From positions 62,001 through 126,000 of the forward strand of contig JAUCBJ010008798.1 in the NCBI GenBank assembly GCA_032718475.1: DNA of 64,000 nucleotides. Reading direction: 5' to 3'. The position numbers and the translations under genes were made by a program. Position 1 is the stretch's first letter, and each line of letters starts with the position of its first letter. Below the pieces are notes generated by a model. That model did no database searches and was not told the origin of the DNA. It saw nothing but the letters and a program-made list of their open reading frames with translations. Source of the stretch: Nemertoderma westbladi. Its lineage: Eukaryota; Animalia; Xenacoelomorpha. This document shows positions 1 to 64,000 of this stretch, one piece after another.

Positions 1-166
1 CCTTCCAGCCAGCTTGCTGGCTCTCTAGTAAATGGTATGATAAAGTTACGGCAGACTATAGATTAACAACATTCAGTCTGGTCAGGTACAAAGAAAGTCG
101 CGCGAAGTTCAGGGAGATCTCTACTTTTACCGATTATGATTTTTTACAATGATTAACAGAATACGT

Positions 167-602
167 CGAAAAACTTAAGGTCCGATTATTTAGAGCGGCA
201 GTAGTTCCAGTACTCCTCTATGGGAGTCCATGCTGGGCTCTAACTGCTGAGGACACCAAATCTCTGGATGGCACATTCACAAGAAATTAAATTACAATAC
301 AATACAAGAATGCTACCTCGGGTTTACTGTATAGAGTACGATGCACACATCTCCAACCAGATACTATAGATAGAACATTGCAGGTGTCTCATTGGTTCCC
401 CCAAGCTTGACACTAGAACGAAGCCGCCTCCGCATTGCAGGACATTGCTTTCGCCGTGAGGACCATCCTGTTCGCAATCTTGTGCTTTGGCGGCCTCATA
501 GAGACATTAAACATGGTGGACAGCCCATAACTTTCTTGAGACGCCTCATAAAGTAAAATGGCCTTGAAGATGAGGATAATCTCGCGAAAGTCATGGGGGC
601 TA
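167..602 (+). mobile_element. Decayed RTE-type LINE 3' fragment
   Basis: Translates in part to KLKVRLFRAAVVPVLLYGSPCWALTAEDTKSLDGTFTR and RLRIAGHCFR, typical of the RTE C-terminal region. Related copies lie at 38521-38912, 40534-40708 and 56860-57397. Confidence 0.75.
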
Positions 603-2008
603 GGGTGTTGTGGCGGAGCAACTTTGTTGATTAGCCGGCATAGCATTCTTAAAGCACGCTGCATTGTGGTGGGAGATGTCTATTGTGGATCTCATGGTGG
701 TGGCAAAATATTTTTGTCAATTCAGCATGGCATTTCAAGATGCAGTTTCAATACAGCAGGGCGATTATATTAGGCCCTAGTAGTTGTAGTAGTGATTTTA
801 CACAGAGTAATATAGATCATTGTATATTTCTATAATATTTCTATAATATTTCTATTTATTTATTTCTATTGATGATTTTTACTACGTCTGTGTAGGAGAA
901 GGCTCTGAGTGGCGCAATATTGTATAATGATACTTTGTAATTGTGCAAACTTGTCATTCAGTGGTCCGCTTAATAATTGATATAAATTACGAACTGATTA
1001 CTCTTATATTTTACTGCCTAACAAACGCAAAGTTTACAAGAAAACGAGTAAGAAGCATCTAAGCCCCTGTATCGCACTGTATTGCACGTTCCCACATTCT
1101 ACCGGTTTTCTTTAAACTCGTTACTGGATCCTTCATTATTGCTTCATTTACTTCATTGCGGTATACAGTATTATAGTAGTTGAATTACTTTATTATTATT
1201 TTATATGGTCCTAATAATTATTTGACTTTATGTGAGTACGACAATCTGTTTATTTCTATATTGCACTGTATATTTAATACTATTTTGTTGTATATTGTAT
1301 GTATTTAATAAATAAATTTATTAATTATAGACAATAATTTCAATATATTCATTACAGTAATTATAAACAGTAAATTCAATATATTATATTATCTAAGAAG
1401 CTGAATCTTTACCGCTACTTTAATATTTTATAAAATTATTAATATTATTATATTTATTTTATATATTATTTAAACAATGATGGCATTGGGGGCAATACAC
1501 CCCCCCCCCCCTTCCAACTTATTTTCAGATTAAAGTTTTATATTAATGATAAAAAATAATTAATTTAAAACTTAAATATTTGAATTAAAAACCAATTAAA
1601 ACTTTTGCCCTATTCGTCTCTCCAACGGAAGCAGCATTCAGCGAATATGAAAGTTGTTTCCATTTCTCTACTCAAGTACTCAGCATGTAGAAAAGGTATT
1701 AAATCATTATGATTGGCTTTCATAAAGAACACTGGAACTGCAGACTGTCTGTAACTAAGAAAGTAATGGCGGCAATTTAGTGCGTTTTTACTAATTGCGA
1801 ATACAGCAGTTCCTTAGGCCTTAGGGCGAATTGTAATTAGTAAGTTTTTTGAAAATTTTAGCTAGGTTTGCGAGAATTCAGTTTCGGTCAAAATTATTTG
1901 TAAAATTCTAGAGTTTTGTACCGGTATGATTAATCATATAATCATAACATACGGTATAATCTAAAATGATAATTGGAATACAAGGGTAGCTACTCCTACC
2001 TAGTCGTT

Positions 2009-2226
2009 GTGGGGCGAGCCACGGAGTGAGTGAGCCTTAGCGTAGTGGTACCATTAATCAACCTGTCGTTCGTTCGTTCTGTCGCGTTTTTTTTTCAGTA
2101 TTTTATTTTAAACGTTAATAACTCGGCCAATCCTTGATGAAATCTATCCAAACTTGGTACACATGTTGTTTGGCAAAAGTTTGAAAATTTTCCAAGTAGA
2201 ATTTGCGTGGGGCCTTCGTGCAGCAT
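2009..2226 (+). mobile_element. Short DINE-1/Helentron-like non-autonomous repeat
   Basis: Starts GTGGGGCGAGCCACG (also at 43799, and reversed at 49625-49639), has a (CGTT)n tract and an AAACTTGGTACAC core, and ends in a GGGGCCTTCG..CAGCA motif seen again near 41607 and 59680. Confidence 0.45.
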
Positions 2227-2932
2227 CAGTGGTTAGGTAACCGCTTAGTTATTTTATACCATCTGAAGATACATGGCAAGACGGAACTTCTGAGTTTGGG
2301 GTTCGTGTGGGCCTGCGGGTTCGTTTTGCAATCAGCGAAGGGACTGAAACTTTGGACGCGGACGTGGAATCTCACAGCAAACAAGGTTAGTTGTTCTGTT
2401 GGCACCATTGTGTTTGTGGAAGCAGTAAAAAATTATCGGTTGTTTAACTGCGAAGCTGAACTCAATTTATTAGTTAGGATAGTTAGGTTTAGCCGGCCAT
2501 GGTTTTTTGAATCGCTCAAGTTAGAGAGAGAGTTAGAGAGAGTCGCAACCCGAAGATGTAGCCACGCGCTAGTGGATACATATAATATTTGAAGTTAAAA
2601 TTACGTTGATTAGAGCTATATATGCAAAATTGGAATTATTTGGGTGGCAAATTTATTCTGAATATTTTGTATTAGATTCAGAAATTATTTTGTGTCATAC
2701 CGGTATTTAATTGCTATATAATAGCTATATAATAATATTTTGTTTAAATATTGTGCTAGTATTTGCTATAACTAAACCCTATTAAATTCACAATATTGCA
2801 TTGCGAATTTATTTTGACATTTTGGACCAACTAGTTATTTGACAAATAATTTGACCGTATTTTCGGTTAAATTATAATTATATCTCGAAATTTTGCGAGA
2901 TTTTTGCCGGAAGGCAAAACATTATTTAGACT

Positions 2933-4099
2933 ATGAGTGTCTCAGACAAAGAGGCACTAGAGGACAGCTATGAGACGGCGGCTGGACCGGCGACTGACGA
3001 TAGCGTAAATATTACTGTTGACGACAATGCCGACTATGACGACGCAGCGAGCGAGGCTGACGTAAGTGAACAGGAGGACGAGACAGTGACTAGTGAGGAA
3101 GAACAACAACCTCAAGTAATAGTATTAGGATCCCCTACCACTACTGTAAGGAAGGACCGCACAGCAGCCCGGACAGAGGTGAGTGATAGGGAGGGTAGTG
3201 TAGCAGAAGCGAGGGCCCGGAGCCCGGTTTCCAGACCTGTGGGTATGGTAAGTGCCGTGGTCCCAGCGGCTGTAAGGAGTACCCGTAGTTCCCGAAATAA
3301 TCCTTCAAGTCCACCAAGTGTAAGTCAGGTAAGCGAGAGAGAACTTGACATCGCGATAAAAAAGAAACTTCGCGCGCACGCCGGACATATAACCCGGACG
3401 GCGGACAAGGTAAGGACGATGTTAGCAGACTCAGCGAACATTGGAAGGGAAGGGTTAGTAGAGATTAGAAGAGGATACAACTCAGCGTTATTCAAACAGA
3501 CGGAGGAGCTTGCAGTCCTAGCAAAGAAGGCAGTAGAGTCTCAGTCGAGCGACATGGCGACGAGGATTTACAACAGGGTTTTAGCAGCCTTGTTAGAGCA
3601 CCGCGAGTTATCGGAGCGATTCCGACGAGTTAGGACGGAGAACTGGTTGCTATGGGCATCACAAGCGCAGGCGACTCAGGTGAGTGACGCAGAGTCGAGA
3701 GATTTAGTGGAGCGAGAAGAGACGCAAGATAAGGAGGAGCGCCGTTATCAGAGGGAAGTTACTAGCTGGCTGATGCAGAGTGGAGTGGTGGTACCGGGCC
3801 AGGTGCTACCGACGACGGAGAACATCCAACAGAGAACGTTAACTCCACCCGATGACGCATCTAGAGACAGTGGCGATTACCAGGTTAGTCACGCGCGAGG
3901 GAAAGTTATATGTGCTAGATCCCTTGTTTCTCACAACTCGGCGGAAGAGAGAAGACGCCGACTAGACGAACAACAGGCGGAAGTTTTGCGTGCATCGGAA
4001 GCACGGAAGGAAGCCGAGCGGGAAAGGGAGCGAACACGTAAGTTAGACGCAAAGTTGCGAGAGTTGGAAGATAAAGGTAAGTGTAAAAGCCTTTGCTGA
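2933..4099 (+). pseudogene. Truncated Gag-like ORF (acidic N-terminus plus coiled coil), probably from a second BEL-type element, cut by the LTR at 4082
   Basis: 388-aa ORF whose last codons are read from the LTR. Its low-complexity and coiled-coil layout resembles the N-terminus of the Gag at 7579, and the upstream ATACCGGTAT motif is shared with the BEL leader. No diagnostic domain remains. Confidence 0.5.
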
Positions 4100-5318
4100 A
4101 TTGCCCCGTTATTTTTATTATTTTTTACATTAAAATACTCTGTAGTTGATTTAATAGGTGTAAGAGACCGTATTATTGCTGTATCGGTGTTTTTTAGAGG
4201 ATCTAAGAGCTATTTCCTCCGTATGTGTACTGTGGAAGGCATAGTTGATGATTCTATGGCAATTCCGTGACGCAAAAGGTGATAGCTACTCTTGAACAGT
4301 AGTTACTATGACGACGGTTAACAGCTGATATTCATACGTGTTGATTTTCTTTGTTCTACGGCGTCTCTCAGTTCAGTCAGCCAATCAGAGCATTTTTATG
4401 GCTCTTGTACAGAAATTTCCTAGAAATCACGCAATGCTTTATGTGCAGTGTTGACATTCTGTCCTGAGCCAGGTGAGAGCGGCTTGGGAATATTTTGTGC
4501 TTTTCTGTTTTAGCCTAACACTAGTAGGCTTAATTATAAGGACTATATCCGTTATCAACACTTAATATCTCACTGGCCACTGGTTAACTGGCCCATACTC
4601 AATCAACGCAACATACCTAATCTAATATACCTGTGCATACTTTTATATTGTTATACTGCTATTTACTGTCGGTTCTTCATAATATGGTTGATGAATTATT
4701 ATATTTGGAATAACGATAAATAACCCCGAAACCCAATATTCTTGATATACCGAAGGTAAGAGAGAAAGGTTACATATAACGATTGTGACTTATGTTAAAG
4801 TGGTTTGAAGTGAATCTAATGTTATCTGATAGACCCTACATGAGTCGGTCTGTGTTCCTTTTATATGTGACTAAAATCAGTGAAGATCGGCAGATTAGTG
4901 TGCAGTATTGTGCAGCATTGTGTATGAGTGAGACTGATAACGAAGCATTTCCTAAAGAATGCGCCATATATGTGAATTGTAACTAAGCCATATCGTTGTG
5001 AGTAGTTTAAGTCATAACTCTGTTTTTATAGATAGAGCGCCACGTCCTAAAGGAACTGTTAATATTCCCCGAAGGTGAATAATATTGTCAGAGATTATAT
5101 AATACTGTCAGTCGAATAATACATTAGGCTTACCTAGCAATAAGATTAAGCCGTCGAACCCAATCTCCCGGGTATATCCAGCGGGTGAATGATCGCGCAC
5201 AGATTGGTTTCGACTAGTGTAGTGAATCAAATACTTGTCAGAGGCTAAAAGTGACTTATTATCTAGAAGACATCCTAATTTGGCGGGTTAAACTGCCAAA
5301 GGTCTGAAAGCGCGAACA
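4082..5318 (+). repeat. BEL 5' LTR (1237 bp)
   Basis: TGTAAAAGCC...GCGCGAACA; direct repeat of 22034-23252. Confidence 0.95.
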
Positions 5319-5329
5319 ATAACGGATAT
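5319..5329 (+). promoter_or_regulatory. Candidate self-priming primer-binding site ATAACGGATAT
   Basis: Abuts the LTR end, lacks the TGG of tRNA PBSs, and is the exact reverse complement of LTR bases 4545-4555 (ATATCCGTTAT). Confidence 0.65.
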
Positions 5330-5685
5330 CGCTTCTTTATTGCAGTAAGCAATAAAGTTGAAAGTACCGGTCAACCGGTAAACCTGAACGGTACATCTGT
5401 AGGTCAGTAGGCCCAACTGCCAGAACCGGTACTGCTGTAGGCCCGTAGGTCCAACTGCCAGAACCGGTACTTCTGTAGGTCCGTAGGCCTAACTGTCCTA
5501 ACCGGTACTTCCCGTATAAGTACATTAGTATTATTCGATTTGATTATTGTATACCGGTAGGCTGTTTAAGAGATTAGGGACTGTACACCCCTTGTTTCTT
5601 TTGGAGCTTACTTATTTCTGTCAGTTTTATTTGTTTGTAGGCCAGTATTGAACAGAAGGCGTGTAAGCCTGATCATATTGTACAG

Positions 5686-6250
5686 ACAATTTGTAGGCTG
5701 GGCTGTTGTCTGATTGCTGTTAAGTCTGAACGGATTGCAGTGTGTGTAGATCACCTGTCCGATAAAGAACGGTTAGGAAGTAGGGGCAGCCAAAGCTGTA
5801 AGGTAAACCCCCATCTAAAGAATAAGTCGTACTACTGGGTTAGAACGCATACTACCTAATCATTTCGGAGTCTGCATGTCCTGTAGTTTATTTAGGCTTG
5901 AGAGTAGTCTGCCATCGTTTAGTCTGTACTTTGTTTGTGTAGTCTGTACAGGTAGCGTATCATATTTATTTAGATAATTTGTAGGCTGGATAGTTGTCTG
6001 GCTTGTTTATTAGGTCTGAACGGATTGCAGTGTGTGTAGAGCCTCTGTCCGATAAAGAACGGTTAGGAAGTAGGGGCAGCCAAAGCTGTAAGGTAAACCC
6101 CCATCTAAAGAATAAGTCGTACTACTGGGTTAGAACGCATACTACCTAACTATTTCGGAGTCTGCATGTCCTGTAGTTTATTTAGGCTTGATAGTAGTCT
6201 GTCAGTATTTGGTCTGCATTTTGTTTGAGTGGTTTGTACGCGTAGCGTAA
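5686..6250 (+). repeat. 290-bp tandem duplication in the BEL 5' leader
   Basis: GATAAAGAACGGTTAGG at 5761 and 6051, with a long near-identical core. Confidence 0.9.
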
Positions 6251-7578
6251 TATTTATTATTCAGAGTTTATGCGATTATTCGCAACATTCATTCCCCAAG
6301 TTTGTTCCTACAATAATTGTGTTTGTTATACATACCGCTATAGTTAAATTAACCCCGGTACTACACGGGCTGCTTGGCGTAGGTAAAGACTGGTGATTTT
6401 GTGCACCGGTCACTCCAGCAGATGCCGTGGTTCTTTTAGCTGTTCAAGTATATTTAACTACTGATTATATGTTGTACAAGTACTCGTACCTAATTTAGGG
6501 TTTAGTGTACAGTGCTTTCCGAAAGTAATTAGTGTAGACATTATATTTGTGTTGTAAAGTGGTTGATAGGCACGTTCGATTAGCTCTATTAACTTCTAGG
6601 TAGGAACACTCCGTGATACATAACGTAGTACCTATAGCGATACGGCTATAGGTCGTCAGGCGGTGGTATTTTCCTATCTGGACAACGCAGTGTATTTACT
6701 ACTACGTATTATTTTCAAATACCGCAGTACCCTGTCCGTTGTAATAACCAGAATTCTAACCCTTTGTTAGGCTGGTTTGTAGACTTCTTGTAAAATTACC
6801 CTGAAAATTCGTATTTTGTGTTTTTTGTAAATTTTTGTGTTTATTTAGAGATTGTAATCTCACCCGAATTGTACGTAATTTGTAGTATTAAGTAACTTAG
6901 GTAAATTAGCATTATTTGTTTTAGTGTCCTATAAGTAACACTTCACTGAAAGCGCACCGCTTTGTGTAGTGATTACTCCCCAGAAATAATAACATTTATT
7001 TCAAACATTGACAAAACCCATTAAAACGGGTATATATATATTATAAATCAAATCTAACGATTTATAAATAGTAGGCCTACCATACAACCATTAGGTCTCA
7101 ATATCAGTTGGATTACTGCTCAAATAACGGTAATAAAGTAAGTAAAGTAACCAAGTAACCCTAAAATTCAGAAATTCAATTATTTAAAATAATTGATATA
7201 CCGGTATTTACGATAGGCCTATTATCTTTATTTCTATAAATTTAGGCTGAAATTATACCGGTACTTGTAATTAATTCTAGTCCAGAATTATATATACTAC
7301 AAACTGTAAGCTGTATACCGGTATTCCCGATAGGCCTATTATATATTTATATATATTTGTGCTAAAATTATACCGGTATTCTGTGATAAACCTAGTCTGT
7401 AATAATACTTATATAGTTATATATACTATAAGCATACCGGTATTCTAATATATTATATATATCACGCTACACTGAGTAGCAGTATAGGTAATTAATTACT
7501 AGGCTAGCAGTTAATACTGAGTTACTAGACTTGCTCAGACTGTAATACAGCAGTAGACATTCAACTGTACACATAAAC

Positions 7579-10500
7579 ATGTCTGATACTAAGCAGAACC
7601 TGTCAGACAGTTTATTAGATGTAACTATCTGCGACTCAGATAGAGGCGTAGAACCGTCTAGTCGTAAGTTCAGTTCACCTCCCACTGTGAGGAAGGTCAT
7701 CCCTCCTGTAGTAATAACAGAACCTAGGCTGGTCCAACATCGTAGGTCTATCATAGGCACTCGAGCTCAGGTCAAGCGGGACCAAGAAGCAGCGGAACAG
7801 CAACAACCCGTGAGCCAAGAAATTATTTCTCAGCGGCCCGACAGCTCCAGTAGTGAAGATACTGTAGAACTGACACCCGAGCGCGGAGCAAGGATGACGG
7901 ATGCGGTTTATTCGGATCCCCTTCTCATCCTTCCTGCAGCCGTACTCACTAGGTTATTGATCGCTGTGGAAGAACACCAGATCGATTGGGCGAGAAGTCA
8001 ACGCTCAACTAAAGATAGTTATGCGGGATACACAAGGGAAGAACTGAAGTCCATGGTCGAGTCGCAATGGAACTTCCCCGGACCCGGACTCCCGTTTGAT
8101 TTATCAGAAGCTGCCTGGGAAGACATACACCGGATGGGAGTAGCCAAGGAAACCATCGATCCAGCTGTGTGGAAGAGGTCCGCAGCCGGATACGCACAGG
8201 GATTCTTCAGCTCTATGGAGCGAGTAGAAAAACAACTGTTACAACAACCTCAAGGACCTCAAGAGCAGGGACAACTGCTTTATCAAGTTAGAGAAAGAAT
8301 TCTGCGAATCAGGCTAATATTATCAGCCTTTGAAGAGGCTTCTAAAAGAAGACAAGACACGTCGTTGCAAGTTGCCGTAAAGACTTGGTTTCAACGGGTG
8401 AGTCGCCAGGTTCAAGGAACAGCTCAGTGGAAAGCTCAGCTGGAGGAGCGCTCAACCCATGGAGAATCAACAGACGCTACTTTTTCCCAAGTGGAAAGTG
8501 AAGCGACGGCAGAGAAACCGCATAAGAGAGATGCCATTGACATCTATCTGTCAGACTATCAACGTTTTTTAGGTGATGACGAGTTGAGGAGAAGGTTAGA
8601 TGGACTTAGCCCTAATAGCGAAGGAACTCAGCGTGTGTTGGATGCCATCGATGTGGAAATGAGGGCTGCGAATCAGGCTAAATTTGATGAACAACTCCGC
8701 CTGACACGAGTCCAAGAAGAACAAGTAAAGAAAAAACGTATAGAAGACAGAAAGAAAGCAGCAGTGGTAGCTGCAGAAGCAGAAAGAAAAGCGGCAGCGG
8801 CAGAGGCAGCGGCAGAGGCAAAAGCGGCCGAAGCTGCAAAGCAAAAGCGGCCAGCTGCAGCGGCAGCGGCAGAAGCAAAGGTGGCAGAAGCAGAACGGAG
8901 AGCGACTGAAGAAACCACCCAATTAGAATTGGAAAACATTCAGGAGAATCAAGACTGCATAAATAAACAGTTAACAGCTAGTAATATGCAGATGATGAAT
9001 CGATCTACTCCCAAAAGACAGGGATATACATCATCTGAGGAAGGCGATACCACCGATACTGAAGGCAAAGGAAATAGATCTCGTCTAAGCAGACGTAAAA
9101 GAACATTCCACCGTCAGAAATTGCCTGATTTGCCTCCAGCTGTTAGAAGGCAACTAAATAACACCAACTTAGGTAGTACAGAGCCCACAGACCAAATAAT
9201 TAAAATAGAAAGACTCCCTACTATAGTAGATGAGCCTGAAATAATTAGGCCTGTTCTTGAAATCACCCCTTCGGTGATAGACACACCTGTGCTCCCTGAA
9301 GCTACCTCTAAATTCCCTCTGCATAGCACTAAGCTACCTGTGCCCAGTAGAACTGCCCAGGAGACAGTTCAGGTCCTGGACCCCGAGCGAAATATTCATG
9401 ATTTGTCGCCCGTTGTCCCTCGTCCGCCCGCTACAACGTTGGCGACTCCCGCTTCGGCGGTCGAATGGGTGGACGAGAGACGGCGGGGGATGGATCTCCT
9501 GCTCGGGCAGATGCAGGAGACTGTTCAGCAATTCAAGGGCACAGTAAGGGAAAGTAGGCTAGAGTTGCAAGAAGTGCAGCAAAGTATCGCGCTAGAACGC
9601 GATAAATTAGTAAATACTCAAAGGGGTATACCACCACCCTCGGTAACAATGTGTCAACCTGTTAGGTCTGAAGTATCTCATGCGCAAGGTGTGGAGCCTA
9701 CACGCATATATACTGCTAGCGAAGTAGAAACTCCTATAGTGAACCCTATTAAGGGTAATTATAGACCTGTTGATAATGACATTCCCTATAGACCTGATCA
9801 TAATCCGAGAAATTTATATACCGATAACTCGATATTAAATAACACGATGGCCCAAGAAAGTTTTACGCGTCAAATGGCTAGAACCGAAGCCCGGCAAGCG
9901 GTGAAGGTGGGAGAGATCGTCAAGTTCAATGGAGATGAGATGAAATGGTTACCTTTTAATGAATATTACAAAGATAACATACAGAACTCTGTACTATCTA
10001 ATGGAGAGAAACTTAGATTCCTCATCGAGTGCTTGGAAGGATCTCCCAAGTTAATGGCGTTAAAGTTTATTGGACATCCAGACGGATTAAGACAAGTTTG
10101 GGATACACTAAACATCAGGTATGGTAATAGGAATAACATAGCTGGGTATTTGTATGCAAAGTTGGTAGCGCCCCGAAAGTTTATTAGCAACGGGATTATA
10201 GAGTTTTCCGATGAAATTCAGGAGATCTGCAGACAATTAGATTGGCTAGGTAAGTCTCATGAGTATCAGAGTGCTATGGTTATTAGAGCAGTGGCTTCTA
10301 CTTTACCGAAGGGTGGAGTAGGTACACGCTGGGACAAAAAGGTGTTATACATGATGGAACAACAACAACGAGACCCTACCATGACTGATCTCATGACATT
10401 CTTGGATGGCGAAGTGAAATTACAGCTCATAAAACAGTCCAGAGAGAAGACATCGGAAAACAAGGTAAGTGAGAAACCCGTCTCCAGAAGAAAGATAACA

Positions 10501-12178
10501 CCAGTGTGTTATACCGACGACGGCGAAAGCCAAGCTTCCCAAGAGGAGGACAGCGGGAAAGACACTGAAAGATCTTATTATGTCAATAAAACACCTAACG
10601 AACAGGGAAGTAAATTTAAGTCTCGATCCCATGACAAGAGAGAACAGGTAAGAAAAACTCCTCCTACGTCTCCCAAGAGAATTCAGGTAAGAAAGCCCGA
10701 AGAAAGAACGAGAGTGCACACTGTCACCCAAAATAAGGTAAGTAACATCAAACCGAAATGTGCGCTATGTGACGGGACCCACCGTTTGAATATGTGTGAT
10801 GAATTCCTGAAGAAATCATTAACGGAGAGACGAGAAGTCATGTGGGATAAGCGGTTATGTTATAATTGCCTCAGACAAGGACACCAACGGCGAACCTGTT
10901 ACTCTGACATAAGGTGTGCAAAGTGTGGTGCGAAACATCATATCTTGTTGCACGCTGAATTCGAGCGAAATAGTCCGAATCAGGTAAGTGATTCCGAACT
11001 ACATGTCCAATTCAGTGATGTGAACGACACTGATCAATCTGAGATGGAAGGATTCTATACGGACGAGTTCTCCGACGAAAACGAATCCTGTTACATGATA
11101 AATACCGCAGTGTATCGAGCACTCACATATGAAAAAGATACGGACAGCGACCTCACTCTAACTACTTCTGATCGACAACCATCGTGGAAAGCACCAACTT
11201 CCGATGTAGGAATCCGAGAATTTCCTGTAGTCCAGTTACGGGTCCATGGACCTCAGAAGAGCTATATAGTGAACGCCCTCCTGGACTCCGGTAGTACAGG
11301 AACATTCATCGACAAAGAGCTAGCCGAAGACATATTTGCTGGACAACCCAAGTTCCGAACTAAGCTAAACATGTCCGGCATTATGCAAGTTTGGAAATCT
11401 ACATTAACAGCGGATTATTATGTAGGCGCGTTGTCCACCCCCCAGGACGAACTAGGAGAACATAGCATAAGGTCAGTGAAAATGGTGGCTATAAAGAACT
11501 TCGCTACTACTCAAGCAGACCTTTATAATTGGGACGAGGATGAGAGCATCCAACATCTTAACATACCTCGATTCCAGACTGATTATCCTGGAGTGCAAAT
11601 ACTCATCGGCCAAAACGCGCATGAGGCGCTCGAGACATTGGAGAAACGGCCTGCTCAACCGCAGCCACTACATGAACGCCCTCCTGGACTCCGGTAGTAC
11701 AGGAACATTAATCGACAAAGAGCTAGCCGAAGACATATTTGCTGGACAACCCAAGTTCCGAACTAAGCTAAACATGTCCGGCATTATGCAAGTTTGGAAA
11801 TCTACATTAACAGCGGATTATTATGTAGGCGCGTTGTCCACCCCCCAGGACGAACTAGGAGAACATAGCATAAGGTCAGTGAAAATGGTGGCTATAAAGA
11901 ACTTCGCTACTACTCAAGCAGACCTTTATAATTGGGACGAGGATGAGAGCATCCAACATCTTAAGATACCTCGATTCCAGACTGATTATCCTGGAGTGCA
12001 AATACTCATCGGCCAAAACGCGCATGAGGCGCTGGAGACATTAGAGAAACGGCCTGCTCAACCGCAGCCACTACAGACCTATGCGGTAAGAACTAGAGTA
12101 GGTTGGTACTTTACTGGCCCTTCCCGTAGAACACTCAGAGAAAGACTACCGCAAGAGCAGCGTCTGCCAGGTGAGTGA
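7579..12178 (+). CDS. gag: BEL Gag-aspartic protease, frameshifted by a 403-bp tandem duplication of the protease region
   Basis: Pao-type Gag core (KFNGDEMKW...EKLRFLIECLEG); knuckles CALCDGTHRLNMC, CYNCLRQGHQRRTC and CAKCGAKHHILLH; protease ALLDSGS. ORFs 7579-11697 and 11540-12178 become one frame when one duplicate is removed. Confidence 0.9.
11270..12075 (+). repeat. Tandem duplication, 2 x 403 bp, covering the protease core
   Basis: Copies 11270-11672 and 11673-12075, with about four substitutions seen between them. Confidence 0.95.
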
Positions 12179-12237
12179 ATGGGAAGATGATACTAGTGAG
12201 GGAGACGATTTAACTGAGGGAACCCCATACTCCTCAG
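12171..12237 (+). other. Candidate 67-nt spliceosomal intron between protease and RT
   Basis: CAG|GTGAGT donor, TTTAAC branch-like motif at 12209-12214, CCCCATACTCCTCAG acceptor. Removal deletes the TGA at 12176-12178 and fuses Gag-PR in frame with Pol. Confidence 0.6.
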
Positions 12238-15200
12238 ATAACGACGACGTTCACCAGCTTTTTGATGAGGAGAATACCATCGATCTCCTTAAGGAAAACG
12301 AGGCTTGGCAAAACCAAGTGAACTTATGTCAACTTCTTTATCCATCTGAACGAGAAGCTTATAACGACGAGCTAAATGACGTCATTGAGCGTTGTAATGC
12401 CAAGACTCGAGATGAACATGCCGTACGATTCTTTACGCAAGAGGCGGTAGAGCCCAATTCCTACGATAAAGCCTTATCGGTGGAAGAGGAAAGGGCCAAG
12501 CAGATCCAAGAGACAACTACACGTTTCCTCAAAGATCAAGGTAGGTATGAAGTCGGTCTACCTTTCCGCAAGAGAGAACCGAAGTTCATCAATAACAGAC
12601 CCTTGGCGGAAAAAAGAATCGCGCAACTCCATCGACGCCTTACGGCTAATTCTTCAGCTAAAGAAATGTATCAAACACAGCTGGAGAAATTTATTAGTAA
12701 GGGATACGCGGAGAGAGTACCGGAAGAAACACCTGTGACTGAAAGAACGTATTACTTAACTCACCATTACGTTCCTAAACCCGGTAAACCACATGAAGTG
12801 AGAGTAGTGTTTGATGGCTCCGCTCTTTACATGGGTCAATCCCTTAACTCTGAATTGTTACCCGGACCCAACTTACTTCAATCTTTGTTGGGAATTCTTT
12901 TAAGATTGAGACAATATTCGATTGCTTTCGCCTCCGATATAGAAGGCATGTTCTTACAAGTCAAGGTGTTAGATAGGGATCGAGATAGTCTACGATTTCT
13001 GTGGTGGCCCGAAGGAGACCTCAACCAGAAACCGGTGGAGTACTGGATGACCATCCAGGCCTTTGGGATAATCTCAAGCCCTTCCAACGCCTGTTCGGTA
13101 GTGCGTACCACTGCAGAGGACAACCGAGAGGCATTCTCTAAGGAAGTGATCGACAACATCAAGCGAGACATATACATGGACGATAATCTGAAGTCCCTCC
13201 CATCAGTTGAGGAAGCCATTGAGGTCGCTAAAGGAACGGTAGAGTGCTTAAAAAGAGGTGGGTTTCGATTAACGAAATTCACCAGCAACTCCCGTGAGTT
13301 TCTGGAGTCGATCCCTGCGGAAGATCGAGGGGCGAAAGATCTAGATTTGATCAAAGATGATCTGCCAGAAACCAAGACACTCGGCTTGAAATGGGACACA
13401 GAGCGAGATATCCTGTTTTTCCAGCTAAAACAGCGAGATAATCCAGTTCGAACCAAACGGATTTGCTTAAGTATACTGAGCACTTATTTCGATCCATTGG
13501 GATTTATTAGCCCAGTTATATTGATTGCTCGTAGTTTGGTACAACAAATGTGGCTTGAAAACCACTCATGGGACGATCCACTTAAGGGAGAATTATTAAA
13601 GAAGTGGATGAAATGGGAAGATTCTCTGCCGGCTATCGAGGATTTTATAATTTCCCGTTCATATTTTGGTCATGTTCTCCCTACGTATTCCTATCAACTC
13701 CATGTGTTTGGAGACGCCAGCGATATGGGAATAGGTATAGTAGCCTATCTAAGAGTGGAAACTCCGGATGGAATCAAAGTCGCCTTGGTTACTTCTAAGG
13801 CATTAATCAACAACAAGTTGAAAGTTCCTCGAGCGGAGTTAAAAGCGGCTCTATACGCTACAGCCATCGGCCGGAATGTAACAGAACAGATTGACTATCC
13901 ATTAGAGAAAACTGTCTATTGGACCGACGCTTTACTCGTGTTAGAGTATATAACCAATGAAGTCTGTCAGTTCAGCGTCTTCGTTACCAACAGAGTAGCC
14001 ATCATACTTAGTCGCACGACGATGGACCAATGGAGACATTGCCCCGGAACGATTAATCCAGCAGACATCGCTTCCCGAGGAGCGACTCCAAAGGAATTGG
14101 TAAATACTCCCGAATGGTTAGGTGGACCCGACTTTCTCTACAGAGAAGAAGAAGAATGGCCTCCCCATCTCACAACAGCAGAGATCAGACAGGCCAAGGG
14201 AGCGGAGAAAGTTAAACCCAAAACTCGAGCGAGTAAATCGAAGTTGTTTAAACCTGCGGTTGATCTATCTGTATTATTTACTTCCGGAGAGGATGCTTTG
14301 GATCAGAAACCCACCGCCACGACTAAAGAAGTCTTGGAAATCCGTGACAAGGATTGGAAATCTGGAATACCAGATATCGCGCAAGGACTCTCACCCCTCT
14401 TGCAGAGAGCGATACGTCACTACAGTTCCTGGAATCGGCTCTGTAAAGCCGTCACCTATTTAAAACGATGTTTTCATCATCGTTACTCCGGGACAAAGAC
14501 CAATAGTGATGATGCTCCATCAACATCTGCACGAGTCCATGTTGTTAAAGATCTTCCCAAATACAAGATATCCGACAGGTTTCTAAAGGAGAAGATCAGT
14601 TACCAGGAGCATGATGAAACCAACAAACAGATGCTGAGACTCCTACAATGCTATGAGGATCCCGATAAGTATTTCCTGTTGTTAAGAAATCCGCAGATGC
14701 GCTTAAGGGATCGCTTCTCTAGTACCATGATAGATGGGTTAATACGTGTTGGAGGCAGGCTTACCAACGCCCCATTATCCTTTGACACTAAGTTTCCCAT
14801 ACTCATTAGAAATCTTGACATACAAATCAAGATGATTGTAGATGTTCATAGCAAACTGTATCATGCTGGAAGAGAACGAGTTCTGAGCGAAATTCGAACT
14901 CGCTACTATTTTTATAAACCCCGTAGGGCTCTGAACCAAGTCCTTAGGAACTGCATACCCTGTAGGAAAGCATTCAGTAGGCCTTTGACACAGCGAGAGG
15001 CAGAATTACCTAGGGAAAGAGTAAGCTTCTATGAACCACCCTTTACTAATACCGGTGTGGATTTATTTGGCCCTATTGAAGTATATCGTGCCCGGACTAT
15101 AGTCAAGAGATGGTGTGTCATCTTCGTTTGTATGACTTGTAGAGCTATCCATCTCGATATGGTAAACGATCTATCCACCAACAGCTTCGTGTTGAGTTTA

Positions 15201-16058
15201 CGACGACAGATCGCTCGCTTCGGAACCAGTAACACGATGAGATCGGATAAGGGAACGAACTTCATTGGCGCCAACAACGAAATTCAAGCTTACGTAAAGG
15301 ACTGGAACAAAAGACAGGTGGACGATCAGCTAAAGATAACAGCGTCTAGCTGGACCTTCAACGCCGCCGACGCCCCTTGGTGGGGAGGAAGTTGGGAGAG
15401 ATTGATTAGGAGCGTGAAGACTGCGTTCCACTTTATTGTACCTTGTCGCGCTTATCTCACCGACGAACTATTGCGGACGTTAATGGAGGAAATCGCCGCC
15501 TATCTCAACGAAAGACCGCTTATGCCAGTCTCTTCAAGTCCTGATTCCCTGGAAGCGCTAACACCCGCGCACTTTCTACTGAAGAAACCCGTAGCCATGC
15601 TCCCACGATCGGAGATCACAGACGGAGACGAGTACTGCCGTCGAACCTGGCAACTTATGCAGTTGCTATCCCGTCGTTTCGCTGACCATTTCGAGAAACA
15701 TTACCTGCCCACTCTACAACTTCGAACTAAGTGGTTTGCGCAGCAAGAAAACGTCAGCGCTGGAGACATGGTGCTTATTGTGGACCCCGATCTCCCACGT
15801 AAGCGATGGCAAACAGGACGTATCATCGAGACTCATATCTCGAGCGATGGTTTGGTGCGATCAGTAGAACTCGTCGTCATGCGGCGTAACTTTAAGAAAC
15901 CAGGGATAGTCTTTGAGACTCAACAGCTCAACCGCCCAGTGGGTCGTTTATGTTTACTGGAAAGAGACAGAGAGCTCTCCGGAAACTATGGAAGGCAAGA
16001 AACTCTTCCCACGACCACTTCCCTAATCCAACCCACATCTAGGGACTCCCCAACTTAA
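12171..16058 (+). CDS. pol: BEL Pol: reverse transcriptase, RNase H, integrase
   Basis: RT RVVFDGS and YMDD; RNase H LHVFGDAS and YWTDA; integrase HHCC (HSKLYH...CIPC), GVDLFGP, SDKGTNF and GGSWERLI. The GTG start is probably not a real initiator. Confidence 0.95.
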   Translation: MSEWEDDTSEGDDLTEGTPYSSDNDDVHQLFDEENTIDLLKENEAWQNQVNLCQLLYPSEREAYNDELNDVIERCNAKTRDEHAVRFFTQEAVEPNSYDKALSVEEERAKQIQETTTRFLKDQGRYEVGLPFRKREPKFINNRPLAEKRIAQLHRRLTANSSAKEMYQTQLEKFISKGYAERVPEETPVTERTYYLTHHYVPKPGKPHEVRVVFDGSALYMGQSLNSELLPGPNLLQSLLGILLRLRQYSIAFASDIEGMFLQVKVLDRDRDSLRFLWWPEGDLNQKPVEYWMTIQAFGIISSPSNACSVVRTTAEDNREAFSKEVIDNIKRDIYMDDNLKSLPSVEEAIEVAKGTVECLKRGGFRLTKFTSNSREFLESIPAEDRGAKDLDLIKDDLPETKTLGLKWDTERDILFFQLKQRDNPVRTKRICLSILSTYFDPLGFISPVILIARSLVQQMWLENHSWDDPLKGELLKKWMKWEDSLPAIEDFIISRSYFGHVLPTYSYQLHVFGDASDMGIGIVAYLRVETPDGIKVALVTSKALINNKLKVPRAELKAALYATAIGRNVTEQIDYPLEKTVYWTDALLVLEYITNEVCQFSVFVTNRVAIILSRTTMDQWRHCPGTINPADIASRGATPKELVNTPEWLGGPDFLYREEEEWPPHLTTAEIRQAKGAEKVKPKTRASKSKLFKPAVDLSVLFTSGEDALDQKPTATTKEVLEIRDKDWKSGIPDIAQGLSPLLQRAIRHYSSWNRLCKAVTYLKRCFHHRYSGTKTNSDDAPSTSARVHVVKDLPKYKISDRFLKEKISYQEHDETNKQMLRLLQCYEDPDKYFLLLRNPQMRLRDRFSSTMIDGLIRVGGRLTNAPLSFDTKFPILIRNLDIQIKMIVDVHSKLYHAGRERVLSEIRTRYYFYKPRRALNQVLRNCIPCRKAFSRPLTQREAELPRERVSFYEPPFTNTGVDLFGPIEVYRARTIVKRWCVIFVCMTCRAIHLDMVNDLSTNSFVLSLRRQIARFGTSNTMRSDKGTNFIGANNEIQAYVKDWNKRQVDDQLKITASSWTFNAADAPWWGGSWERLIRSVKTAFHFIVPCRAYLTDELLRTLMEEIAAYLNERPLMPVSSSPDSLEALTPAHFLLKKPVAMLPRSEITDGDEYCRRTWQLMQLLSRRFADHFEKHYLPTLQLRTKWFAQQENVSAGDMVLIVDPDLPRKRWQTGRIIETHISSDGLVRSVELVVMRRNFKKPGIVFETQQLNRPVGRLCLLERDRELSGNYGRQETLPTTTSLIQPTSRDSPT

Positions 16059-17708
16059 TATCGTTCGGAGTGGGCGTGTGACTCTATTATTTTATATTAT
16101 TTTATTATTTTTATATTTATGTATGTATTACTATGTAATTTTATTATAATCGTTTTATTTAATTTAGTAGAATATTATTTAGCGATTATTTAGTAGAATA
16201 GTGCAATATATTCGTGTTTATTGCGTACGTAATTACTTATATTATATTTAGTGTGACGGTGAGAAACAAGTGTTTTTCTCTTTCCTTACTGTCCGTATTA
16301 TATTATAAATACGTAACTACAGTAAGATGAAATGTCCGTACTTATTAAAGTACAATAAAGCCACTACTATATTCAAGTATTATTGGTAGGCAGAGTATTA
16401 GGAATGCAAAGTTCAGATCCTCGTGTCTCGGCTAAACCAAGCTCTGGGTAGACCTTGGAAACGACTTGCCTCTTCACACTGACATTGCTTCGTGCGATAT
16501 TGCTCTCATACCGTATATTAAATAATACATATAGTAGCGTGATGTCCCTTTAACAGTAGCGTATAACGCAAAATAAATCTGTTAAACCCTTTGACCATCT
16601 GTAATTCTAGTCGATTAAGATATCGCGGCACCCACCGATATACTTGAAAGACAAATTCTAGAATCAGTGGTTAACGTCCCCAGACAAGTTCTGGAATAAA
16701 TCGGTGCCCATCTCAAATATTAATTATTTAATATTTGCAAATCCAATAAATCAAAATCTGTAAATTCAGATCCTTCAACAATTCTAGTCAATTAAGATAT
16801 CGTAACATTTACCGATATTCTTAAAAGGACAATTTTCATAGAATTAAGGATCTTGTGTCCCCAGACATGTTCTAGAATCAAAATATGTCCATTTAATTAT
16901 CAAATAATAAAATTTCAGGGAATAAATTTAAATTCATGCCTTTTAATGAATTTAATAAATTGCCATTTTTACGCAATTTATAACATTCCCAAAATTCCAT
17001 TAATTAATAGATCAAGGGAGCGGAGATTTATCTTATTATGCGTATGAGTGTGCGAAAGTCTCCCAAACATAGTCAATAGCCGATAAAATTCATAAAGTCA
17101 TGTATCAAACAGGACATTGACTATTAAAGAATTACTATTAAATAACATCCCAGATCTGTATGCATGGGAATTACCCTAATTCTACCGCTAGCTTTACATA
17201 ATGTCACCATAGCAACAACCACGCTAGAATTAGAATTGAGTTAAAAGAACAATAGAAAGCTTGTCCCATTGAATAGCATAGGGAATAAATAGCGCACTGC
17301 TAGTATCCAAGGATACATAATAATACAGTGACATTCTGGAAGGCATTGACTAACGGACAAATGGCCCGAATGTGCGTAGTTGTGACCAGTTGTGTGGTAT
17401 TTGTGAGTTTATAGGTGAATGTTACTGCTAAAGTGTGTTTACAGTAGCTAGTCGCAATCGTGAAAGTAACCTAACTCTCCAAGGAAAACCTGAAGTACAT
17501 CTAAGCCTTTGGGACGGACAGTGGAGTGACTTGTGCCGGTTATCGTTGTCGTTGTACGGCTACGTCGTTGGCGAAAGTACAGCGACAGCGGTACATCGGC
17601 GCTGAGAATCTCACACTGTCCGGGGGCAAGGGAGAAGTAGGCAGCGACGCCCGCTCGCCTAATAAATATATAAACTCATTATAATATTGGTGAACTCGTA
17701 TAGCAGAT

Positions 17709-20700
17709 ATGACTGAATTAATAGAAGATGATCTTGGTATCAGGGAGAGATATACTCTACCTTTACAAGCGTTTGTCGATAGCTTGATACGCGGCGACGC
17801 TGATCCAACTACTACGGAGGACGATGGTCGTTATATCGAACCGCCAATGTCCCAGGAGCAACTTACGCGTGAATTGGACTATAGAAAATTCACTGCTCGC
17901 TATACGCATCGTAATGGTACGTATATGGACTTCCTGACTACTGGTCATCCTATTGATTTACACGACACCGACGATGTCGACACCGAAAGGGAAATGGTTT
18001 TATTTAAATATCATACCCAGCGGAGTCGAAACGACAAATCGAGAATAGAACACGAGAACTCTATTCGAAATAAACTCGAAAGAGAAGACGTTGAAGAACC
18101 TGATAAACGTAGCGGCTTCAACGAATATCTAGAATTCCTAAGAGAGACCTATCTCAATGTTGCTAGTCAACAAAACCTCGAAACTCGATATCCTCAAGGT
18201 ATACATCCAGATCCTATGATGGAACTCAAACGGCTCTATTTTACGATGATGTATCTTACCGCCGATCGACCACTACCTGTCGTTCCAGATAGCTTCGAAC
18301 AGATGGAGGAATATTGTAAAACTGGAGAGCGATCACCCGCGTTTCCCCTTCAAGACGTGCGTCTTTGGTATTACTGTGACGAATGCCCTAGACCTAACCA
18401 GCAAATCGAAAGGCATAAACATCCGCGGAGACGTTGCGCTAAACACAGTTTTACGCGATATACTTATGGGAGTTTCGAGCGAAACCTTTTCGACGTATCA
18501 CCTACGGTCGCGCGCCTTAAACGATCATTGAATAAACCCATGATCAGAGTTCCGGAATACTCGGTCAGACCTCCTCATTCCCAAGTGATACCTCAAACTC
18601 TCGATCCTAATAGTATTACGGATCCTCCCGAGCTGTACTCACTGTTCAAAGATCTAGTGTTACCTGAACAGTTGATTGGTGGCACTCCGGTAGTGGGTTC
18701 GTTAGATATTCGCCAACCTTACCTCGCTGGACTAGGACGCGGTCATCTAATATCACCGTTTAACCCCTACAACCGTCCTGGCCTCCCTCCGATCCAACCT
18801 GTTACAGAAGTCGAAGAGAGCGTGATACGAAATGCATTGGACGCTATTCGGCAGAAAATCGGAAAAGGAACTTACGATTGCTTGGAGAAACGTAAATTGC
18901 AACAACAAGTCCAAGCGGTGAAAGAACTAGCTTTACCCCAGTTCGATAGAGAAATACAAAATCTAGAGGAGGACATCGAACGTGGACGAACCTACTCCTT
19001 ACAGGAATTCCTGGACGAGCGCTTGCAACAACAAGCGGAGGAAAATCAGCTCGAGGAGAGACATATAGAGCTGACTGAGAGGGAAGAAGCTGCTTTAGCC
19101 CAACCAGAAACTCAAATTCTCGTGACGGATCTCTATTCCAAAACGATCCTCCACCCCTCGATGGTTCCTCATTTTAAAGACAAGCTCTTTGCTACGGTAC
19201 AGCCTCAACCGGTTAATACCGATCTCAGATCTCAAGAACTCATTGCTGACGCTCCTATGATACAACGTCCACCCATCGCGGCTGCTCGTGTCGATGGTGT
19301 ACTTGTTGAGCCTCCGGACAATAGAGCGGATCTTGTCCGTCGCATGGTACACGATGTTAACATACGCGCTAGACCTTTGCCGGACTCATTTTATGGAATT
19401 AAGGATCATCCTTATTACGTCAATTTAAAGCAATATTACATGGTAAAACCGGAAGATCCTACGCATAGTCTGAGGTTTCTACCATTAATCAATCCTCTCG
19501 ACCTTGTCGAACTCGAACAACTACAAAAACATCTAGATCAGCTAGTTAAACTAAACTCATTTCGAAAACCGTATAATATTTCCAGAATAGAGAAAGAAAT
19601 ATTACCTCCGTACAATCTTGATGGATTCATTAAAACTCGATTAGTGCACTGGAATCTTGACGTGTTATTCGAGGAAGAAAGAATAAAACGATATGGAGAT
19701 GTGGAAACCTATACTACACAATGCTTAAAGTATAGAGATTTACCCAATGCTAGCGAATGCGCTACTTTGTGGCATCCAGTGGGAATGACTCTCGAAAACG
19801 CCACTAAAGAATGGAACGAGACTCTTAACGTTATCGAGATGTATGGCGTTGTTACTTATGACAACGAAGGTAGCGTTCTGGTGGGAGAACTAGGAACTAC
19901 GCGAATGATACATATACGAGGACTCGCTGGTTCTACCCACGTATTCACTCGAGCGTGTTCCGACGTGATTGATTATTCTTTTGAAACCCTTACGGAGACA
20001 CAAAAGAAACTTCGACATGGACAATTCGAGCTCGCGCAGCGTTACGTCACCGACACCGAGCGCAAACCGGCCATGGGTATCGATGGATCAATGTTACCCC
20101 AACCTGTGCTCGAAATGTTGTTTAACGAAAGAATCCTAAAAATCGGCTCAGCTGTTTATGGAGATCTCCAAAACGACTTCCGGAATATGGAAAACATTCC
20201 ATACCCTTTCGTTGATACTCAGCTGATTGCTCCTTGGGCCGAAGGCCGAGGTTTCTTTCGCACTATGTATGCCAATACACCCAGCGACATTACTAAGGTA
20301 CAACGGACATCCATCGGACATCTTGCCTTTCAAGAATATGGATGGAATTTCAAAGTTGGAAATCCTACCAATTACCAGCAAGTATATGGAGATCATTACT
20401 CTCGTTTATATTTTGATGGACCATTAACTGCGCCTGGTGCCGTATATAGCTTTATGAGTGTTCCACTTCGCCCTTCCTTAGCTATATACATGATCTTTGA
20501 AAACGCAGCACTTGCCGGTTGGCTAGCCGATGTGTGCAGTCGTACCATACGCGCTCACCCATTAATACTTGGAACTAAACTCGCCAAGTTAGACGAACAC
20601 AATAAGTTCATACGTTTCGAATGTTTCCGGCGCTTTCTGACTCCGTTCCGTAACGTCGATAGTCAGTTCAAGGACCGCGCGCTGACCAAACTCAGTCTGA

Positions 20701-21737
20701 GAGACTCAGCTGCGGAGAAACTGAGTAGCGCTGGATTTGCCGTTTTTCAAGACGTTTGTATACAGAACTTACATTCATCTGTTATACAAAGACCCCGAAT
20801 ACCTACAGGTTATTCTGTCGTGGAAATACAGACAGTGGATCCACTTACTGAGACAGACGCACCCACTTCGTCTATACATCTGGAAGATGAACCAGTATGC
20901 TTGGAATCAGAAGCGATTCAGCCTACAGCTTCCCGGAGCAGTGACAATGATTATGTCATAGAGTGGTATCAAGGTCCACAACGTCTCACAGCGTACGATT
21001 ATAGACACGCCAACTACGTTTCTCGAAAACGTTGTCGATTATGCGCATCGAGAGACCACTTCACCCCTCTAGACTCGAGCGTACCTTGTTCCTATTTCCT
21101 TGAACAACCGATGATGGAAATATATTGTGCTTATTGCCGGCTTAATAACTCTCATATTTTTGCCGTCTGCCCACAATTTATGACTCAATGTCATTACTGT
21201 CAACTTAAAGGACATGAAAGTTACAATTGTCCCTTTAATCGCGATTTAGAGAGTGTAGACGAGATGATCACCCTGCGATACATCCGAGCTTGGGAAGCGA
21301 ACGCGGATTTACATTGCGAATCCCGACATCGCTATTACCCTGGACGAGCTTACGAGGGAGTTTACGCGTTCCATCCTTATCTATTCGCGTCAATTGAACA
21401 GAAAACACGCGTACCAAGTTACGAGTTAATGAAGCGTGTTGGTGAGTGTATTTCCACCAAGTTTGTCAGAAAATACCTTAGAAACGTTAACCCTAATGAT
21501 ATAACCACATATCACCTGATCAATTTTATCCGTCAGGACCCTGAGTATGGCGACATCTTTGTGAACTCGCATCCTGAACTACAGGAAGTATCTCGGCGAC
21601 CATATGAATATCGAACCCGAGAACGCGAGCTGGAGAGAACCATTAAACCGAGAAAGTTCCTCACCACTCACGGTCCACCCACCGCTAGTGTCCAGACGAC
21701 CCGTCAAGGACCCGTAGGAGCTGCTGTCCTGTTCTAA
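17709..21737 (+). CDS. BEL ORF3, 1342 aa: putative DEDDy (RNase D/WRN/MUT-7-like) 3'-5' exonuclease with C-terminal CCHC zinc knuckles
   Basis: Intact ORF inside the LTRs. ExoI-like VVTYDNEG (~19848-19871); ExoII-like LPQPVLEMLFNERILKIGSAVYGD, then FVDTQLIA and SIGHLA...GWNFK; ExoIII-like PLRPSLAIYMIFE (~20462-20501). Knuckles CRLCASRDH, CAYCRLNNSHIFAVC and CHYCQLKGHESYNC. Confidence 0.7.
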   Translation: MTELIEDDLGIRERYTLPLQAFVDSLIRGDADPTTTEDDGRYIEPPMSQEQLTRELDYRKFTARYTHRNGTYMDFLTTGHPIDLHDTDDVDTEREMVLFKYHTQRSRNDKSRIEHENSIRNKLEREDVEEPDKRSGFNEYLEFLRETYLNVASQQNLETRYPQGIHPDPMMELKRLYFTMMYLTADRPLPVVPDSFEQMEEYCKTGERSPAFPLQDVRLWYYCDECPRPNQQIERHKHPRRRCAKHSFTRYTYGSFERNLFDVSPTVARLKRSLNKPMIRVPEYSVRPPHSQVIPQTLDPNSITDPPELYSLFKDLVLPEQLIGGTPVVGSLDIRQPYLAGLGRGHLISPFNPYNRPGLPPIQPVTEVEESVIRNALDAIRQKIGKGTYDCLEKRKLQQQVQAVKELALPQFDREIQNLEEDIERGRTYSLQEFLDERLQQQAEENQLEERHIELTEREEAALAQPETQILVTDLYSKTILHPSMVPHFKDKLFATVQPQPVNTDLRSQELIADAPMIQRPPIAAARVDGVLVEPPDNRADLVRRMVHDVNIRARPLPDSFYGIKDHPYYVNLKQYYMVKPEDPTHSLRFLPLINPLDLVELEQLQKHLDQLVKLNSFRKPYNISRIEKEILPPYNLDGFIKTRLVHWNLDVLFEEERIKRYGDVETYTTQCLKYRDLPNASECATLWHPVGMTLENATKEWNETLNVIEMYGVVTYDNEGSVLVGELGTTRMIHIRGLAGSTHVFTRACSDVIDYSFETLTETQKKLRHGQFELAQRYVTDTERKPAMGIDGSMLPQPVLEMLFNERILKIGSAVYGDLQNDFRNMENIPYPFVDTQLIAPWAEGRGFFRTMYANTPSDITKVQRTSIGHLAFQEYGWNFKVGNPTNYQQVYGDHYSRLYFDGPLTAPGAVYSFMSVPLRPSLAIYMIFENAALAGWLADVCSRTIRAHPLILGTKLAKLDEHNKFIRFECFRRFLTPFRNVDSQFKDRALTKLSLRDSAAEKLSSAGFAVFQDVCIQNLHSSVIQRPRIPTGYSVVEIQTVDPLTETDAPTSSIHLEDEPVCLESEAIQPTASRSSDNDYVIEWYQGPQRLTAYDYRHANYVSRKRCRLCASRDHFTPLDSSVPCSYFLEQPMMEIYCAYCRLNNSHIFAVCPQFMTQCHYCQLKGHESYNCPFNRDLESVDEMITLRYIRAWEANADLHCESRHRYYPGRAYEGVYAFHPYLFASIEQKTRVPSYELMKRVGECISTKFVRKYLRNVNPNDITTYHLINFIRQDPEYGDIFVNSHPELQEVSRRPYEYRTRERELERTIKPRKFLTTHGPPTASVQTTRQGPVGAAVLF

Positions 21738-22033
21738 AGGCCGTTAGACCTCGCTCCACTGAGGTTGATATTAATCAACCAGGTACTTCGACCGGCGGGT
21801 ATACCGATCGTAACCCTACACCTTCTGATGCAATTGTATTGCACCCTTCGCCTAGGAGCTACAGCCCTCCTCGTAAAGTGGCTCGCCCCAAAGAGAAAAG
21901 GACTCTTGCTAGCCTCAAGAAACTGCGTAAACGCCGTCCGCGTAAGAAAGACTAACTGTTTAGAGTATCTTTAGGTTTTAGAAACTGTGATTTTTATATT
22001 TTATAGACTGAAAATCCCATTTTCTGGGAGCGG

Positions 22034-23252
22034 TGTAAAAGCCTTTGCTGAATTGCCCCGTTATTTTTATTATTTTTACATTAAAATACTCTGTAGTTGA
22101 TTTAATAGGTGTAAGAGACCGTATTATTGCTGTATCGGTGTTTTTTGGAGGATCTAAGAGCTATTTCCTCCGTATGTGTACTGTGGAAGGCATAGTTGAT
22201 GATTCTATGGCAATTCCGTGACGCAAAAGGTGATAGCTACTCTTGAACAGTAGTTACTATGACGACGGTTAACAGCTGATATTCATACGTGTTGATTTTC
22301 TTTGTTCTACGGCGTCTCTCAGTTCAGTCAGCCAATCAGAGCATTTTTATGGCTCTTGTACAGAAATTTCCTAGAAATCACGCAATGCTTTATGTGCAGT
22401 GTTTACATTCTGTCCTGAGCCAGGAGAGAGCGGCTTGGGAATATTTTGTGCTTTTCTGTTTTAGCCTAACACTAGTAGGCTTAATTATAAGGACATATAT
22501 CCGTTATCAAACAAACAACTGCAAACTGGACTCACTCACTGACTTAATATCTCACTGGTTATCTCACTGCATTTATCTTACTTAACATTACTGCTTTGCT
22601 GTCGGTTAATCATTATATTTGTTGATGAATTATTATATTTGGAATAACGATAAATAACCCCGAAACCCAATATTCTTGATATACAGAAGGTAAGAGAGAC
22701 AGGTTACATATAACGATTGTGACTTATGTTAAAGTGGTTTGAAGTGAACCTAATGTTATTTGATAGACCCTACATGAGTCGGTCTGTGTTCTTTTTATAT
22801 GTGACTAAAATCAGTGAAGATCGGCAGATTAGTGTGCAGTATTGTGCAGCATTGTGTATGAGTGAGACTGATAACGAAGCATTTCCTAAAGAATGCGCCA
22901 TATATGTGAATTATAACTAAGCCATATCGTTGTGAGTAGTTTAAGTCATAACTCTGTTTTTATAGATAGAGCGCCACATCCTAAAGGAACTGTTAATATT
23001 CCCCGAAGGTGAATAATATTGTCAGAGATTATATAATACTGTCAGTCGAATAATACATTAGGCTTACCTAGCAATAAGATTAAGCCGTCGAACCCAATCT
23101 CCCGGGTATATCCAGCGGGTGAATGATCGCGCACAGATTGGTTTCGACTAGTGTAGTGAATCAAATACTTGTCATAGGCTAAAAGTGACTTATTATCTAG
23201 AAGACATCCTAATTTGGCGGGTTAAACTGCCAAAGGTCTGAAAGCGTGAACA
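22034..23252 (+). repeat. BEL 3' LTR (1219 bp)
   Basis: TGTAAAAGCC...GCGTGAACA. Differs from the 5' LTR by roughly a dozen point changes plus a poorly aligning block at ~22510-22620. Confidence 0.95.
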
Positions 23253-23700
23253 TCCACACCTGGTGCAGGAGTGGGGCTCGGTTAATTTGCAGCCGAGGCG
23301 GGTAGGGATTGATAAGCGGAGCTGAGAGTTAGAAGCTTGAGACCTAGAGAGTGGCGCGAAGGGTGGCCAGATTATTTTGGTAGACTGGGCCAGACCAATC
23401 AATGCTTGGAAGAGTTCGGTGCTTCGAGCACGGGTAACACGTGTAATCAACTCAAGGGCACTAGCTGTATCCAGAGCAGGTGAAACCATGGAAGTAAAAA
23501 GATGGCTCGAGAGTGAGTGACAGGCAGCCGCTGAAGCCAGGAAGGCGGAGGGGGGCGAGCTGAACTGCCGAACTTAAACCGAGACCACCAAGTCGCGCTG
23601 GTAAACTAGCCCAGATCCAAGCGGGGTCAGGATGGAAACATTGGCGACCTGTTCGAGTGTTGATCTGAGAGATTGATCGTACTTCTCTAGGAGGTCAGGA
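23253..23700 (-). mobile_element. Decayed CRE-like (restriction-like endonuclease class) non-LTR retrotransposon fragment
   Basis: Minus strand reads WIWASLPARLGGLGLSSAVQLAP/SAFLASAAA and LRLSIPTRLGCKLTEPHSCTRCG, matching the post-RT and zinc-knuckle region of CRE-like elements. Frameshifted, and cut by the BEL LTR. Confidence 0.65.
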
Positions 23701-24096
23701 TAATCTTCGAGGATAGTCTTTTTTCCTTAATTTTTTATTAAAAAATGCCAAAAAATAAAAATTTTTTAAGCGCTACCATTTGGCAGCGCAATCTACCTAT
23801 CTTTAAATCTACCAAATTCATCTAAATAGCGGTGGGCTTGAAAGCGAAATCTAAGAATAAATATTAGAACAAATTAACACATATATAATTAATAATTTAA
23901 CACTTTTGATTGCATGGGAATGAAATGGACTGCATTTTACAAGACAAATGAATCTACAATCACATCGTATGTCAAAACGATGAGTCAATGCTTAGAACGG
24001 TTTATGTATATTGGAATTCGGAGCAGCTCTGGATCCAAATAATTTGTCATATTCGGAGAAATATGCGAGTTGGGTGGATGTTTGAATTCGTGCAAT

Positions 24097-24955
24097 GTTG
24101 TCTGTTTATTATCGTCCGGTAAGTTTGTCTGTTCATTACCGTACGGTAAGATTGTCTGACGTCTGTTTATTATCTTCAGGTATGATTGTCGGTTTATTAT
24201 CGTCAAGTAAGTTTGTCTCTTTATTATCTAACAGTAAGTTTGTCTGTTTATTATCGTCCGGTGAGTTTGTCTGTTTATTATCGCCCGGTAAGTTTGTATC
24301 TTTATTATCTAACAGTATGGTTGTCTGTTTATTATCCAGAAATATAGTATGTTTATTGTTGTCCGGTAAGTTTGTCTGTTTAATATCGTCCGGTGAGTTT
24401 GTCTGTTTAATATCGTCCGGTAAGATTGTCTGTTTATTATCGTCCGGTGAGTTAGTCTGTTTATTGCTGTCCGGTAAGTTTGTCTGTTTATTATCGCCCG
24501 GTAAGTTTGTCTGTTTATTATCGCCCGGTAAGTTAGTCTGTTTATTATCGCCCGGTAAGTTAGTCTGTTTATTATCGCCCGGTAAGTTTGTATCTTTATT
24601 ATCTAACAGTATGGTTGTCTGTTTGTTATCCAGAAATATAGTCTGCTTATTGTTGTCCGGTAAGATTGTCTGTTTATTATCGTCCTGTGAGTTAGTCTGT
24701 TTACTACCGTCCGGTAAGTTAGTCTGTTTATTATCGCCCGGTAAGTTTGTATCTTTATTATCTAACAGTATGGTTGTCTGTTTATTATCCAGAAATATAG
24801 TCTGTTTATTGTTGTCCGGTAAGATTGTCTGTTTATTATCGTCCTGTAAGTTTGTCTGTTTATTATCCAGAATTATAGTCTGTTTATTGTAGTCCGGTAA
24901 GATTGTCTGTTTATTATCATCCAGTAAGATTGGCTGTTTATTATCTTTCAGTAAT
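24097..24955 (-). repeat. Coding minisatellite, 27-bp unit (DDNKQTNLP-like), about 30 copies
   Basis: Plus-strand unit TCCGGTAAGTTTGTCTGTTTATTATCG with variants; continues slightly past the SIRT6 stop. Confidence 0.95.
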
Positions 24956-26040
24956 GGTGTTTGTTTTTTGCATAAAGATATTTCTGTGTGCTGTTCACCG
25001 AATTTGAGTGTTTTAGGGAATCCCTTCGACGAATCTCCCATCGCATTTAGACCGACACTATTCGAAACGCAACTATTGTCCTCAGATTTTCTCTTCCTAT
25101 TTATATTCGTAGTTTTCTTTCTTCGCTTTTCGTTCTCCGTCAAACACAGCTGTTTCCACCTCGCTGGCAGTCTATCCGGAATTTTAGAACGCAGCACGGT
25201 TTTAGGACCGGTGTATTCCGGTACAACCAGACCCAGACGCGCCATCAACCCGGACATAACGTAATCGACCCAGTAATTAATGATAACATCGGCGTGTTTA
25301 TCTACTCGCGTCGGCTGCAGATTAACTACCACCAACTTTCCACCCGATTTAGTTGTGAATATAGGTAGATTACCAGCGGGCACTATCTGCAGCGTGGTAC
25401 CCAGACAGATAGAAAGTTCAGCGACCTTACTATGTCGCTCAGACGCAATTAAAGCCTTCTCCGGTAGGTTGGCTTCCCAATCCAATATGCTGTCTCGCAT
25501 CCTTCCTCGACAGATACCCCTATCGCATCTACGATTGGCTTCGCATGGGTTACCGGTAACTTTCTGTCCCACAGTACACACGGCTGACTCGAGTATTACC
25601 TCTGTGTTGCACGTATCGCACTGCTCAATAAATATATTCCCGTGTAGATCGGCAACTCGATTCCTAGGGAAGCCTGCACGGAGATGTAAACCGTCGATGT
25701 TCTGGTTGACTAGAAATTGAGTTAACCCGGCGGATTCCAGCGCCACTAGCGACCTGTGGGTTAGTGTCGGCACGGCTTCGTTGAACGATATGCTGGTCTC
25801 CGGGGCTATTCCCTGTTTCTCGAGAGTCCAGACGCCCTTGGGGCCACGGAAGTCCGGTATTCCAGCTGCAGTGCTGATTCCGGCTCCACAATGGATTACC
25901 GTGTGGTTGCTTTCTCGAATAAACCCACAAACTACATCGAGTTTACGTTCAACTTCCTCTCGAGAGTCGAAGATTTCAGGGAGCCCGCACTTCCCTTTAT
26001 TGTCGCAAAAGGAAAGCCCCGCTGCGTAGTTCACAGACAT
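24136..26040 (-). CDS. SIRT6: NAD-dependent protein deacylase sirtuin-6, single coding exon, with a repeat-expanded C-terminus
   Basis: Diagnostic N-terminus MSVNYAAGLS; GAGISTAAGIPDFRGPKGVWT; NQNIDGLH; catalytic LHGN; Zn-binding cysteines; basic NLS-like KRRKK...RKRK. Confidence 0.95.
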   Translation of the reverse strand: MSVNYAAGLSFCDNKGKCGLPEIFDSREEVERKLDVVCGFIRESNHTVIHCGAGISTAAGIPDFRGPKGVWTLEKQGIAPETSISFNEAVPTLTHRSLVALESAGLTQFLVNQNIDGLHLRAGFPRNRVADLHGNIFIEQCDTCNTEVILESAVCTVGQKVTGNPCEANRRCDRGICRGRMRDSILDWEANLPEKALIASERHSKVAELSICLGTTLQIVPAGNLPIFTTKSGGKLVVVNLQPTRVDKHADVIINYWVDYVMSGLMARLGLVVPEYTGPKTVLRSKIPDRLPARWKQLCLTENEKRRKKTTNINRKRKSEDNSCVSNSVGLNAMGDSSKGFPKTLKFGEQHTEISLCKKQTPLLKDNKQPILLDDNKQTILPDYNKQTIILDNKQTNLQDDNKQTILPDNNKQTIFLDNKQTTILLDNKDTNLPGDNKQTNLPDGSKQTNSQDDNKQTILPDNNKQTIFLDNKQTTILLDNKDTNLPGDNKQTNLPGDNKQTNLPGDNKQTNLPGDNKQTNLPDSNKQTNSPDDNKQTILPDDIKQTNSPDDIKQTNLPDNNKHTIFLDNKQTTILLDNKDTNLPGDNKQTNSPDDNKQTNLLLDNKETNLLDDNKPTIIPEDNKQTSDNLTVR

Positions 26041-26444
26041 TACTGCTGTAATGGGTTGTTATATTACAGTATTATTATTATTTACCGGCAGACCGGTACG
26101 TCTCCAAAATACAGCACAGCCACAGCAGTCAAATTACAGAATAATTAATGTGTAGGTAGGGCCTACCGAAACAGTACAGCACAGGCTGACACGGCAGGGC
26201 TGCAGTGAAGTGAATGCACTGAAAGTTCCGGACTTGGTATGTAGCTCAAAGATACTGCACTGCATACCGGTACCGCACCTCACACATGTCTGCAGGTCTG
26301 CCCGCTCTATAGGCTAATGAATCTGAATGAAATCTTGAAACTCTTGATGAATCTGTACCAGTACCAGTGATAACAGGATAACCTCAAATGGACGGTGTTA
26401 TGCAAAAGGGTGTTAAGCCACAAAAGTTCAATTTGAGATAATCG

Positions 26445-28792
26445 CAGTGCCGGATTAACCTTAAGGCATATAAGGCACGTGCCTTAGGGCCAGCCGAAAA
26501 TACGGGCCAATTTTCTCAGAGAGTCATTACTTTGAAAAAAATATTTTTATCTGAAAAGTCCACATTTTTTCTCACTAAAATTTGTAGAGCAAGAAAGTGC
26601 ATCTTTCGACTACTTTCTATCCCTAAATTTCTGATAGAAAGTGCAAAATTCTAGCTCAGTCGACCAACAGGTGCTGTGTTATTAGTTCGAGACCTGATGG
26701 CAGAAAAGTGCTAAGTACTGAATTATGAACATTGGAAAATTTTATTTTATTTATTCGTGGGGAATTATTTGTAGTTATGCTATTAAACTTTATAGAACAA
26801 CCAAATAATTAAAGACGGCGTCGAGACGCCGTGAAGGAACCGAAGCTAAACCAAACCGAAACTAATATTTTTACAGGCCATAAGCCGCTAACTATTTTTT
26901 TCAGGATATCAACTCTAAACCAGTTTCGAATCTGAGCGCCTGCTTACAAATCTGTATTTCCGCATTACGAATCAATGTGTTTGGTTAAAAATATGAGCAC
27001 CTTGTCACGAATTGATGTCCCTGGTTACAATTTGTTACAAATGGTTGCAAATATGAGCACCCAGTATCAGCCAGCACTACCTATACTAATATTGTAGTGA
27101 ACAGGTAGTGAACAAAGGAGACAGGGGGGGGAAGTGGAAGCAAAACCCACGTTGGCGAATTAATATCCCGCCTCAATATTAAATTCTCAATTTAGGGAAA
27201 AGAAACTCATATATCTCATAATCTGTTCCTAATAATTATTAAAGCAGTTAGGGCAACATATATCCTGTCTACATCAAAATTATATATAATACCAAACACC
27301 ACTCATAGTATTAATGTTGCCAAAACATAATTAGACCTCCAAACTCTGATTTTAATTGAACATTGCAACTAGTATAGTTATCAATAGTACCCTACAGTTA
27401 GGTTCACATATGGCGAGTCAGTCATTTTTGTAGTTTAATAGAAGGGCTTTCATAAGATGATAGGTTTTCAACATTGAATTGTTTTTTGACCTCAAAACTG
27501 CTCTTTTCAACAACACAATATATTGCGGATATTTATGACTCTCTGTATAAAACAACCTTTTTATCAGTTTGTCGATTTTGACTTTTTTCATCACTAAATT
27601 CCCTACTACTATTTTATTTTTTACTCAATTTCCATCAAACATATACCAAAATGTTCAGCAGCTTTAGGACTACTATCGTTGGTTTTGTAAAACATTGGCA
27701 TTTGGATATTCTAGAACCGATTGTGTATCCTACTACACTTTGTCTATCACAAAATATTAGATTCCCAAAATATAGCCCGGACATACTAAAACCCCCATAA
27801 ATTTTTCAAAAACAATAATTTTGTGCTAAAATTTTCATAGAAGATGGCCTACATATCTAGGTCCATTTTACCAAAGTTTTGGACCAAAAATTTCAATGCA
27901 GGTGGTATTACAGATCCTTAATCATGAGCTAATTTACATATAAATGCCTCAAAATTTATACAAATTTTGAAAAAACCGACCTGCTCAAAAAGTGCCATAT
28001 TTTTCGAACAAACGGTTTATGAAGTTATCTATACTCAGTTTTCATAGTACAGTATATAAAAGATCACAGATCATTGTGTTAAAGCTTCAGAATAGTAGCT
28101 TTATAAATAAAACAAATAGATATGTGGTAATGGTCCCATTGATATATTAAAAATTAAAGCTTGAGAAATTCTATCAAAACCACTATACTTTTTATAGAAA
28201 TTGTTTTTTAGGCATAATATGCCGTTTAGTAATGTTACAATTCTTGATGAAAACTATTTTTGCAAAGTACTTATTATTAAAGTACATAGTAGTTATTTGA
28301 AATATTATAATACTAATTTAATTAATTTGGCGGGGTAGCTCAGTTGGTTGAGCGCCAGGCCTGCAATCTATTGGTTGTAGGTTCAGCCCCGCCAGGGTCA
28401 CTCAGCTTTTCATCCACTGGGCTCGATAAAATGAGTACCAGTTAAATAACTGGGAGCAAATCTTGGGATAGGAGTAACGCCCACCCCTACCCTCGGGTAG
28501 CAGATAGGAGTAGCGCCCACCCCTACCCTCGGGTAGCAGCTATCGAAAGAGGAGTCTACGGGTCGCCTCCGGTTTCGGCCGACAGTTTGCTTTGCTTTTT
28601 GAATACTAATTACTATTAAATATTATATACTAAAGAAAATACTTTATATTTCATTCTCAACATTTTCACAATTTCGGTAGTTTTTAGCAGGTTTTTCTTT
28701 GAAAGGGTTTGCGGAAAAAGATAAATTTTCGGGCCATTTTTGGAAATTACTAAAATGTGCCTTAGGGCCACCAGAGGCTTAATCCGGCACTG
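26445..28792. mobile_element. Non-autonomous hAT transposon
   Basis: TIR CAGTGCCGGATTAA / TTAATCCGGCACTG; perfect 8-bp TSD GATAATCG (26437-26444, 28793-28800). Confidence 0.9.
28329..28600 (+). mobile_element. tRNA-derived SINE with a conserved central domain (MetaSINE-like)
   Basis: tRNA-like head with A box TAGCTCAGTTGG and degenerate B box; ACTCAGCTTTTCATCC...GATAAAATGAGTACCAG core; internal 36-bp duplication; TTTGC-repeat tail. A partial inverted copy lies at 47316-47397. Confidence 0.75.
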
Positions 28793-30846
28793 GATAATCG
28801 ATGTCTAAGTTTTAACATCCTGTGTGATCGTTGTTGTATTATCCAGATACTGTTGTGTTTTTATAAGAAAACATAATGGAAATTAAAATATTTTTCAAGT
28901 TAGTGTGCTAGAATATTGCATTTTCTCCGAAATATTGATCAAAATGTGGCTTAACACTTTTGGAAAACTTCATATTTAACAAAACGTTAAATTGTCAAAA
29001 GGCGTCACACTTGCAAAAAAATGTCAAAAGATGTCAAGCCACACAATTATTAAGTGAATTAAATCTTTTTTGCAATATTATTTCTTAACTTTCTTGTATT
29101 TTTAAGGCATTTTTCTTCGTATTATTGGGCAATAGGATCTCATAAATTAGGTAGATTACACTTTCCTCTATCGAATGATACCAAAAACTCAATTTCGACA
29201 AAATGTGGGATAACACCGTTTTGCATCATACCACCGTCCAAATTACAGTATCTTTATCTTTCTTTAAGTTATTATAAAGCCTAATAGCTAAAACTTATAG
29301 TTACTATAAGTTATTAAATTGCTCATGTTTTATCAGAACGTTCCTAAAATTTTAACAGGCTTTGTTCAACCTAGTGACCAACTTGTAAAAAAAATTTCAA
29401 TATATTGCTAATACCGCTTCGCGCAGCACGTCACAAACTCAAGAGCTTTTATAATTTTTGCAAATAAGTTAATTTTAAACTGAGCGACATTAACTGAAAT
29501 TCGATATACAGGCAGTCCAGGATACATAACAGAACGTAATCAGGATCGAATGTAACATATAGTTATTACGTATTGAACGAAACCGCAATTATGTTACATT
29601 GGAACCTATAACTACATTCGATCAACAAATTACTAAGCTCGAATGTGTTTTGATTTCAGGGGTTAACCGATGAAACGCTTCTTCGTTTATTTACAGTAAG
29701 ACAAAGAAGCGGTTTCTCAATGATGTTTCCCTGCTTACAGTTGGGTATCACAGCTAGTAAGGTAAACTTCTGTTTGTAAAAATCTACGGCAGTACGGATA
29801 GTACTAGATTGTGACAACAGTCGATAACAGGCGAAAACAAGCGAAAACAGTTGGAATGTAGGGAAAACAGTCGAAAACAGTTAGATCGTTTAAAAATAAT
29901 CATCCATGCATCCAGGTGAAAATAGATATTGAAGTTAACTAGGTGTAATAATAGATTTAAAATTTAGTGGCATTTATAACGTCGCTAACTTAAGATGACG
30001 TTCTACCCATAACCCATGTACAGGTAGGCCTACAATAACACTGATTTCCCGTTGCATGATTATGGATTATGCCTACTCCAGTACTGCCTTAAGCCTACAG
30101 AGTAGAGTATTGTGACGTCAACTACAAGTCAGCCACCCTATACGGTTACATTAAATTGTAACTTTATAATCCAGTTAAGAATGTTTTCTACAGCATTTAC
30201 CCATCGGCACTATTCAAAGTTTTGGCATGTCAATAAAATATTTTCTACAGTAAATGAAGACCCCCCGTGATATGAAAACGTTTCCTATAAAAACATCCAG
30301 CTGTCAATTAAATTATATTATATTTCCGTTCATCCATTGAAAAATACTGATGTCTGGTTTTAAAGACTTGACAGAATTAACTTCAGATAGAAACAATCCT
30401 ACACTTTCGGAATAGCATCCGCCAATCACAACAGATGTTATATTTCCAAATATTATAAAATAGAACTTTGTTAAACAGAGAAGGAATTTTTGTTATGATG
30501 ATTGTTTAGGTTTTGTGTTGTTGGTCTTATTGTACTTGGGTTTGGGTGGGGGTAGTGTTTGATTATAATAGACAGCATGATCAATACTCAAGTTTATATA
30601 TTATTATACGTCCATATTATATTATACTTTATCAACACATTGACTGAGACGATATTATTTTAACCTACTCTCCTCCTGATCTCCGCAGCATATAGAATTC
30701 CCTGGCAAAACTCTTCTTCGCAATCTCCTCAGTTTATTGGCACATACATACTCTATCTATTATTATCGCTCTTCGATTGTCTCCCATGGCGAACTACTGT
30801 ACGCGCGTGACGGCGTTTATTGAGTGGGTTTTTTTTGATTGGTTGA

Positions 30847-33800
30847 ATGGATGAAGACGAAACTCTCCCGTTCTTGGCAGACTCTACTCCGTCCTTGACC
30901 CGCTCACGTCACATGGAGGTTCTACCGAGATCTCCATCGGAGAGATCGAACGGCAATGGCAATGACGAAATTCGTTTAGTACCTGGAGGTGGTCCAGCAA
31001 GAAGATATGCTGCTACGACAACCACACCACGAGAAGAATTCTGCTTAGTAGACCAAGACCATGGAGAACCAACTCCAACTGTTACCTTTCGAGGAGGAGG
31101 ACACCGCGATTTAGACCCCCATAGTGAAAGTGTACATGTACAGGTTGGTGCTAGCAGCCAATACAGTAGGCCCAACAGTAGGCATGCTGTGCAAAATAAT
31201 AGTGATCGTACACCTAACATATCAAGGAGTGAATTCTTTAATTTTTGGGAAGATCGGTTGTTTATGGAGGACAGTGACAGGAGACCAAGATCACGACACA
31301 GGTCTGACTACCCAGACCGTGACAGGTTTAACCCTACAGAGAGAAATAATGAAAATTATTATTATTTACCAGACGAGGCTAATTACGTGGTAGGGACTGG
31401 ACCGACGGTAGTTAGGCCCTCTCCTTTTACTGGGGAAGACCCCAGAGAGGTAATAGACGAATGGATTGGTAGATTTGATAGGGCAGCCAATGCCAACGCA
31501 TGGTCATTTTCTAAAAGAGGCATGATCATTCCTGCGTATTTGGAAGGGAGAGCAGGTCGATGGTACCAAGCAAATAAGACCTCTCTAGATCGTCTCAACT
31601 ATTCACAGTTATGTAATGAATTGTTAGATAGGTTTGTCAGCAGTGCAATTCGTTTTTCATATTATGACGAATTCATAAAATTACACCAAACTGCAACAGA
31701 AACAGTTGAATATTTTGCTGATAAATTAAAAAGAGTTGCGCGCCGTGCATTATCTTCCCCAGACACAGTGGAGGCACAAAGCAGGATACGAGACCAATTT
31801 TTGTATGGTCTCCATATAACGATTCGCTGCAAGGTTTTAGAACATGTAGCACATGAGTCCCCTTTAGAAAACGTCATTGCAGAGGCTAAAATGATAGAAG
31901 CTAGTGTACGTGTAGATAACCCTATGTTAAAAGCACCACTTACGGAAGATGATATTGAACGTATCATTCAGAAGTCTAGAGAAAAAATTCATTACAGATC
32001 ACCGTCAAATCATAAAACCGAATTTTATATGGAAAGTACCTCTCGGTTTGAGGAAAGCGTTAATAAATTATCTAAACAGGTAAGTGAACTTACAAGTAAG
32101 TTTAACGAATTATCTGGTGGAAATAAACCCAAGTGTTATGAATGTGGTAGCTTGTCACATTTAAGGAATTTATGTCCCCAGCTCACAAGACAAAAAGTAA
32201 GATTTGACTCGGCTGATAGAAGTAATAAAAGCAGAGAACAGTCACAAGAACGAGGTAACATGGATAACAAACACGATAATAAACGGGAAAACCGCAGCAA
32301 ATCCTTCCAAAACAATTCAGTTCGGTCAAGTTTACTTCGAGTAAATTCGACACAGGAGTTAATTACGGAAGTACTTGTTGAAAGTAACCCAGTTGAAGCA
32401 AATGTAGATACAGGGTCACAAGTTACTATTATTACCCAAGAATTTCTTAATAAAAATATTGGAAACACACTTTACATGTATCCTGGACAAACATTAACAA
32501 CATTAGGAGGTGATAAAGTAGATAGTCTAGGTAGAACGAAATTAAATATTCATTGGGGAAATAATTCATGGACGGGTCTTGTGCACGTAGTCCCTACTTT
32601 GAATTGTAGTACAAATTTGCTGTTGGGTATAGATAGCATTATTACACTAAATATTCTAGAAACGGGATTGAAAATTATTAAGGGCGATGAAACCCAGACA
32701 AACGATGCTGATTCCAACAATCCACAGGATTTCAATAACCAATCTCAAACGAATAAAACTGAAAATACGACAGAAACTAAAACATACAATGATGAGAAAG
32801 CGTTAAATAATGATAAGGTTAATATAGAATTAGCGAAGTCAGTAAGTGTTAATAATGCCTATAAAGTTTTGCGAATAAGTTCGAAAGGTAATGTGATAAT
32901 ACATCCAAGATCAGAGGCTTTAATAAAAGGCAACGTAATAGGTAATAAGCTGAGTTTACGGAATAAGGCTAAGGTAGGAATTTTTATTCCTGAACAGGAA
33001 AAATTAGCCAGATCAGGATTGCTCGGAGCAAAGTCAATACATACACTAAATAATAAGGGTCATGTATACTGTAGACTTCTAAATTCAACTGATTCTAAAC
33101 TAACAGTAAGATGTGGTGAACATTTGGGGTCTCTCGAAACATACACTGAAATTATAGATAATAATAGTTCTGATAACCAGTTTGTAAGTTCAACACACGT
33201 AAATGAATGCGACTGGCCTAACTTAGGGACTGAAGCGCAAACAGAAAGTTTACATTTTATTCTTAGAAAACATTCATCAGCAATATCAACTGGCCAATAC
33301 GATGTGGGTTATTGCGACATTGAAACCCATAATATTGATGTAACAGGAGGTCCGATTAAACAACGTCCATATCGAACCCCATATAAACATCGCGATTATA
33401 TGAAATCGGCAATTGACGATATGTTGGAAGCTGATGTGATAGAAGAAAGCCACAGCCCGTGGGCTAGTCCAGTAGTCCTAGTAAAGAAACCCGATGGAGG
33501 CACTCGTTTTTGTGTAGACTATCGAAAAATTAATGCTATCACCAATGTGCCCGTACGTCCACTACCAAGGATTGATGAGGTACTAGATCACTTGGGAGGT
33601 AATTGCTTATTTTCAACGCTAGATTTGACCAATGGCTACTGGAATGTAGGTGTGAAGGAATCAGACAAAACAAAGACTAGCTTTGTTACAGAAAATGGAC
33701 AATGGCAGTTTAAACGGATGCCATATGGGTTGTCTGGCGCACCCGCAACGTTTCAAAGTTTAATGAGCAGAATATTGTATCGGTTAGAGGGGCATATTTG

Positions 33801-36243
33801 TCTTGTATACCTAGACGATGTAATAATATATTCAGCTAGCTTTGAACAACACATGAAGGATCTAGACGCAGTACTTACATTAATCGCCGAGGCAGGACTG
33901 AAACTAAAACTTAGAAAATGTAAATTTGCGTTGGAAGAAGTAGAATATTTAGGTCATAACGTGTCAGGTAAGGGAATACAGCCAACCAATAAGAATAAAG
34001 AGGCAGTATCACGTTTTCCTACACCAAACTCAATCACAACAGTTCGTCAGTTCTTAGGTCTAGCCTCATTTTATCGTAAGTTTATTAAAAACTTTGCAGA
34101 TATAGCAAAGCCACTTACAGAATTGCTTCGTAAGGATAAATCATTTAAATGGAACCATAATTGTGAAGAAGCCTTCAATAATCTAAAACAACGCCGTATC
34201 ACAGCTCCTATATTGTCATATCCTGATTTGAGTTCCACCGCGGGTAAGTATAAACTATATACTGATGCATCTATAACAGGTTTGGGAGTAACTCTTGAAC
34301 AATCACAGGACGATAAAATGGTTGTGATTGGATACGCCAGTAGGACACTCTTACCTGCCGAATCCAGATATTCTGTCCACGAGTTGGAGGCTCTGGCTGT
34401 TGTCTGGGGAGTGAAGAAGTTCAGACACTACTTATTAGGAAATCAGTTTGAAGTGGTTACAGACCACCAAGCTCTAAAGTGGTTGTTGACGACTAAAGAA
34501 CCAACGGGACGTATAGCAAGATGGAGCATTATTCTTCAAGAATACAATTATACTGTACTACATCGACCAGGGCGGTTTCATTCCCATGTTGACGCTTTGA
34601 GCCGTAACCCCATTAATCATGATAGCCCACAAGAAGATTCTGACATACCTGGACCTTTACTACATATACCATTGCAAACAAACACAAAAGATAATTCAGG
34701 TAAGGGAAGAACACACTCAGAAGAAGAAGTTGTAACCGTTGGAATTACTCAGGTTAGTCCCGCACAAGGATCAATTATCATTAAAGAGTTGAGTCCAGAC
34801 TCATGGAGAGCTGAACTTTATAACGATCCACGGCTAGAAGAATTAATACGTTTAAAGGAAGGTAAGGAAGGACCAGCTATAGGAGAAACACCTAGAGCAC
34901 AACAATTAAGATTAGTAAATAATATTACTATTGATAAAAAGACAGGGTTCATCTATTACTTAGGACCATCAAAGCAGGAGCGTTTATTGCTTGTACCTAA
35001 ATCTTTGGTAAATAAAATACTGTATGAACTACATGATGGTACTTCTGGTGGCCATCTAGGTATATCAAAGACCTGCGTGAAAATTCGCCAGCGTTACTGG
35101 TGGCCAACTTTGAGGGCAGACGTACAAGCCTATTGTAAATCATGTATTCATTGCCAACGCGCGAAAAGACCAAACACTAATATAGTTACACCGCTACATC
35201 CTCTTCCAGTGACCCCAAATCCATTTGATCGTGTAGAATTTGATTTGATTGGTCCGTTTCATAAGTCTAAGAATGGAAATCGTTATATTGCACTTTTTGT
35301 AGATAGTCTAACAAAGTGGCCAGAAGCAACAGCAATTCCAGACAAATCCGCAAAGAGCGTAGCGCGCGAGTTTGTAAATGAAGTCGTATGTCGCCATGGC
35401 GCCCCCAGAGAATTACTCACAGACCAAGATTCAAACTTTCGATCAGAACTTCTTAATGAGGTAAATAAAATAGTTGGTGTAAAGAAAACATACGCAGCTA
35501 TTTATCACCCACAGACAATGGGATTAGTAGAAAGGCTTAACCAAACGCTTGTCACTATGCTATCCATTTACACTAGCAAAGAACAAGATGACTGGGATGA
35601 ATATATTCCGATAGTTTTATTCGCGTATAGAACGAGTTGTCAAGACACGGTGAAAACAACTCCATTTTATTTAACCTATGGGCGAACAGCTACATTACCT
35701 GCAGATGCCATGCTTTTATCAGCTAAGGATAATATTAACTTATCAAATTATACACAAATAATGTCAGAAACATTACTGTCGGCTCGAGATACAGCAAAAT
35801 TATTACAGGAACACAGTAGGGGGAAATCGTCAAACCACTATAACAAATATCATAATACAAAGACACCTACATTTAAACCCAATGATCTTGTATTAGTTGA
35901 AGCGAAGACGTGTCCCAAAGGTAAGAGTAAGAAATTGCGTCCGAAATATACAGGTCCATTTACAGTTATAGAATGGGTTGGAGAAAATCTCAAGTTACAG
36001 GGAGCCAGAGGTAAACCTATTATTGTTCATCCAAATATGGTTAAACTGGCCGCAGTACGTGAAAGTGATGATGTCAGATTGAAATACCCTGCGATTATCG
36101 CTGATACTGACACCGACACCAGTGACCTTGAAAGTGGAGAAATACCTCCTTGGTTACTTAACCGTCATAACTATAACTCTACTGAGATTGATTATATTGA
36201 CTCCAACTCGCCTGCTATTGTGACAACCTACGACGAAATGTGA
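30847..36243 (+). CDS. Gypsy single-ORF Gag-Pol polyprotein
   Basis: Gag PSPFTGED; knuckle CYECGSLSHLRNLC; protease NVDTGS; RT YLDD; RNase H YTDAS; integrase HHCC and DDE (FDLIGP, TDQD, VERLN). No stops. Confidence 0.95.
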   Translation: MDEDETLPFLADSTPSLTRSRHMEVLPRSPSERSNGNGNDEIRLVPGGGPARRYAATTTTPREEFCLVDQDHGEPTPTVTFRGGGHRDLDPHSESVHVQVGASSQYSRPNSRHAVQNNSDRTPNISRSEFFNFWEDRLFMEDSDRRPRSRHRSDYPDRDRFNPTERNNENYYYLPDEANYVVGTGPTVVRPSPFTGEDPREVIDEWIGRFDRAANANAWSFSKRGMIIPAYLEGRAGRWYQANKTSLDRLNYSQLCNELLDRFVSSAIRFSYYDEFIKLHQTATETVEYFADKLKRVARRALSSPDTVEAQSRIRDQFLYGLHITIRCKVLEHVAHESPLENVIAEAKMIEASVRVDNPMLKAPLTEDDIERIIQKSREKIHYRSPSNHKTEFYMESTSRFEESVNKLSKQVSELTSKFNELSGGNKPKCYECGSLSHLRNLCPQLTRQKVRFDSADRSNKSREQSQERGNMDNKHDNKRENRSKSFQNNSVRSSLLRVNSTQELITEVLVESNPVEANVDTGSQVTIITQEFLNKNIGNTLYMYPGQTLTTLGGDKVDSLGRTKLNIHWGNNSWTGLVHVVPTLNCSTNLLLGIDSIITLNILETGLKIIKGDETQTNDADSNNPQDFNNQSQTNKTENTTETKTYNDEKALNNDKVNIELAKSVSVNNAYKVLRISSKGNVIIHPRSEALIKGNVIGNKLSLRNKAKVGIFIPEQEKLARSGLLGAKSIHTLNNKGHVYCRLLNSTDSKLTVRCGEHLGSLETYTEIIDNNSSDNQFVSSTHVNECDWPNLGTEAQTESLHFILRKHSSAISTGQYDVGYCDIETHNIDVTGGPIKQRPYRTPYKHRDYMKSAIDDMLEADVIEESHSPWASPVVLVKKPDGGTRFCVDYRKINAITNVPVRPLPRIDEVLDHLGGNCLFSTLDLTNGYWNVGVKESDKTKTSFVTENGQWQFKRMPYGLSGAPATFQSLMSRILYRLEGHICLVYLDDVIIYSASFEQHMKDLDAVLTLIAEAGLKLKLRKCKFALEEVEYLGHNVSGKGIQPTNKNKEAVSRFPTPNSITTVRQFLGLASFYRKFIKNFADIAKPLTELLRKDKSFKWNHNCEEAFNNLKQRRITAPILSYPDLSSTAGKYKLYTDASITGLGVTLEQSQDDKMVVIGYASRTLLPAESRYSVHELEALAVVWGVKKFRHYLLGNQFEVVTDHQALKWLLTTKEPTGRIARWSIILQEYNYTVLHRPGRFHSHVDALSRNPINHDSPQEDSDIPGPLLHIPLQTNTKDNSGKGRTHSEEEVVTVGITQVSPAQGSIIIKELSPDSWRAELYNDPRLEELIRLKEGKEGPAIGETPRAQQLRLVNNITIDKKTGFIYYLGPSKQERLLLVPKSLVNKILYELHDGTSGGHLGISKTCVKIRQRYWWPTLRADVQAYCKSCIHCQRAKRPNTNIVTPLHPLPVTPNPFDRVEFDLIGPFHKSKNGNRYIALFVDSLTKWPEATAIPDKSAKSVAREFVNEVVCRHGAPRELLTDQDSNFRSELLNEVNKIVGVKKTYAAIYHPQTMGLVERLNQTLVTMLSIYTSKEQDDWDEYIPIVLFAYRTSCQDTVKTTPFYLTYGRTATLPADAMLLSAKDNINLSNYTQIMSETLLSARDTAKLLQEHSRGKSSNHYNKYHNTKTPTFKPNDLVLVEAKTCPKGKSKKLRPKYTGPFTVIEWVGENLKLQGARGKPIIVHPNMVKLAAVRESDDVRLKYPAIIADTDTDTSDLESGEIPPWLLNRHNYNSTEIDYIDSNSPAIVTTYDEM
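30914..30931 (+). promoter_or_regulatory. Gypsy primer-binding site, tRNA-Gln type
   Basis: TGGAGGTTCTACCGAGAT directly after the LTR, complementary to the 3' end of eukaryotic tRNA-Gln. Confidence 0.85.
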
Positions 36244-38520
36244 TACAGTATCACATTTATTATCGTGGTATTAAACCAAAACTCAGAAAATAGCAGGTTG
36301 GGTTCAATTGAACCGAATATAAGATATTCAGTACTAACAGTACATTGTACGCTCGTAACAATGTGAAAAATTGTTATCACAAATTACTTAACGTAGTGTT
36401 AATTTTGGTAGTTATACTAACATAAAATAGTAAAAAGTAGAAAGGCTGCATAGCACTCAACTTTTTTTTTATTTATACTGTAGCTACTGTAGAATATTTG
36501 ATATGATATTTCTTTCTTACCATATTAATGGACACGAGTCATGCATGTGTGTTATTCTAAACTACAGAAGGTTGTAGTGATGTTGTTTTATATTACAGTT
36601 TATTCAACATTATTTTACACATCGCAATTTAGGTTTGATCCACCGATCCACGTTGTTACTGTATTTGCAAAGTTCAATTTCATCTTATTATAAAAAAAAA
36701 TCGAGGACGATTTTTGTCTGAAGTGTGGGGGTGTGACGTCAACTACAAGTCAGCCACCCTATACGGTTACATTAAATTGTAACTTTATAATCCAGTTAAG
36801 AATGTTTTCTACAGCATTTACCCATCGGCACTATTCAAAGTTTTGGCATGTCAATAAAATATTTTCTACAGTAAATGAAGACCCCCCGTGATATGAAAAC
36901 GTTTCCTATAAAAACATCCAGCTGTCAATTAAATTATATTATATTTCCGTTCATCCATTGAAAAATACTGATGTCTGGTTTTAAAGACTTGACAGAATTA
37001 ACTTCAGATAGAAACAATCCTACACTTTCGGAATAGCATCCGCCAATCACAACAGATGTTATATTTCCAAATATTATAAAATATAACTTTGTTAAACAGA
37101 GAAGGAATTTTTGTTATGATGATTGTTTAGGTTTTGTGTTGTTGGTCTTATTGTACTTGGGTTTGGGTGGGGGTAGTGTTTGATTATAATAGACAGCATG
37201 ATCAATACTCAAGTTTATATATTATTATACGTCCATATTATATTATACTTTATCAACACATTGACTGAGACGATATTATTTTAACCTACTCTCCTCCTGA
37301 TCTCCGCAGCATATAGAATTCCCTGGCAAAACTCTTCTTCGCAATCTCCTCAGTTTATTGGCACATACATACTCTATCTATTATTATCGCTCTTCGATTG
37401 TCTCCCATGGCGAACTACTGTACGCGCGTGACGGCGTTTATTGAGTGGGTTTTTTTTGATTGGTTGAATGGATGAAGACGAAACTCTCCCGTTCTTGGCA
37501 GACTCTACTCCGTCCTTGACCCGCTCACGTCACAGTATTCCGTGAGTATATTGTACCGGCACCGATAGAAGATGTTGCAGTACGAAGTTCCGGTATCTTC
37601 CCTTCCAGCGGTTTCGCCATTATCAGAATAAAAACAAAATTATTTAAAAATGAAATATTATTGGAATTACGAAAATGAAATAGGCCTATGTGCTATGTAT
37701 TTTACGTACCTTGGTATCGTTATTACAGACATGGAGTTCAGACTTATGCCTACAGTACTAGCTACTACTACTGTATAATAATCAATAAAGTGCGCAATAA
37801 TAATAAATTCAATACGGTACTTCCCAACCGGTACGGGCACAGTAACTACAACAGGTACCGGTACGGCAGTACGGGCACTGACTTGAGCAGTGTTTATTGT
37901 ACATGGGTACGTCATCTTAAGTTAGCGACATTATAAATGCCACTAAATCTTGAATCTATTATTACACCTAGTTAACTTCAATATCTATTTTCTCCTGGAT
38001 GCATGGATGATTATTTTTAAACGATAACTGTTTTCGACTGTTTTCCCTAAATTCCAACTGTTTTCGCTTGTTTTCGCCTGTTTTCGACTGTTGTCACAAT
38101 CTAGTACTATCCAAAATCTACTGTATAAAAATAAAATGTGCAAGAATCTTTGAGATGTGGGGCCTTCAACCAAATATAAATTCTTCACATTCAGGAGAAA
38201 ATCGACGCAAATAAATACATAATAACTACTGAATATTCTAAAAAATTAAACTGTTTTGTTTACTTTTGCTTATTGTTTAGGTTAGAATATTTGGTTAAAT
38301 GGTTGCCACTTTAACCACCTACTGTATTTAACTTAATTTATAATGAGCATTGTTAAATTGTCAAGATTCCCCCCCCCCCCGGTCTTAATTAGTTAACTCT
38401 TGCGTATCCAAGATAAATTACATCTTTTTTCTTCCCTGAGCTGAATCAAGAAAATATATTTTATCGGATTCGAATATTCTACTACTACTAGGATCGGCAT
38501 GCTGCATTGCAGCTGCATTT

Positions 38521-38912
38521 TTAAGAATGCTGTGCCGGCTTATCGACAAAATTGCACCGCCACAACTCCCTATCACCCATGACATTTGCTAGATCATCCG
38601 CATCTTCAAGGCCAGTGTCCTTTAGGATGCGTCTCAAGAAAGTCATGGGCTGTCCACCATGCTTATTCACTCCACGAGGCTGCCAAAGTACAAGATTATG
38701 CACTGGCTGGTCCTCACGGCGAAAGCAATGTCCTGCAAAGCGGAGGCGATTTTGTTCTAGTGTCAAGTTTGGGGGAACCAATGAGACACATCCAATGTTA
38801 CAGTATATAGTGTCTCGTTGGAGATGTGTGCATTGTACTTGACACAATGAACCCGGCGCAGCATTCTTGTGAATGTGCCATCCAGAGATTTGGTGTTCTC
38901 AGCAGTTAGAGC
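38521..38912 (-). mobile_element. RTE-type LINE fragment
   Basis: NRLRFAGHCFRREDQPVHNLVLWQP...GDRELWR; same family as 167-602. Confidence 0.75.
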
Positions 38913-38913
38913 C

Positions 38914-41290
38914 TTATCGCCCCCCAGTTCTGATTTTTTAGGAACTTGTCGCCCCTGGGTCTTTATCGCCCCCGAGTCTTTATCGCCCCTTTCATTATAT
39001 ACAGGCTACATTCCCTCAACTTTCCCAGTATTAGATAAAGTCAAATTGTTTCAGTTTTAGAAGGCCTACAATTATTTTGAACATCCAAACCTGATATCAG
39101 ATAGCTGAATATGGACTTCGGAATGGTAGAGTATCGGTTAAGTAAAAATAAAAACCCTCAAGCGGTTTACCGTACCAATGCGCATGAAGACACACTATTT
39201 AGATTTATGGTGAAAAAACGTAACAACGATGGCACAGTTAATATGCGTTGTGTTGGGTGCGACAATGTAAACCATAGACGTGCACAGGGGACACCATCTC
39301 GTACTGTACTATTGCAACAGTAAGAATTCTTAATGACCGAGGGAGTTCTAATCCAGATGAAGGAAACCATATTTGTTTAGATGCACTCAATCAATCAACC
39401 GCAGCTATCACTGCTGTACACGAATATAGAGAGACAGCTGAGGGTTTACGTGAATCTGCCAAATGTCCTGCTCAGGCTCACAATGATACATTGGAGCGAG
39501 TAAACCAGCGCTACGGAAATACACCTGATTTTGGTACGAGAAATACAGGTAGCATGCAACCTCCAGCTAATACAACACCAGCTGTCCACTTAGCATGTCA
39601 AAGATTTGCTGGTTACTTTATCAGTTATGGTAGGATGCCGAATTTGTGGTGTCATTGGATGAACGATGTCCAAGGACTACCAACCCACTCGAAGGATATC
39701 ACAACCGCCAATCAGCAACTGTATTCACCCATGTGAGACATTTGAGCTTTGGTGAGTGGATTAATGCAGCGCAGCAGGAGCAGCGAAACGCTGTTTTTCG
39801 TATAGAACAGCTACATCGAGGTGGACCAATATCAATCAAGCGTCGTCGACGATGTGATGTCGCCAATGAAAACAGAATCAACAACACCCAGATCGCTTTT
39901 CATCAAATGACCATGTTATATTTACCTATTGGTGCACCCGTCCCTATTGCTGAAGTTGAACGATATATCTCTAAACAAGCTAGTCACATCGGTTAGCCTA
40001 TATAACGTCTTTGGAATGAACTTTAACGCACCGCAACAACCTGCCTCGCCTGTGCAAGATATCGGCAACCCGGCTGCTCAATTATATCCAGAAGATGAAC
40101 CTGTTATTTTACAGTTCTAACTCAACTCAAGCACAGCTGCACAGTCATACAGTATATGGGCCTACAGTACACAGTATACAGTACAGTATATTCTTTACCT
40201 CCACTCCACTCCTATGAATGTTAACTCATAAATTCAACATATTTGTATGTTGTATAATAAATAATAATACATGTATAATATACTGTATGACTTGGAATGT
40301 ATAGTATTTTTGGTCGAAATATTCACATTTAATTCATAGACTAAGCAGTGGTTTTGTCTAGTTGTAACAATAAGGGCTTTCATTCAGGGGGTCCCAGTTC
40401 GATCTCTGGACGACGCAGCGTCCAGATTCAGTCTGTTTGGGCACGGGGCTTTAAATGCTACAGACTAGCTCTACCCAGATTGTCACCCTACACTCGTCGA
40501 TAAATCAGATACTATATAAAATTTGAGCTTTACACTTTAACAAAGCCGACTCCAGTTTGCAGGACATTGCTTTCGCCATGAGGACCAGCCTGTGCACAAT
40601 CGTCTTCTTTGGAGGAAATAAGCATGATGGACAGCCCGTGACTTTCTTGAAACACCGATTTAAGGACACTGGCCTTGAAGATTCGGATGATCTCGCGAAA
40701 GTCATGGTGGATTGTACCGTAGTAGACCGATAAATGAGATTGAGATTGGTAAAGATAGTAGAAGGGTTTACTGTGGAAGATCACCCATGGTGGCGAACAT
40801 GCATTCCACGGCTTAGTAAGTATATACGTTTCTCCAATTCAAAATTCATATTTGTTATAGTGGCGATAAGTTACCAGGGGCGATAAGGACCCGAGGGCGA
40901 TAAAGACCCGGGGGCGATATATTCCCAAGGGGCGATAAAGGACCATTTGAGGGGCGATAAGTTCCCAGGGGGCGATAAGGGCCAGGGGCGATAAAAGTGC
41001 AAGGGACGATAAGGCCCTACAATCTCTATGAATTGAGTATGAAAATATGAATAATATAATTTCTAATTGTAGGCCTCCTCTAACTGAAACTACTTGAGTA
41101 CAAATATAAATGTAAACTATAACTACAGTAAAATATGAGACTTAGAGGAAGTATGAGAAAGTTGGGGGAAAGTATCCTGTATATAATAACATGGGCGATA
41201 AAGGACCAGGGGCGATAAAGACTCGGGGGCGATAAAGACCCAGGGGCGATAAGTTCCTAAAAATTCAGAACTGGGGGCGATAAGTTCCCA
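38914..41290 (+). mobile_element. Decayed Mutator (MULE) element with transposase remnants and GGGGCGATAA subterminal arrays
   Basis: Inverted ends ~38914-39030 and ~41155-41283; broken ORFs 39111-40120 include RTTNPLEGYHNR, typical of MULE transposase C-termini. Confidence 0.7.
40534..40708 (+). mobile_element. RTE-type LINE fragment inside the MULE
   Basis: Matches ~420-595 (GCAGGACATTGCTTTCGCC...CTCGCGAAAGTCATGG). Confidence 0.7.
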
Positions 41291-43669
41291 ACAAAAATAA
41301 AATTTATAGGGGCTGCTTCGTTCACACACGCAAGTGTGGACCATACAAAACCAATGTGGCTAAGCTGAAGGACTAAACAGTCGCATTACTCATTGGCATT
41401 GCCACCCAAGTCTTGGAGATCTGATTTCGAGTATTTCAGCTCAACCATAGAACGCAGTTAAAGTACGTGTGAAAGCACTATTGCAACCAAACTCTGGTGC
41501 TGTTAGCTTTTCCGAAGACTCGCGATATTCAAAAACGGAATGCACGTCTACAGGCGGAGATGGCCCCAGTTCAACGATTTCATGACATAGTACTGTAACA
41601 CGTTCATGGGGCCTTTGCACAGCACGAGGCTCAGTTTATGAGATACAAATTTAAATCGAGCAATTCTTTTACAAAATCTGTATTTAAGAAATTAACCAAA
41701 CCGCAAATAAATCACAAGAGGGGAAAGTCGCTCGCTTTCAACCCCCTCTTAATCTGCACCCCAACCCAAAAGGCACACAGAGGATTGATGACAGGCAGGT
41801 ATTAACAGAAATTTGTGTTATAAAAGTAATATAATTTAGGCGTGGATCCGACTAAATTTGTAAGAAATATTATAACTTACGTTATGCCGTTTTATTGATA
41901 CTGAGATATTAATTTACCATGTCAATGTCACAAAAAAATTATTTAGCTATATTTGTTCTAAAGAATCTCCAAGAAATAGGCCTACTCAGCCAATCATTTT
42001 GCGAGATAAACAAGAAGCAAGCTGTCTTATTAGTCTGGGGCCTAACACTATTGTATGTCCTATAGAATTACACCTTGCTGGAATAGTGGTGAGGTGGAAC
42101 TGATTCCTAGCCCGGCAAACAAACCAGACGTGTTCCAGCACATATCAAGTACGTTTCAGCTAAATCAATGATTGCACTTTGAGATATTTCGCCCTCTAGC
42201 GGCAGACTAGAGAACTGCAGACTGATAAGCCTCCTTTGAATGACACAGTTAATGGTCTGGCTAGTACAAATATGCCAAGTTTCAGCTAGAACGGATTTAA
42301 AGCAAAGAAATGTGATGATATTTAATATCAAGCCATGTAGCCCTCTAGCGAGAGACTGTTGATTTGATGGTGTCTGAAGGTCCCTAAAAAAACTAAACTT
42401 ATGGTCTTATTGATGCCTACTAAGTTTGGACTCGACAGCTTTAAATACGACGAAGTTATAGTAAGTCAAAATCGTAGCGACGATGATGACATACAGTACC
42501 ATTATTGAATGAACTATTTGCCATAATTGACCTACCCCCCTAAGAAATAGAGTCAGTTCACAAAGGATCCGCCAACTTCGTGGCTCGGACTCCATACTCC
42601 ATGCTATAAATGTATTAATTCGATATACAATCATATATTAATCCGCTAGGTGGTGTCAAATTATTATTCTGCAATAATTTCGTACTTGCATACGCACAGT
42701 ACAGCAGTACCGTAACGGTAGGCCTATGCCATTAATTCGGAGTCTCTAGCGGATCGGATGACGGATCCCCAATTAAATGTCTTAACTTTTCAATTTCGTA
42801 AAAGATAAACTTTATGATTCTCTACAAGCAACCAAAATTTAAGCTATGGAAAATGAGGCGTTCCCGAGAAATTTAACATTTTTTCTAAAAACCACATAAT
42901 CTGTCGTAGCTGACGTCAGACTGCATGATTTTTCACCAAACTTTAGAAATTTTCTAATGTCAAAATGTATGTCACAATAATAATGATAATCGATAATAAT
43001 AACAATATACAATAATAATCGTAATGTCACAATGGCAGGCGGTCAAAATAACATCACCTCGCTAAAGTTTTCATTGCGTCAGTTTATTAGCGTGGTGTCA
43101 TTTTGGATGTTAGTTTTCACGGTTAAACGAATCTAGACCGTTATTCACGAAGTGCAGGCCTCTTAAATTTGTAGAATCTACAAAATAAACAAATTAAGCT
43201 AATTTCTAGTCCTCCAAAATCTTAATTTGTAGGTTAATTTCTAGCCTCTATTTTCTGCTTAAAAACGCTTAATAAACTTGTAATCAGCATCGAATGAGTG
43301 TATTATAAGTTCCAACAAACAGACAAATATATAGAAACACTCAAGCCTACTTGAATTTTACGTTTTTAATATTTAGTATTAAAGGTTCTTGAAACTGCTG
43401 CGAATCCAAGCACTCCTCTAGGGAAAAAAGTACTCAAACTGCTTCGACTTTAGTTTTTAATAACTCTCCCTCTCTGTCTCCTTATTGTTGTCTGTTTACT
43501 TCCACCAGCTCTTGTAAAGTGCCGATGTTATAAAGTTTTATATTATAACAACTTTTAAATTATTATTTACAAACAAACCAAACTAAACACTAATCTGTAC
43601 TTATATTTTATTTCATAGTTGTGAACCTTGTTTGTATATAATATTAATTTTATTGATTGTTTCTACATA

Positions 43670-44534
43670 CCGTATTTACTCGAATAAAAGCCCACCCTCA
43701 AATAAACGCCCCCTCGAATAAAAGCCCCCCTTTCCATCAAATTAGCAACTTAAATGCCTACCCCGAATAAACGCACCGGCGTTTAATAATATTACAATGT
43801 GGGGCGAGCCACGATTAGTGAGCGATGCCTATCTAGCACACAATTATCATTAATATATAGGGCCAAATGTAATGTCCGTCTGTCCCGCCCGTCCGCCTGT
43901 CTGTCCGTCCGTCAGTCCGTCCGTCTATCAGTCCGTCCCTCCCTTTGTCCGTCTGTAAGTCCGTCTGTTTGTCAGTCCGTCTTTCTGTCCGCCTCTAAGT
44001 CTGTCCGTCTGTCTGTCCGTCTTTAATTAAAAATTCAATTGATAATAACAAGTAAAGTTAAGTAAACTAGTAAAGTAAATCTTGTATCACCGGATGTGAT
44101 CATAATCCAATAAAATGTTGATGAAGAAGAAAGAAGACCTTGAGGAGACAGCTTTAAATAAAAGGGAGAACGATTTCTCGGATGTAGATTCGGTGTGTGA
44201 ATCTGATGAAGGGCCATTTATGGGTTTCGACTGATTGTTAAGACTGACATTGTTGAGAGTTACTGGTAACTGATTGTTAAGATAAAGATAATCCAGGTTT
44301 TATTTCATTTGTTTAACTTATTTTCTTGAATTTAACAACATTCTTTATTCAGGGTATTTAGATTCAAAATGATGAAAATCTAGAACATAAACATAAATGC
44401 CCCCCCCCCCCCCCCCAAACCCGACAATTTGGAACTTAAACGCCTACCCTGAATAAAAGCCCCCTCGAATAAACACCTCCCCAATTGGCAATTTATAAAC
44501 TTAAACGTCCAGGCTCTTATTCGAGTAATTACGG
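43670..44534. mobile_element. pogo/mariner-like MITE containing a DINE-like insert with a (GTCY)n tract
   Basis: TIR CCGTATTTACTCGAATAA / TTATTCGAGTAATTACGG flanked by TA; subterminal GAATAAA.GCCC repeats; microsatellite at 43874-44022. Confidence 0.75.
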
Positions 44535-47315
44535 TACTTATAATTAATGAATAAAATTAATTGTCTTACCCCGTTGGGGTTTATCTTAAAAAAAAGTCCC
44601 CATGTTATCAGATGTCAAGTTCAGCTACACCCTGTGCCCTGTTTGTCATTTTTAGTGTAAATGTTCAGTGAAAGTGCCAGTAGTCATGAAAAAACCTTAT
44701 TTTTTACCCTTATTTTCTAGTACTCCAAAATCGTAATTTCTAGCTAATTTATAGATTCTTGAAAATTCTACAAAGTAAAGTGGCCTGCGAATCAGTCCAT
44801 GGGGTCGACAAATGTACCCTAACAGATTGTGAGTCAGCCCACACCCTTCCTTGTGGAAACAAAATGTCACTTATTTTAGACCGTAGAGTGAATAATAAAT
44901 AATAAAATAATTTATGTTAATGTTTCGTAATACTATTGGATGAACGTATTATCTGGGTATCATTTATAACAATATTAATATTACATTAGCAAAAACAAAA
45001 GATAATAGACCTAAATACTAAATTAACATAGAGGGAATTAAACACATACATGATAATAATTAATTAACAATTATTAATCAAAACAAATAATTATACTGCA
45101 AACCTAGTTTGATATTTAACGATTTCTATAATATAAATAAATGTCTTATACAATATCACAAATATGTTACTAAATCTACAAAATATGATATAACCTTTTA
45201 TGTAGCACAGCTCACTAGAATATCTTAAATATAAATAAACGTTCACTTTACTTACATACAGTACATAAATATTGATATACACAAGCGTTCTAAAAGGCTA
45301 CTTACTCACCAATTGCTCCAAACTCAGCTCCCTGGATTAATATCAAATGGAATAATAATATTGTAAAGCGAATTTACCAAAATACTAACAGTAGGGCCAA
45401 TTGATAACAATATACAAAAACATAACCCTCTTAACCGTTGCTGTGCGTTACGACGTCTGAATCAATAATAAGATTGATCCACGCCATGGCTTCCACAACA
45501 TAGTCTAACTTAATCAATAATGAACACTTTGTTCTAGAAGTCCTTCGATTTTGATCTGATATTGGAGGTGATAAATTATTGACTGTGGTGTTTAATGTTA
45601 CTAAAACAATGTATTCATTGTTTTAGTAACTGTTCTAGAATATTCCTACCAAGTACAATTCGTTTTTAAAATATTTAATGGAAAATAAGTTATTGTAAAA
45701 GAGAAAAATTTTTAATTTGAAATTTTTAATTGAAATTTTGCTGGAATATATCACGAGCGAAGCGAGTGCTAAAATGCCAACGAGTGCGGAATATCTGAAT
45801 TCGCTTACGTGAAAGAATTGAATTGAAAATATTCCCGTTTAAGTATATTTTTACGTATAAATTATTTTATTCGACTAATAAGAGCCAAACCAATTATGAT
45901 TATTTACTTGGGTATTTACCTAATTTCATATAATGTATACAATAAAAATTTATGAAACACGTGTGAGTTGTTGTTGGTACTGAAACCAACGACTATAATT
46001 ATTGTAAGTAATGAAGTTCCTAAAGCTGAATAATTAAAGGCTAAGCAAATTGGTATGAAACACCGACGGGCATTATTATCGTGACAATCCGGTCCTTTTA
46101 ACAGATCAGTAACGGTAACTGTAACTGGTAACGGAAACTGTAACTGGTTAAGGAATAAAGATTGGATTTTTTAAAACAACTTAAATTCGTATCAAATTCA
46201 TTTTCCTAAAAATTGCGGATAGTTACTTTAAAGTCACCTATCAATAACGGATGACAGTATCAGCAGTCAGCAAACGTAATACGTTGGATTTCTGGCATCC
46301 AGGCTTATTCTACGAATACTAACTACCCTGCACCTGTCAGGGAAGTGCGAATTATTCTACGACGATCAGTGATTCTCTACCGGGGGGGGGGGGTGTAAAA
46401 TGACGTATTACATGAAATTATTATAAAATATGTTTTCCCTTACGAGTAAGACCCCCTTGATCTATAGTTAACCTCACCCGTTGGCCACGCTCGGCAACTT
46501 GCCAGTGTCATTGGGAGAAAAACCTATTTGTTTATGTATTACCATGTAATAAATAGTTGAAATAACTGGGTATGACCGACCATGTATGATAGTTACTTTA
46601 TTTGATGACATGAACATGTATATTTCATTTGACGAACACCCAGATCATTGTGGTACGGTGGTTCACTGGTTCGCCTTTACAATTAGCGATGAAAGGTGTT
46701 TTGTTAAATAAAGACTTGTTGAATTCGAAATAAAAAAATAAAACCTTCAAAGATCAAAGGAAAAACATTCACAAACTAATAAAAATTATGTTACAATATA
46801 CAATAATTAATTAATAGTACAATTTAACAATAACACACCACTCGATTAGTAAATTTTAGATAAGTTTTCAAAACATACCACGGATTTTGATATATGAATC
46901 GAATTATATAAGGTGTATCAAATAACTTTTTTTACATCACTATTTACTACTTTTTTACTATTTTTTAGGGCAACTTTTTATGCTAATTTGGTTAGGTGGA
47001 TATGATGGCTAAGGTAGTACATTGAAATGTAAAAAAATTATTTTCTTAGAATTTTTACCATGTTGTTCAATATAACAAGGTGCAAAGTTCAAACTTTACT
47101 ATCCTATAATTAATTAAAGACAACAAAAGTTTAAATCTTAAAATAATCTTAATAAAAATGTTTCAAAAGATTTTATATTTGAATGTTTTCATTCCTGTAA
47201 CAACTGTCAAACCGTAAATTAATATTCTGGAAGTGGAATATAGAAATCATCATCTTACTATCTGACTAGACAGTTTTATTCTCCTACCAAATCTCAAGAA
47301 CAGAGCCTCTCTTAT

Positions 47316-47397
47316 GCGACCCAAAGGCTCCTCTTTCGATAGCTGCTACCCGAGAGTAGGGGTGGGCGCTACTCCTATCCCAAGATTTGATCCCAGT
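47316..47397 (-). mobile_element. Partial copy of the 28329-28600 SINE
   Basis: Reverse complement of the GGGATAGGAGTAGCGCCCACCCCTAC...GCTATCGAAAGAGGAG segment. Confidence 0.8.
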
Positions 47398-48958
47398 AAA
47401 CAAGGTAAAACAACAAGGTAACAATTCCAGAAATAATTTTTTTACATTTCTATTAACCTTAGCACAAGGAGATATGGAAATAGCGCTGTAAATAAGAGAA
47501 ACATCGGCCCACACTGAGTTGTATATTTACAGCTCTCAGTTATAAATGACGCCCACGGGTATGTTTGCAGTTACAACGCCATGAAATAAAAAAATTCCCA
47601 ATGCACTTCAGACTAATTCCTAATCAAACTAAATTATTTAATAATATATTATTTACTCAACAAATTAATGTAAATAGCCGTGACTCTGAAATGACCTGAA
47701 ACTATCGGAACAGAAACAGACCAAGAGAGAAAACTTATATATACAGAACAGACAGATGGTTGTGAATTAGCAAATACAAATTCTGTTTCCGCGGTTAATC
47801 ATGTCATTGCTTCGCAGCAACTAACATTGCCGCGGAATTTCATAATTTTAGGAATATTAAGATAAAAACCTGTACATCTCGAATAACTTGTAGGATTCGC
47901 ACACCCTGTTATCATAACTCATCGAATTCGCAAAATGGTTACAAAATCGAACTGACTTGGATTGGATTGTTTTAATCCGAAATCCTTATAAATTCAGGTT
48001 TTGCAAATAACAAAATGTCCCAAAAATACCTTTATAAGCCTTATAGAAACTTCTAAAGACTAAACAGCAACGTGGGACATAGAAACCACGCAGAGTCGTG
48101 TCATCATTGATAACACATACAACTAACAGTGGTACCGGTACTCATAAAGTTATTAATTATGTTAATGGAAGAAGCGGGTGCGGGGAAAATTATTCACACT
48201 GACAGTTCGTGCTGCTACAATAAATAACAATTATAACCCACAATATAAATAAATATATTATATTCACTCCCACATTGAAATTAAAATTTTTTGTTCAATG
48301 AGTCATTTTTAGCAATCAAGATGAAATATAATATGTAGAAAGGAAATTAATAACCTTAGAAGAAAGTTATTTCAATAGAAGCACCTTTCAGTCGCAGATT
48401 AATATTACTATTGTACCCCAAAATGTATAATGTGTAGAATATCCGAGCGCGGAGAGACTAGAATCAGACGGGAGTCAACAGGCCATGGAGTCAATAAATA
48501 GATTGTTGGAAATTATAATTACGTAAATTCTTACAGAAGGACATAAGAAAATAAATAGCAATTCAAAATAAGTTAAATAGAGTATTTATTTAATCAGTAA
48601 CATCCGCTAATACACCATAGAGAGCTACTATCGGAAAGAAGCCCAAAGATACCAGAACTAAGCTGATACATTGATAAATCGATACTAAACTAGAATTAAA
48701 TAGGCCTACCTTGTATAGAGTAATTATACAGAATGATATAAATATGAGCTCAGTTGAAATACATTTGGATATAAACATATTAATTAATATATTAGCTCAA
48801 CCATCTTACTATATAGCAGATAGCTCCGCTTCGTAATAGCCTATTTATATCCTCTCTTAGAAATAAAGTTCAAACAAACGTCACATACAATTATTGCCAA
48901 GTGGTCACGGCTAGGAGACGAAAAGTGTAAATACCGCTTAAAAGTAACCTGTATAGAA

Positions 48959-49254
48959 CTGTAGCTACACAACTGTAACGTCGCTAAATAATATACTGTA
49001 GCTACACAACTGTAACGTCGCTAAATAATATACTGTAGCTACACAACTGTAACGTCGCTAAATAATATACTGTAGCTACACAACTGTAACGTCGCTAAAT
49101 AATATACTGTAGCTACACAACTGTAACGTCGCTAAATAATATACTGTAGCTACACAACTGTAACGTCGCTAAATAATATACTGTAGCTACACAACTGTAA
49201 CGTCGCTAAATAATATACTGTAGCTACACAACTGTAACGTCGCTAAATAATATA
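48959..49254. repeat. Perfect tandem array, 8 x 37 bp
   Basis: Unit CTGTAGCTACACAACTGTAACGTCGCTAAATAATATA, head to tail with no spacers. Confidence 0.97.
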
Positions 49255-49907
49255 ATGTAATTGCGAGTTTCTATTTTGACGCTACGTAATAAATCCTTAA
49301 TTGTATGCGATTCACTCATTAGTCATTATATATATATAAGTTATCTCTTTGAAGTGGAAATATTATTAAAGTGACGCCGCTGGTTTATATACTGGCCGAC
49401 ACGATGTGGGGAATTCGCGTGGAATCAGACAACTCGTTATATACAGTTAGCCCCCCCCCCCCCCCCTCAAAGAGTTTCGATATTAGTGTTGTAATTGTGT
49501 GGAACTGGTCGACCGGCTGCAGATAATTTATATTTAATAATCGAGAAAATATAAGTAGTTTTCGAATGTGTTTGTCTGTACAGAAAAAACATTCATTCAC
49601 GGTATCTAAGACTGTACCACACTTCGTGGCTCGCCCCACGCTATAAGTAACACACACAAACTTTATTCTTTCATTAAAATGTTCAGCAGATTATGATAAA
49701 CCTGGACAAACTCCTTGTCACTTATAAAAAAAAAACGATTAAAAACTAGCTGCATGACGCATGTGAGTGTTGTCCTAACGACACTAGACAATGAAACTAA
49801 CACATTTAGTCATTTACTAGTCTCCAGTTACATGGATGTCTAGACTGCGAGACGCATCGAGGGTTGGGGTTCTAGACTAAACCGGAAAGGGGCGGAAGCA
49901 ACACCCG

Positions 49908-52064
49908 CTAGAACCCAAAGGGATCCATCCCCCCGAACTGGTTGGGGTCCGTGGTGCCCAGGGGCGTCGGGGCGACGGGCGCTGCGCCCTGGGCGATCCC
50001 GGGGGCGACGCCCCCCGCGGGCGCTACGCCCCAGCCCCCCGCGGCGGGGGCCGGCCCCCCGGGGGGGCCCGGTATTGTGGTCGCCGTGGAGACCCGCTGC
50101 CAGTTGGCGCCGCCGGTTTTGACCGCGGACTTGGCGGGGGTCTGACTCTTCTGGAGGCCGGCGCCACGGAACCCCAGGTTGCTGACCAGACTGGCCAGCG
50201 TCGCGTCCAGGTCCTGCTTCTCTGGGACCGCGGGTGTCTCCGTCTGGCTCTGGGGCTCCCGGGAGGACTGTGACGTCACCGAGGATCCGGTTACCTGCGG
50301 CATCAGAAGACCGCCAAGTCCGTCAATGGAATTGGAATTGGAAACGGTTTGGGAATTATTTTGTTGCCCGAAAGCGGCCTCGAAGTCGACGCTGGGTTGC
50401 GCCTGAAACGGGACGGCCGGACGCATCGGGGCCCCCATTGGTTGCATCCCGACCAGCTGCACTCCCATTGGCTGCTGGTGCATCACGCCATTCCCCATTG
50501 GCTGCTGCGTAGCGCCGCCCATCGGGTTGGCGCCCCAGGGGCTGGCCCCCGCCCCCGGCAGCCCCCCGAAGGGCTGGAAACCCGAGGGCTGCGAGACGGG
50601 GGGCTGGAAGAAGGAGCCCCCACCACCGACGGTGGGCTGCTGCGGGGGGCCGCCGAAGCTATCCATTAGGTTGGCGGGGGCGGTGCTCGCCATGGCGCCG
50701 GCGAAGGGGTTGTTAGAGGCGGGAGGGGCCGCGGGACGACTGAAAGAGAAGTCGCTGAGAAGATCGACGGAATTGTTGCGACTCGACTGGCTCAGTATGT
50801 CGGTGGAGCGTGCGCGCCGCATCCGGAAACCGGCCTCGCTGGACGGACTCGGAGAGCTCGCCACCGAGAACGGGTCGAACGTACCGGAAGTGGCCGCGGT
50901 GGCGGGGGCGATAACGTCATCGATGCCGAGCAGGTCGAGGGAGGCGCGTCTTCCAGGATACTGCAGCTTGGTGACCCCGACGGCGGCTGCGAACGGGTTG
51001 GTTGAGCGGACACCGCTCCGCATCGACTCGAGTCTGGTCAACTCGTCCCGAATGTGTTTCTCCCCGTCCAATGCGGCCACGCCCACGGGATCCTCGAAGC
51101 CCCCGCCCCCCGCGCTAATGAAGGCCTCCGCCTTGGGGAAAGCCTGCGGTTGGCCCTTCCCCCCGGTCGGTGAGGTCACCGACTGCTGGTTTGGCAGGCG
51201 TTTTACTTTCTGGTTCTCCAACGAGGCTAGATGGGACTCTAGCGCTTCTAGGAGACTGCTAGGCGCCGACGCAAGGTCAGGGATCTCCCCCTTATCTATA
51301 CCAACATCTTCCGCGGTCTTCAGGAACTTCCCGATGCTTCCCATTCTCTGAAGGAAACCCTTGTATTGATCCAAAGCGTCTTTGCAGGTCTTCTTATTCA
51401 AATCGAAGTACCTCTCTAAGAGATTTATAATTCCTTCGTTGTAACAAGCGAATAATCGGATAGAGTCTTTGAATAGAAGGAGGAAAGCGCAGTTAATGAT
51501 GCCGTTAGTGAGTTCGCTGAATTTTGCGTCGAATGCGAGCAAGGAATCTAGTTGCCGGCCCAGTATCGGGAGCGTGTGCAGCAGTTTGTCGGTGGACATG
51601 GTTCGCAGAACGCCGTCCTTGCCGCGTTTAATGCGGCAAAAATCGAAAGCGGTCGCCCTGTACGAATGGACCTTCTCGTTGATGTATTTGCTGTAGCGAC
51701 GGACGAAGTTGGACATTCCGTAGGCGGTTTTATCAATGAAGTCGCCGAGGTTGATTGGGGAGGACTGGGAGGCGAAGTACTGGATGAAACGTTCGTTGCC
51801 GAAGTTCATTAGATGGTGGATAGTAACGAGGGACTTGAACACGACGATCCAGGTGGTGTGGTTAACGCGGACGATGAGATAGTCCGCCATGTGCGGTATC
51901 GATATGTTTGGTTCCTCTGTGTACATGAGCAGAGTGTCGAGATGTTTTTTCTTGGGTCCCATTATTTCCTCTGTGGTAGCCTTGCATACAGTCTTCCCCA
52001 GTTGGGAACCTGTGACAGTGTGCTTGGCCGCGTTTATTCGGTCGACTACGCTTTGCCCAGACAT
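49908..52064 (-). CDS. PICALM: Phosphatidylinositol-binding clathrin assembly protein (PICALM/AP180 family), single coding exon
   Basis: ANTH N-terminus MSGQSVVDRINAAKH...VCKATTEEIMGPKKKHLD; disordered tail with NPF, DPF and DLL endocytic motifs. Confidence 0.95.
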   Translation of the reverse strand: MSGQSVVDRINAAKHTVTGSQLGKTVCKATTEEIMGPKKKHLDTLLMYTEEPNISIPHMADYLIVRVNHTTWIVVFKSLVTIHHLMNFGNERFIQYFASQSSPINLGDFIDKTAYGMSNFVRRYSKYINEKVHSYRATAFDFCRIKRGKDGVLRTMSTDKLLHTLPILGRQLDSLLAFDAKFSELTNGIINCAFLLLFKDSIRLFACYNEGIINLLERYFDLNKKTCKDALDQYKGFLQRMGSIGKFLKTAEDVGIDKGEIPDLASAPSSLLEALESHLASLENQKVKRLPNQQSVTSPTGGKGQPQAFPKAEAFISAGGGGFEDPVGVAALDGEKHIRDELTRLESMRSGVRSTNPFAAAVGVTKLQYPGRRASLDLLGIDDVIAPATAATSGTFDPFSVASSPSPSSEAGFRMRRARSTDILSQSSRNNSVDLLSDFSFSRPAAPPASNNPFAGAMASTAPANLMDSFGGPPQQPTVGGGGSFFQPPVSQPSGFQPFGGLPGAGASPWGANPMGGATQQPMGNGVMHQQPMGVQLVGMQPMGAPMRPAVPFQAQPSVDFEAAFGQQNNSQTVSNSNSIDGLGGLLMPQVTGSSVTSQSSREPQSQTETPAVPEKQDLDATLASLVSNLGFRGAGLQKSQTPAKSAVKTGGANWQRVSTATTIPGPPGGPAPAAGGWGVAPAGGVAPGIAQGAAPVAPTPLGTTDPNQFGGMDPFGF

Positions 52065-52260
52065 AGTGAGTGCGAAACAAAACTTAATCAGGTGAATTTA
52101 CCAAAAGAAAATGATTCTTCTGGTTCAGATATATTAATATTTCAATAAAAAAACATTAATCAAAGTTAAATTAATTTAATACTTCAATTAGGCCTACAAA
52201 TTTTGAATTATAAGGTCGTCAGTCGTCTAGTCTGTATGTATACCTATACCGGTAGCGGCA

Positions 52261-53438
52261 CCGTAATTCGGGGTGACTTGATACAGTTTTTGCCTTTAAC
52301 TGTGAATATCTTCTGAAGTTTTTATCCTACACAGGTGGAATAAAAAGAAAATTTTATAGTCGGGATGAGTACTAAACCACTAGACTAAAGCACTATTTCA
52401 GGTGCTTAGTCTAGTGGTGTTTTTTTCTTAAAAACCAGACCACCCCACATAATGGGGTGACTTGATACACAAGCAAATTTTCCGCAATAATACCACTCTG
52501 TGAATGAGTTTGGACCATGTTGTAGGCTGTGGGGGTGACTTGATACATCTTGGAAATTTTAAAAAAAGAACGAAGATAACGGGGATAAAAAATTATGGCT
52601 ACAATTAAAAATAACTCCATTTTTTATGGCAAAATATTTCATATTTAACAAGTTAAATTGCACTTTAAAAACGAAAAAGACCTTCATTGTATAGTGACAT
52701 CCTGACACCAGTAAGTAAGACATTACATTTTAGAAAAAACTGGAAACTAAAACAATGAATTTAAGCACAAATTTTGCAAATTTAAGGTTTAAGTAAAGAT
52801 AAAATATTTTAGAAAATTTAACATATAACAATATTTAACAAGTTAAATTGAAGTTTAAAAACGAAAAAGACTTTCATTGCATTGTGACATCCTGACACCA
52901 GTAAATAAGACAAAACATTTTAGAAAAAACTGCAAACTAAATCAATGAATTTAAGCACAAATTTTGCAAAATCAACGTTTAAGTCACAGTAGTCACAGGT
53001 ATCAGAACATTTTCGCCTCCAATATACCGTATATATGTATCAAGTCACCCCATTTTGAGATACACTTTCAAAAAACGGGCACTCCACCCCCAATTGCAAT
53101 TCATATGAAAATTTGTAAATTTTTTTAGGATCATAATATTCAAACTCATCTATTAGCATCTGTAAAAATAATTTTTGAACAACATTAACCCAAAGTGTCA
53201 AAAATTCGACCTATATTTTGACATTGAAAAAAAGTGAATTTTTGAACAATGCATTCTTGGCTCTAGTGATCACAAATGCGAAGCAATGACAAAATTTATT
53301 TTACTATTTGATAGACAATTTATTCAGACATCTTCTAATATTTCAATTTTTATCATAACATCACGCAATCACCCACAATCCGTTAAAGAAAAAAAATATA
53401 ACTTGCTGTATCAAGTCACCTCAATGTATCAAGTCACG
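52261..53438. mobile_element. pogo/mariner-like non-autonomous element
   Basis: GGGGTGACTTGATACA repeated at the left end and its reverse complement at ~53036-53438; internal ~150-bp direct duplication (~52642 and ~52831). The right end is degenerate. Confidence 0.6.
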
Positions 53439-54122
53439 TACTGATATTGGGCCTAACCCTAAACCCATTCAGCCTTGGCCTTTGCTGTATTCTGGTATTG
53501 GATAACGCTGTAAATGTGTGGTGTACTGGTTATGATATGCTTATCTGCTTATAGCAAGCATTAGGGATTAGGGCCAATCTGCAATACTGCAATAGTAGGG
53601 TTAACTCTGTAACTCGCCAAATTCCGGCCACCAAGCACTTCCGGACAGGGTGTTCAAATTATGGACAATTAGCCTTACGACAGTCTGACAGTACGATATT
53701 TATTCCCTTATGTTTCCTGTCCTATTCAAATTCCGGACAATGTTGACCTTGACAACAACAACAACGCAGTCTCGCTACCGGTACGAGCAGTTGCGGGAGA
53801 AGTTCTATTTTCGAGTGAGTTTAAATTTCAACTTTATTTTACTACAGTACTACCGCAGACCGGCAGTCAGGCAGATGCCTAACAGCCTAAAGGCTAGGCT
53901 ACTGTTACCGGATGCCTTGCCTACTGTCCTACAAGTCTACAACACAAAAAAAACGCGAGCGAAGGCTGGAAGGGAGAGGAATTTTTTAACTGATAAAAAT
54001 CTTGGTTGGATGAAAATCACAGCCTGATGCTGGTGTTTTCAAATTTGGTGTCTGTAGGCCGGTTCAGGTTTTCAAAAGTTCGCACCATCTGATCTGACTG
54101 TCTGACCATCTGACCATGCATG

Positions 54123-56700
54123 GGGGTCCTACTAATTACCCCAATCTACCCCAACCTACCACAAACTACCACAATCTACCGCAATCTACCCCAACAATTC
54201 GATAGAGGCATCTAATTACCACAATATTATTTTACATTGGCATCTAATTACCACAATATACAGAACTCAAGTGTCTATTTACCACAAGACTACACTGCAT
54301 CTAATTACCACAATATTATTTTACTTTGGTATCTAATTTCCACAATATACAGAACTCAAGTGTCTATTTACCACAAGACTGCAAGACTACACTGCATCTA
54401 ATTACCACAATATTATTTTACAATGGCATCTAATTACCACAATATACAGAACTCAAGTGTCTATTTACCACAAGACTACACACTGCATCTAATTACCACA
54501 ATATTATTTTACACTGCGTCTAATTCTGTAATTACCACCATATACAGAACTCGTGTCTATTTACCACAAGACTACACTGCATCTAATTACCACAATATTA
54601 TTTTACAATGGCATTACCACAATATACAGTACGGTAGTTATTAATACTCAGTGTCTAATTACCACAAGACTTCACTAACGTATAATACCACAATATACAG
54701 AACGCAAGTATCTAATCACAACAATATTATTTTTTAGGTTTGACAAATATATTGGAATGACAAATCTAAACGCTCAATCGAAGTACGAATTCATTGATGT
54801 GTCTCTATTATTTGTACCTTTGTGGCTAATGGGCTTGATAATGGAGCTGATTATTCGTTGATTCGCTACTGATGACTGTAATGAGTATTAAAAAATACTC
54901 CTAATGAAATTTAACTTAAGAAACTAAATGTTATTTATTGTCTTACAAAACTAAATGTTTTATTTCTTATTTAATATACATGTTGTACAGTATGTCGTTT
55001 ATTTACTTGTCATTTATGATTTCATCACATAAACAAATACACAAATGTTTTAATAATTTTATGCTTCACTAACTACAATCATAATCTTTAAAACACCCAC
55101 CAACTCTGATATTACTTAATTCTATTTACCTTTTAACTTAGGCCTATCTGTGATCTCTGATGCTATTCGGTGATTGTCTTACATGACTTTATAATTGATA
55201 AAATTTAATTTAACGAGCGCAACTAGGCTAATGAAGGATAAGAGTATTGTAAAACTAAAAATTTCATACTTAACTTAAATAGCCTTAATTAGAAGGTTTA
55301 CAAATGGCAATTAAAGTGTGTAAGGGCAAACTGAAATGGATCTCTATTTTTACAACTAGTTTATCACAAACTGATAGCATCGCCTTCACTCATATATATT
55401 TTAGGAAAGACAGTTTTCGTACTGTATGCTAATAGAGCTAATATTAGTATAATGTACTTTCTAATATAGGCTCACTTGCTGTGCGAAGGCATCACAAACT
55501 TGTAAATGTTGCTTATGATATAAATATCATTCTCCACTGCCAATTGTCATATGTCCTACAGTAAACTGTGCCCACATATCCCAGAGCACAACAGAACCCT
55601 TGCCCTTGGAATATATTTACAAGCCCTGCCCAGCAGACTGATCAATGCCCGTTCAGAAAATGTACTGTACTTTATTTTATTTTTTCAATTATAATTTTAG
55701 CTTTTGCCAACAATTCCCTCGACTGTAAATTTGTATTTTATTTTATTTATTAATGTTTGTGTGTAATTAAATTTTATCAATTATAAAGTCATGTAAGACA
55801 ATCACCGAATAACATCAGAGATCACAGATAGGCCTAAGTTAAAGGTAATTCGAATTAAGTAATATCAGCGTTGGTGGGTGTTTTAAAGATGATTGTAGTT
55901 AGTGAAACATACAATTATTAAAAGCATTTGTGTTATTTGTTTACGTAATGAAATCGTAAATGACAAGTTAATAAACGACATACTGTACAACATGTATATT
56001 AAATAGGACAATAAATAAGATTTAGTTTCGTAAGTTAAATTTCATTAGGAGTATTTTTTAATACGCATTACAGTCATCAGTAGCAAATCCACGAATAATC
56101 AGCTCCGTTATCAAGCCCATTTGCCACAAAGGTACAAATAATCGAGACACATCAATGAATTCGTACATCGGTTGAGCGTTTACATTTGTCATTCCAATAC
56201 ATTTGTCAAACCTAAAAAATAATAATGTTTTTGATTAGACACTTGCGTTCTGTATATTGTGGTAATTAGACATTAGTGAAGTCTTGTGGTAATTAGACAC
56301 TGAGTATTTAATAACTACCGTACTGTATATTGTGGTAATTAGATGCCATTGTAAAATAATATTGTGGTAATTAGATGCAGTGCAGTCTTGTGGTAAATAG
56401 ACACTTGAGTTCTGTATATTGTGGTACTTAGATGCCATTGTAAAATAATATTGTGGTAATTAGAGGCAGTGTAGTCTTGTGGTAAGACACTTGAGTTCTG
56501 TATATTGTGGTAATTAGACGCAGTGTAAAATAATATTGTGGTAATTAGATGCAGTGTGTAGTCTTGTGGTAAATAGACACTTGAGTTCTGTATATTGTGG
56601 TAATTAGATGCCATCGTAAAATAATATAGATCGGTAGATTGTGGTAGTTTGTGGTAGGTTGGGGTAGATTGTGGTAGGTTGGGGTAATTAGTAGGACCGC
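54123..56700. mobile_element. Foldback/Mutator-like element with ~1-kb modular inverted arms
   Basis: Arms ~54123-55210 and ~55765-56700, partly built of GCATCTAATTACCACAATAT subrepeats; flanked by CATGCATG on both sides. Confidence 0.85.
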
Positions 56701-56859
56701 CATGCATGGTATCTGGCTGTCAGACTGTCTGGCATCCACCAGTCCAGTCTTACCACAGTCTGACAGTACCAGTTAGGAACACTGGTCACTTTCTGGCTGG
56801 AGCTCAGCCACAAATTATCCACATATGCATATTTACAGCCAGAAAGTGTCCATGCAACC

Positions 56860-57397
56860 ACTATTTGTCCTTACTAACTCCACCTATGACCTACTGGCTC
56901 CAGAAGTCGAGGAAATCCTGCCAAGTACCTAACTGATCTAGACTTTGCTGATGACTTAGGAGTACTCTCAGAATCACTAGAGCAGCTCCTCAGCTCATTA
57001 GAACATGCTGCTTCTAGTGTTGGTCTTTTTATTAACTCCAGAAAGACCAAAATTTTGACAGTTAACTTTGAAAGTCCTCAGCAAGTCTCTAATCGGATGA
57101 GCATAAGCTCAAAAGATGGTATGCTTGAGCATGTGGATGACTTATGTTACAGTGTTACCTGGGATCATGGATCCGGAAGTCAGGTGAGGACCTTCGAATA
57201 CGTAAGGGAAAGGCATGGGCAGCCTTGAATTGTGAATAGGCTTTCCAGGATGTGGAAGTCACCGAGAATTAATCGAAAACTTAAGGTCCGATTATTTAGA
57301 GCAGCAGTAGTTCCAGTACTCCTCTATGGGAGTCCACGCTGGGCTCTAACTGCTGAGGACACCAAATCTCTGGATGGCACATTCACAAGAATGCTAC
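56860..57397 (+). mobile_element. RTE-type LINE RT fragment
   Basis: LTDLDFADDLGVLSES RT motif, then MWKSPRINRKLKVRLFRAAVVPVLLYGS; frameshifted. Confidence 0.8.
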
Positions 57398-58812
57398 TCC
57401 TGCCAGGTCCAGCATGTACCATATGTTAATGACCCTGATAAAGAAGAGGTGATGTATGGATATGGAACATGCAGACATGGCAGATGGGTGGGGCATGGCC
57501 TTTGCTTCATAATTTTATATATATATATGGCCAGGTCATGATTGCATTGGATGTCTGGCTGGGATATTAAAATAGTCTGCGAGGATGTTGCACATTGTTG
57601 TAACGGAGGATCAGGTTTAGATCTATACATAAGTTTAAAGCACATTATCAAATTGAACTTTAATTGATGTATACTGCAGTAGGTAGTGGTTCCAAGTTCC
57701 AACTTTAGAGTCTCCAGTCTGCCAGTCGTATAGATCACGTCAACCTTTGCAGCAACATTTGTCTAGAAATGGGCTCCAAGAGTCCAAACTGTGGAAGAAT
57801 GATGGTACAGTATTCCAATTGACAGATAGAGCTAGGGCAGGCGAATAGGCCTATTACAAAAGTCTTCATCAGGCTGTCAGGAGAGGAATGGCTTCATTTG
57901 ATATACAAAGTTTTAAAGAGGACATCAACAACCAGAAAACATATTTTTTTCCGAAGATGTGTGATATGAATGACGAACAGAACAGATGAATGCCAGAATA
58001 TGTAAACTTCCAAATTCTGGAATTGATTCAACATCTACAAGAAATAGTAGGCCTTCCTGAGTCTGTGACTGTGCATCTGTGTGAGCTTGAATCTCACAAC
58101 AGTGAGGATTTGGTCTACTGTTCTTCTTACCAACAGTAAGGCTGTAAGGATAGCGAATTTCTCTAGTCTTCTGCATTTTTCTCACCAATCACTAACGGAG
58201 TTAACAATCATTAAAGTTATTGACTGTATGTTGCTGTGCTGTAAGGTTAAGCCTACCCTGCATACATGTCATGTCACAGGTTACACTGGTCAGCCATTCT
58301 CACCAAGCTCTATCTATAAGCACTAAGCAGCAGTACCGGTACTGTTGCAAATTCTTCCCTGCCTGCCTGCAATTCCCTTCCCTTCCCTTTCCCTTCCTAT
58401 TATTATTATATTATTATATATTATTATTATTATATTATTATTATTATAGTATTATCAGATTATACATTACAATTCATATCCCGTACCTGTGTTATTTTCG
58501 TGTATTGCATAAATAAAATTGTAACCTATGTTATTGAGATATCGTTTATTGTTTTGGTTAGAAAAGCCCACCACTGTAACCTGCCTGCCTGATCCTTTCC
58601 GTTAATGAAGAAATCTAGGGAGAAATCTGGGGAGTGTTCTCAGCCTAGGCTGAGAAGACTGGAGAGTCCTATTTGGCGGGGAGTTATCTCAGCCTGTCAC
58701 ACCGGTCTACTGTAGTACGAGAACTGAATGGACCCCGCTAGTCAGCTAGTGGGGGCTTACTTTTATGTTTAGCTCTGCCTTTTCTGTAGTAGTAGTAGAG
58801 TAGTCCTAGCAC

Positions 58813-61800
58813 GGGTTTGTCTTTTTACCGTATGTGTACGTATTTGGGGGTATTTGAAAGAGTTCCCGTAGCCTACCGCGTTGTCTACCGTATGTGGGAC
58901 GTATTTGCCCGTATTCAGGAAGCAGAATCAGTGGGCTGCTTACCGCTAACGGTACTGTACCTGGCAACCTGGCCTGTTTTAAGTGTTTTTATACTACGTG
59001 TTCTATGCTCCCGGTACAAGGCGACCTTTACTAACGTAGTACTAACTAACGTTAGTAAAGGTCGCCTTGTCCCGGTACCAGGGATTTGGAAATTCTCTGC
59101 GATTTTTTTTTTTTTTTTTTTTCAAGGATATCATTTAATATTATTTTTCATTATTATGAAATAATGGTAATAATTATTATGAAATGATGATAATAATTAT
59201 TATGAAATATAATGATAATAATTAATATGAAATAATTATAATAATTATTATGAAATAATCATAATAATTATTATACTGTTCGATGATGGCTGAAAGTTGA
59301 ATTGCCCCTCCAGTGTAATCAACGAGCAGACGATAAAGGACGATTTAGTTTCTAACACTAAAGGTGCCCGCTATATTGTATGTTCTTTTTAAATACAAAT
59401 ACGACAAATAATGACATTTACTGTAGTTATGTGTTATACTTAAAAATCGCGTGTTGACGTTTCGGTAATTAATAAATAAAATAATTAAACTGATTGTTAT
59501 TGATAAAATAGGAATGTGAATAATATCAAAATAACCGTAGGGGCAATATTCATCATTGTTTTATAAAAAGGTATGATACTGTAGGTATACTTTGCGCATG
59601 TAGGCCTACTGTGCTTTTTAAATAACTACAGTATAGTTAGTACATACGTACATTCAAGTAAATCTAGTATAACACGAAGAGGGGCCTTCGCGCAGCACGT
59701 GATATGAACTTATGTTAAGTGTCAACTCGAAAGAAATATTTGCAAAATGTAAACATGTCCCCTAGTCACAATAACACCTAGAGGCTGGTTGAGTAATTGC
59801 AATCGATTTAAGACTTCACAATAACTCAGTCTGAGGTCTAGAATATATATAAATGTAATAAGAGGTCTAGAATATATGTGAATGTAAAAGTAAAAAAGCA
59901 GGCCTACATTTTCTTCGACTATTAGGCCAGGGATTAGGCACAAAGTCTGGCGACTTATTTCCAGTGCGGTCCCCCAGAACCCAGGCTGCAAATGGAGTGC
60001 ATAAATCGCAACGCGTTGTGCGCGGTTTTGAAATAGTATATATTCAGTTATATAGTAGTATATGAAATATTCCATGCGCGGTATATTATTAGATATTGCG
60101 CGGCTGAAAAATTGTGCGTGGGCGTTGTGCGCGGTTCAGTGGTGGTTTGCCGCCTGGCCCAGAACTATACTCCTCAGAGTAAACTTCAGGACTAATTTAA
60201 GGATGCAAGGCAGAGATGCGCCCTGGCTGTTCCCTTTAAAGCATTTCGTACCGAAACTAAAACTGCCCTGGCCCATGCGTAGATTGTACCCACGACCTAC
60301 TACAGTACTAGAGATGTGAATTCTATGCAATTCGCTCTCTAGCGGAAGACAAGAGAACTATAGACTGGTTAACCCCCTTTGAATGTCACAGCTAATGGTC
60401 TAGTACAGTACCGCTTTCAAATAACGTCGTATTGGATCCTAATAGGATCCTATTAGGATCCAAGTCACTGATTCACTACTATTGGAGTTATGATTTAATT
60501 GGAAATGAAATTTAGCCCAAATTACAGACTTGGAGGCACTTAGGATTTGACTTGGCTTTCATTTGGAATTTACTTGGAAATCGGCGCTTACTTTGATGTC
60601 TGGAAGGTGGACTGACTCAGTCTATGCTTGTGCTGGTCTACTTCTTCTCTATCCTGTCAATCATTAAGTTGTATAGAATGGACTATACTCAGCATAAAGT
60701 TTGCGTAGTGTTCAGTTCATTACATAGAGGTATGGATATCGATGGAAGATTACACTCCTACTGTACCTTGTATTGCCAGCCTCTGACGTAAATAATATTT
60801 AAAATATAAACTCTAATAGATGAAATCCACACACATCCGCACATTAGTTAACGTCCGTGGGCTGGTGGGCTCTGGAATAAATTAAAATCGTATTGAACTT
60901 ACAAATAAATGTAGGATCACACACTGTATTTATTACTATTGAACATATTTAGAGTAATAAAGAGTTTGTGTAATTATTAATAGAATAAATATTAGTTTAT
61001 TTTCATTTATTACAGTAGTTTAATTAATAATTAGACAGGGGCTAAAACTGGGCGACTAAATAAATGTATGTAATATTGAATGCTATATTTGCTACACCCA
61101 CAAAGCACATTACACTCTCCAAGCAGATTCCGTAACATGTCACAATCCGTATCGCTACCACTACGAAAAATAAATGACATAACATCATACAGGAATTAAC
61201 AGACCCTTATGAGTTTAGTGGCGGTTTGTAACAAACTTATCCTCTTGGCATATTGATATTAATATTAATTATAAATTATATTTATTATAACATTGAAATT
61301 GTAAAATCGCCAGATCTAAAAAGTTCGCACAATAATAATAATTAATAAAAGTTTGACGTCCGAATACAATCAGATTACGCTTTAGCAGCCCAACTACTTG
61401 TTGAGGCTCACTCAACGTGTTGGCGGACCTATTTTACACAAGCGGCGTTACCTTTACCGTATGGTAGTTAATGTGTCCAGATGTTGAGTTAAAGCTAGTA
61501 GGTGTACTTTGCATATTTAACATTAGCCTATGGGGAGTATCGTTGTTGTAAGATAGGTCAGGGGAAGGGAAATACAACTCAACCACTAGACAAAGCGGCT
61601 CTCTTTAACACTTTCAGCTATCCCGGGAGGTTGACTGAAACTGAGGGGACTGTTTTACATACGGTCATTTAATTTGGCTTAATTGTAAAGATTAAAAATA
61701 ATACTTTAATTATAACAGAAAGTTTTTATGTTTCAAGAAACTGCTATTCGCGTGTCATTTATCCCCCTGTCATTTAGCTTTAAATCATTTACGTAATGAT

Positions 61801-63631
61801 GTGTCATTTAAACTCATTAACATAATAATAGTTATACGGCATAGCAACTGGTCTGGTCGTCATGCTGTCTGTCATGGCTTTTCAGTAAATTTAATAATAT
61901 TTATATTAAGAACAGTTATTCTTAAAAACTAGTACTATAGGCCCTACTACCATGGAATCATAACAACAACAACAGGTATTGATAACATAAAAGTATTGCA
62001 AAAGGACAGTAGGCAAATTTCAATTCATGTCATTTAAATTAAGGGACGTAAAATTTAAATGTGCTTCCGTTTTTTAAATAGCTTATTTACAAATCGGCTA
62101 TTTCCATTTAGTTAAATGTCGCTTCGTGGAACAATCCCCCACCCCACACCATGGTATATTATTTTATAAACGGCCACATTTTGAAATTGAACTAATTATG
62201 GTACTGGTACATTATTAAATACACTTTTTTGATTTATTGAAAGTAAAAAAAAAACGTTTTTTTGTTAAAAAAAATTAATGTTCTAATTAATTACATTTCA
62301 AAGTAATTTTCATGGTATTAATAATAATATTGAATTAAAATACATAGCCACCCACAGGTTATTTAGTTGTGACTCGGCAAGACAAGCTACGCAATATCCA
62401 ATCACGTTGGTCAGTGTACCCAGAAAAAATTACATAATTCATTATATTACATCAGAGTCAGAGTGCCTATCTTATTTATGCTATCTTTCATTGGTATATA
62501 TTGAACCCTGCTTGACAGGCAAGGCACAGCGACGTCGTCTAATCAAAGCACAGAAACCAAGGCAGGAGCCAGTGGGCGCCCCCCCTGCAGTGGTCAATTG
62601 GGCTCCATTTCATTGCTTTACATTACAGACTATTAAACTGGTTGAGAGATTATATAATATAGGCCTAAGTAATAAGCTGGCTTTCTAAGAACATTGTATG
62701 ATATTATGATGCCTTATCATGGGGGCGGGGGGGGGGGGGGGGGGGGGGTGCCTGAGGGAATTATTGGTAGTGTGGCTGGAGGCCTGGCTACAACACTTTG
62801 ATGGGGTATATGGTCTCCTTTCTACTACTTATTTTCTTTGGCAACCTGCCTGGGATAATGTGGATTGTATCTGGTCTGGGGTCGGGCTCCTTTCCAAAGC
62901 AACTTCAACTTCGAATATTTTCTAATATTCGGTTTATTGCACTTGTCATTATAATTTTTTTAATTTAACGGAACTTGACGATGGCAAAATGCTCTCAGAG
63001 TTAGTGTAAGTTGGAATCTCCACGGTAGGGTCCCGGGACCCTGGGACCCTACCCTCGCTACGCTAGTGATTACACTGGAGGGGCAATTCAACTTTCAGCC
63101 ATCATCGAACAGTATAATAATTATTATGATTATGATTATAATTATTTCATAATAATTATTATCATTATATTTCATAATAATTATTATCATCATTTCATAA
63201 TAATTATTATGATTATTTTATAATAATTATTATCATTATATTTCATAATAATTATTATCATCATTTCATAATAATTATTATCATTATATTTCATAATAAT
63301 TATTATCATCATTTCATAATAATTATTACCATTATTTCATAATAATGATAAATAATATTAAATGATATCCTTGAAAAAAAAAAGAAAATAAAACTCGCAG
63401 AGAATTTCCAAACCCCTGGTACCGGGAGCATAGAACACGTAGTATAAAAACACTTAAAAAAAAACAGGCCAGGTTGCCTTGTCAGGTACAGTACCGTTAG
63501 CGGTAAGCAGTGCACTGATTCTGCTTCCTGAATACGGGCAAATACGTCCCACATACGGTAGACAACGGTAGGCTACGGGAACTCTTTCAAATACCCCCAA
63601 ATACGTACACATACGGCAAAAAGACAAACCC
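58813..63631. mobile_element. Long-TIR non-autonomous element (or two inverted copies of one repeat)
   Basis: ~500-560-bp inverted arms 58813-59321 and 63067-63631 with AT-rich ATAATAATTATTAT subrepeats. No TSD or internal ORF recognised. Confidence 0.65.
59017..59069. mobile_element. 53-bp P-element-like remnant (two joined TIRs)
   Basis: 21-bp TIR CAAGGCGACCTTTACTAACGT; 8-bp TSD TCCCGGTA; the empty site is present in the sister arm near 63420. Confidence 0.8.
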
Positions 63632-63687
63632 CTGAAACTGTACTGTCTGACTGTACTGGTACCTGGGTACGGTACACAACACACACC

Positions 63688-64000
63688 ATGGCAAAACCAC
63701 TTTCCTCTTTCATTGGATTATCCGACGACGATGTCAAGTCATTATGCGTGGAGCCGGATGAATCAACCGTAGAATTCATCATGCAACAGACTATGTACCG
63801 CATAAAAGACCCCCGTAGATCGCTACCCTTCTACACTGAGGTCCTGGGGATGCGTTTGCTGCACAAAGGGGATTTCCCTTCCATGTCTTTCTCCCTGTAC
63901 TTTATGGGCTTTGCGAACCCCGCGGATATTCCTTCGGATAGGAAGAAGCGAATCGTTTGGTTGTGTCAGCAGAAAGGCGTCATCGAGTTGACGCACAATT
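63688..64000 (+). CDS. GLO1: Lactoylglutathione lyase (glyoxalase I), 5' part, runs off the window; absent from the supplied ORF track
   Basis: MAKPLSSFIGLSDDDVKSLCVEPDESTVEFIMQQTMYRIKDPRRSLPFYTEVLGMRLL...FSLYFMGF...IELTHN, collinear with animal GLO1 including the metal-ligand motifs QQTM and ELTHN. Confidence 0.95.
   Translation, partial: MAKPLSSFIGLSDDDVKSLCVEPDESTVEFIMQQTMYRIKDPRRSLPFYTEVLGMRLLHKGDFPSMSFSLYFMGFANPADIPSDRKKRIVWLCQQKGVIELTHN

Follow-up and report, generated by a model that had tools for sequence, protein, structure and literature searches.

This locus raises the question of whether a large BEL/Pao retrotransposon of Nemertoderma westbladi combines a primer of its own, a spliced pol and a nuclease gene within one RNA-processing strategy, as an earlier note on the DNA had proposed. 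The window analysed is a stretch of 64,000 nucleotides. The explanation that best accounts for the locus as a whole, and in which we have reasonable confidence, is that it holds a damaged, probably recombinant copy of an amplified 19-kb BEL/Pao family that would be self-primed in the style of Tf1. The family would express Gag-Pol without splicing, and its conserved, exonuclease-like ORF3 would act in trans and not as the maker of the primer.

A large BEL/Pao element and its family

The element is an LTR retrotransposon of 19,171 bp at 4082-23252 on the forward strand, bounded by TG..CA LTRs. Between these a Gag with three Cys-His boxes is followed by protease (PR), reverse transcriptase (RT), RNase H and integrase, which is the layout of BEL/Pao (Belpaoviridae), and the Pfam domains present (DUF1759, Peptidase_A17 and DUF5641) form the BEL set. 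The triple Cys-His gag, DSG protease, YxDD RT and DAS RNase H are the same as in BEL/Pao, and the integrase spacing, DD(49)E, is that reported for Sinbad. The parts that surround the reading frames are as follows.

4082..5318 (+): 5' LTR, 1,237 bp, TG..CA
5319..7578 (+): leader, 2,260 nt, with tandem repeats of 38 nt (x3.2, 5389-5511) and 290 nt (x2, 5684-6258)
16059..17708 (+): pol-ORF3 spacer, 1,650 nt, AT-rich, with a diverged direct repeat of ~100 nt (16603-16700 and 16780-16881)
22026..22033 (+): short purine tract, immediately 5' of the 3' LTR
22034..23252 (+): 3' LTR, 1,219 bp, with a copy of the putative primer (22497-22507) and a variant block (22508-22623)

The measured lengths confirm the ~19-kb BEL element, 2.3-kb leader and 1.65-kb pol-ORF3 spacer of the earlier description, and the spacer is covered by contigs in all four runs examined. 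A search with the RT-RNase H region returned 186 matches at E<=1e-20, with PF05380 present in all 120 of those listed. In a tree of the element and 113 of these 120 listed relatives, built without an outgroup and without labelled clade references among the matches, the element joins 62 BEL/Pao sequences from marine invertebrates and fish (SH-like support 96). It sits there on a long branch, with RT-RNase H identity to the 113 database relatives of at most 43%. Such comparisons support its assignment as a large, divergent member of BEL/Pao (Belpaoviridae). Its 19.2 kb compare with the 4.2-10 kb given for BEL/Pao by the ICTV, and with a BEL/Pao median of 7.4 kb and maximum of 22.8 kb.

Variation in the family was read from listed contigs of sequencing runs (X1, X3, X4, X5 and X6), and is spread over tens of thousands of contigs, so that the family is highly amplified. 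In its size, additional coding and non-coding regions and very high copy number the element resembles Ogre and Burro; these, however, are of the gypsy type, and the review that covers them takes an internal region of 20 kb as its bar, against 16.7 kb here (PMC6431247). A scan of viral contigs with the RT found no match. The lineage had been put forward as undescribed and, in keeping with this, a literature search whose scope lay outside Repbase, Dfam and GyDB found no comparable family, that is, no BEL family with both a self-complementary primer-binding site (PBS) and an exonuclease-like ORF3. Term searches of PMC7084138, PMC12440569, PMC6238403 and PMC2996953 yielded nothing on BEL priming or exonucleases.

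The gag-pol frame and the history of this copy

In BEL/Pao elements gag-pol occupies either one continuous frame or two overlapping frames, an organization that is found in the family contigs but is broken in this copy, where the following features are involved.

7579..11697 (+): gag-PR frame of this copy, with a long N-terminal extension, the DUF1759 capsid region, three Cys-His boxes (from 10759) and the protease motif LLDSGS at 11278
11270..12075 (+): 403-bp tandem duplication, copies 99% identical, which breaks the frame in the protease region
12102..16058 (+): RT-RNase H-integrase frame, with YMDD at 13173, DAS at 13707 and integrase DD49E
12171..12237 (+): candidate 67-nt GT..AG intron, frame-compatible on removal; rejected

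The duplication, which is not seen among the listed family contigs, causes the gag-PR frame of this copy to terminate early. In addition, a lesion in the long acidic PR-RT linker, which spans about 144 codons compared with a median of 68 in the 42 homologues parsed out of 120, places the RT frame out of register with PR in this copy. It was this break that the spliced pol of the earlier note would have bridged. The candidate intron does have a GTGAGT donor, a branch-like TTTAAC and a pyrimidine-rich CAG acceptor, its removal is frame-compatible, and only 6 of the 15 variants within it are synonymous. Yet all 11 listed family pieces that cross the linker (6 of which meet a 31-letter rule) are unspliced and differ from this copy by a net length in one class modulo three, which identifies the break as most likely a mutation of this copy and not an intron.

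The depth of coverage at the frameshift site shows the gap throughout in X5 (860/860) and X4 (27/27); in X1 only about 44% of a small residual depth shows it, and the part without a gap is a further point in favour of splicing. A few family copies may thus share the frameshifted state. On the 5' side of the site 6 of 7 variants are synonymous in the PR frame, and on the 3' side, with the candidate intron excluded, 11 of 15 are synonymous in the RT frame; X6 covers just 47 bases of this linker stretch. Against an intron, the branch-like Ts are C in 52-88% of the X1 depth, one diverged contig is missing three of the donor bases, and no splice joint across 12171-12237 occurs in the family contigs, including those of X4, a run that is RNA by guess only. 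Spliced pol is rejected for the family, since its contigs keep one PR-RT frame and the lesion lies upstream of the donor, and it is very improbable that a subfamily including this copy expresses pol by removing 12171-12237 or by a programmed frameshift. The claim is thus contradicted by the family contigs, with this copy carrying a frameshift and a duplication of its own; the family likely makes Gag-Pol from a single unspliced frame.

The 403-bp duplication had gone unmentioned in the earlier note, as had the absence of a target-site duplication and a divergent block within the LTRs.

4556..4689 (+): hypervariable LTR block, which begins at the base after the putative primer and differs from the 3' LTR by 41 substitutions and 24 gap columns

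The strongly differing block covers 116-134 nt right after the primer, and the two LTRs diverge by 36% within it compared with 1.1% outside. The block type of the 5' LTR is also found in X4 contigs. BEL/Pao elements have a target-site duplication, but none is present at the ends of this copy (flanks GGTAAG and TCCACA), a lack that we read as recombination or an assembly join. The mismatched LTR blocks and the missing duplication together suggest that this copy is probably a recombinant.

Priming of reverse transcription

BEL/Pao elements are described as tRNA-primed, with an 18-nt PBS for tRNA-Arg or tRNA-Gly (ICTV). No 18-nt sequence complementary to the 3' end of either tRNA follows the 5' LTR, and tRNA and Rfam searches of the element gave no match. 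A self-complementary 11-mer is found instead. As a tRNA PBS is a described trait and not a taxonomic criterion, its absence marks a variant. A BEL element of nematodes has been described as encoding its primer itself.

4535..4540 (+): TATA-like box, 10 nt ahead of the putative primer
4545..4555 (+): putative self-primer ATATCCGTTAT, inside the LTR, the exact 11-nt complement of the PBS
5271..5306 (+): predicted U5 hairpin (-12.5 kcal/mol), within the LTR close to its end
5319..5329 (+): PBS ATAACGGATAT, from the first base after the 5' LTR onward, with no TGG

The exact complementarity between the PBS and an 11-nt segment of the LTR makes Tf1-style self-priming likely, whereby the 5' end of the element's RNA would itself prime reverse transcription. 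Equal complementarity to the LTR occurs at 3 of 16,652 internal positions, and 38 of 20,000 shuffled LTRs match the PBS equally well, which places the chance of an exact 11-mer at offset 0 at 0.0002-0.002. Self-primers have been predicted where an LTR complement of at least 10 bp starts 0-5 bp after the LTR (PMC6317226), a range within which the 11 nt at offset 0 fall, and the Tf1 primer likewise has 11 bases (PMC7175516). In a neighbouring element of the gypsy type, the PBS contains TGG and the self-complement does not exceed 6 nt. In Tf1/sushi elements, as in Tj1, Tcn1 and the plant copia TAR, the PBS adjoins the LTR, is complementary to 11 nt of it and has a predicted U5 hairpin alongside, as is the case here. 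Those elements belong to Ty3/gypsy or Ty1/copia, whereas the present one is a BEL element, with a loop of 763 nt between primer and PBS. It would therefore work like Tf1 without belonging to the Tf1/sushi clade, given its BEL domains in place of a Ty3/gypsy chromovirus RT.

In the proposed mechanism, the transcript would start at 4545, its first 11 nt would pair with the PBS beside the U5 hairpin, and the element's own RNase H would cut after base 11; strand transfer at the cut point would then drive the variability of the LTR block that starts there. The predicted probability of primer-PBS pairing is 0.62-1.0 when the RNA starts at 4545 and 0.01, with no duplex, when it starts at 4400. Length variants start 1-2 nt past the primer in two of the three listed family LTR joints, and the third retains a primer variant that can still pair through G-U. 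Placed only 10 nt ahead of the primer, the TATA-like box speaks against a canonical start at 4545; were the initiator-like TCACT at 4570 used, transcription would begin downstream of the primer.

The position of this box also favours a different reading, in which a host RNA such as a tRNA half or another small RNA acts as primer and the 11-nt match reflects structural pairing or chance. Other LTR groups include elements primed by half-tRNAs (PMC6317226), and in one contig of X4 a PBS-like sequence, unphased and with no primer of its own seen, is off at 1-2 of 11 positions. The family contigs yielded no compensatory change of primer and PBS. We consider host priming unlikely in view of the exact match at offset 0, the Tf1-like length of the complement and the onset of LTR variability at the predicted cut site. 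The self-primer of the earlier note is hence upheld as an exact LTR complement at a PBS that is not of the tRNA type, with self-priming as its likely function.

ORF3 and the question of coupling

17709..21737 (+): ORF3, 1,342 aa from ATG, under purifying selection, with no transmembrane stretch
19848..20504 (+): exonuclease-like region of ORF3, with D-x-E, KIGS..GD, FVDTQ and Y-x-x-x-E
21033..21230 (+): three Cys/His knuckle-like sequence motifs of ORF3 (CCHC knuckles)

Judged by its listed variants, 14 of 15 of which are synonymous (P 2e-6), ORF3 is under purifying selection. An env-like protein was ruled out, as there is no transmembrane anchor (top 19-residue hydropathy 1.33), and in this the product differs from the third ORF of BEL/Pao. 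Contig depth is lower over the exonuclease region, although depth here is not a copy number.

The earlier note had called ORF3 a nuclease; its conservation and its exonuclease-like motifs stand, and the links to nucleases are weak. A homologue, P0121, which lies on a contig of 9.4 kb, has the same exonuclease-plus-knuckle layout. Both proteins have acidic residues at all four expected positions, with D-x-E of Exo I and GD of Exo II, and Exo III in both is Y-x-x-x-E, not Y-x-x-x-D. ORF3 does not match PF01612, for which P0121 gives an E of 0.2, and searches against Pfam, PHROG and PDB returned no match of note. HHalign aligned 36 columns (probability 91%) with the PF01612-positive proteins L002 and L003, which had been chosen by that same motif. 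PDB sequence searches found no exonuclease, and matched the knuckles of P0121 to retroviral nucleocapsids. A word-based homologue search found none at E<=0.001 among 3,678 candidates, a profile search (A2) returned P0121 itself and nothing else, a scan of viral contigs gave no match, and one metagenome scan yielded three exonuclease fragments, none of which showed signs of LTR kinship.

The product is thus predicted to bind RNA and to be an accessory protein that resembles 3'-5' exonucleases, its DEDDy assignment depending on weak sequence links. That the domain is catalytically dead, or no exonuclease at all, leaving an RNA-binding module, is possible though doubtful. In its favour are the Glu that both proteins have at the third motif, the lack of a significant family match and predicted folds with pLDDT of 28.5 and 33.3, too low for a fold to be read, and the available part of PMC5408684 describes inactive DEDD derivatives that function in piRNA pathways. 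The acidic residue at each of the four positions in both proteins speaks against it, as do the altered acidic sets (DEED) known from rotifer ORF3s according to that same part of PMC5408684.

The rotifer elements concerned, the LTR elements Juno and Vesta and the Athena/Terminons, have, like the present element, a separate ORF that follows pol and carries RNase D/WRN-like motifs, in their case a DEDDy ORF3, and share with the present ORF3 an altered acidic set, Cys/His motifs and the lack of a transmembrane domain (PMC5408684, available part). They are, however, non-BEL elements, set beside this one by description, and their ORF3s show no clear departure from neutrality, in contrast to the purifying selection seen here (same part of PMC5408684).

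In the single strategy of the earlier note the nuclease could mature the self-primer; if the transcript starts downstream of the primer, it might do so by cutting an RNA 3' end back to the 11-mer in the 3' LTR copy that pairs with the PBS. In favour of this, a self-complementary PBS and a constrained ORF3 occur together, the TATA-like spacing is compatible with such a start, and 3'-end processing is suggested for DEDDy ORF3s in the available part of PMC5408684. Against coupling, the Tf1 primer is made by RNase H (PMC7175516), the motif of which is present in the element. Several independent family variants are without the whole exonuclease and knuckle region, with joints from 19059/19066 and 18083, and their recurrence, in X1, X3 and X5 and with junctions that have diverged, argues against a coupled strategy. 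The proposal consequently finds no support here, and we judge it improbable. Equally improbable is a BEL/Pao lineage that independently dropped tRNA priming and captured an exonuclease-plus-zinc-knuckle ORF3 that makes or protects its self-primer by a chemistry unlike the RNase H cut of Tf1. The exonuclease-less variants could be served in trans, where ORF3 likely acts, and not as the primer-making enzyme. The weakest step of the explanation concerns its task: very tentatively, the knuckles of ORF3 would bind RNAs of the element or small RNAs, which the protein would trim or shield, most plausibly against host silencing.

We lean, on balance, towards a self-primed BEL family with a selected, exonuclease-like ORF3. 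Among LTR elements, self-priming has been described in Ty3/gypsy, and for some Ty1/copia groups it is predicted (PMC6317226, PMC7175516); in addition, the available part of PMC5408684 gives no demonstrated function for retroelement DEDDy ORF3s. If true, the family would represent a further independent origin of self-priming, in the least studied of the LTR superfamilies. Given an ORF3 under clear purifying selection, natural deletion variants and abundant contigs, long reads and 5'-end data would be enough to test both the question of priming and that of ORF3.

The element and its surroundings

The BEL/Pao copy at 4082-23252 (+) is 19,171 bp long and is organized as follows, together with its main neighbors.

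4082-5318 (+): 5' LTR, direct repeat with TG..CA ends
Leader of 2,260 nt between the 5' LTR and the gag-PR frame
From 7579 (+): open gag-protease (PR) frame
To 16058 (+): open frame for reverse transcriptase (RT), RNase H (RH) and integrase (IN)
Spacer of 1,650 nt between the RT-RH-IN frame and ORF3
17709-21737 (+): ORF3, 1,342 aa, last frame inside the element
22034-23252 (+): 3' LTR, direct repeat with TG..CA ends
24136-26058 (-): uninterrupted Sir2-family frame; C-terminal half a 27-nt (9-aa) repeat, ~31 copies
30111-37534 (+): young Ty3/gypsy element; 803-bp LTRs with 1 mismatch, 4-bp TSD, TGG-type PBS, single 1,798-aa frame
49908-52097 (-): uninterrupted, GC-rich ANTH-domain frame, 729 aa
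54113-56710 and 58810-63634: two fold-back elements, long inverted arms of tandem sub-repeats

The element harbors the Pfam domains DUF1759, Peptidase_A17, DUF5641 and an integrase zinc finger, with three Cys-His boxes and the motifs LLDSGS, YMDD, DAS and DD(49)E. The last spacing equals that reported for the Sinbad integrase in the available text of PMC554778. Measurement confirms the leader of ~2.3 kb and pol-ORF3 spacer of 1.65 kb described in an earlier note. According to the ICTV, BEL/Pao elements span 4.2-10 kb (PMC8742986), and the accessible part of a genome survey gives a median of 7.4 kb and a maximum of 22.8 kb (PMC3118150). The element is therefore large, not a record; of the giant BEL lineage that had been proposed, the BEL affinity and the large size stand.

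The flanks at 2933-4081 and 23253-23700 (+) resemble coding remnants and do not match each other. The 5' flank holds a 383-codon open frame, truncated by the 5' LTR, which has no Pfam match, does not resemble the gag of the element and is, we presume from its motif, gag-like; the 3' flank holds a decayed frame past the 3' LTR. An element with inverted arms at 29796-30001 and 37909-38112 encloses the gypsy element. The Sir2-family frame is presumably SIRT6-like and the ANTH-domain frame, we assume, PICALM/AP180-like; a lack of introns may be characteristic of host genes in this genome.

The pol frame

The claim that pol is spliced was probably prompted by a canonical-looking, frame-compatible 67-nt GT..AG stretch (12171-12237). 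It belongs to an acidic linker of ~144 codons; the PR-RT linker of homologues, parsed in 42 of the 120 listed, has a median of 68 codons (62-114). The frame over 12060-12340 was checked on 25 listed contig pieces out of 2,334. The linker is crossed by 11 of the listed pieces, every one of them gapped (six with at least 31 letters on either side). They differ from this copy by varying net lengths, yet all of these fall in one class modulo three, the one that joins protease and RT in a single frame. This speaks strongly against the intron. Among the pieces listed, no joint (a contig jumping between two element positions) was found over this interval. At the frameshift site, gaps account for 860/860 of the depth in sequencing run X5 and 27/27 in X4. 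In run X1 the depth drops there from ~441,000 to 15,000-27,000 and ~44% of the remainder is gapped, so some copies or contig ends are without the gap.

Forty of 51 linker variants were listed, three of them, at the frameshift site, being excluded from scoring. Among these listed variants, those upstream of the site are synonymous in 6/7 cases in the PR frame and 0/7 in the RT frame, and downstream, outside the candidate intron, 11/15 are synonymous in the RT frame with no stops; inside it the figure is 6/15, again with no stops, and is uninformative alone. At the candidate's branch-like Ts, C makes up 52-88% of the X1 depth, and the candidate donor is short of three bases in one diverged contig. 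The candidate intron most likely reflects a lesion of this copy.

A 403-bp tandem duplication additionally breaks the protease. Eight contigs of run X3 pass from its second copy into sequence resembling what precedes the first, and at position 11710 the first copy's letter makes up 98.6-100% of the depth; the duplication is therefore private to this copy or an assembly artefact.

Priming and the LTR block

The PBS (5319-5329), the first 11 bases past the 5' LTR, is the exact reverse complement of 4545-4555 within that LTR. An equally good LTR complement occurs at 3 of 16,652 internal positions, and shuffling the LTR yields one at offsets 0-5 in 38 of 20,000 cases. The PBS agrees with the criterion for predicting plant self-primers in the available portion of PMC6317226, and the putative primer has the length of that of Tf1, 11 bases cut off by RNase H, as described in the parts available of PMC7175516 and PMC4600332. 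There is no tRNA or Rfam match within the element, and the control gypsy element, with its TGG PBS and 4-bp TSD, shows a self-complement of at most 6 nt. RNA folded from 4545 forms the primer-PBS duplex with probability 0.62-1.0, adjoining a predicted U5 hairpin, and RNA folded from 4400 does not form it, such long-range folds being weak evidence. A TATA-like box that precedes the primer by 10 nt counts against a self-priming start, as does the initiator-like motif at 4570, and one X4 contig, whose PBS-like sequence is changed at 1-2 positions, counts against self-priming. Self-priming of the family from 4545-4555, with a putative transcript start, is likely, and the earlier claim survives at that strength.

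The LTRs differ in 12/1,102 columns outside a hypervariable block and in 41/113 columns plus 24 gaps inside it, and the block opens at 4556, the first base past the primer. Three of the 15 joints listed (63 in total) fall in this block; two start 1-2 nt past the primer and the third retains a primer variant compatible with G-U pairing. Error-prone strand transfer at the primer cut point would generate this variability. Because no TSD flanks the element's LTRs and their blocks are mismatched, two insertions probably recombined to give this damaged copy.

ORF3 and the family

ORF3 matches no Pfam family, and a search of 1.84 billion representatives gave one homologue (P0121; E 1.7e-7), a 648-aa singleton on a 9.4-kb contig. 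Both share exonuclease-like motifs and C-terminal knuckles, with E, not D, at the Exo III position; P0121, an exonuclease-like plus CCHC protein, matches PF01612 weakly (E 0.2). A metagenome motif scan of 264 stretches gave three loci, related WRN-like exonuclease fragments on metagenome contigs. Two exceed the PF01612 cut-off and align with ORF3 over 36 columns (HHalign probability 91%, the loci being preselected by that motif). Among 40 listed variants of 1,674, eight outside the ORF3 and pol frames were unscored; 14/15 are synonymous in ORF3 against 34% expected (P 2e-6) and 11/17 in pol (P 0.009). ORF3 is clearly under constraint. In several diverged forms the exonuclease region is missing, cut out by joints that run from 19059/19066 to 21616-21816 or from 18083 to 20934. 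DEDDy ORF3s, of predicted function only, are described for rotifer Juno/Vesta LTR elements and Terminons in the accessible text of PMC5408684 and PMC6431247. The nuclease ORF of the earlier note thus stands as present and constrained, its product, judged by motifs, being exonuclease-like and maintained under selection; the lack of a Pfam family match, the weak PF01612 score of P0121 and the altered Exo III residue speak against a firmer assignment.

In 17660-17709 a TATA-like TATATAAA lies ~40 nt upstream of the ORF3 ATG, and ORF3 may have its own promoter instead of a spliced message. A basic, NLS-like tail lies in another frame past the ORF3 stop (21600-21955), and over 21362-21892 the match of an X4 contig is interrupted by 7 gaps; the ORF3 end may therefore be atypical of the family here.

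The pol protein search gave 186 matches at E<=1e-20 (7,989 candidates scored). A FastTree of RT-RH, without labelled clade references, was built from 113 of the 120 listed (7 left out for short coverage); in it the element sits on a long end branch (0.88) and attaches at an open fork to a 63-row group of mostly marine-invertebrate and fish sequences; RT-RH identity to the 113 is at most 43%. Joints from 14212 to 15927/15935 in X1, X3, X4 and X5 mark variants without the entire integrase region, the pol tail staying in frame by arithmetic, which suggests an amplified RT-RH-only non-autonomous subfamily.

In the literature searched, as far as its available text goes, there is no case of a BEL element with self-priming or with an exonuclease ORF; since subscription papers, most supplements, Repbase, Dfam and GyDB lay outside that scope, the family is likely, not established, to be undescribed. 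Of the three oddities once joined in this element, the likely self-primer and the constrained exonuclease-like ORF3 persist, and the supposed pol intron most likely goes back to a lesion in this copy. That nuclease and primer are functionally linked is improbable. The element, whole or in part, is present in 7/8 runs listed, none on record as RNA. Contigs matched to 11600-23400 number 85,720 in X1, which may itself be the source of the window, 22,027 in X3, 409 in X4 and 830 in X5. All 30 bins of this interval are covered in each of the four, and the spacer and ORF3 are therefore integral to an amplified, diverse family, which is a divergent, large, high-copy BEL.

Follow-up and report, generated by a model that had tools for sequence, protein, structure and literature searches.

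The window, by which we mean the whole 64,000-nucleotide stretch analysed here, contains a BEL/Pao long terminal repeat (LTR) element of 19.2 kb (positions 4082-23252) with the following features:

4082-5318, forward strand: 5' LTR of 1237 bp, TGT...ACA, aligned to the 3' LTR.
4535-4540, forward strand: putative TATA-like word TATAAG, from a motif list, 10 nt upstream of the next feature.
4545-4555, forward strand: predicted self-primer segment, an exact complement of the bases behind the LTR; 12-13 bp (from 4543 or 4544) pair with the commoner post-LTR form.
4556-4680, forward strand: hypervariable patch, beginning directly behind the predicted primer 3' end, with short duplications in the 3' LTR copy.
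4756-5031, forward strand: intron-like stretch in the LTR, from a motif list, with a GAAG/GTAAGA donor and a pyrimidine-rich TAG acceptor.
5319-5329, forward strand: primer-binding-site position, without TGG; polymorphic within the family at 5319 and 5323 (each about half of the depth) and at 5330.
5330-5345, forward strand: acceptor-like stretch (pyrimidines, then CAG) directly behind the post-LTR site, read from the sequence.
7546-11697, forward strand: gag-protease frame with DUF1759, a triple Cys-His box and ALLDSGS.
12102-16058, forward strand: pol frame with reverse transcriptase (RT; YMDD), RNase H (Peptidase_A17, DAS), integrase D(61)D(49)E and DUF5641.
17694-21737, forward strand: extra 1347-aa frame without a Pfam family, located between pol and the 3' LTR.
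22026-22033, forward strand: short purine-rich tract (GGGAGCGG) preceding the 3' LTR and resembling the tracts of related elements.
22034-23252, forward strand: 3' LTR of 1219 bp, TGT...ACA, carrying the 11-base word of the primer segment at 22497-22507.

The assignment to BEL/Pao follows from the Pao-type RT, RNase H, integrase and gag domains in the order PR-RT-RH-IN (Pfam E values of 6e-36 for Peptidase_A17, 8e-20 for DUF5641 and 2e-10 for DUF1759), the three Cys-His boxes in Gag and the widened spacing of the integrase DDE triad, whereas a Pfam match to a chromodomain, as in the Pol of Ty3/gypsy chromoviruses, is absent. The best protein matches are about 34-41% identical, the named ones coming from sea urchins, amphioxus and fish; no named reference BEL/Pao element is among them, and the likeness to Sinbad and Sailor discussed below comes from motifs only. 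The pol reading frame differs from that of gag, and the copy in the window is broken: the gag-protease frame stops inside a tandem duplication whose units (11270/11673) are spaced 403 bp apart, and there are two frame changes between gag and pol. No target-site duplication surrounds the two LTRs (GTAAG on one side, TCCAC on the other), a property of this particular copy; because, in addition, the flanks are unrelated, the 5' and 3' LTRs probably derive from different insertions. On the left, the 5' LTR cuts a gag-like frame of 389 aa (2930-4099), the leader of which shares CCGGTAT words with that of the main element; for this upstream element, no LTR end and no complement longer than 9 nt were found. 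The right flank is a decayed frame on the opposite strand, which we take to resemble a non-LTR element.

The extra frame contains two weak CCHC-like motifs (zinc knuckles) and has no Pfam, PDB or near-length homologue, and an alignment-free fold prediction was useless (pLDDT 32). The one distant relative of this protein, P0125 (30% identity, E 2e-8), shows, in the shared part, a weak match to a 3'-5' exonuclease (Pfam E 0.2) along with a zinc knuckle, so that the frame possibly includes an exonuclease-like part, a weak indication that we put forward with due caution. Elsewhere in the window, there is a gypsy element (30111-37534) with one 1798-aa frame, 803-bp LTRs (30111-30913 and 36732-37534) and a 4-bp duplication; because TGG directly follows its LTR, tRNA-type sites do occur in the host of the window. 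Other occupants are an uninterrupted Sir2-family frame (24136-26058, reverse strand) that ends in many 27-bp (9-aa) tandem repeats, an uninterrupted ANTH/ENTH-domain frame in a stretch of 60% GC (49908-52097, reverse strand) and two long fold-back structures whose inverted arms are themselves repetitive (54113-56710 and 58810-63634). No tRNA or Rfam RNA was found in the 64-kb window.

The feature of principal interest is the complementarity between the first bases behind the 5' LTR (5319-5329) and a segment inside that LTR (4545-4555). As the initial annotation had observed, the complement is exact, starts at the very first post-LTR base and is not accompanied by TGG, and our analysis bears this out: the 11-base word occurs exactly three times in the window, at 4545 (forward), 5319 (reverse) and 22497 (forward), and the 18-nt site for a host tRNA 3' end given in the ICTV profile is missing. 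What is found instead is the arrangement of the Tf1/sushi group, a post-LTR site complementary to the element's own LTR without a tRNA site. A chance match of this length is rare, as had been estimated (about 3e-4), with a computed range of 2e-4 to 9e-4: a match of 11 nt to the window LTR is attained at 4 of the 16,685 internal positions (2.4e-4) and, within 26000-64000, at 33 of 37,971 (8.7e-4), and the Markov expectation is 8.5e-4, or 1.6e-3 with offsets of 0-3 allowed. The presence of the 11-base word in the 3' LTR, which had also been cited in support, is confirmed but carries little weight because the whole upstream part of the LTR is near-identical between the two copies (up to 4555, 5 of 475 columns differ). 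The informative part of the LTR comparison is the onset of divergence just behind the word, with 62 of 127 columns differing in 4556-4680, followed by 12 of 639 beyond; this patch is likely to be the site of the first strand transfer. A 7-bp extension of the helix (4536-4542 with 5334-5340), although predicted, is not above random and was set aside.

The element family is highly repeated and variable, and the variation among sister copies could be read from contigs of four sequencing runs (X1, X3 and X4 among them), in which depth sums do not equal copy numbers. Within 5270-5380, four changes reach 1% of contig depth: 5319 A>T (56% of depth in X1, 44% in X3), 5323 C>A (55% and 56%), 5330 C>A (89% and 81%) and 5339 A>G (4% and 2%); the changes at 5319, 5323 and 5330 appear to occur together in an X4 contig that has three differences. 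With the prevalent A, position 5330 also pairs with 4544; LTRs of the 5' type gain a further pair between 5331 and 4543, and an inserted base behind 4543 (35% in X1, 38% in X3) caps the other copies at 12 pairs. Hence, the pairing of exactly 11 bp noted originally holds for the window copy but not for most copies of the family, in which 12-13 bp pair. The changes at 5319 and 5323, which face 4555 and 4551, would break 2 of the 11 pairs with a window-type segment and thus speak against the pairing, the partner sites of those same copies lying outside the view of the contigs. Contig depth drops several-fold over 4399-4569 and more than a hundred-fold at 4570-4626 (3,432 in X1, compared with 97,497 and 586,649 alongside), and one X4 contig skips 4405-4650, with other letters in between. 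Two rare variants are an LTR form with a change at 4550 (X1 and X3) and a post-LTR form with a change at the base opposite, 5324, and another mismatch at 5326, the latter form occurring in a single contig of each of X1, X3 and X4; these two unphased forms may represent a compensatory pair.

The window copy alone is a modest witness, and it is the clade to which it belongs that constitutes the finding. We collected 98 loci with a related Pol, 79 from metagenomes and 19 (L080-L098) from prokaryote assemblies, namely, metagenome-assembled genomes and a Wolbachia chromosome; several of the latter BEL/Pao elements have both LTRs and, being likely host DNA, probably represent animal sequence in prokaryote bins. 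No relatives were found in viral contigs, where two pattern matches proved unrelated. A repeat surrounds pol in 37 of the 98 loci, and 17 of these were counted as loci with a defined LTR 3' end, L020 and L084 being excluded because the repeat ends inside the LTR or is not an LTR. TGG lies within 8 nt of the LTR end in 8 of the 17 and is absent in 9. A contiguous complement of the locus's own LTR is at most 8 nt long in all 17; in four of these, the best short match lies directly behind an acceptor AG. When predicted GT-AG junctions inside the LTR were considered, six of the nine loci without TGG showed a post-LTR match of 10-15 nt to such a junction (P 0.008-0.033, against 120 internal positions per locus), and the donor was GTAAG in all six even though the search required GT only. 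None of the eight TGG loci showed such a match, the longest among them being 7 nt. The remaining three loci without TGG fit post hoc, L010 with 11 nt if the LTR end is set at TATA, L068 with 12 nt at offset 4, and L086 with 10 of 11 as judged by eye. The LTRs of L010, L064 and L068, all of the junction type, end in TATA rather than CA.

A blind scan of 75 loci, the other 23 having less than 1.9 kb upstream of pol, recovered a junction match of at least 11 nt in 17 loci, compared with none of 75 in a mirror control, several of the 17 being sister copies and two (L020 and L022) having the match at a distance of 53 nt behind the LTR end. A blind scan for contiguous matches gave no enrichment among the relatives (17/75 vs 13/75), which is a point against our preferred reading of the window element given below. 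With one locus per family, an own-LTR match of at least 10 nt is present in 15 of 17 loci without TGG (the LTR end having been picked with the match in view in 10 of the 17) and in none of 7 TGG loci, while pairings of the same length with foreign LTRs number 5 in 600, two of these between sister families. In all families tested, the match begins at an offset of 0-4 nt behind the LTR end. The post-LTR sites differ between families, each matching the RNA of its own LTR, and this amounts to co-variation across the clade, the kind of matched change that the initial annotation had suggested looking for.

A further case is a pair of loci, L064 and L067, that are 90% identical over 7,122 columns. 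L064, which has a frame of 2,024 codons, lacks exactly the 168-nt LTR intron of L067, and as a result, its complement is a contiguous 11 nt. Whether L064 is genomic or cDNA, the exact loss of the intron implies that the predicted splice sites are used, and L064 is a natural precedent for the contiguous arrangement in the window. It is also the sole spliced form recovered: that of the other 17 of 18 junctions is absent from the 100 loci searched. Post-LTR sites that are complementary to a junction which the DNA itself lacks are most simply made by copying the RNA primer. The window element likely belongs with these junction-type loci: in a 55-row RT tree, it groups with all 18 of them and with no TGG locus (support 83/95, not starred), although its branch is long (1.7), which weakens the placement, and a 24-row tree gives the same split with support of 86. 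Together, the own-LTR matches of the relatives and the grouping of the window RT with them lend support to the original suggestion that this BEL lineage primes itself.

These observations bear on two explanations that dispense with self-priming. According to one, the match in the window copy is fortuitous, and the family uses a host RNA, such as a tRNA half or another small RNA, or has its primer site elsewhere. Events with a frequency of 1e-3 are indeed to be expected when very many LTR elements are scanned, about half of the copies mismatch the segment of the window, and Copia-type priming from the anticodon loop, without TGG, is known (in the available portions of PMC10886601 and PMC6317226). 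Yet, with a fixed host primer, the site would be reset in each cycle, whereas the site is about 50% polymorphic at two positions, and the sites of the relatives vary by family and match their own LTR RNA; we therefore regard this explanation as distinctly improbable. The other explanation, that the pairing is selected as an RNA switch governing packaging, splicing or translation while something else serves as the primer, strikes us as very unlikely. In its favour, the post-LTR site adjoins the acceptor-like stretch ending at 5345, so that pairing could mask splicing, and the junction matches of L020 and L022 behind the LTR end point to long-range pairings away from the primer position; however, the distance of 0-4 nt from the LTR end in all tested families is the geometry of a primer site, and the matches are confined to loci without TGG. 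Splicing into the acceptor-like stretch would, as far as can be judged from the motifs, take the post-LTR site out of the mRNA. The L020 and L022 matches (2371-2388 and 2295-2312, respectively), each the second one in its locus and 13 nt long, correspond to the junction left by a predicted 159-nt intron whose end lies just ahead of the purine tract, and might conceivably reflect a splice-dependent pairing of the two ends of the RNA.

If self-priming is the more plausible interpretation, the question becomes where the primer lies in the RNA. The initial annotation had placed the RNA start near 4545 and, following Tf1 to the letter, taken the first 11 nt, cut off the transcript, as the primer. 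This scheme is consistent with the location of Tf1-type self-primers at the RNA 5' end (bioRxiv 2022.12.06.519325, in its accessible part), with the pairing of exactly 11 bp in the window copy, and with the predicted folding of a transcript from 4545, which forms the helix with a probability of about 0.88. Several lines of evidence run counter to it, however, leaving the proposed start unsupported and the strict scheme quite unlikely. Apart from the longer pairing in most copies, the sole TATA-like word lies only 10 nt upstream of 4545 rather than about 30, and the helix is equally good or better for 5' ends at 4500, 4525, 4530 and 4535. In 800-nt folds, which are unreliable at this length, its predicted probability is 0.8-0.97 for 5' ends at 4500, 4525-4535, 4543 and 4545, lower for 4514 and 4540, and lost for 4474 or upstream and for 4548 or downstream; its loss for 4474 or upstream, like the ordinary energy of the duplex (16 of 60 random 24-mers are equally strong), counts against our preferred reading. 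A second duplex of the 'pretzel' kind is not clear; the LTR end and the sequence that follows the primer form weak candidates only (-11.0 and -6.7 kcal/mol). In the relatives, the pairing segment is split by an intron, and just 2 of 18 have a TATA-like word in the 75 nt that precede the donor. In any case, all that priming needs is a free 3' end, so it can do without a start at 4545.

In the window LTR itself, TATAAG at 4535 would suggest a start at about 4563, downstream of the segment and hence unfavourable to a 5' LTR primer, whereas a CCAAT word at 4381, from the motif list, would suggest a start further upstream; no poly(A) hexamer was found behind the segment in this LTR, again an unfavourable sign. 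By contrast, 10 of 18 relatives have a poly(A) hexamer in the 90 nt that follow the predicted primer end, and none of the 18 has one ahead of the donor; this leaves room for strand transfer and, combined with the scarcity of TATA-like words, makes it more likely that the primer is an internal segment of the RNA. The same hexamers bear on another scheme, in which the RNA starts at about 4563 and the primer is supplied in trans or by the opposite end, with the 3' LTR copy or a separate short RNA being cut or trimmed at 22507 to prime the post-LTR site. The position of TATAAG agrees with it, as do the variable patch, which would equally fit strong-stop DNA ending at 4556, and the weak exonuclease resemblance of the extra frame through its one homologue. 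Still, the RNA of the relatives likely runs past the primer end, their short elements leave no room for a long extra frame, and a spliced 3' copy serving as the template would delete the intron, contrary to the near-complete absence of spliced junctions noted above; we consider this scheme unlikely. Taken in a broad sense that embraces the preferred reading, the strict Tf1 scheme and this one, self-priming is quite probable.

The evidence tips slightly towards our preferred reading, namely, that the window element primes reverse transcription with its own segment 4545-4555, as an intron-less form of the splice-built primer predicted for its relatives. The genomic RNA would start somewhere upstream of 4545, and the segment in the 5' LTR would fold onto 5319-5331. 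The RNase H domain that is present in the pol of the window, and whose cutting is a prediction, would then, by analogy with Tf1, cleave behind 4555 and free a 3' end, from which RT would copy the LTR from 5318 back to 4556, where the strong-stop DNA would end. The minus strand would jump to the 3' LTR at 4556 and onward, with slips at this point potentially explaining the hypervariable patch, and plus-strand synthesis would copy the primer into the post-LTR site of the next generation, an arrangement that would keep both sites matched during drift. In the relatives, the 5' copy would be spent as the primer, such that the intron would be inherited from the unspliced 3' copy, and a spliced 3' copy would yield elements of the L064 or window type. 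The fact that variation starts behind the predicted primer end both in the window and in the L020/L022/L024 family, where it takes the form of short tandem duplications, fits this mechanism; four other families show no such variation, a point on the opposite side, although their near-identical copies are uninformative.

At the level of the clade, it seems fairly probable that a widespread aquatic group of BEL/Pao elements swapped tRNA priming for a self-primer assembled by the host spliceosome. A bolder version, in which the clade made this switch and the window family is caught between the two states, with about half of the copies using a spliced primer and the rest, like the window, an unspliced one, appears rather unlikely to us. 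It draws on a candidate spliced primer in which 4550 is joined to 5006 across a 455-nt GT-AG stretch: a GT lies at 4551-4552, and the AG at 5004-5005 is followed by five bases that pair with copies carrying the 5319 and 5323 changes; those copies may, for this reason, use the spliced form. The donor at 4551 is weak, lacking the GTRAG of the relatives, the acceptor lacks a pyrimidine tract, and our estimate from base counts puts the probability of meeting a 5-base match of this kind at any of 46 AG sites at about 0.14. For the site of the window copy itself, no spliced match with GTRAG donors was found, nor one to the junction of the intron-like stretch at 4756-5031, and a 10-nt spliced match with a bare GT donor and a poor acceptor was set aside.

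Should the splice-built primer prove real, transposition of these elements would be tied to host splicing, and the failure of tRNA-based annotation to find a primer site in them would be explained. The window family adds the intron-less state to this picture, and L064 and L067 show the conversion of one state into the other. Literature searches found no paper on self-priming or a splice-built primer in BEL/Pao elements and no counterpart of the latter, although subscription papers, supplements, Repbase or GyDB may note missing primer sites. The word 'PBS' is absent, by word search, from the accessible text of surveys covering BEL/Pao (PMC554778, PMC3118150, PMC6238403, PMC2996953), and the available parts of PMC3601003, PMC8220671, PMC6934838 and PMC10886601 add nothing on BEL/Pao priming.

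Among known systems, the window element resembles other BEL/Pao elements (Belpaoviridae) in its TG...CA LTRs and, within these, elements of the Sinbad/Sailor type in the triple Cys-His box, ALLDSGS, YMDD, DAS and DD(49)E (PMC554778, in part). The ICTV profile describes BEL/Pao as tRNA-primed, with an 18-nt site for tRNA-Arg or tRNA-Gly and a length of 4.2-10 kb, and their replication as 'poorly understood' (PMC8742986), in contrast to the window element with its 19.2 kb, 1347-aa extra frame and lack of TGG. Because this element and 9 of 17 relatives are BEL/Pao by sequence and yet lack TGG, the tRNA-site statement does not cover their clade. The C. elegans element Cer7 is said to have been proposed to encode a tRNA-like primer of its own, and the Tf1 primer is reported to be freed by an RNase H cut. 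Tf1, Tf2 and Tj1, members of the Tf1/sushi group of Ty3/gypsy chromoviruses, share with the window the absence of a tRNA site and the post-LTR complement of their own LTR (PMC4600332; bioRxiv 2022.12.06.519325; both in the portions available), but the window element differs in belonging to the BEL/Pao superfamily, in a loop of about 760 nt, in a primer that is probably not at the RNA 5' end and in the lack of clear 'pretzel' duplexes, and its relatives differ in their intron-split segment. The plant elements Tcn1 (gypsy) and TAR (copia) likewise have a complement of at least 10 bp starting 0-5 bp after the LTR, as predicted from sequence, but belong to other superfamilies, with no splice-built primer described in the accessible part of the source (PMC6317226); these predictions imply that self-priming arose more than once. 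BEL/Pao being one of the main groups of animal LTR elements, a self-primed clade within it would, if genuine, represent an independent origin of tRNA-free priming.

Follow-up and report, generated by a model that had tools for sequence, protein, structure and literature searches.

Coordinates are positions in the window, a stretch of 64,000 nt from Nemertoderma westbladi contig JAUCBJ010008798.1, and all of the features are on the forward strand. The window contains a 19.2-kb BEL/Pao LTR retrotransposon with an extra open reading frame, ORF3, after pol. The element is bounded by a 5' LTR (4082..5318, 1237 bp) and a 3' LTR (22034..23252), both of the form TGT...ACA, and a polypurine-tract-like sequence (22022..22033) lies immediately upstream of the 3' LTR; the TG...CA ends and the polypurine tract mark it as an LTR retrotransposon. 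The gag-protease ORF (7579..11697, 1372 aa) matches DUF1759 (E = 1.8e-10) and includes C-terminal Cys/His knuckles and an aspartyl-protease motif. The pol frame (12102..16058) is of the BEL/Pao type, with Peptidase_A17 (E = 5e-36), DUF5641 (E = 7e-20), Integrase_H2C2, and a weak match to RVT_1. DUF1759 gag, Peptidase_A17, and DUF5641 between the LTRs, in gag-PR-RT-RH-IN order, place the element in BEL/Pao. A first-pass annotation of this DNA had correctly described a retroelement with an ORF in the env position but left its class unnamed; the Pfam domains supply the class.

The protease region contains a 403-nt tandem duplication (11270..12075, 99% identical) whose length is not a multiple of three, and in the window's copy, gag, the end of the protease, and pol are in three different frames. 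Aligning the 3' LTR to the 5' LTR gave 1174 matches, 29 mismatches, and 50 gap columns, and 17 of the 29 mismatches fall within one block of ~135 columns. There is no target-site duplication at the flanks of the element (GTAAG on the 5' side versus TCCAC on the 3' side), and no TGG-type primer-binding site directly after the 5' LTR. We did not date the element from LTR identity, given the clustering of the LTR differences in one block and the lack of a target-site duplication. The absence of a target-site duplication and primer site makes a clean single insertion less certain, but leaves the assignment to BEL/Pao unaffected.

ORF3 (17709..21737) is an uninterrupted frame of 1342 codons with no internal stop, and we will call its product P0001. 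As previously described, it is intact and lies between the end of pol (16058) and the start of the 3' LTR (22034). It is separated from pol by an AT-rich spacer of 1.65 kb (16059..17708), and directly after pol is a purine-rich tract followed by TGT, similar to the tract that precedes the 3' LTR. The TATA-like sequence TATATAAA at 17667, together with an AG immediately 5' of the ATG of ORF3, hints that ORF3 may be expressed separately. By hydropathy, we agree that P0001 has no evident signal peptide or membrane anchor: no 19-residue Kyte-Doolittle mean exceeds 1.33, and the N-terminus is acidic. On the same grounds, we ruled out an env glycoprotein. We could not assign a domain to the N-terminal part (aa 1-674; 17709..19730). 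It has a Cys/His cluster at aa 223-246, a proline-rich region at aa ~200-370, and a charged stretch at aa ~369-465 that appears coiled-coil-like by eye.

After the N-terminal part is a DEDDy/RNase D-like exonuclease domain (aa ~690-945; 19776..20543). The motifs that had been read from the translation are all present and in the order claimed: VVTYDNEG at aa 714, LPQPVLEML at 796, ILKIG at 809, GDLQNDF at 818, FVDTQ at 834, SIGHLA at 868, NFK at 880, PLRPS at 919, and IYMIFEN at 926. The putative site residues are D718 (19860), E720 (19866), D819 (20163), Y927 (20487), and E931 (20499). D718 and E720 form the D-x-E of motif I, after a hydrophobic strand, and align with the reference column, as do D62 and E64 of the homolog P0002 (described below). 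D819 is the Asp of motif II, in a K-x(7)-D segment, and is followed by a conserved DT/DL motif at D836-T. Motif III departs from the canonical Y-x3-D: it is Y927-x3-E931 in ORF3 and Y229-x3-E233 in P0002, so both proteins retain the Tyr and the spacing but have Glu instead of Asp. Judging from these residues, the ORF3 domain is a DEDE-y variant and not a canonical DEDDy member. All 19 RNase D references have the same PL-x6-Y-x3-acid spacing as these two proteins, while the distance from motif I to the Tyr of motif III is longer (209 residues in ORF3 and 167 in P0002, versus 123-153 in the references). The first-pass annotation also noted that the last catalytic Asp appears as Glu, and considered activity uncertain on that account. 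The substitution is real, but P0002 has the same Glu, so this copy has not suffered a lesion there. The DEDE-y site seems to characterize the family rather than to reflect decay.

As a test of the domain assignment, we compared P0001 to the 18,950 models of NCBIfam. The whole protein matched just two models, and both are RNase D (E = 0.017 and 0.14; with the domain alone, E = 0.0029 and 0.021). These matches score 14-17 bits, which is below the curated cut-off of 299, and all of the exonuclease-family matches of P0001 and P0002 fall below curated cut-offs. Using hhalign, the local score of the domain against bacterial exonucleases was 47.9, versus a maximum of 27.8 in 193 block shuffles, and the global score was 34.1, versus a maximum of 13.6 in 97 block shuffles. 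The hhalign probability was 92.8%. We also scored 38 decoys cut from the other ORFs of the window, and none exceeded 15.7, versus 30.7 for the ORF3 domain. Significance in the local alignment is confined to ~55 columns around motif II. When we aligned both proteins with 73 bacterial exonucleases in MAFFT, without guidance, P0001 and P0002 each had motifs I and II and the DT motif in register; motif III fell into register in P0002 but was misplaced in P0001. The global hhalign alignment also set motif III out of register. Both misplacements arise because P0001 and P0002 carry insertions.

Other comparisons were less informative. With HMMER profiles built from the WRN-like, short RNase D, and Pol I groups, ORF3 scored ~0-2 bits or was not matched at all; a Pfam search with the whole of P0001 found no family; and a sequence search of the PDB with the domain found chance matches only, with no exonuclease among them. 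We did not detect an HRDC domain after the nuclease: an hhalign comparison to the C-terminal parts of 19 RNase D proteins gave probabilities of 0.14% and 0.06%, in a single-sequence test of low sensitivity. AlphaFold2 gave low-confidence models (pLDDT of 31.6 from the single sequence and 30.2 from the two-sequence alignment). We dropped a hand-written regular expression for the ordered motifs as uninformative, as it matched 20 of the 73 references and missed P0001. Overall, NCBIfam, MAFFT, and hhalign with its shuffles and decoys are independent and agree with the RNase D/WRN-type identity that was first proposed from the motifs. We conclude that aa ~690-945 are very probably a remote RNase D/WRN-type (DEDDy, PF01612-type) exonuclease domain.

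The exonuclease domain is followed by a zinc-knuckle cluster (aa 1109-1174; 21033..21230), which matches the knuckles of P0002. Three Cys/His knuckles had been reported, and three are present, but only two of them are regular CCHC knuckles (C1140-x2-C-x5-H-x4-C1154 and C1161-x2-C-x4-H-x4-C1174). The first is irregular (C1109-x2-C-x4-H-x9-C1127). Pfam support for the ORF3 knuckles is sub-threshold (zf-CCHC_3, E = 0.0099). For the knuckles of P0002, there is a match to retroviral nucleocapsid (E = 1e-4) and a weak one to Air2 (E = 0.064).

P0002 is an unnamed 648-aa protein from ENA that forms a single-member cluster, and it is the only homolog that we found: across 1.84 billion representatives, scanned in full with HMMER, it was the one match. 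It is 30% identical to ORF3 over 150 aa and has the same layout of a DEDE-y exonuclease domain and then three CCHC knuckles. Its only Pfam matches are zf-CCHC and DNA_pol_A_exo1 (E = 0.046 and 0.2). In contrast to ORF3, P0002, which we compared as a protein sequence alone, has no counterpart of the long N-terminal part. Word-indexed searches with aa 650-1250 of P0001 found no homolog among 3219 candidates, and those with P0002 found only itself among 1125 candidates. An alignment of the pair had no hits at E <= 10 among 2234 word-indexed candidates. Searches of viral, metagenome, and prokaryote genome contigs turned up no related loci; tblastn against plasmids gave a single chance match; and PHROGs gave only weak matches to families of no known function.

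The element is multi-copy and diverse, with many contigs that are 80-95% alike. Neutral decay of ORF3 across copies, which the first-pass annotation had named as one result that would speak against its reading, is refuted by these copies. Among the variants in 19800-20540, 34 of 40 listed are synonymous, versus 31.7% expected (P about 5e-12); the list consists of the best-supported 40 among 157 variants, a choice that favors common, and hence silent, changes. The listed variants give a crude omega of ~0.08 for the exonuclease domain. None of the six listed replacements is at a site residue, although there is one silent change in the codon for D718, and no indel in this region reaches 15% among copies. 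Other copies have lost the domain: contigs from runs X1, X3, and X4 join 19059 or 19066 to 21616-21816, or 18083 to 20934, which removes the exonuclease. Contig depth, which is not copy number, drops in the 3' half of ORF3, but as evidence of loss we use only the deletion joints. As a separate ORF that lies 1.65 kb after pol and is deleted from some copies, ORF3 is an accessory gene.

What might this intact accessory gene do? Our leading proposal, to which we give nearly an even chance, is that it encodes a DEDE-y exonuclease with zinc knuckles that degrades small or structured RNA and likely blunts small-RNA silencing by the host. The domain is probably active, by a two-metal mechanism that would tolerate the change from Asp to Glu in motif III. 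The substrate would be RNA, as the knuckles resemble nucleocapsid and Air2 and the best family match is RNase D. As we picture it, the knuckles and the 3'-5' exonuclease would together bind small or structured RNAs and degrade them, and the host's silencing of the element would be blunted. ORF3 would be expressed apart from Gag-Pol, and because deletion copies without the domain exist, its product may act in trans. There is a precedent in the ExoN of arenaviruses, a DEDD exonuclease that suppresses immunity (PMC7968707). We favor counter-silencing as the main role, but only tentatively, and we infer it. A more ambitious version, which strikes us as somewhat unlikely, is that a successful BEL/Pao family replaced env with an RNA-surveillance-like machine of its own. 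This fusion of a DEDE-y exonuclease to knuckles of the Air/nucleocapsid type would destroy piRNAs or siRNAs in trans, and its acquisition would be convergent with that by rotifer Juno/Vesta elements and Terminons.

Alternatively, the exonuclease might serve the element's own replication. The nucleocapsid-like knuckles would deliver it to the packaged RNA; its targets for trimming would be the primer, the 3' end of the RNA, or mismatched cDNA ends, making it an editing helper for the reverse transcriptase of a 19-kb element. RNase D is a 3' processing enzyme for structured RNA, and 3' processing of element RNA is what the rotifer paper proposes for its ORFs (PMC5408684). The element is long, at 19.2 kb. 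Terminons, which can reach 40 kb, likewise have DEDDy ORFs (PMC6431247), and ExoN accompanies nidovirus genomes of at least 20 kb (PMC7968707). The missing TGG-type primer-binding site next to the 5' LTR and the low omega are also compatible with such a core-like role. But ORF3 is outside of the Pol polyprotein, and much of the element's length is ORF3 and the spacers themselves. Also, as far as we know, BEL/Pao elements in general replicate without such an exonuclease, and the diversity of the copies does not suggest high fidelity. We consider a role in replication unlikely.

It is less likely still that the domain is an RNA-binding adaptor, either non-catalytic or independent of catalysis, like Egalitarian, Exd1, or Exuperantia. 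Such an adaptor would localize or shield the element's RNA, and the long, charged N-terminal part would connect it to proteins of host transport or of granules. The Glu in motif III and the large insertions around the RNA-binding face would fit. Furthermore, the DEDDy domain of Egalitarian binds stem-loop localization signals, including one in the I-factor retrotransposon, and although Egalitarian keeps all five site residues, they are dispensable for this RNA-binding role (10.1101/2025.08.03.668247). Conservation of the site is therefore no proof of a catalytic function. On the other hand, the four acids and the Tyr are retained in P0002, at 30% identity, and among the copies, and RNase HIII and PhoExo I, although more distant, are active with DEDE sites (PMC4538837). 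Finally, the resemblance to DEDDy proteins could be a coincidence, with ORF3 encoding a nucleic-acid-binding protein of another fold. The family scores are sub-threshold, the AlphaFold2 models are of low confidence, and the family has two sequences. However, one and the same family is indicated by both sequences, by two independent libraries, and by the controls with shuffles and decoys, which makes coincidence very improbable.

To our knowledge, it is an open question whether animal retrotransposons encode active countermeasures to small-RNA silencing. If ORF3 does destroy piRNAs or siRNAs in trans, then an animal retrotransposon would encode an enzyme that counters silencing. The domain of 250 residues can be expressed and assayed directly. 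Our literature search, which was limited to open-access papers and probably missed some that use the spelling "BEL/Pao", found no report of an exonuclease encoded by BEL/Pao. What appears to be new here is a DEDDy-like ORF3 in another LTR superfamily, with a DEDE-y site and zinc knuckles; the precedent is in rotifers. We take this, together with replacements about ten-fold fewer than neutral, as a sign that a DEDDy-type exonuclease has been acquired and retained by retroelements on repeated occasions.

The RNase D/WRN-exo/EXD/MUT-7 group (PF01612) shares motifs I, II, DT, and III, in that order, with ORF3, which differs in the Glu of motif III, the long insertions, the added knuckles, and the lack of an HRDC domain (in our low-sensitivity test). 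Atlas virus, from nematodes, belongs to BEL/Pao. Like the element described here, it is retrovirus-like and has a third gene downstream of pol, but the third gene of Atlas-type BEL/Pao elements encodes a viral fusion glycoprotein (PMC9094657), whereas ORF3 is enzyme-like and has no signal or membrane segment. The closest parallels are the DEDDy (RNase D-like) ORF3s of the Juno and Vesta LTR retrotransposons and the Athena/Terminon retroelements of bdelloid rotifers (PMC5408684, PMC6431247). Rotifer DEDDy ORFs had been mentioned in the first-pass annotation, and they are indeed published, but the LTR cases are in the Juno/Vesta lineages and not in BEL/Pao (PMC5408684). As in our element, the rotifer exonuclease gene is downstream of pol in the env position, lacks a membrane anchor, has an altered acidic tetrad (labeled DEED in that paper and DEDE-y here, a comparison of labels), and has a predicted function only. 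Unlike those ORFs as published, ours is in a BEL/Pao element and has 1342 aa, with an N-terminal extension of 670 aa and three C-terminal knuckles. Also, the rotifer ORF3s are described without evidence of selection, and that paper states in its discussion that the enzymatic ORFs do not depart significantly from neutrality (PMC5408684), whereas purifying selection is strong here, with replacements about ten-fold fewer than neutral.

ORF3 (17709-21737, + strand) encodes an intact protein of 1342 amino acids (P0001) between pol and the 3' LTR, as the first-pass annotation had claimed, and all of the exonuclease-type motifs that it quoted are present in the stated order. The sequence shows no obvious signal peptide or membrane anchor, also as described: its N-terminus is acidic, and hydropathy averaged over 19 residues peaks at 1.33. 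Two of the three reported Cys/His knuckles (aa 1109-1174) are regular CCHC knuckles; the first is irregular. Residues 223-246 (window 18375-18446) contain another Cys/His cluster (C-x2-C ... H-x-H-x4-C-x2-H), which may be a further zinc finger; a search for a family match to this cluster found none.

P0001 had no match in Pfam and none by sequence in the PDB. Using HMMER, we compared aa 675-1244 to 1.84 billion representatives and found one relative, P0002 (E = 1.7e-8), an unnamed ENA protein of 648 amino acids. It is 30% identical to ORF3 over aa 796-942, and the knuckles correspond. In NCBIfam, P0001 matched only the two RNase D models, with E = 0.017 and 0.14 (0.0029 and 0.021 with the domain alone); in Pfam, P0002 matched only zf-CCHC and DNA_pol_A_exo1. 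All of these matches are under the cut-off, and the two unbiased library scans agree in suggesting a DEDDy exonuclease-like domain (aa ~690-945). Single-sequence hhalign, a weak test for this purpose, detected no HRDC domain in either protein.

For a direct comparison, we kept the 73 of 83 bacterial PF01612 matches in which the frame was clean and the motifs at both ends were present. By length and look, we labeled 19 of them RNase D, 20 Pol I, 17 WRN-like, and 17 short RNase D-like. In an unguided MAFFT alignment, both proteins have motifs I, II, and DT in the reference columns; motif III of P0002 is in register and that of P0001 is misplaced. Compared directly, P0001 has PL-x6-Y-x3-E, with the same spacing as P0002 and 19/19 RNase D references. 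When the P0001+P0002 pair was compared to the references with hhalign, the probability was 92.8% and the score was 47.9 over 55 columns, versus 15.2 +/- 3.3 (maximum 27.8) for 193 block shuffles. In global mode, the score was 34.1, versus at most 13.6 in 97 block shuffles. The single domains scored 30.7 (P0001) and 43.9 (P0002), and none of the 38 decoy windows, drawn from five other ORFs in the window, exceeded 15.7. These shuffle and decoy controls concern a region picked post hoc and one target family, a gap that the NCBIfam scan fills in part. Among these bacterial references, the best group was RNase D (90%), followed by WRN-like (30%). The DEDDy identity is supported, with library scans, hhalign, shuffles, and decoys agreeing on this family; the first-pass interpretation as a whole is partly supported.

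The putative active site residues D718, E720, D819, Y927, and E931 correspond to D62, E64, D130, Y229, and E233 of P0002. The last catalytic Asp is indeed Glu, as first noticed, and this motif III Glu is therefore common to both proteins across 30% identity. Active DEDE sites are known in more distant RNase H-like nucleases (PMC4538837). We found no published test of an Asp-to-Glu change in motif III of a DEDDy enzyme.

Variation among copies indicates that the domain is under selection. Across 19800-20540 in four public runs, 34 of the 40 best-supported variants (of 157 sites) are synonymous, where the same types of change would be expected to give 31.7% (P about 5e-12). The crude omega of 0.08 is a rough lower figure, as ranking by support favors old silent changes and 117 sites lie outside these 40. 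The six replacements among these 40 (aa 708, 724, 767, 887, 928, and 933) spare the site residues, and the D718 codon has one silent change. No indel reached 15% in this region in the four runs. Such a synonymous excess cannot arise by neutral decay, so decay of the ORF, which the first-pass annotation had considered, is refuted. In a second, element-wide listing, changes were silent at 5/5 listed ORF3 sites (2 overlapping the domain list), 7/7 pol sites, and 13/23 gag sites. Recurrent internal deletions (joint sides of 22-87 letters) remove the exonuclease domain from some copies, which fits with the ORF3 product acting in trans.

The element spans 19,171 bp from the 5' LTR (4082-5318) to the 3' LTR (22034-23252); both LTRs start with TGT and end with ACA, and a purine-rich tract lies just upstream of the 3' LTR. 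We assigned it to BEL/Pao because ORF1 matches DUF1759 and pol matches Peptidase_A17, DUF5641, and the integrase zinc finger in Pfam; PMC3985635 refers to PF05380 as a Bel/Pao family. The 2.3-kb leader (5319-7578) includes a tandem duplication of ~290 nt (5672-6258). No primer-binding site of the TGG type was found adjoining the 5' LTR. The protease region of this copy has a 403-nt tandem duplication; gag, pol, and the end of the protease each occupy a different frame; 17/29 LTR mismatches fall in one block; and the element's flanks show no target-site duplication. Recombination between copies is a likely cause of these irregularities. All 30 bins of the element are covered by contigs from four public runs (four studies). 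Many of these contigs are no more than 85-95% alike, which indicates a diverse, multi-copy family. None of these contigs spans the entire element; single contigs bridge the spacer-ORF3 junction (run X4, 17429-17843), the end of ORF3 (run X5, 21362-21892), and the tract-to-LTR junction (X5, 22013-22422).

Directly after the pol stop (16059-16085), the sequence TTCGGAGTGGGCG-TGT is similar to TTCTGGGAGCGG-TGT, where the tract meets the real 3' LTR. This may be a remnant of an older element end, in which case ORF3 would have joined the element behind a former LTR. By blastn, the spacer does not match the present LTRs. Upstream, a 388-aa ORF without a Pfam match (2933-4099, + strand) enters the 5' LTR and terminates there; it is probably another element's gene that was cut by the BEL/Pao insertion, and no continuation was found beyond the 3' LTR. 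Elsewhere in the window are an intronless sirtuin ORF (24136-26040, - strand; 634 aa; SIR2 E = 9e-22) whose motifs suggest that it is SIRT6-like and whose long tail consists of 9-residue (27-nt) repeats; a young Ty3/gypsy element (30111-37534; 803-bp LTRs, 99.9% identical; one 1798-aa ORF) within an inverted-repeat element (29796-30010 and 37903-38112); a tandem array with a 37-nt unit (48884-49327); a GC-rich, intronless ANTH/ENTH-domain gene (49908-52064, - strand; 718 aa); and long foldback-like (inverted-repeat) elements that carry tandem repeats internally (54113-56710 and 58810-63634).

A 1.65-kb spacer separates ORF3 from Gag-Pol; a TATA-like box lies at 17667 and an AG immediately upstream of the ORF3 ATG, an arrangement like that of an accessory gene. 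The knuckles of P0002 are of the nucleocapsid/Air2 type, and together with the RNase D match they point to RNA as the probable substrate. The exonuclease might act on the element's own RNA, in 3' processing within the replication cycle, which we consider less likely than the reading preferred below. An Egalitarian-like adaptor role seems less probable still. We tentatively prefer, at somewhat under even confidence, that the ORF3 exonuclease would degrade or trim silencing RNAs, by analogy with the arenavirus ExoN (PMC7968707).

In PMC6338049, which cites the rotifer study described below among others, the DnaQ-like domain is called a well-known accessory domain in LTR elements. A limited literature search found no exonuclease ORF in BEL/Pao elements. 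RNase D-like DEDDy ORF3s, putative exonucleases, are described from the rotifer LTR elements Juno and Vesta and from Athena/Terminon elements (PMC5408684). Those proteins have a DEED motif, whereas the ORF3 described here has a DEDE-y site and a BEL/Pao host. An exonuclease ORF3 is thus already known as a kind; this case is new in its host superfamily, its DEDE-y site, its architecture, and the evidence that it is under selection.
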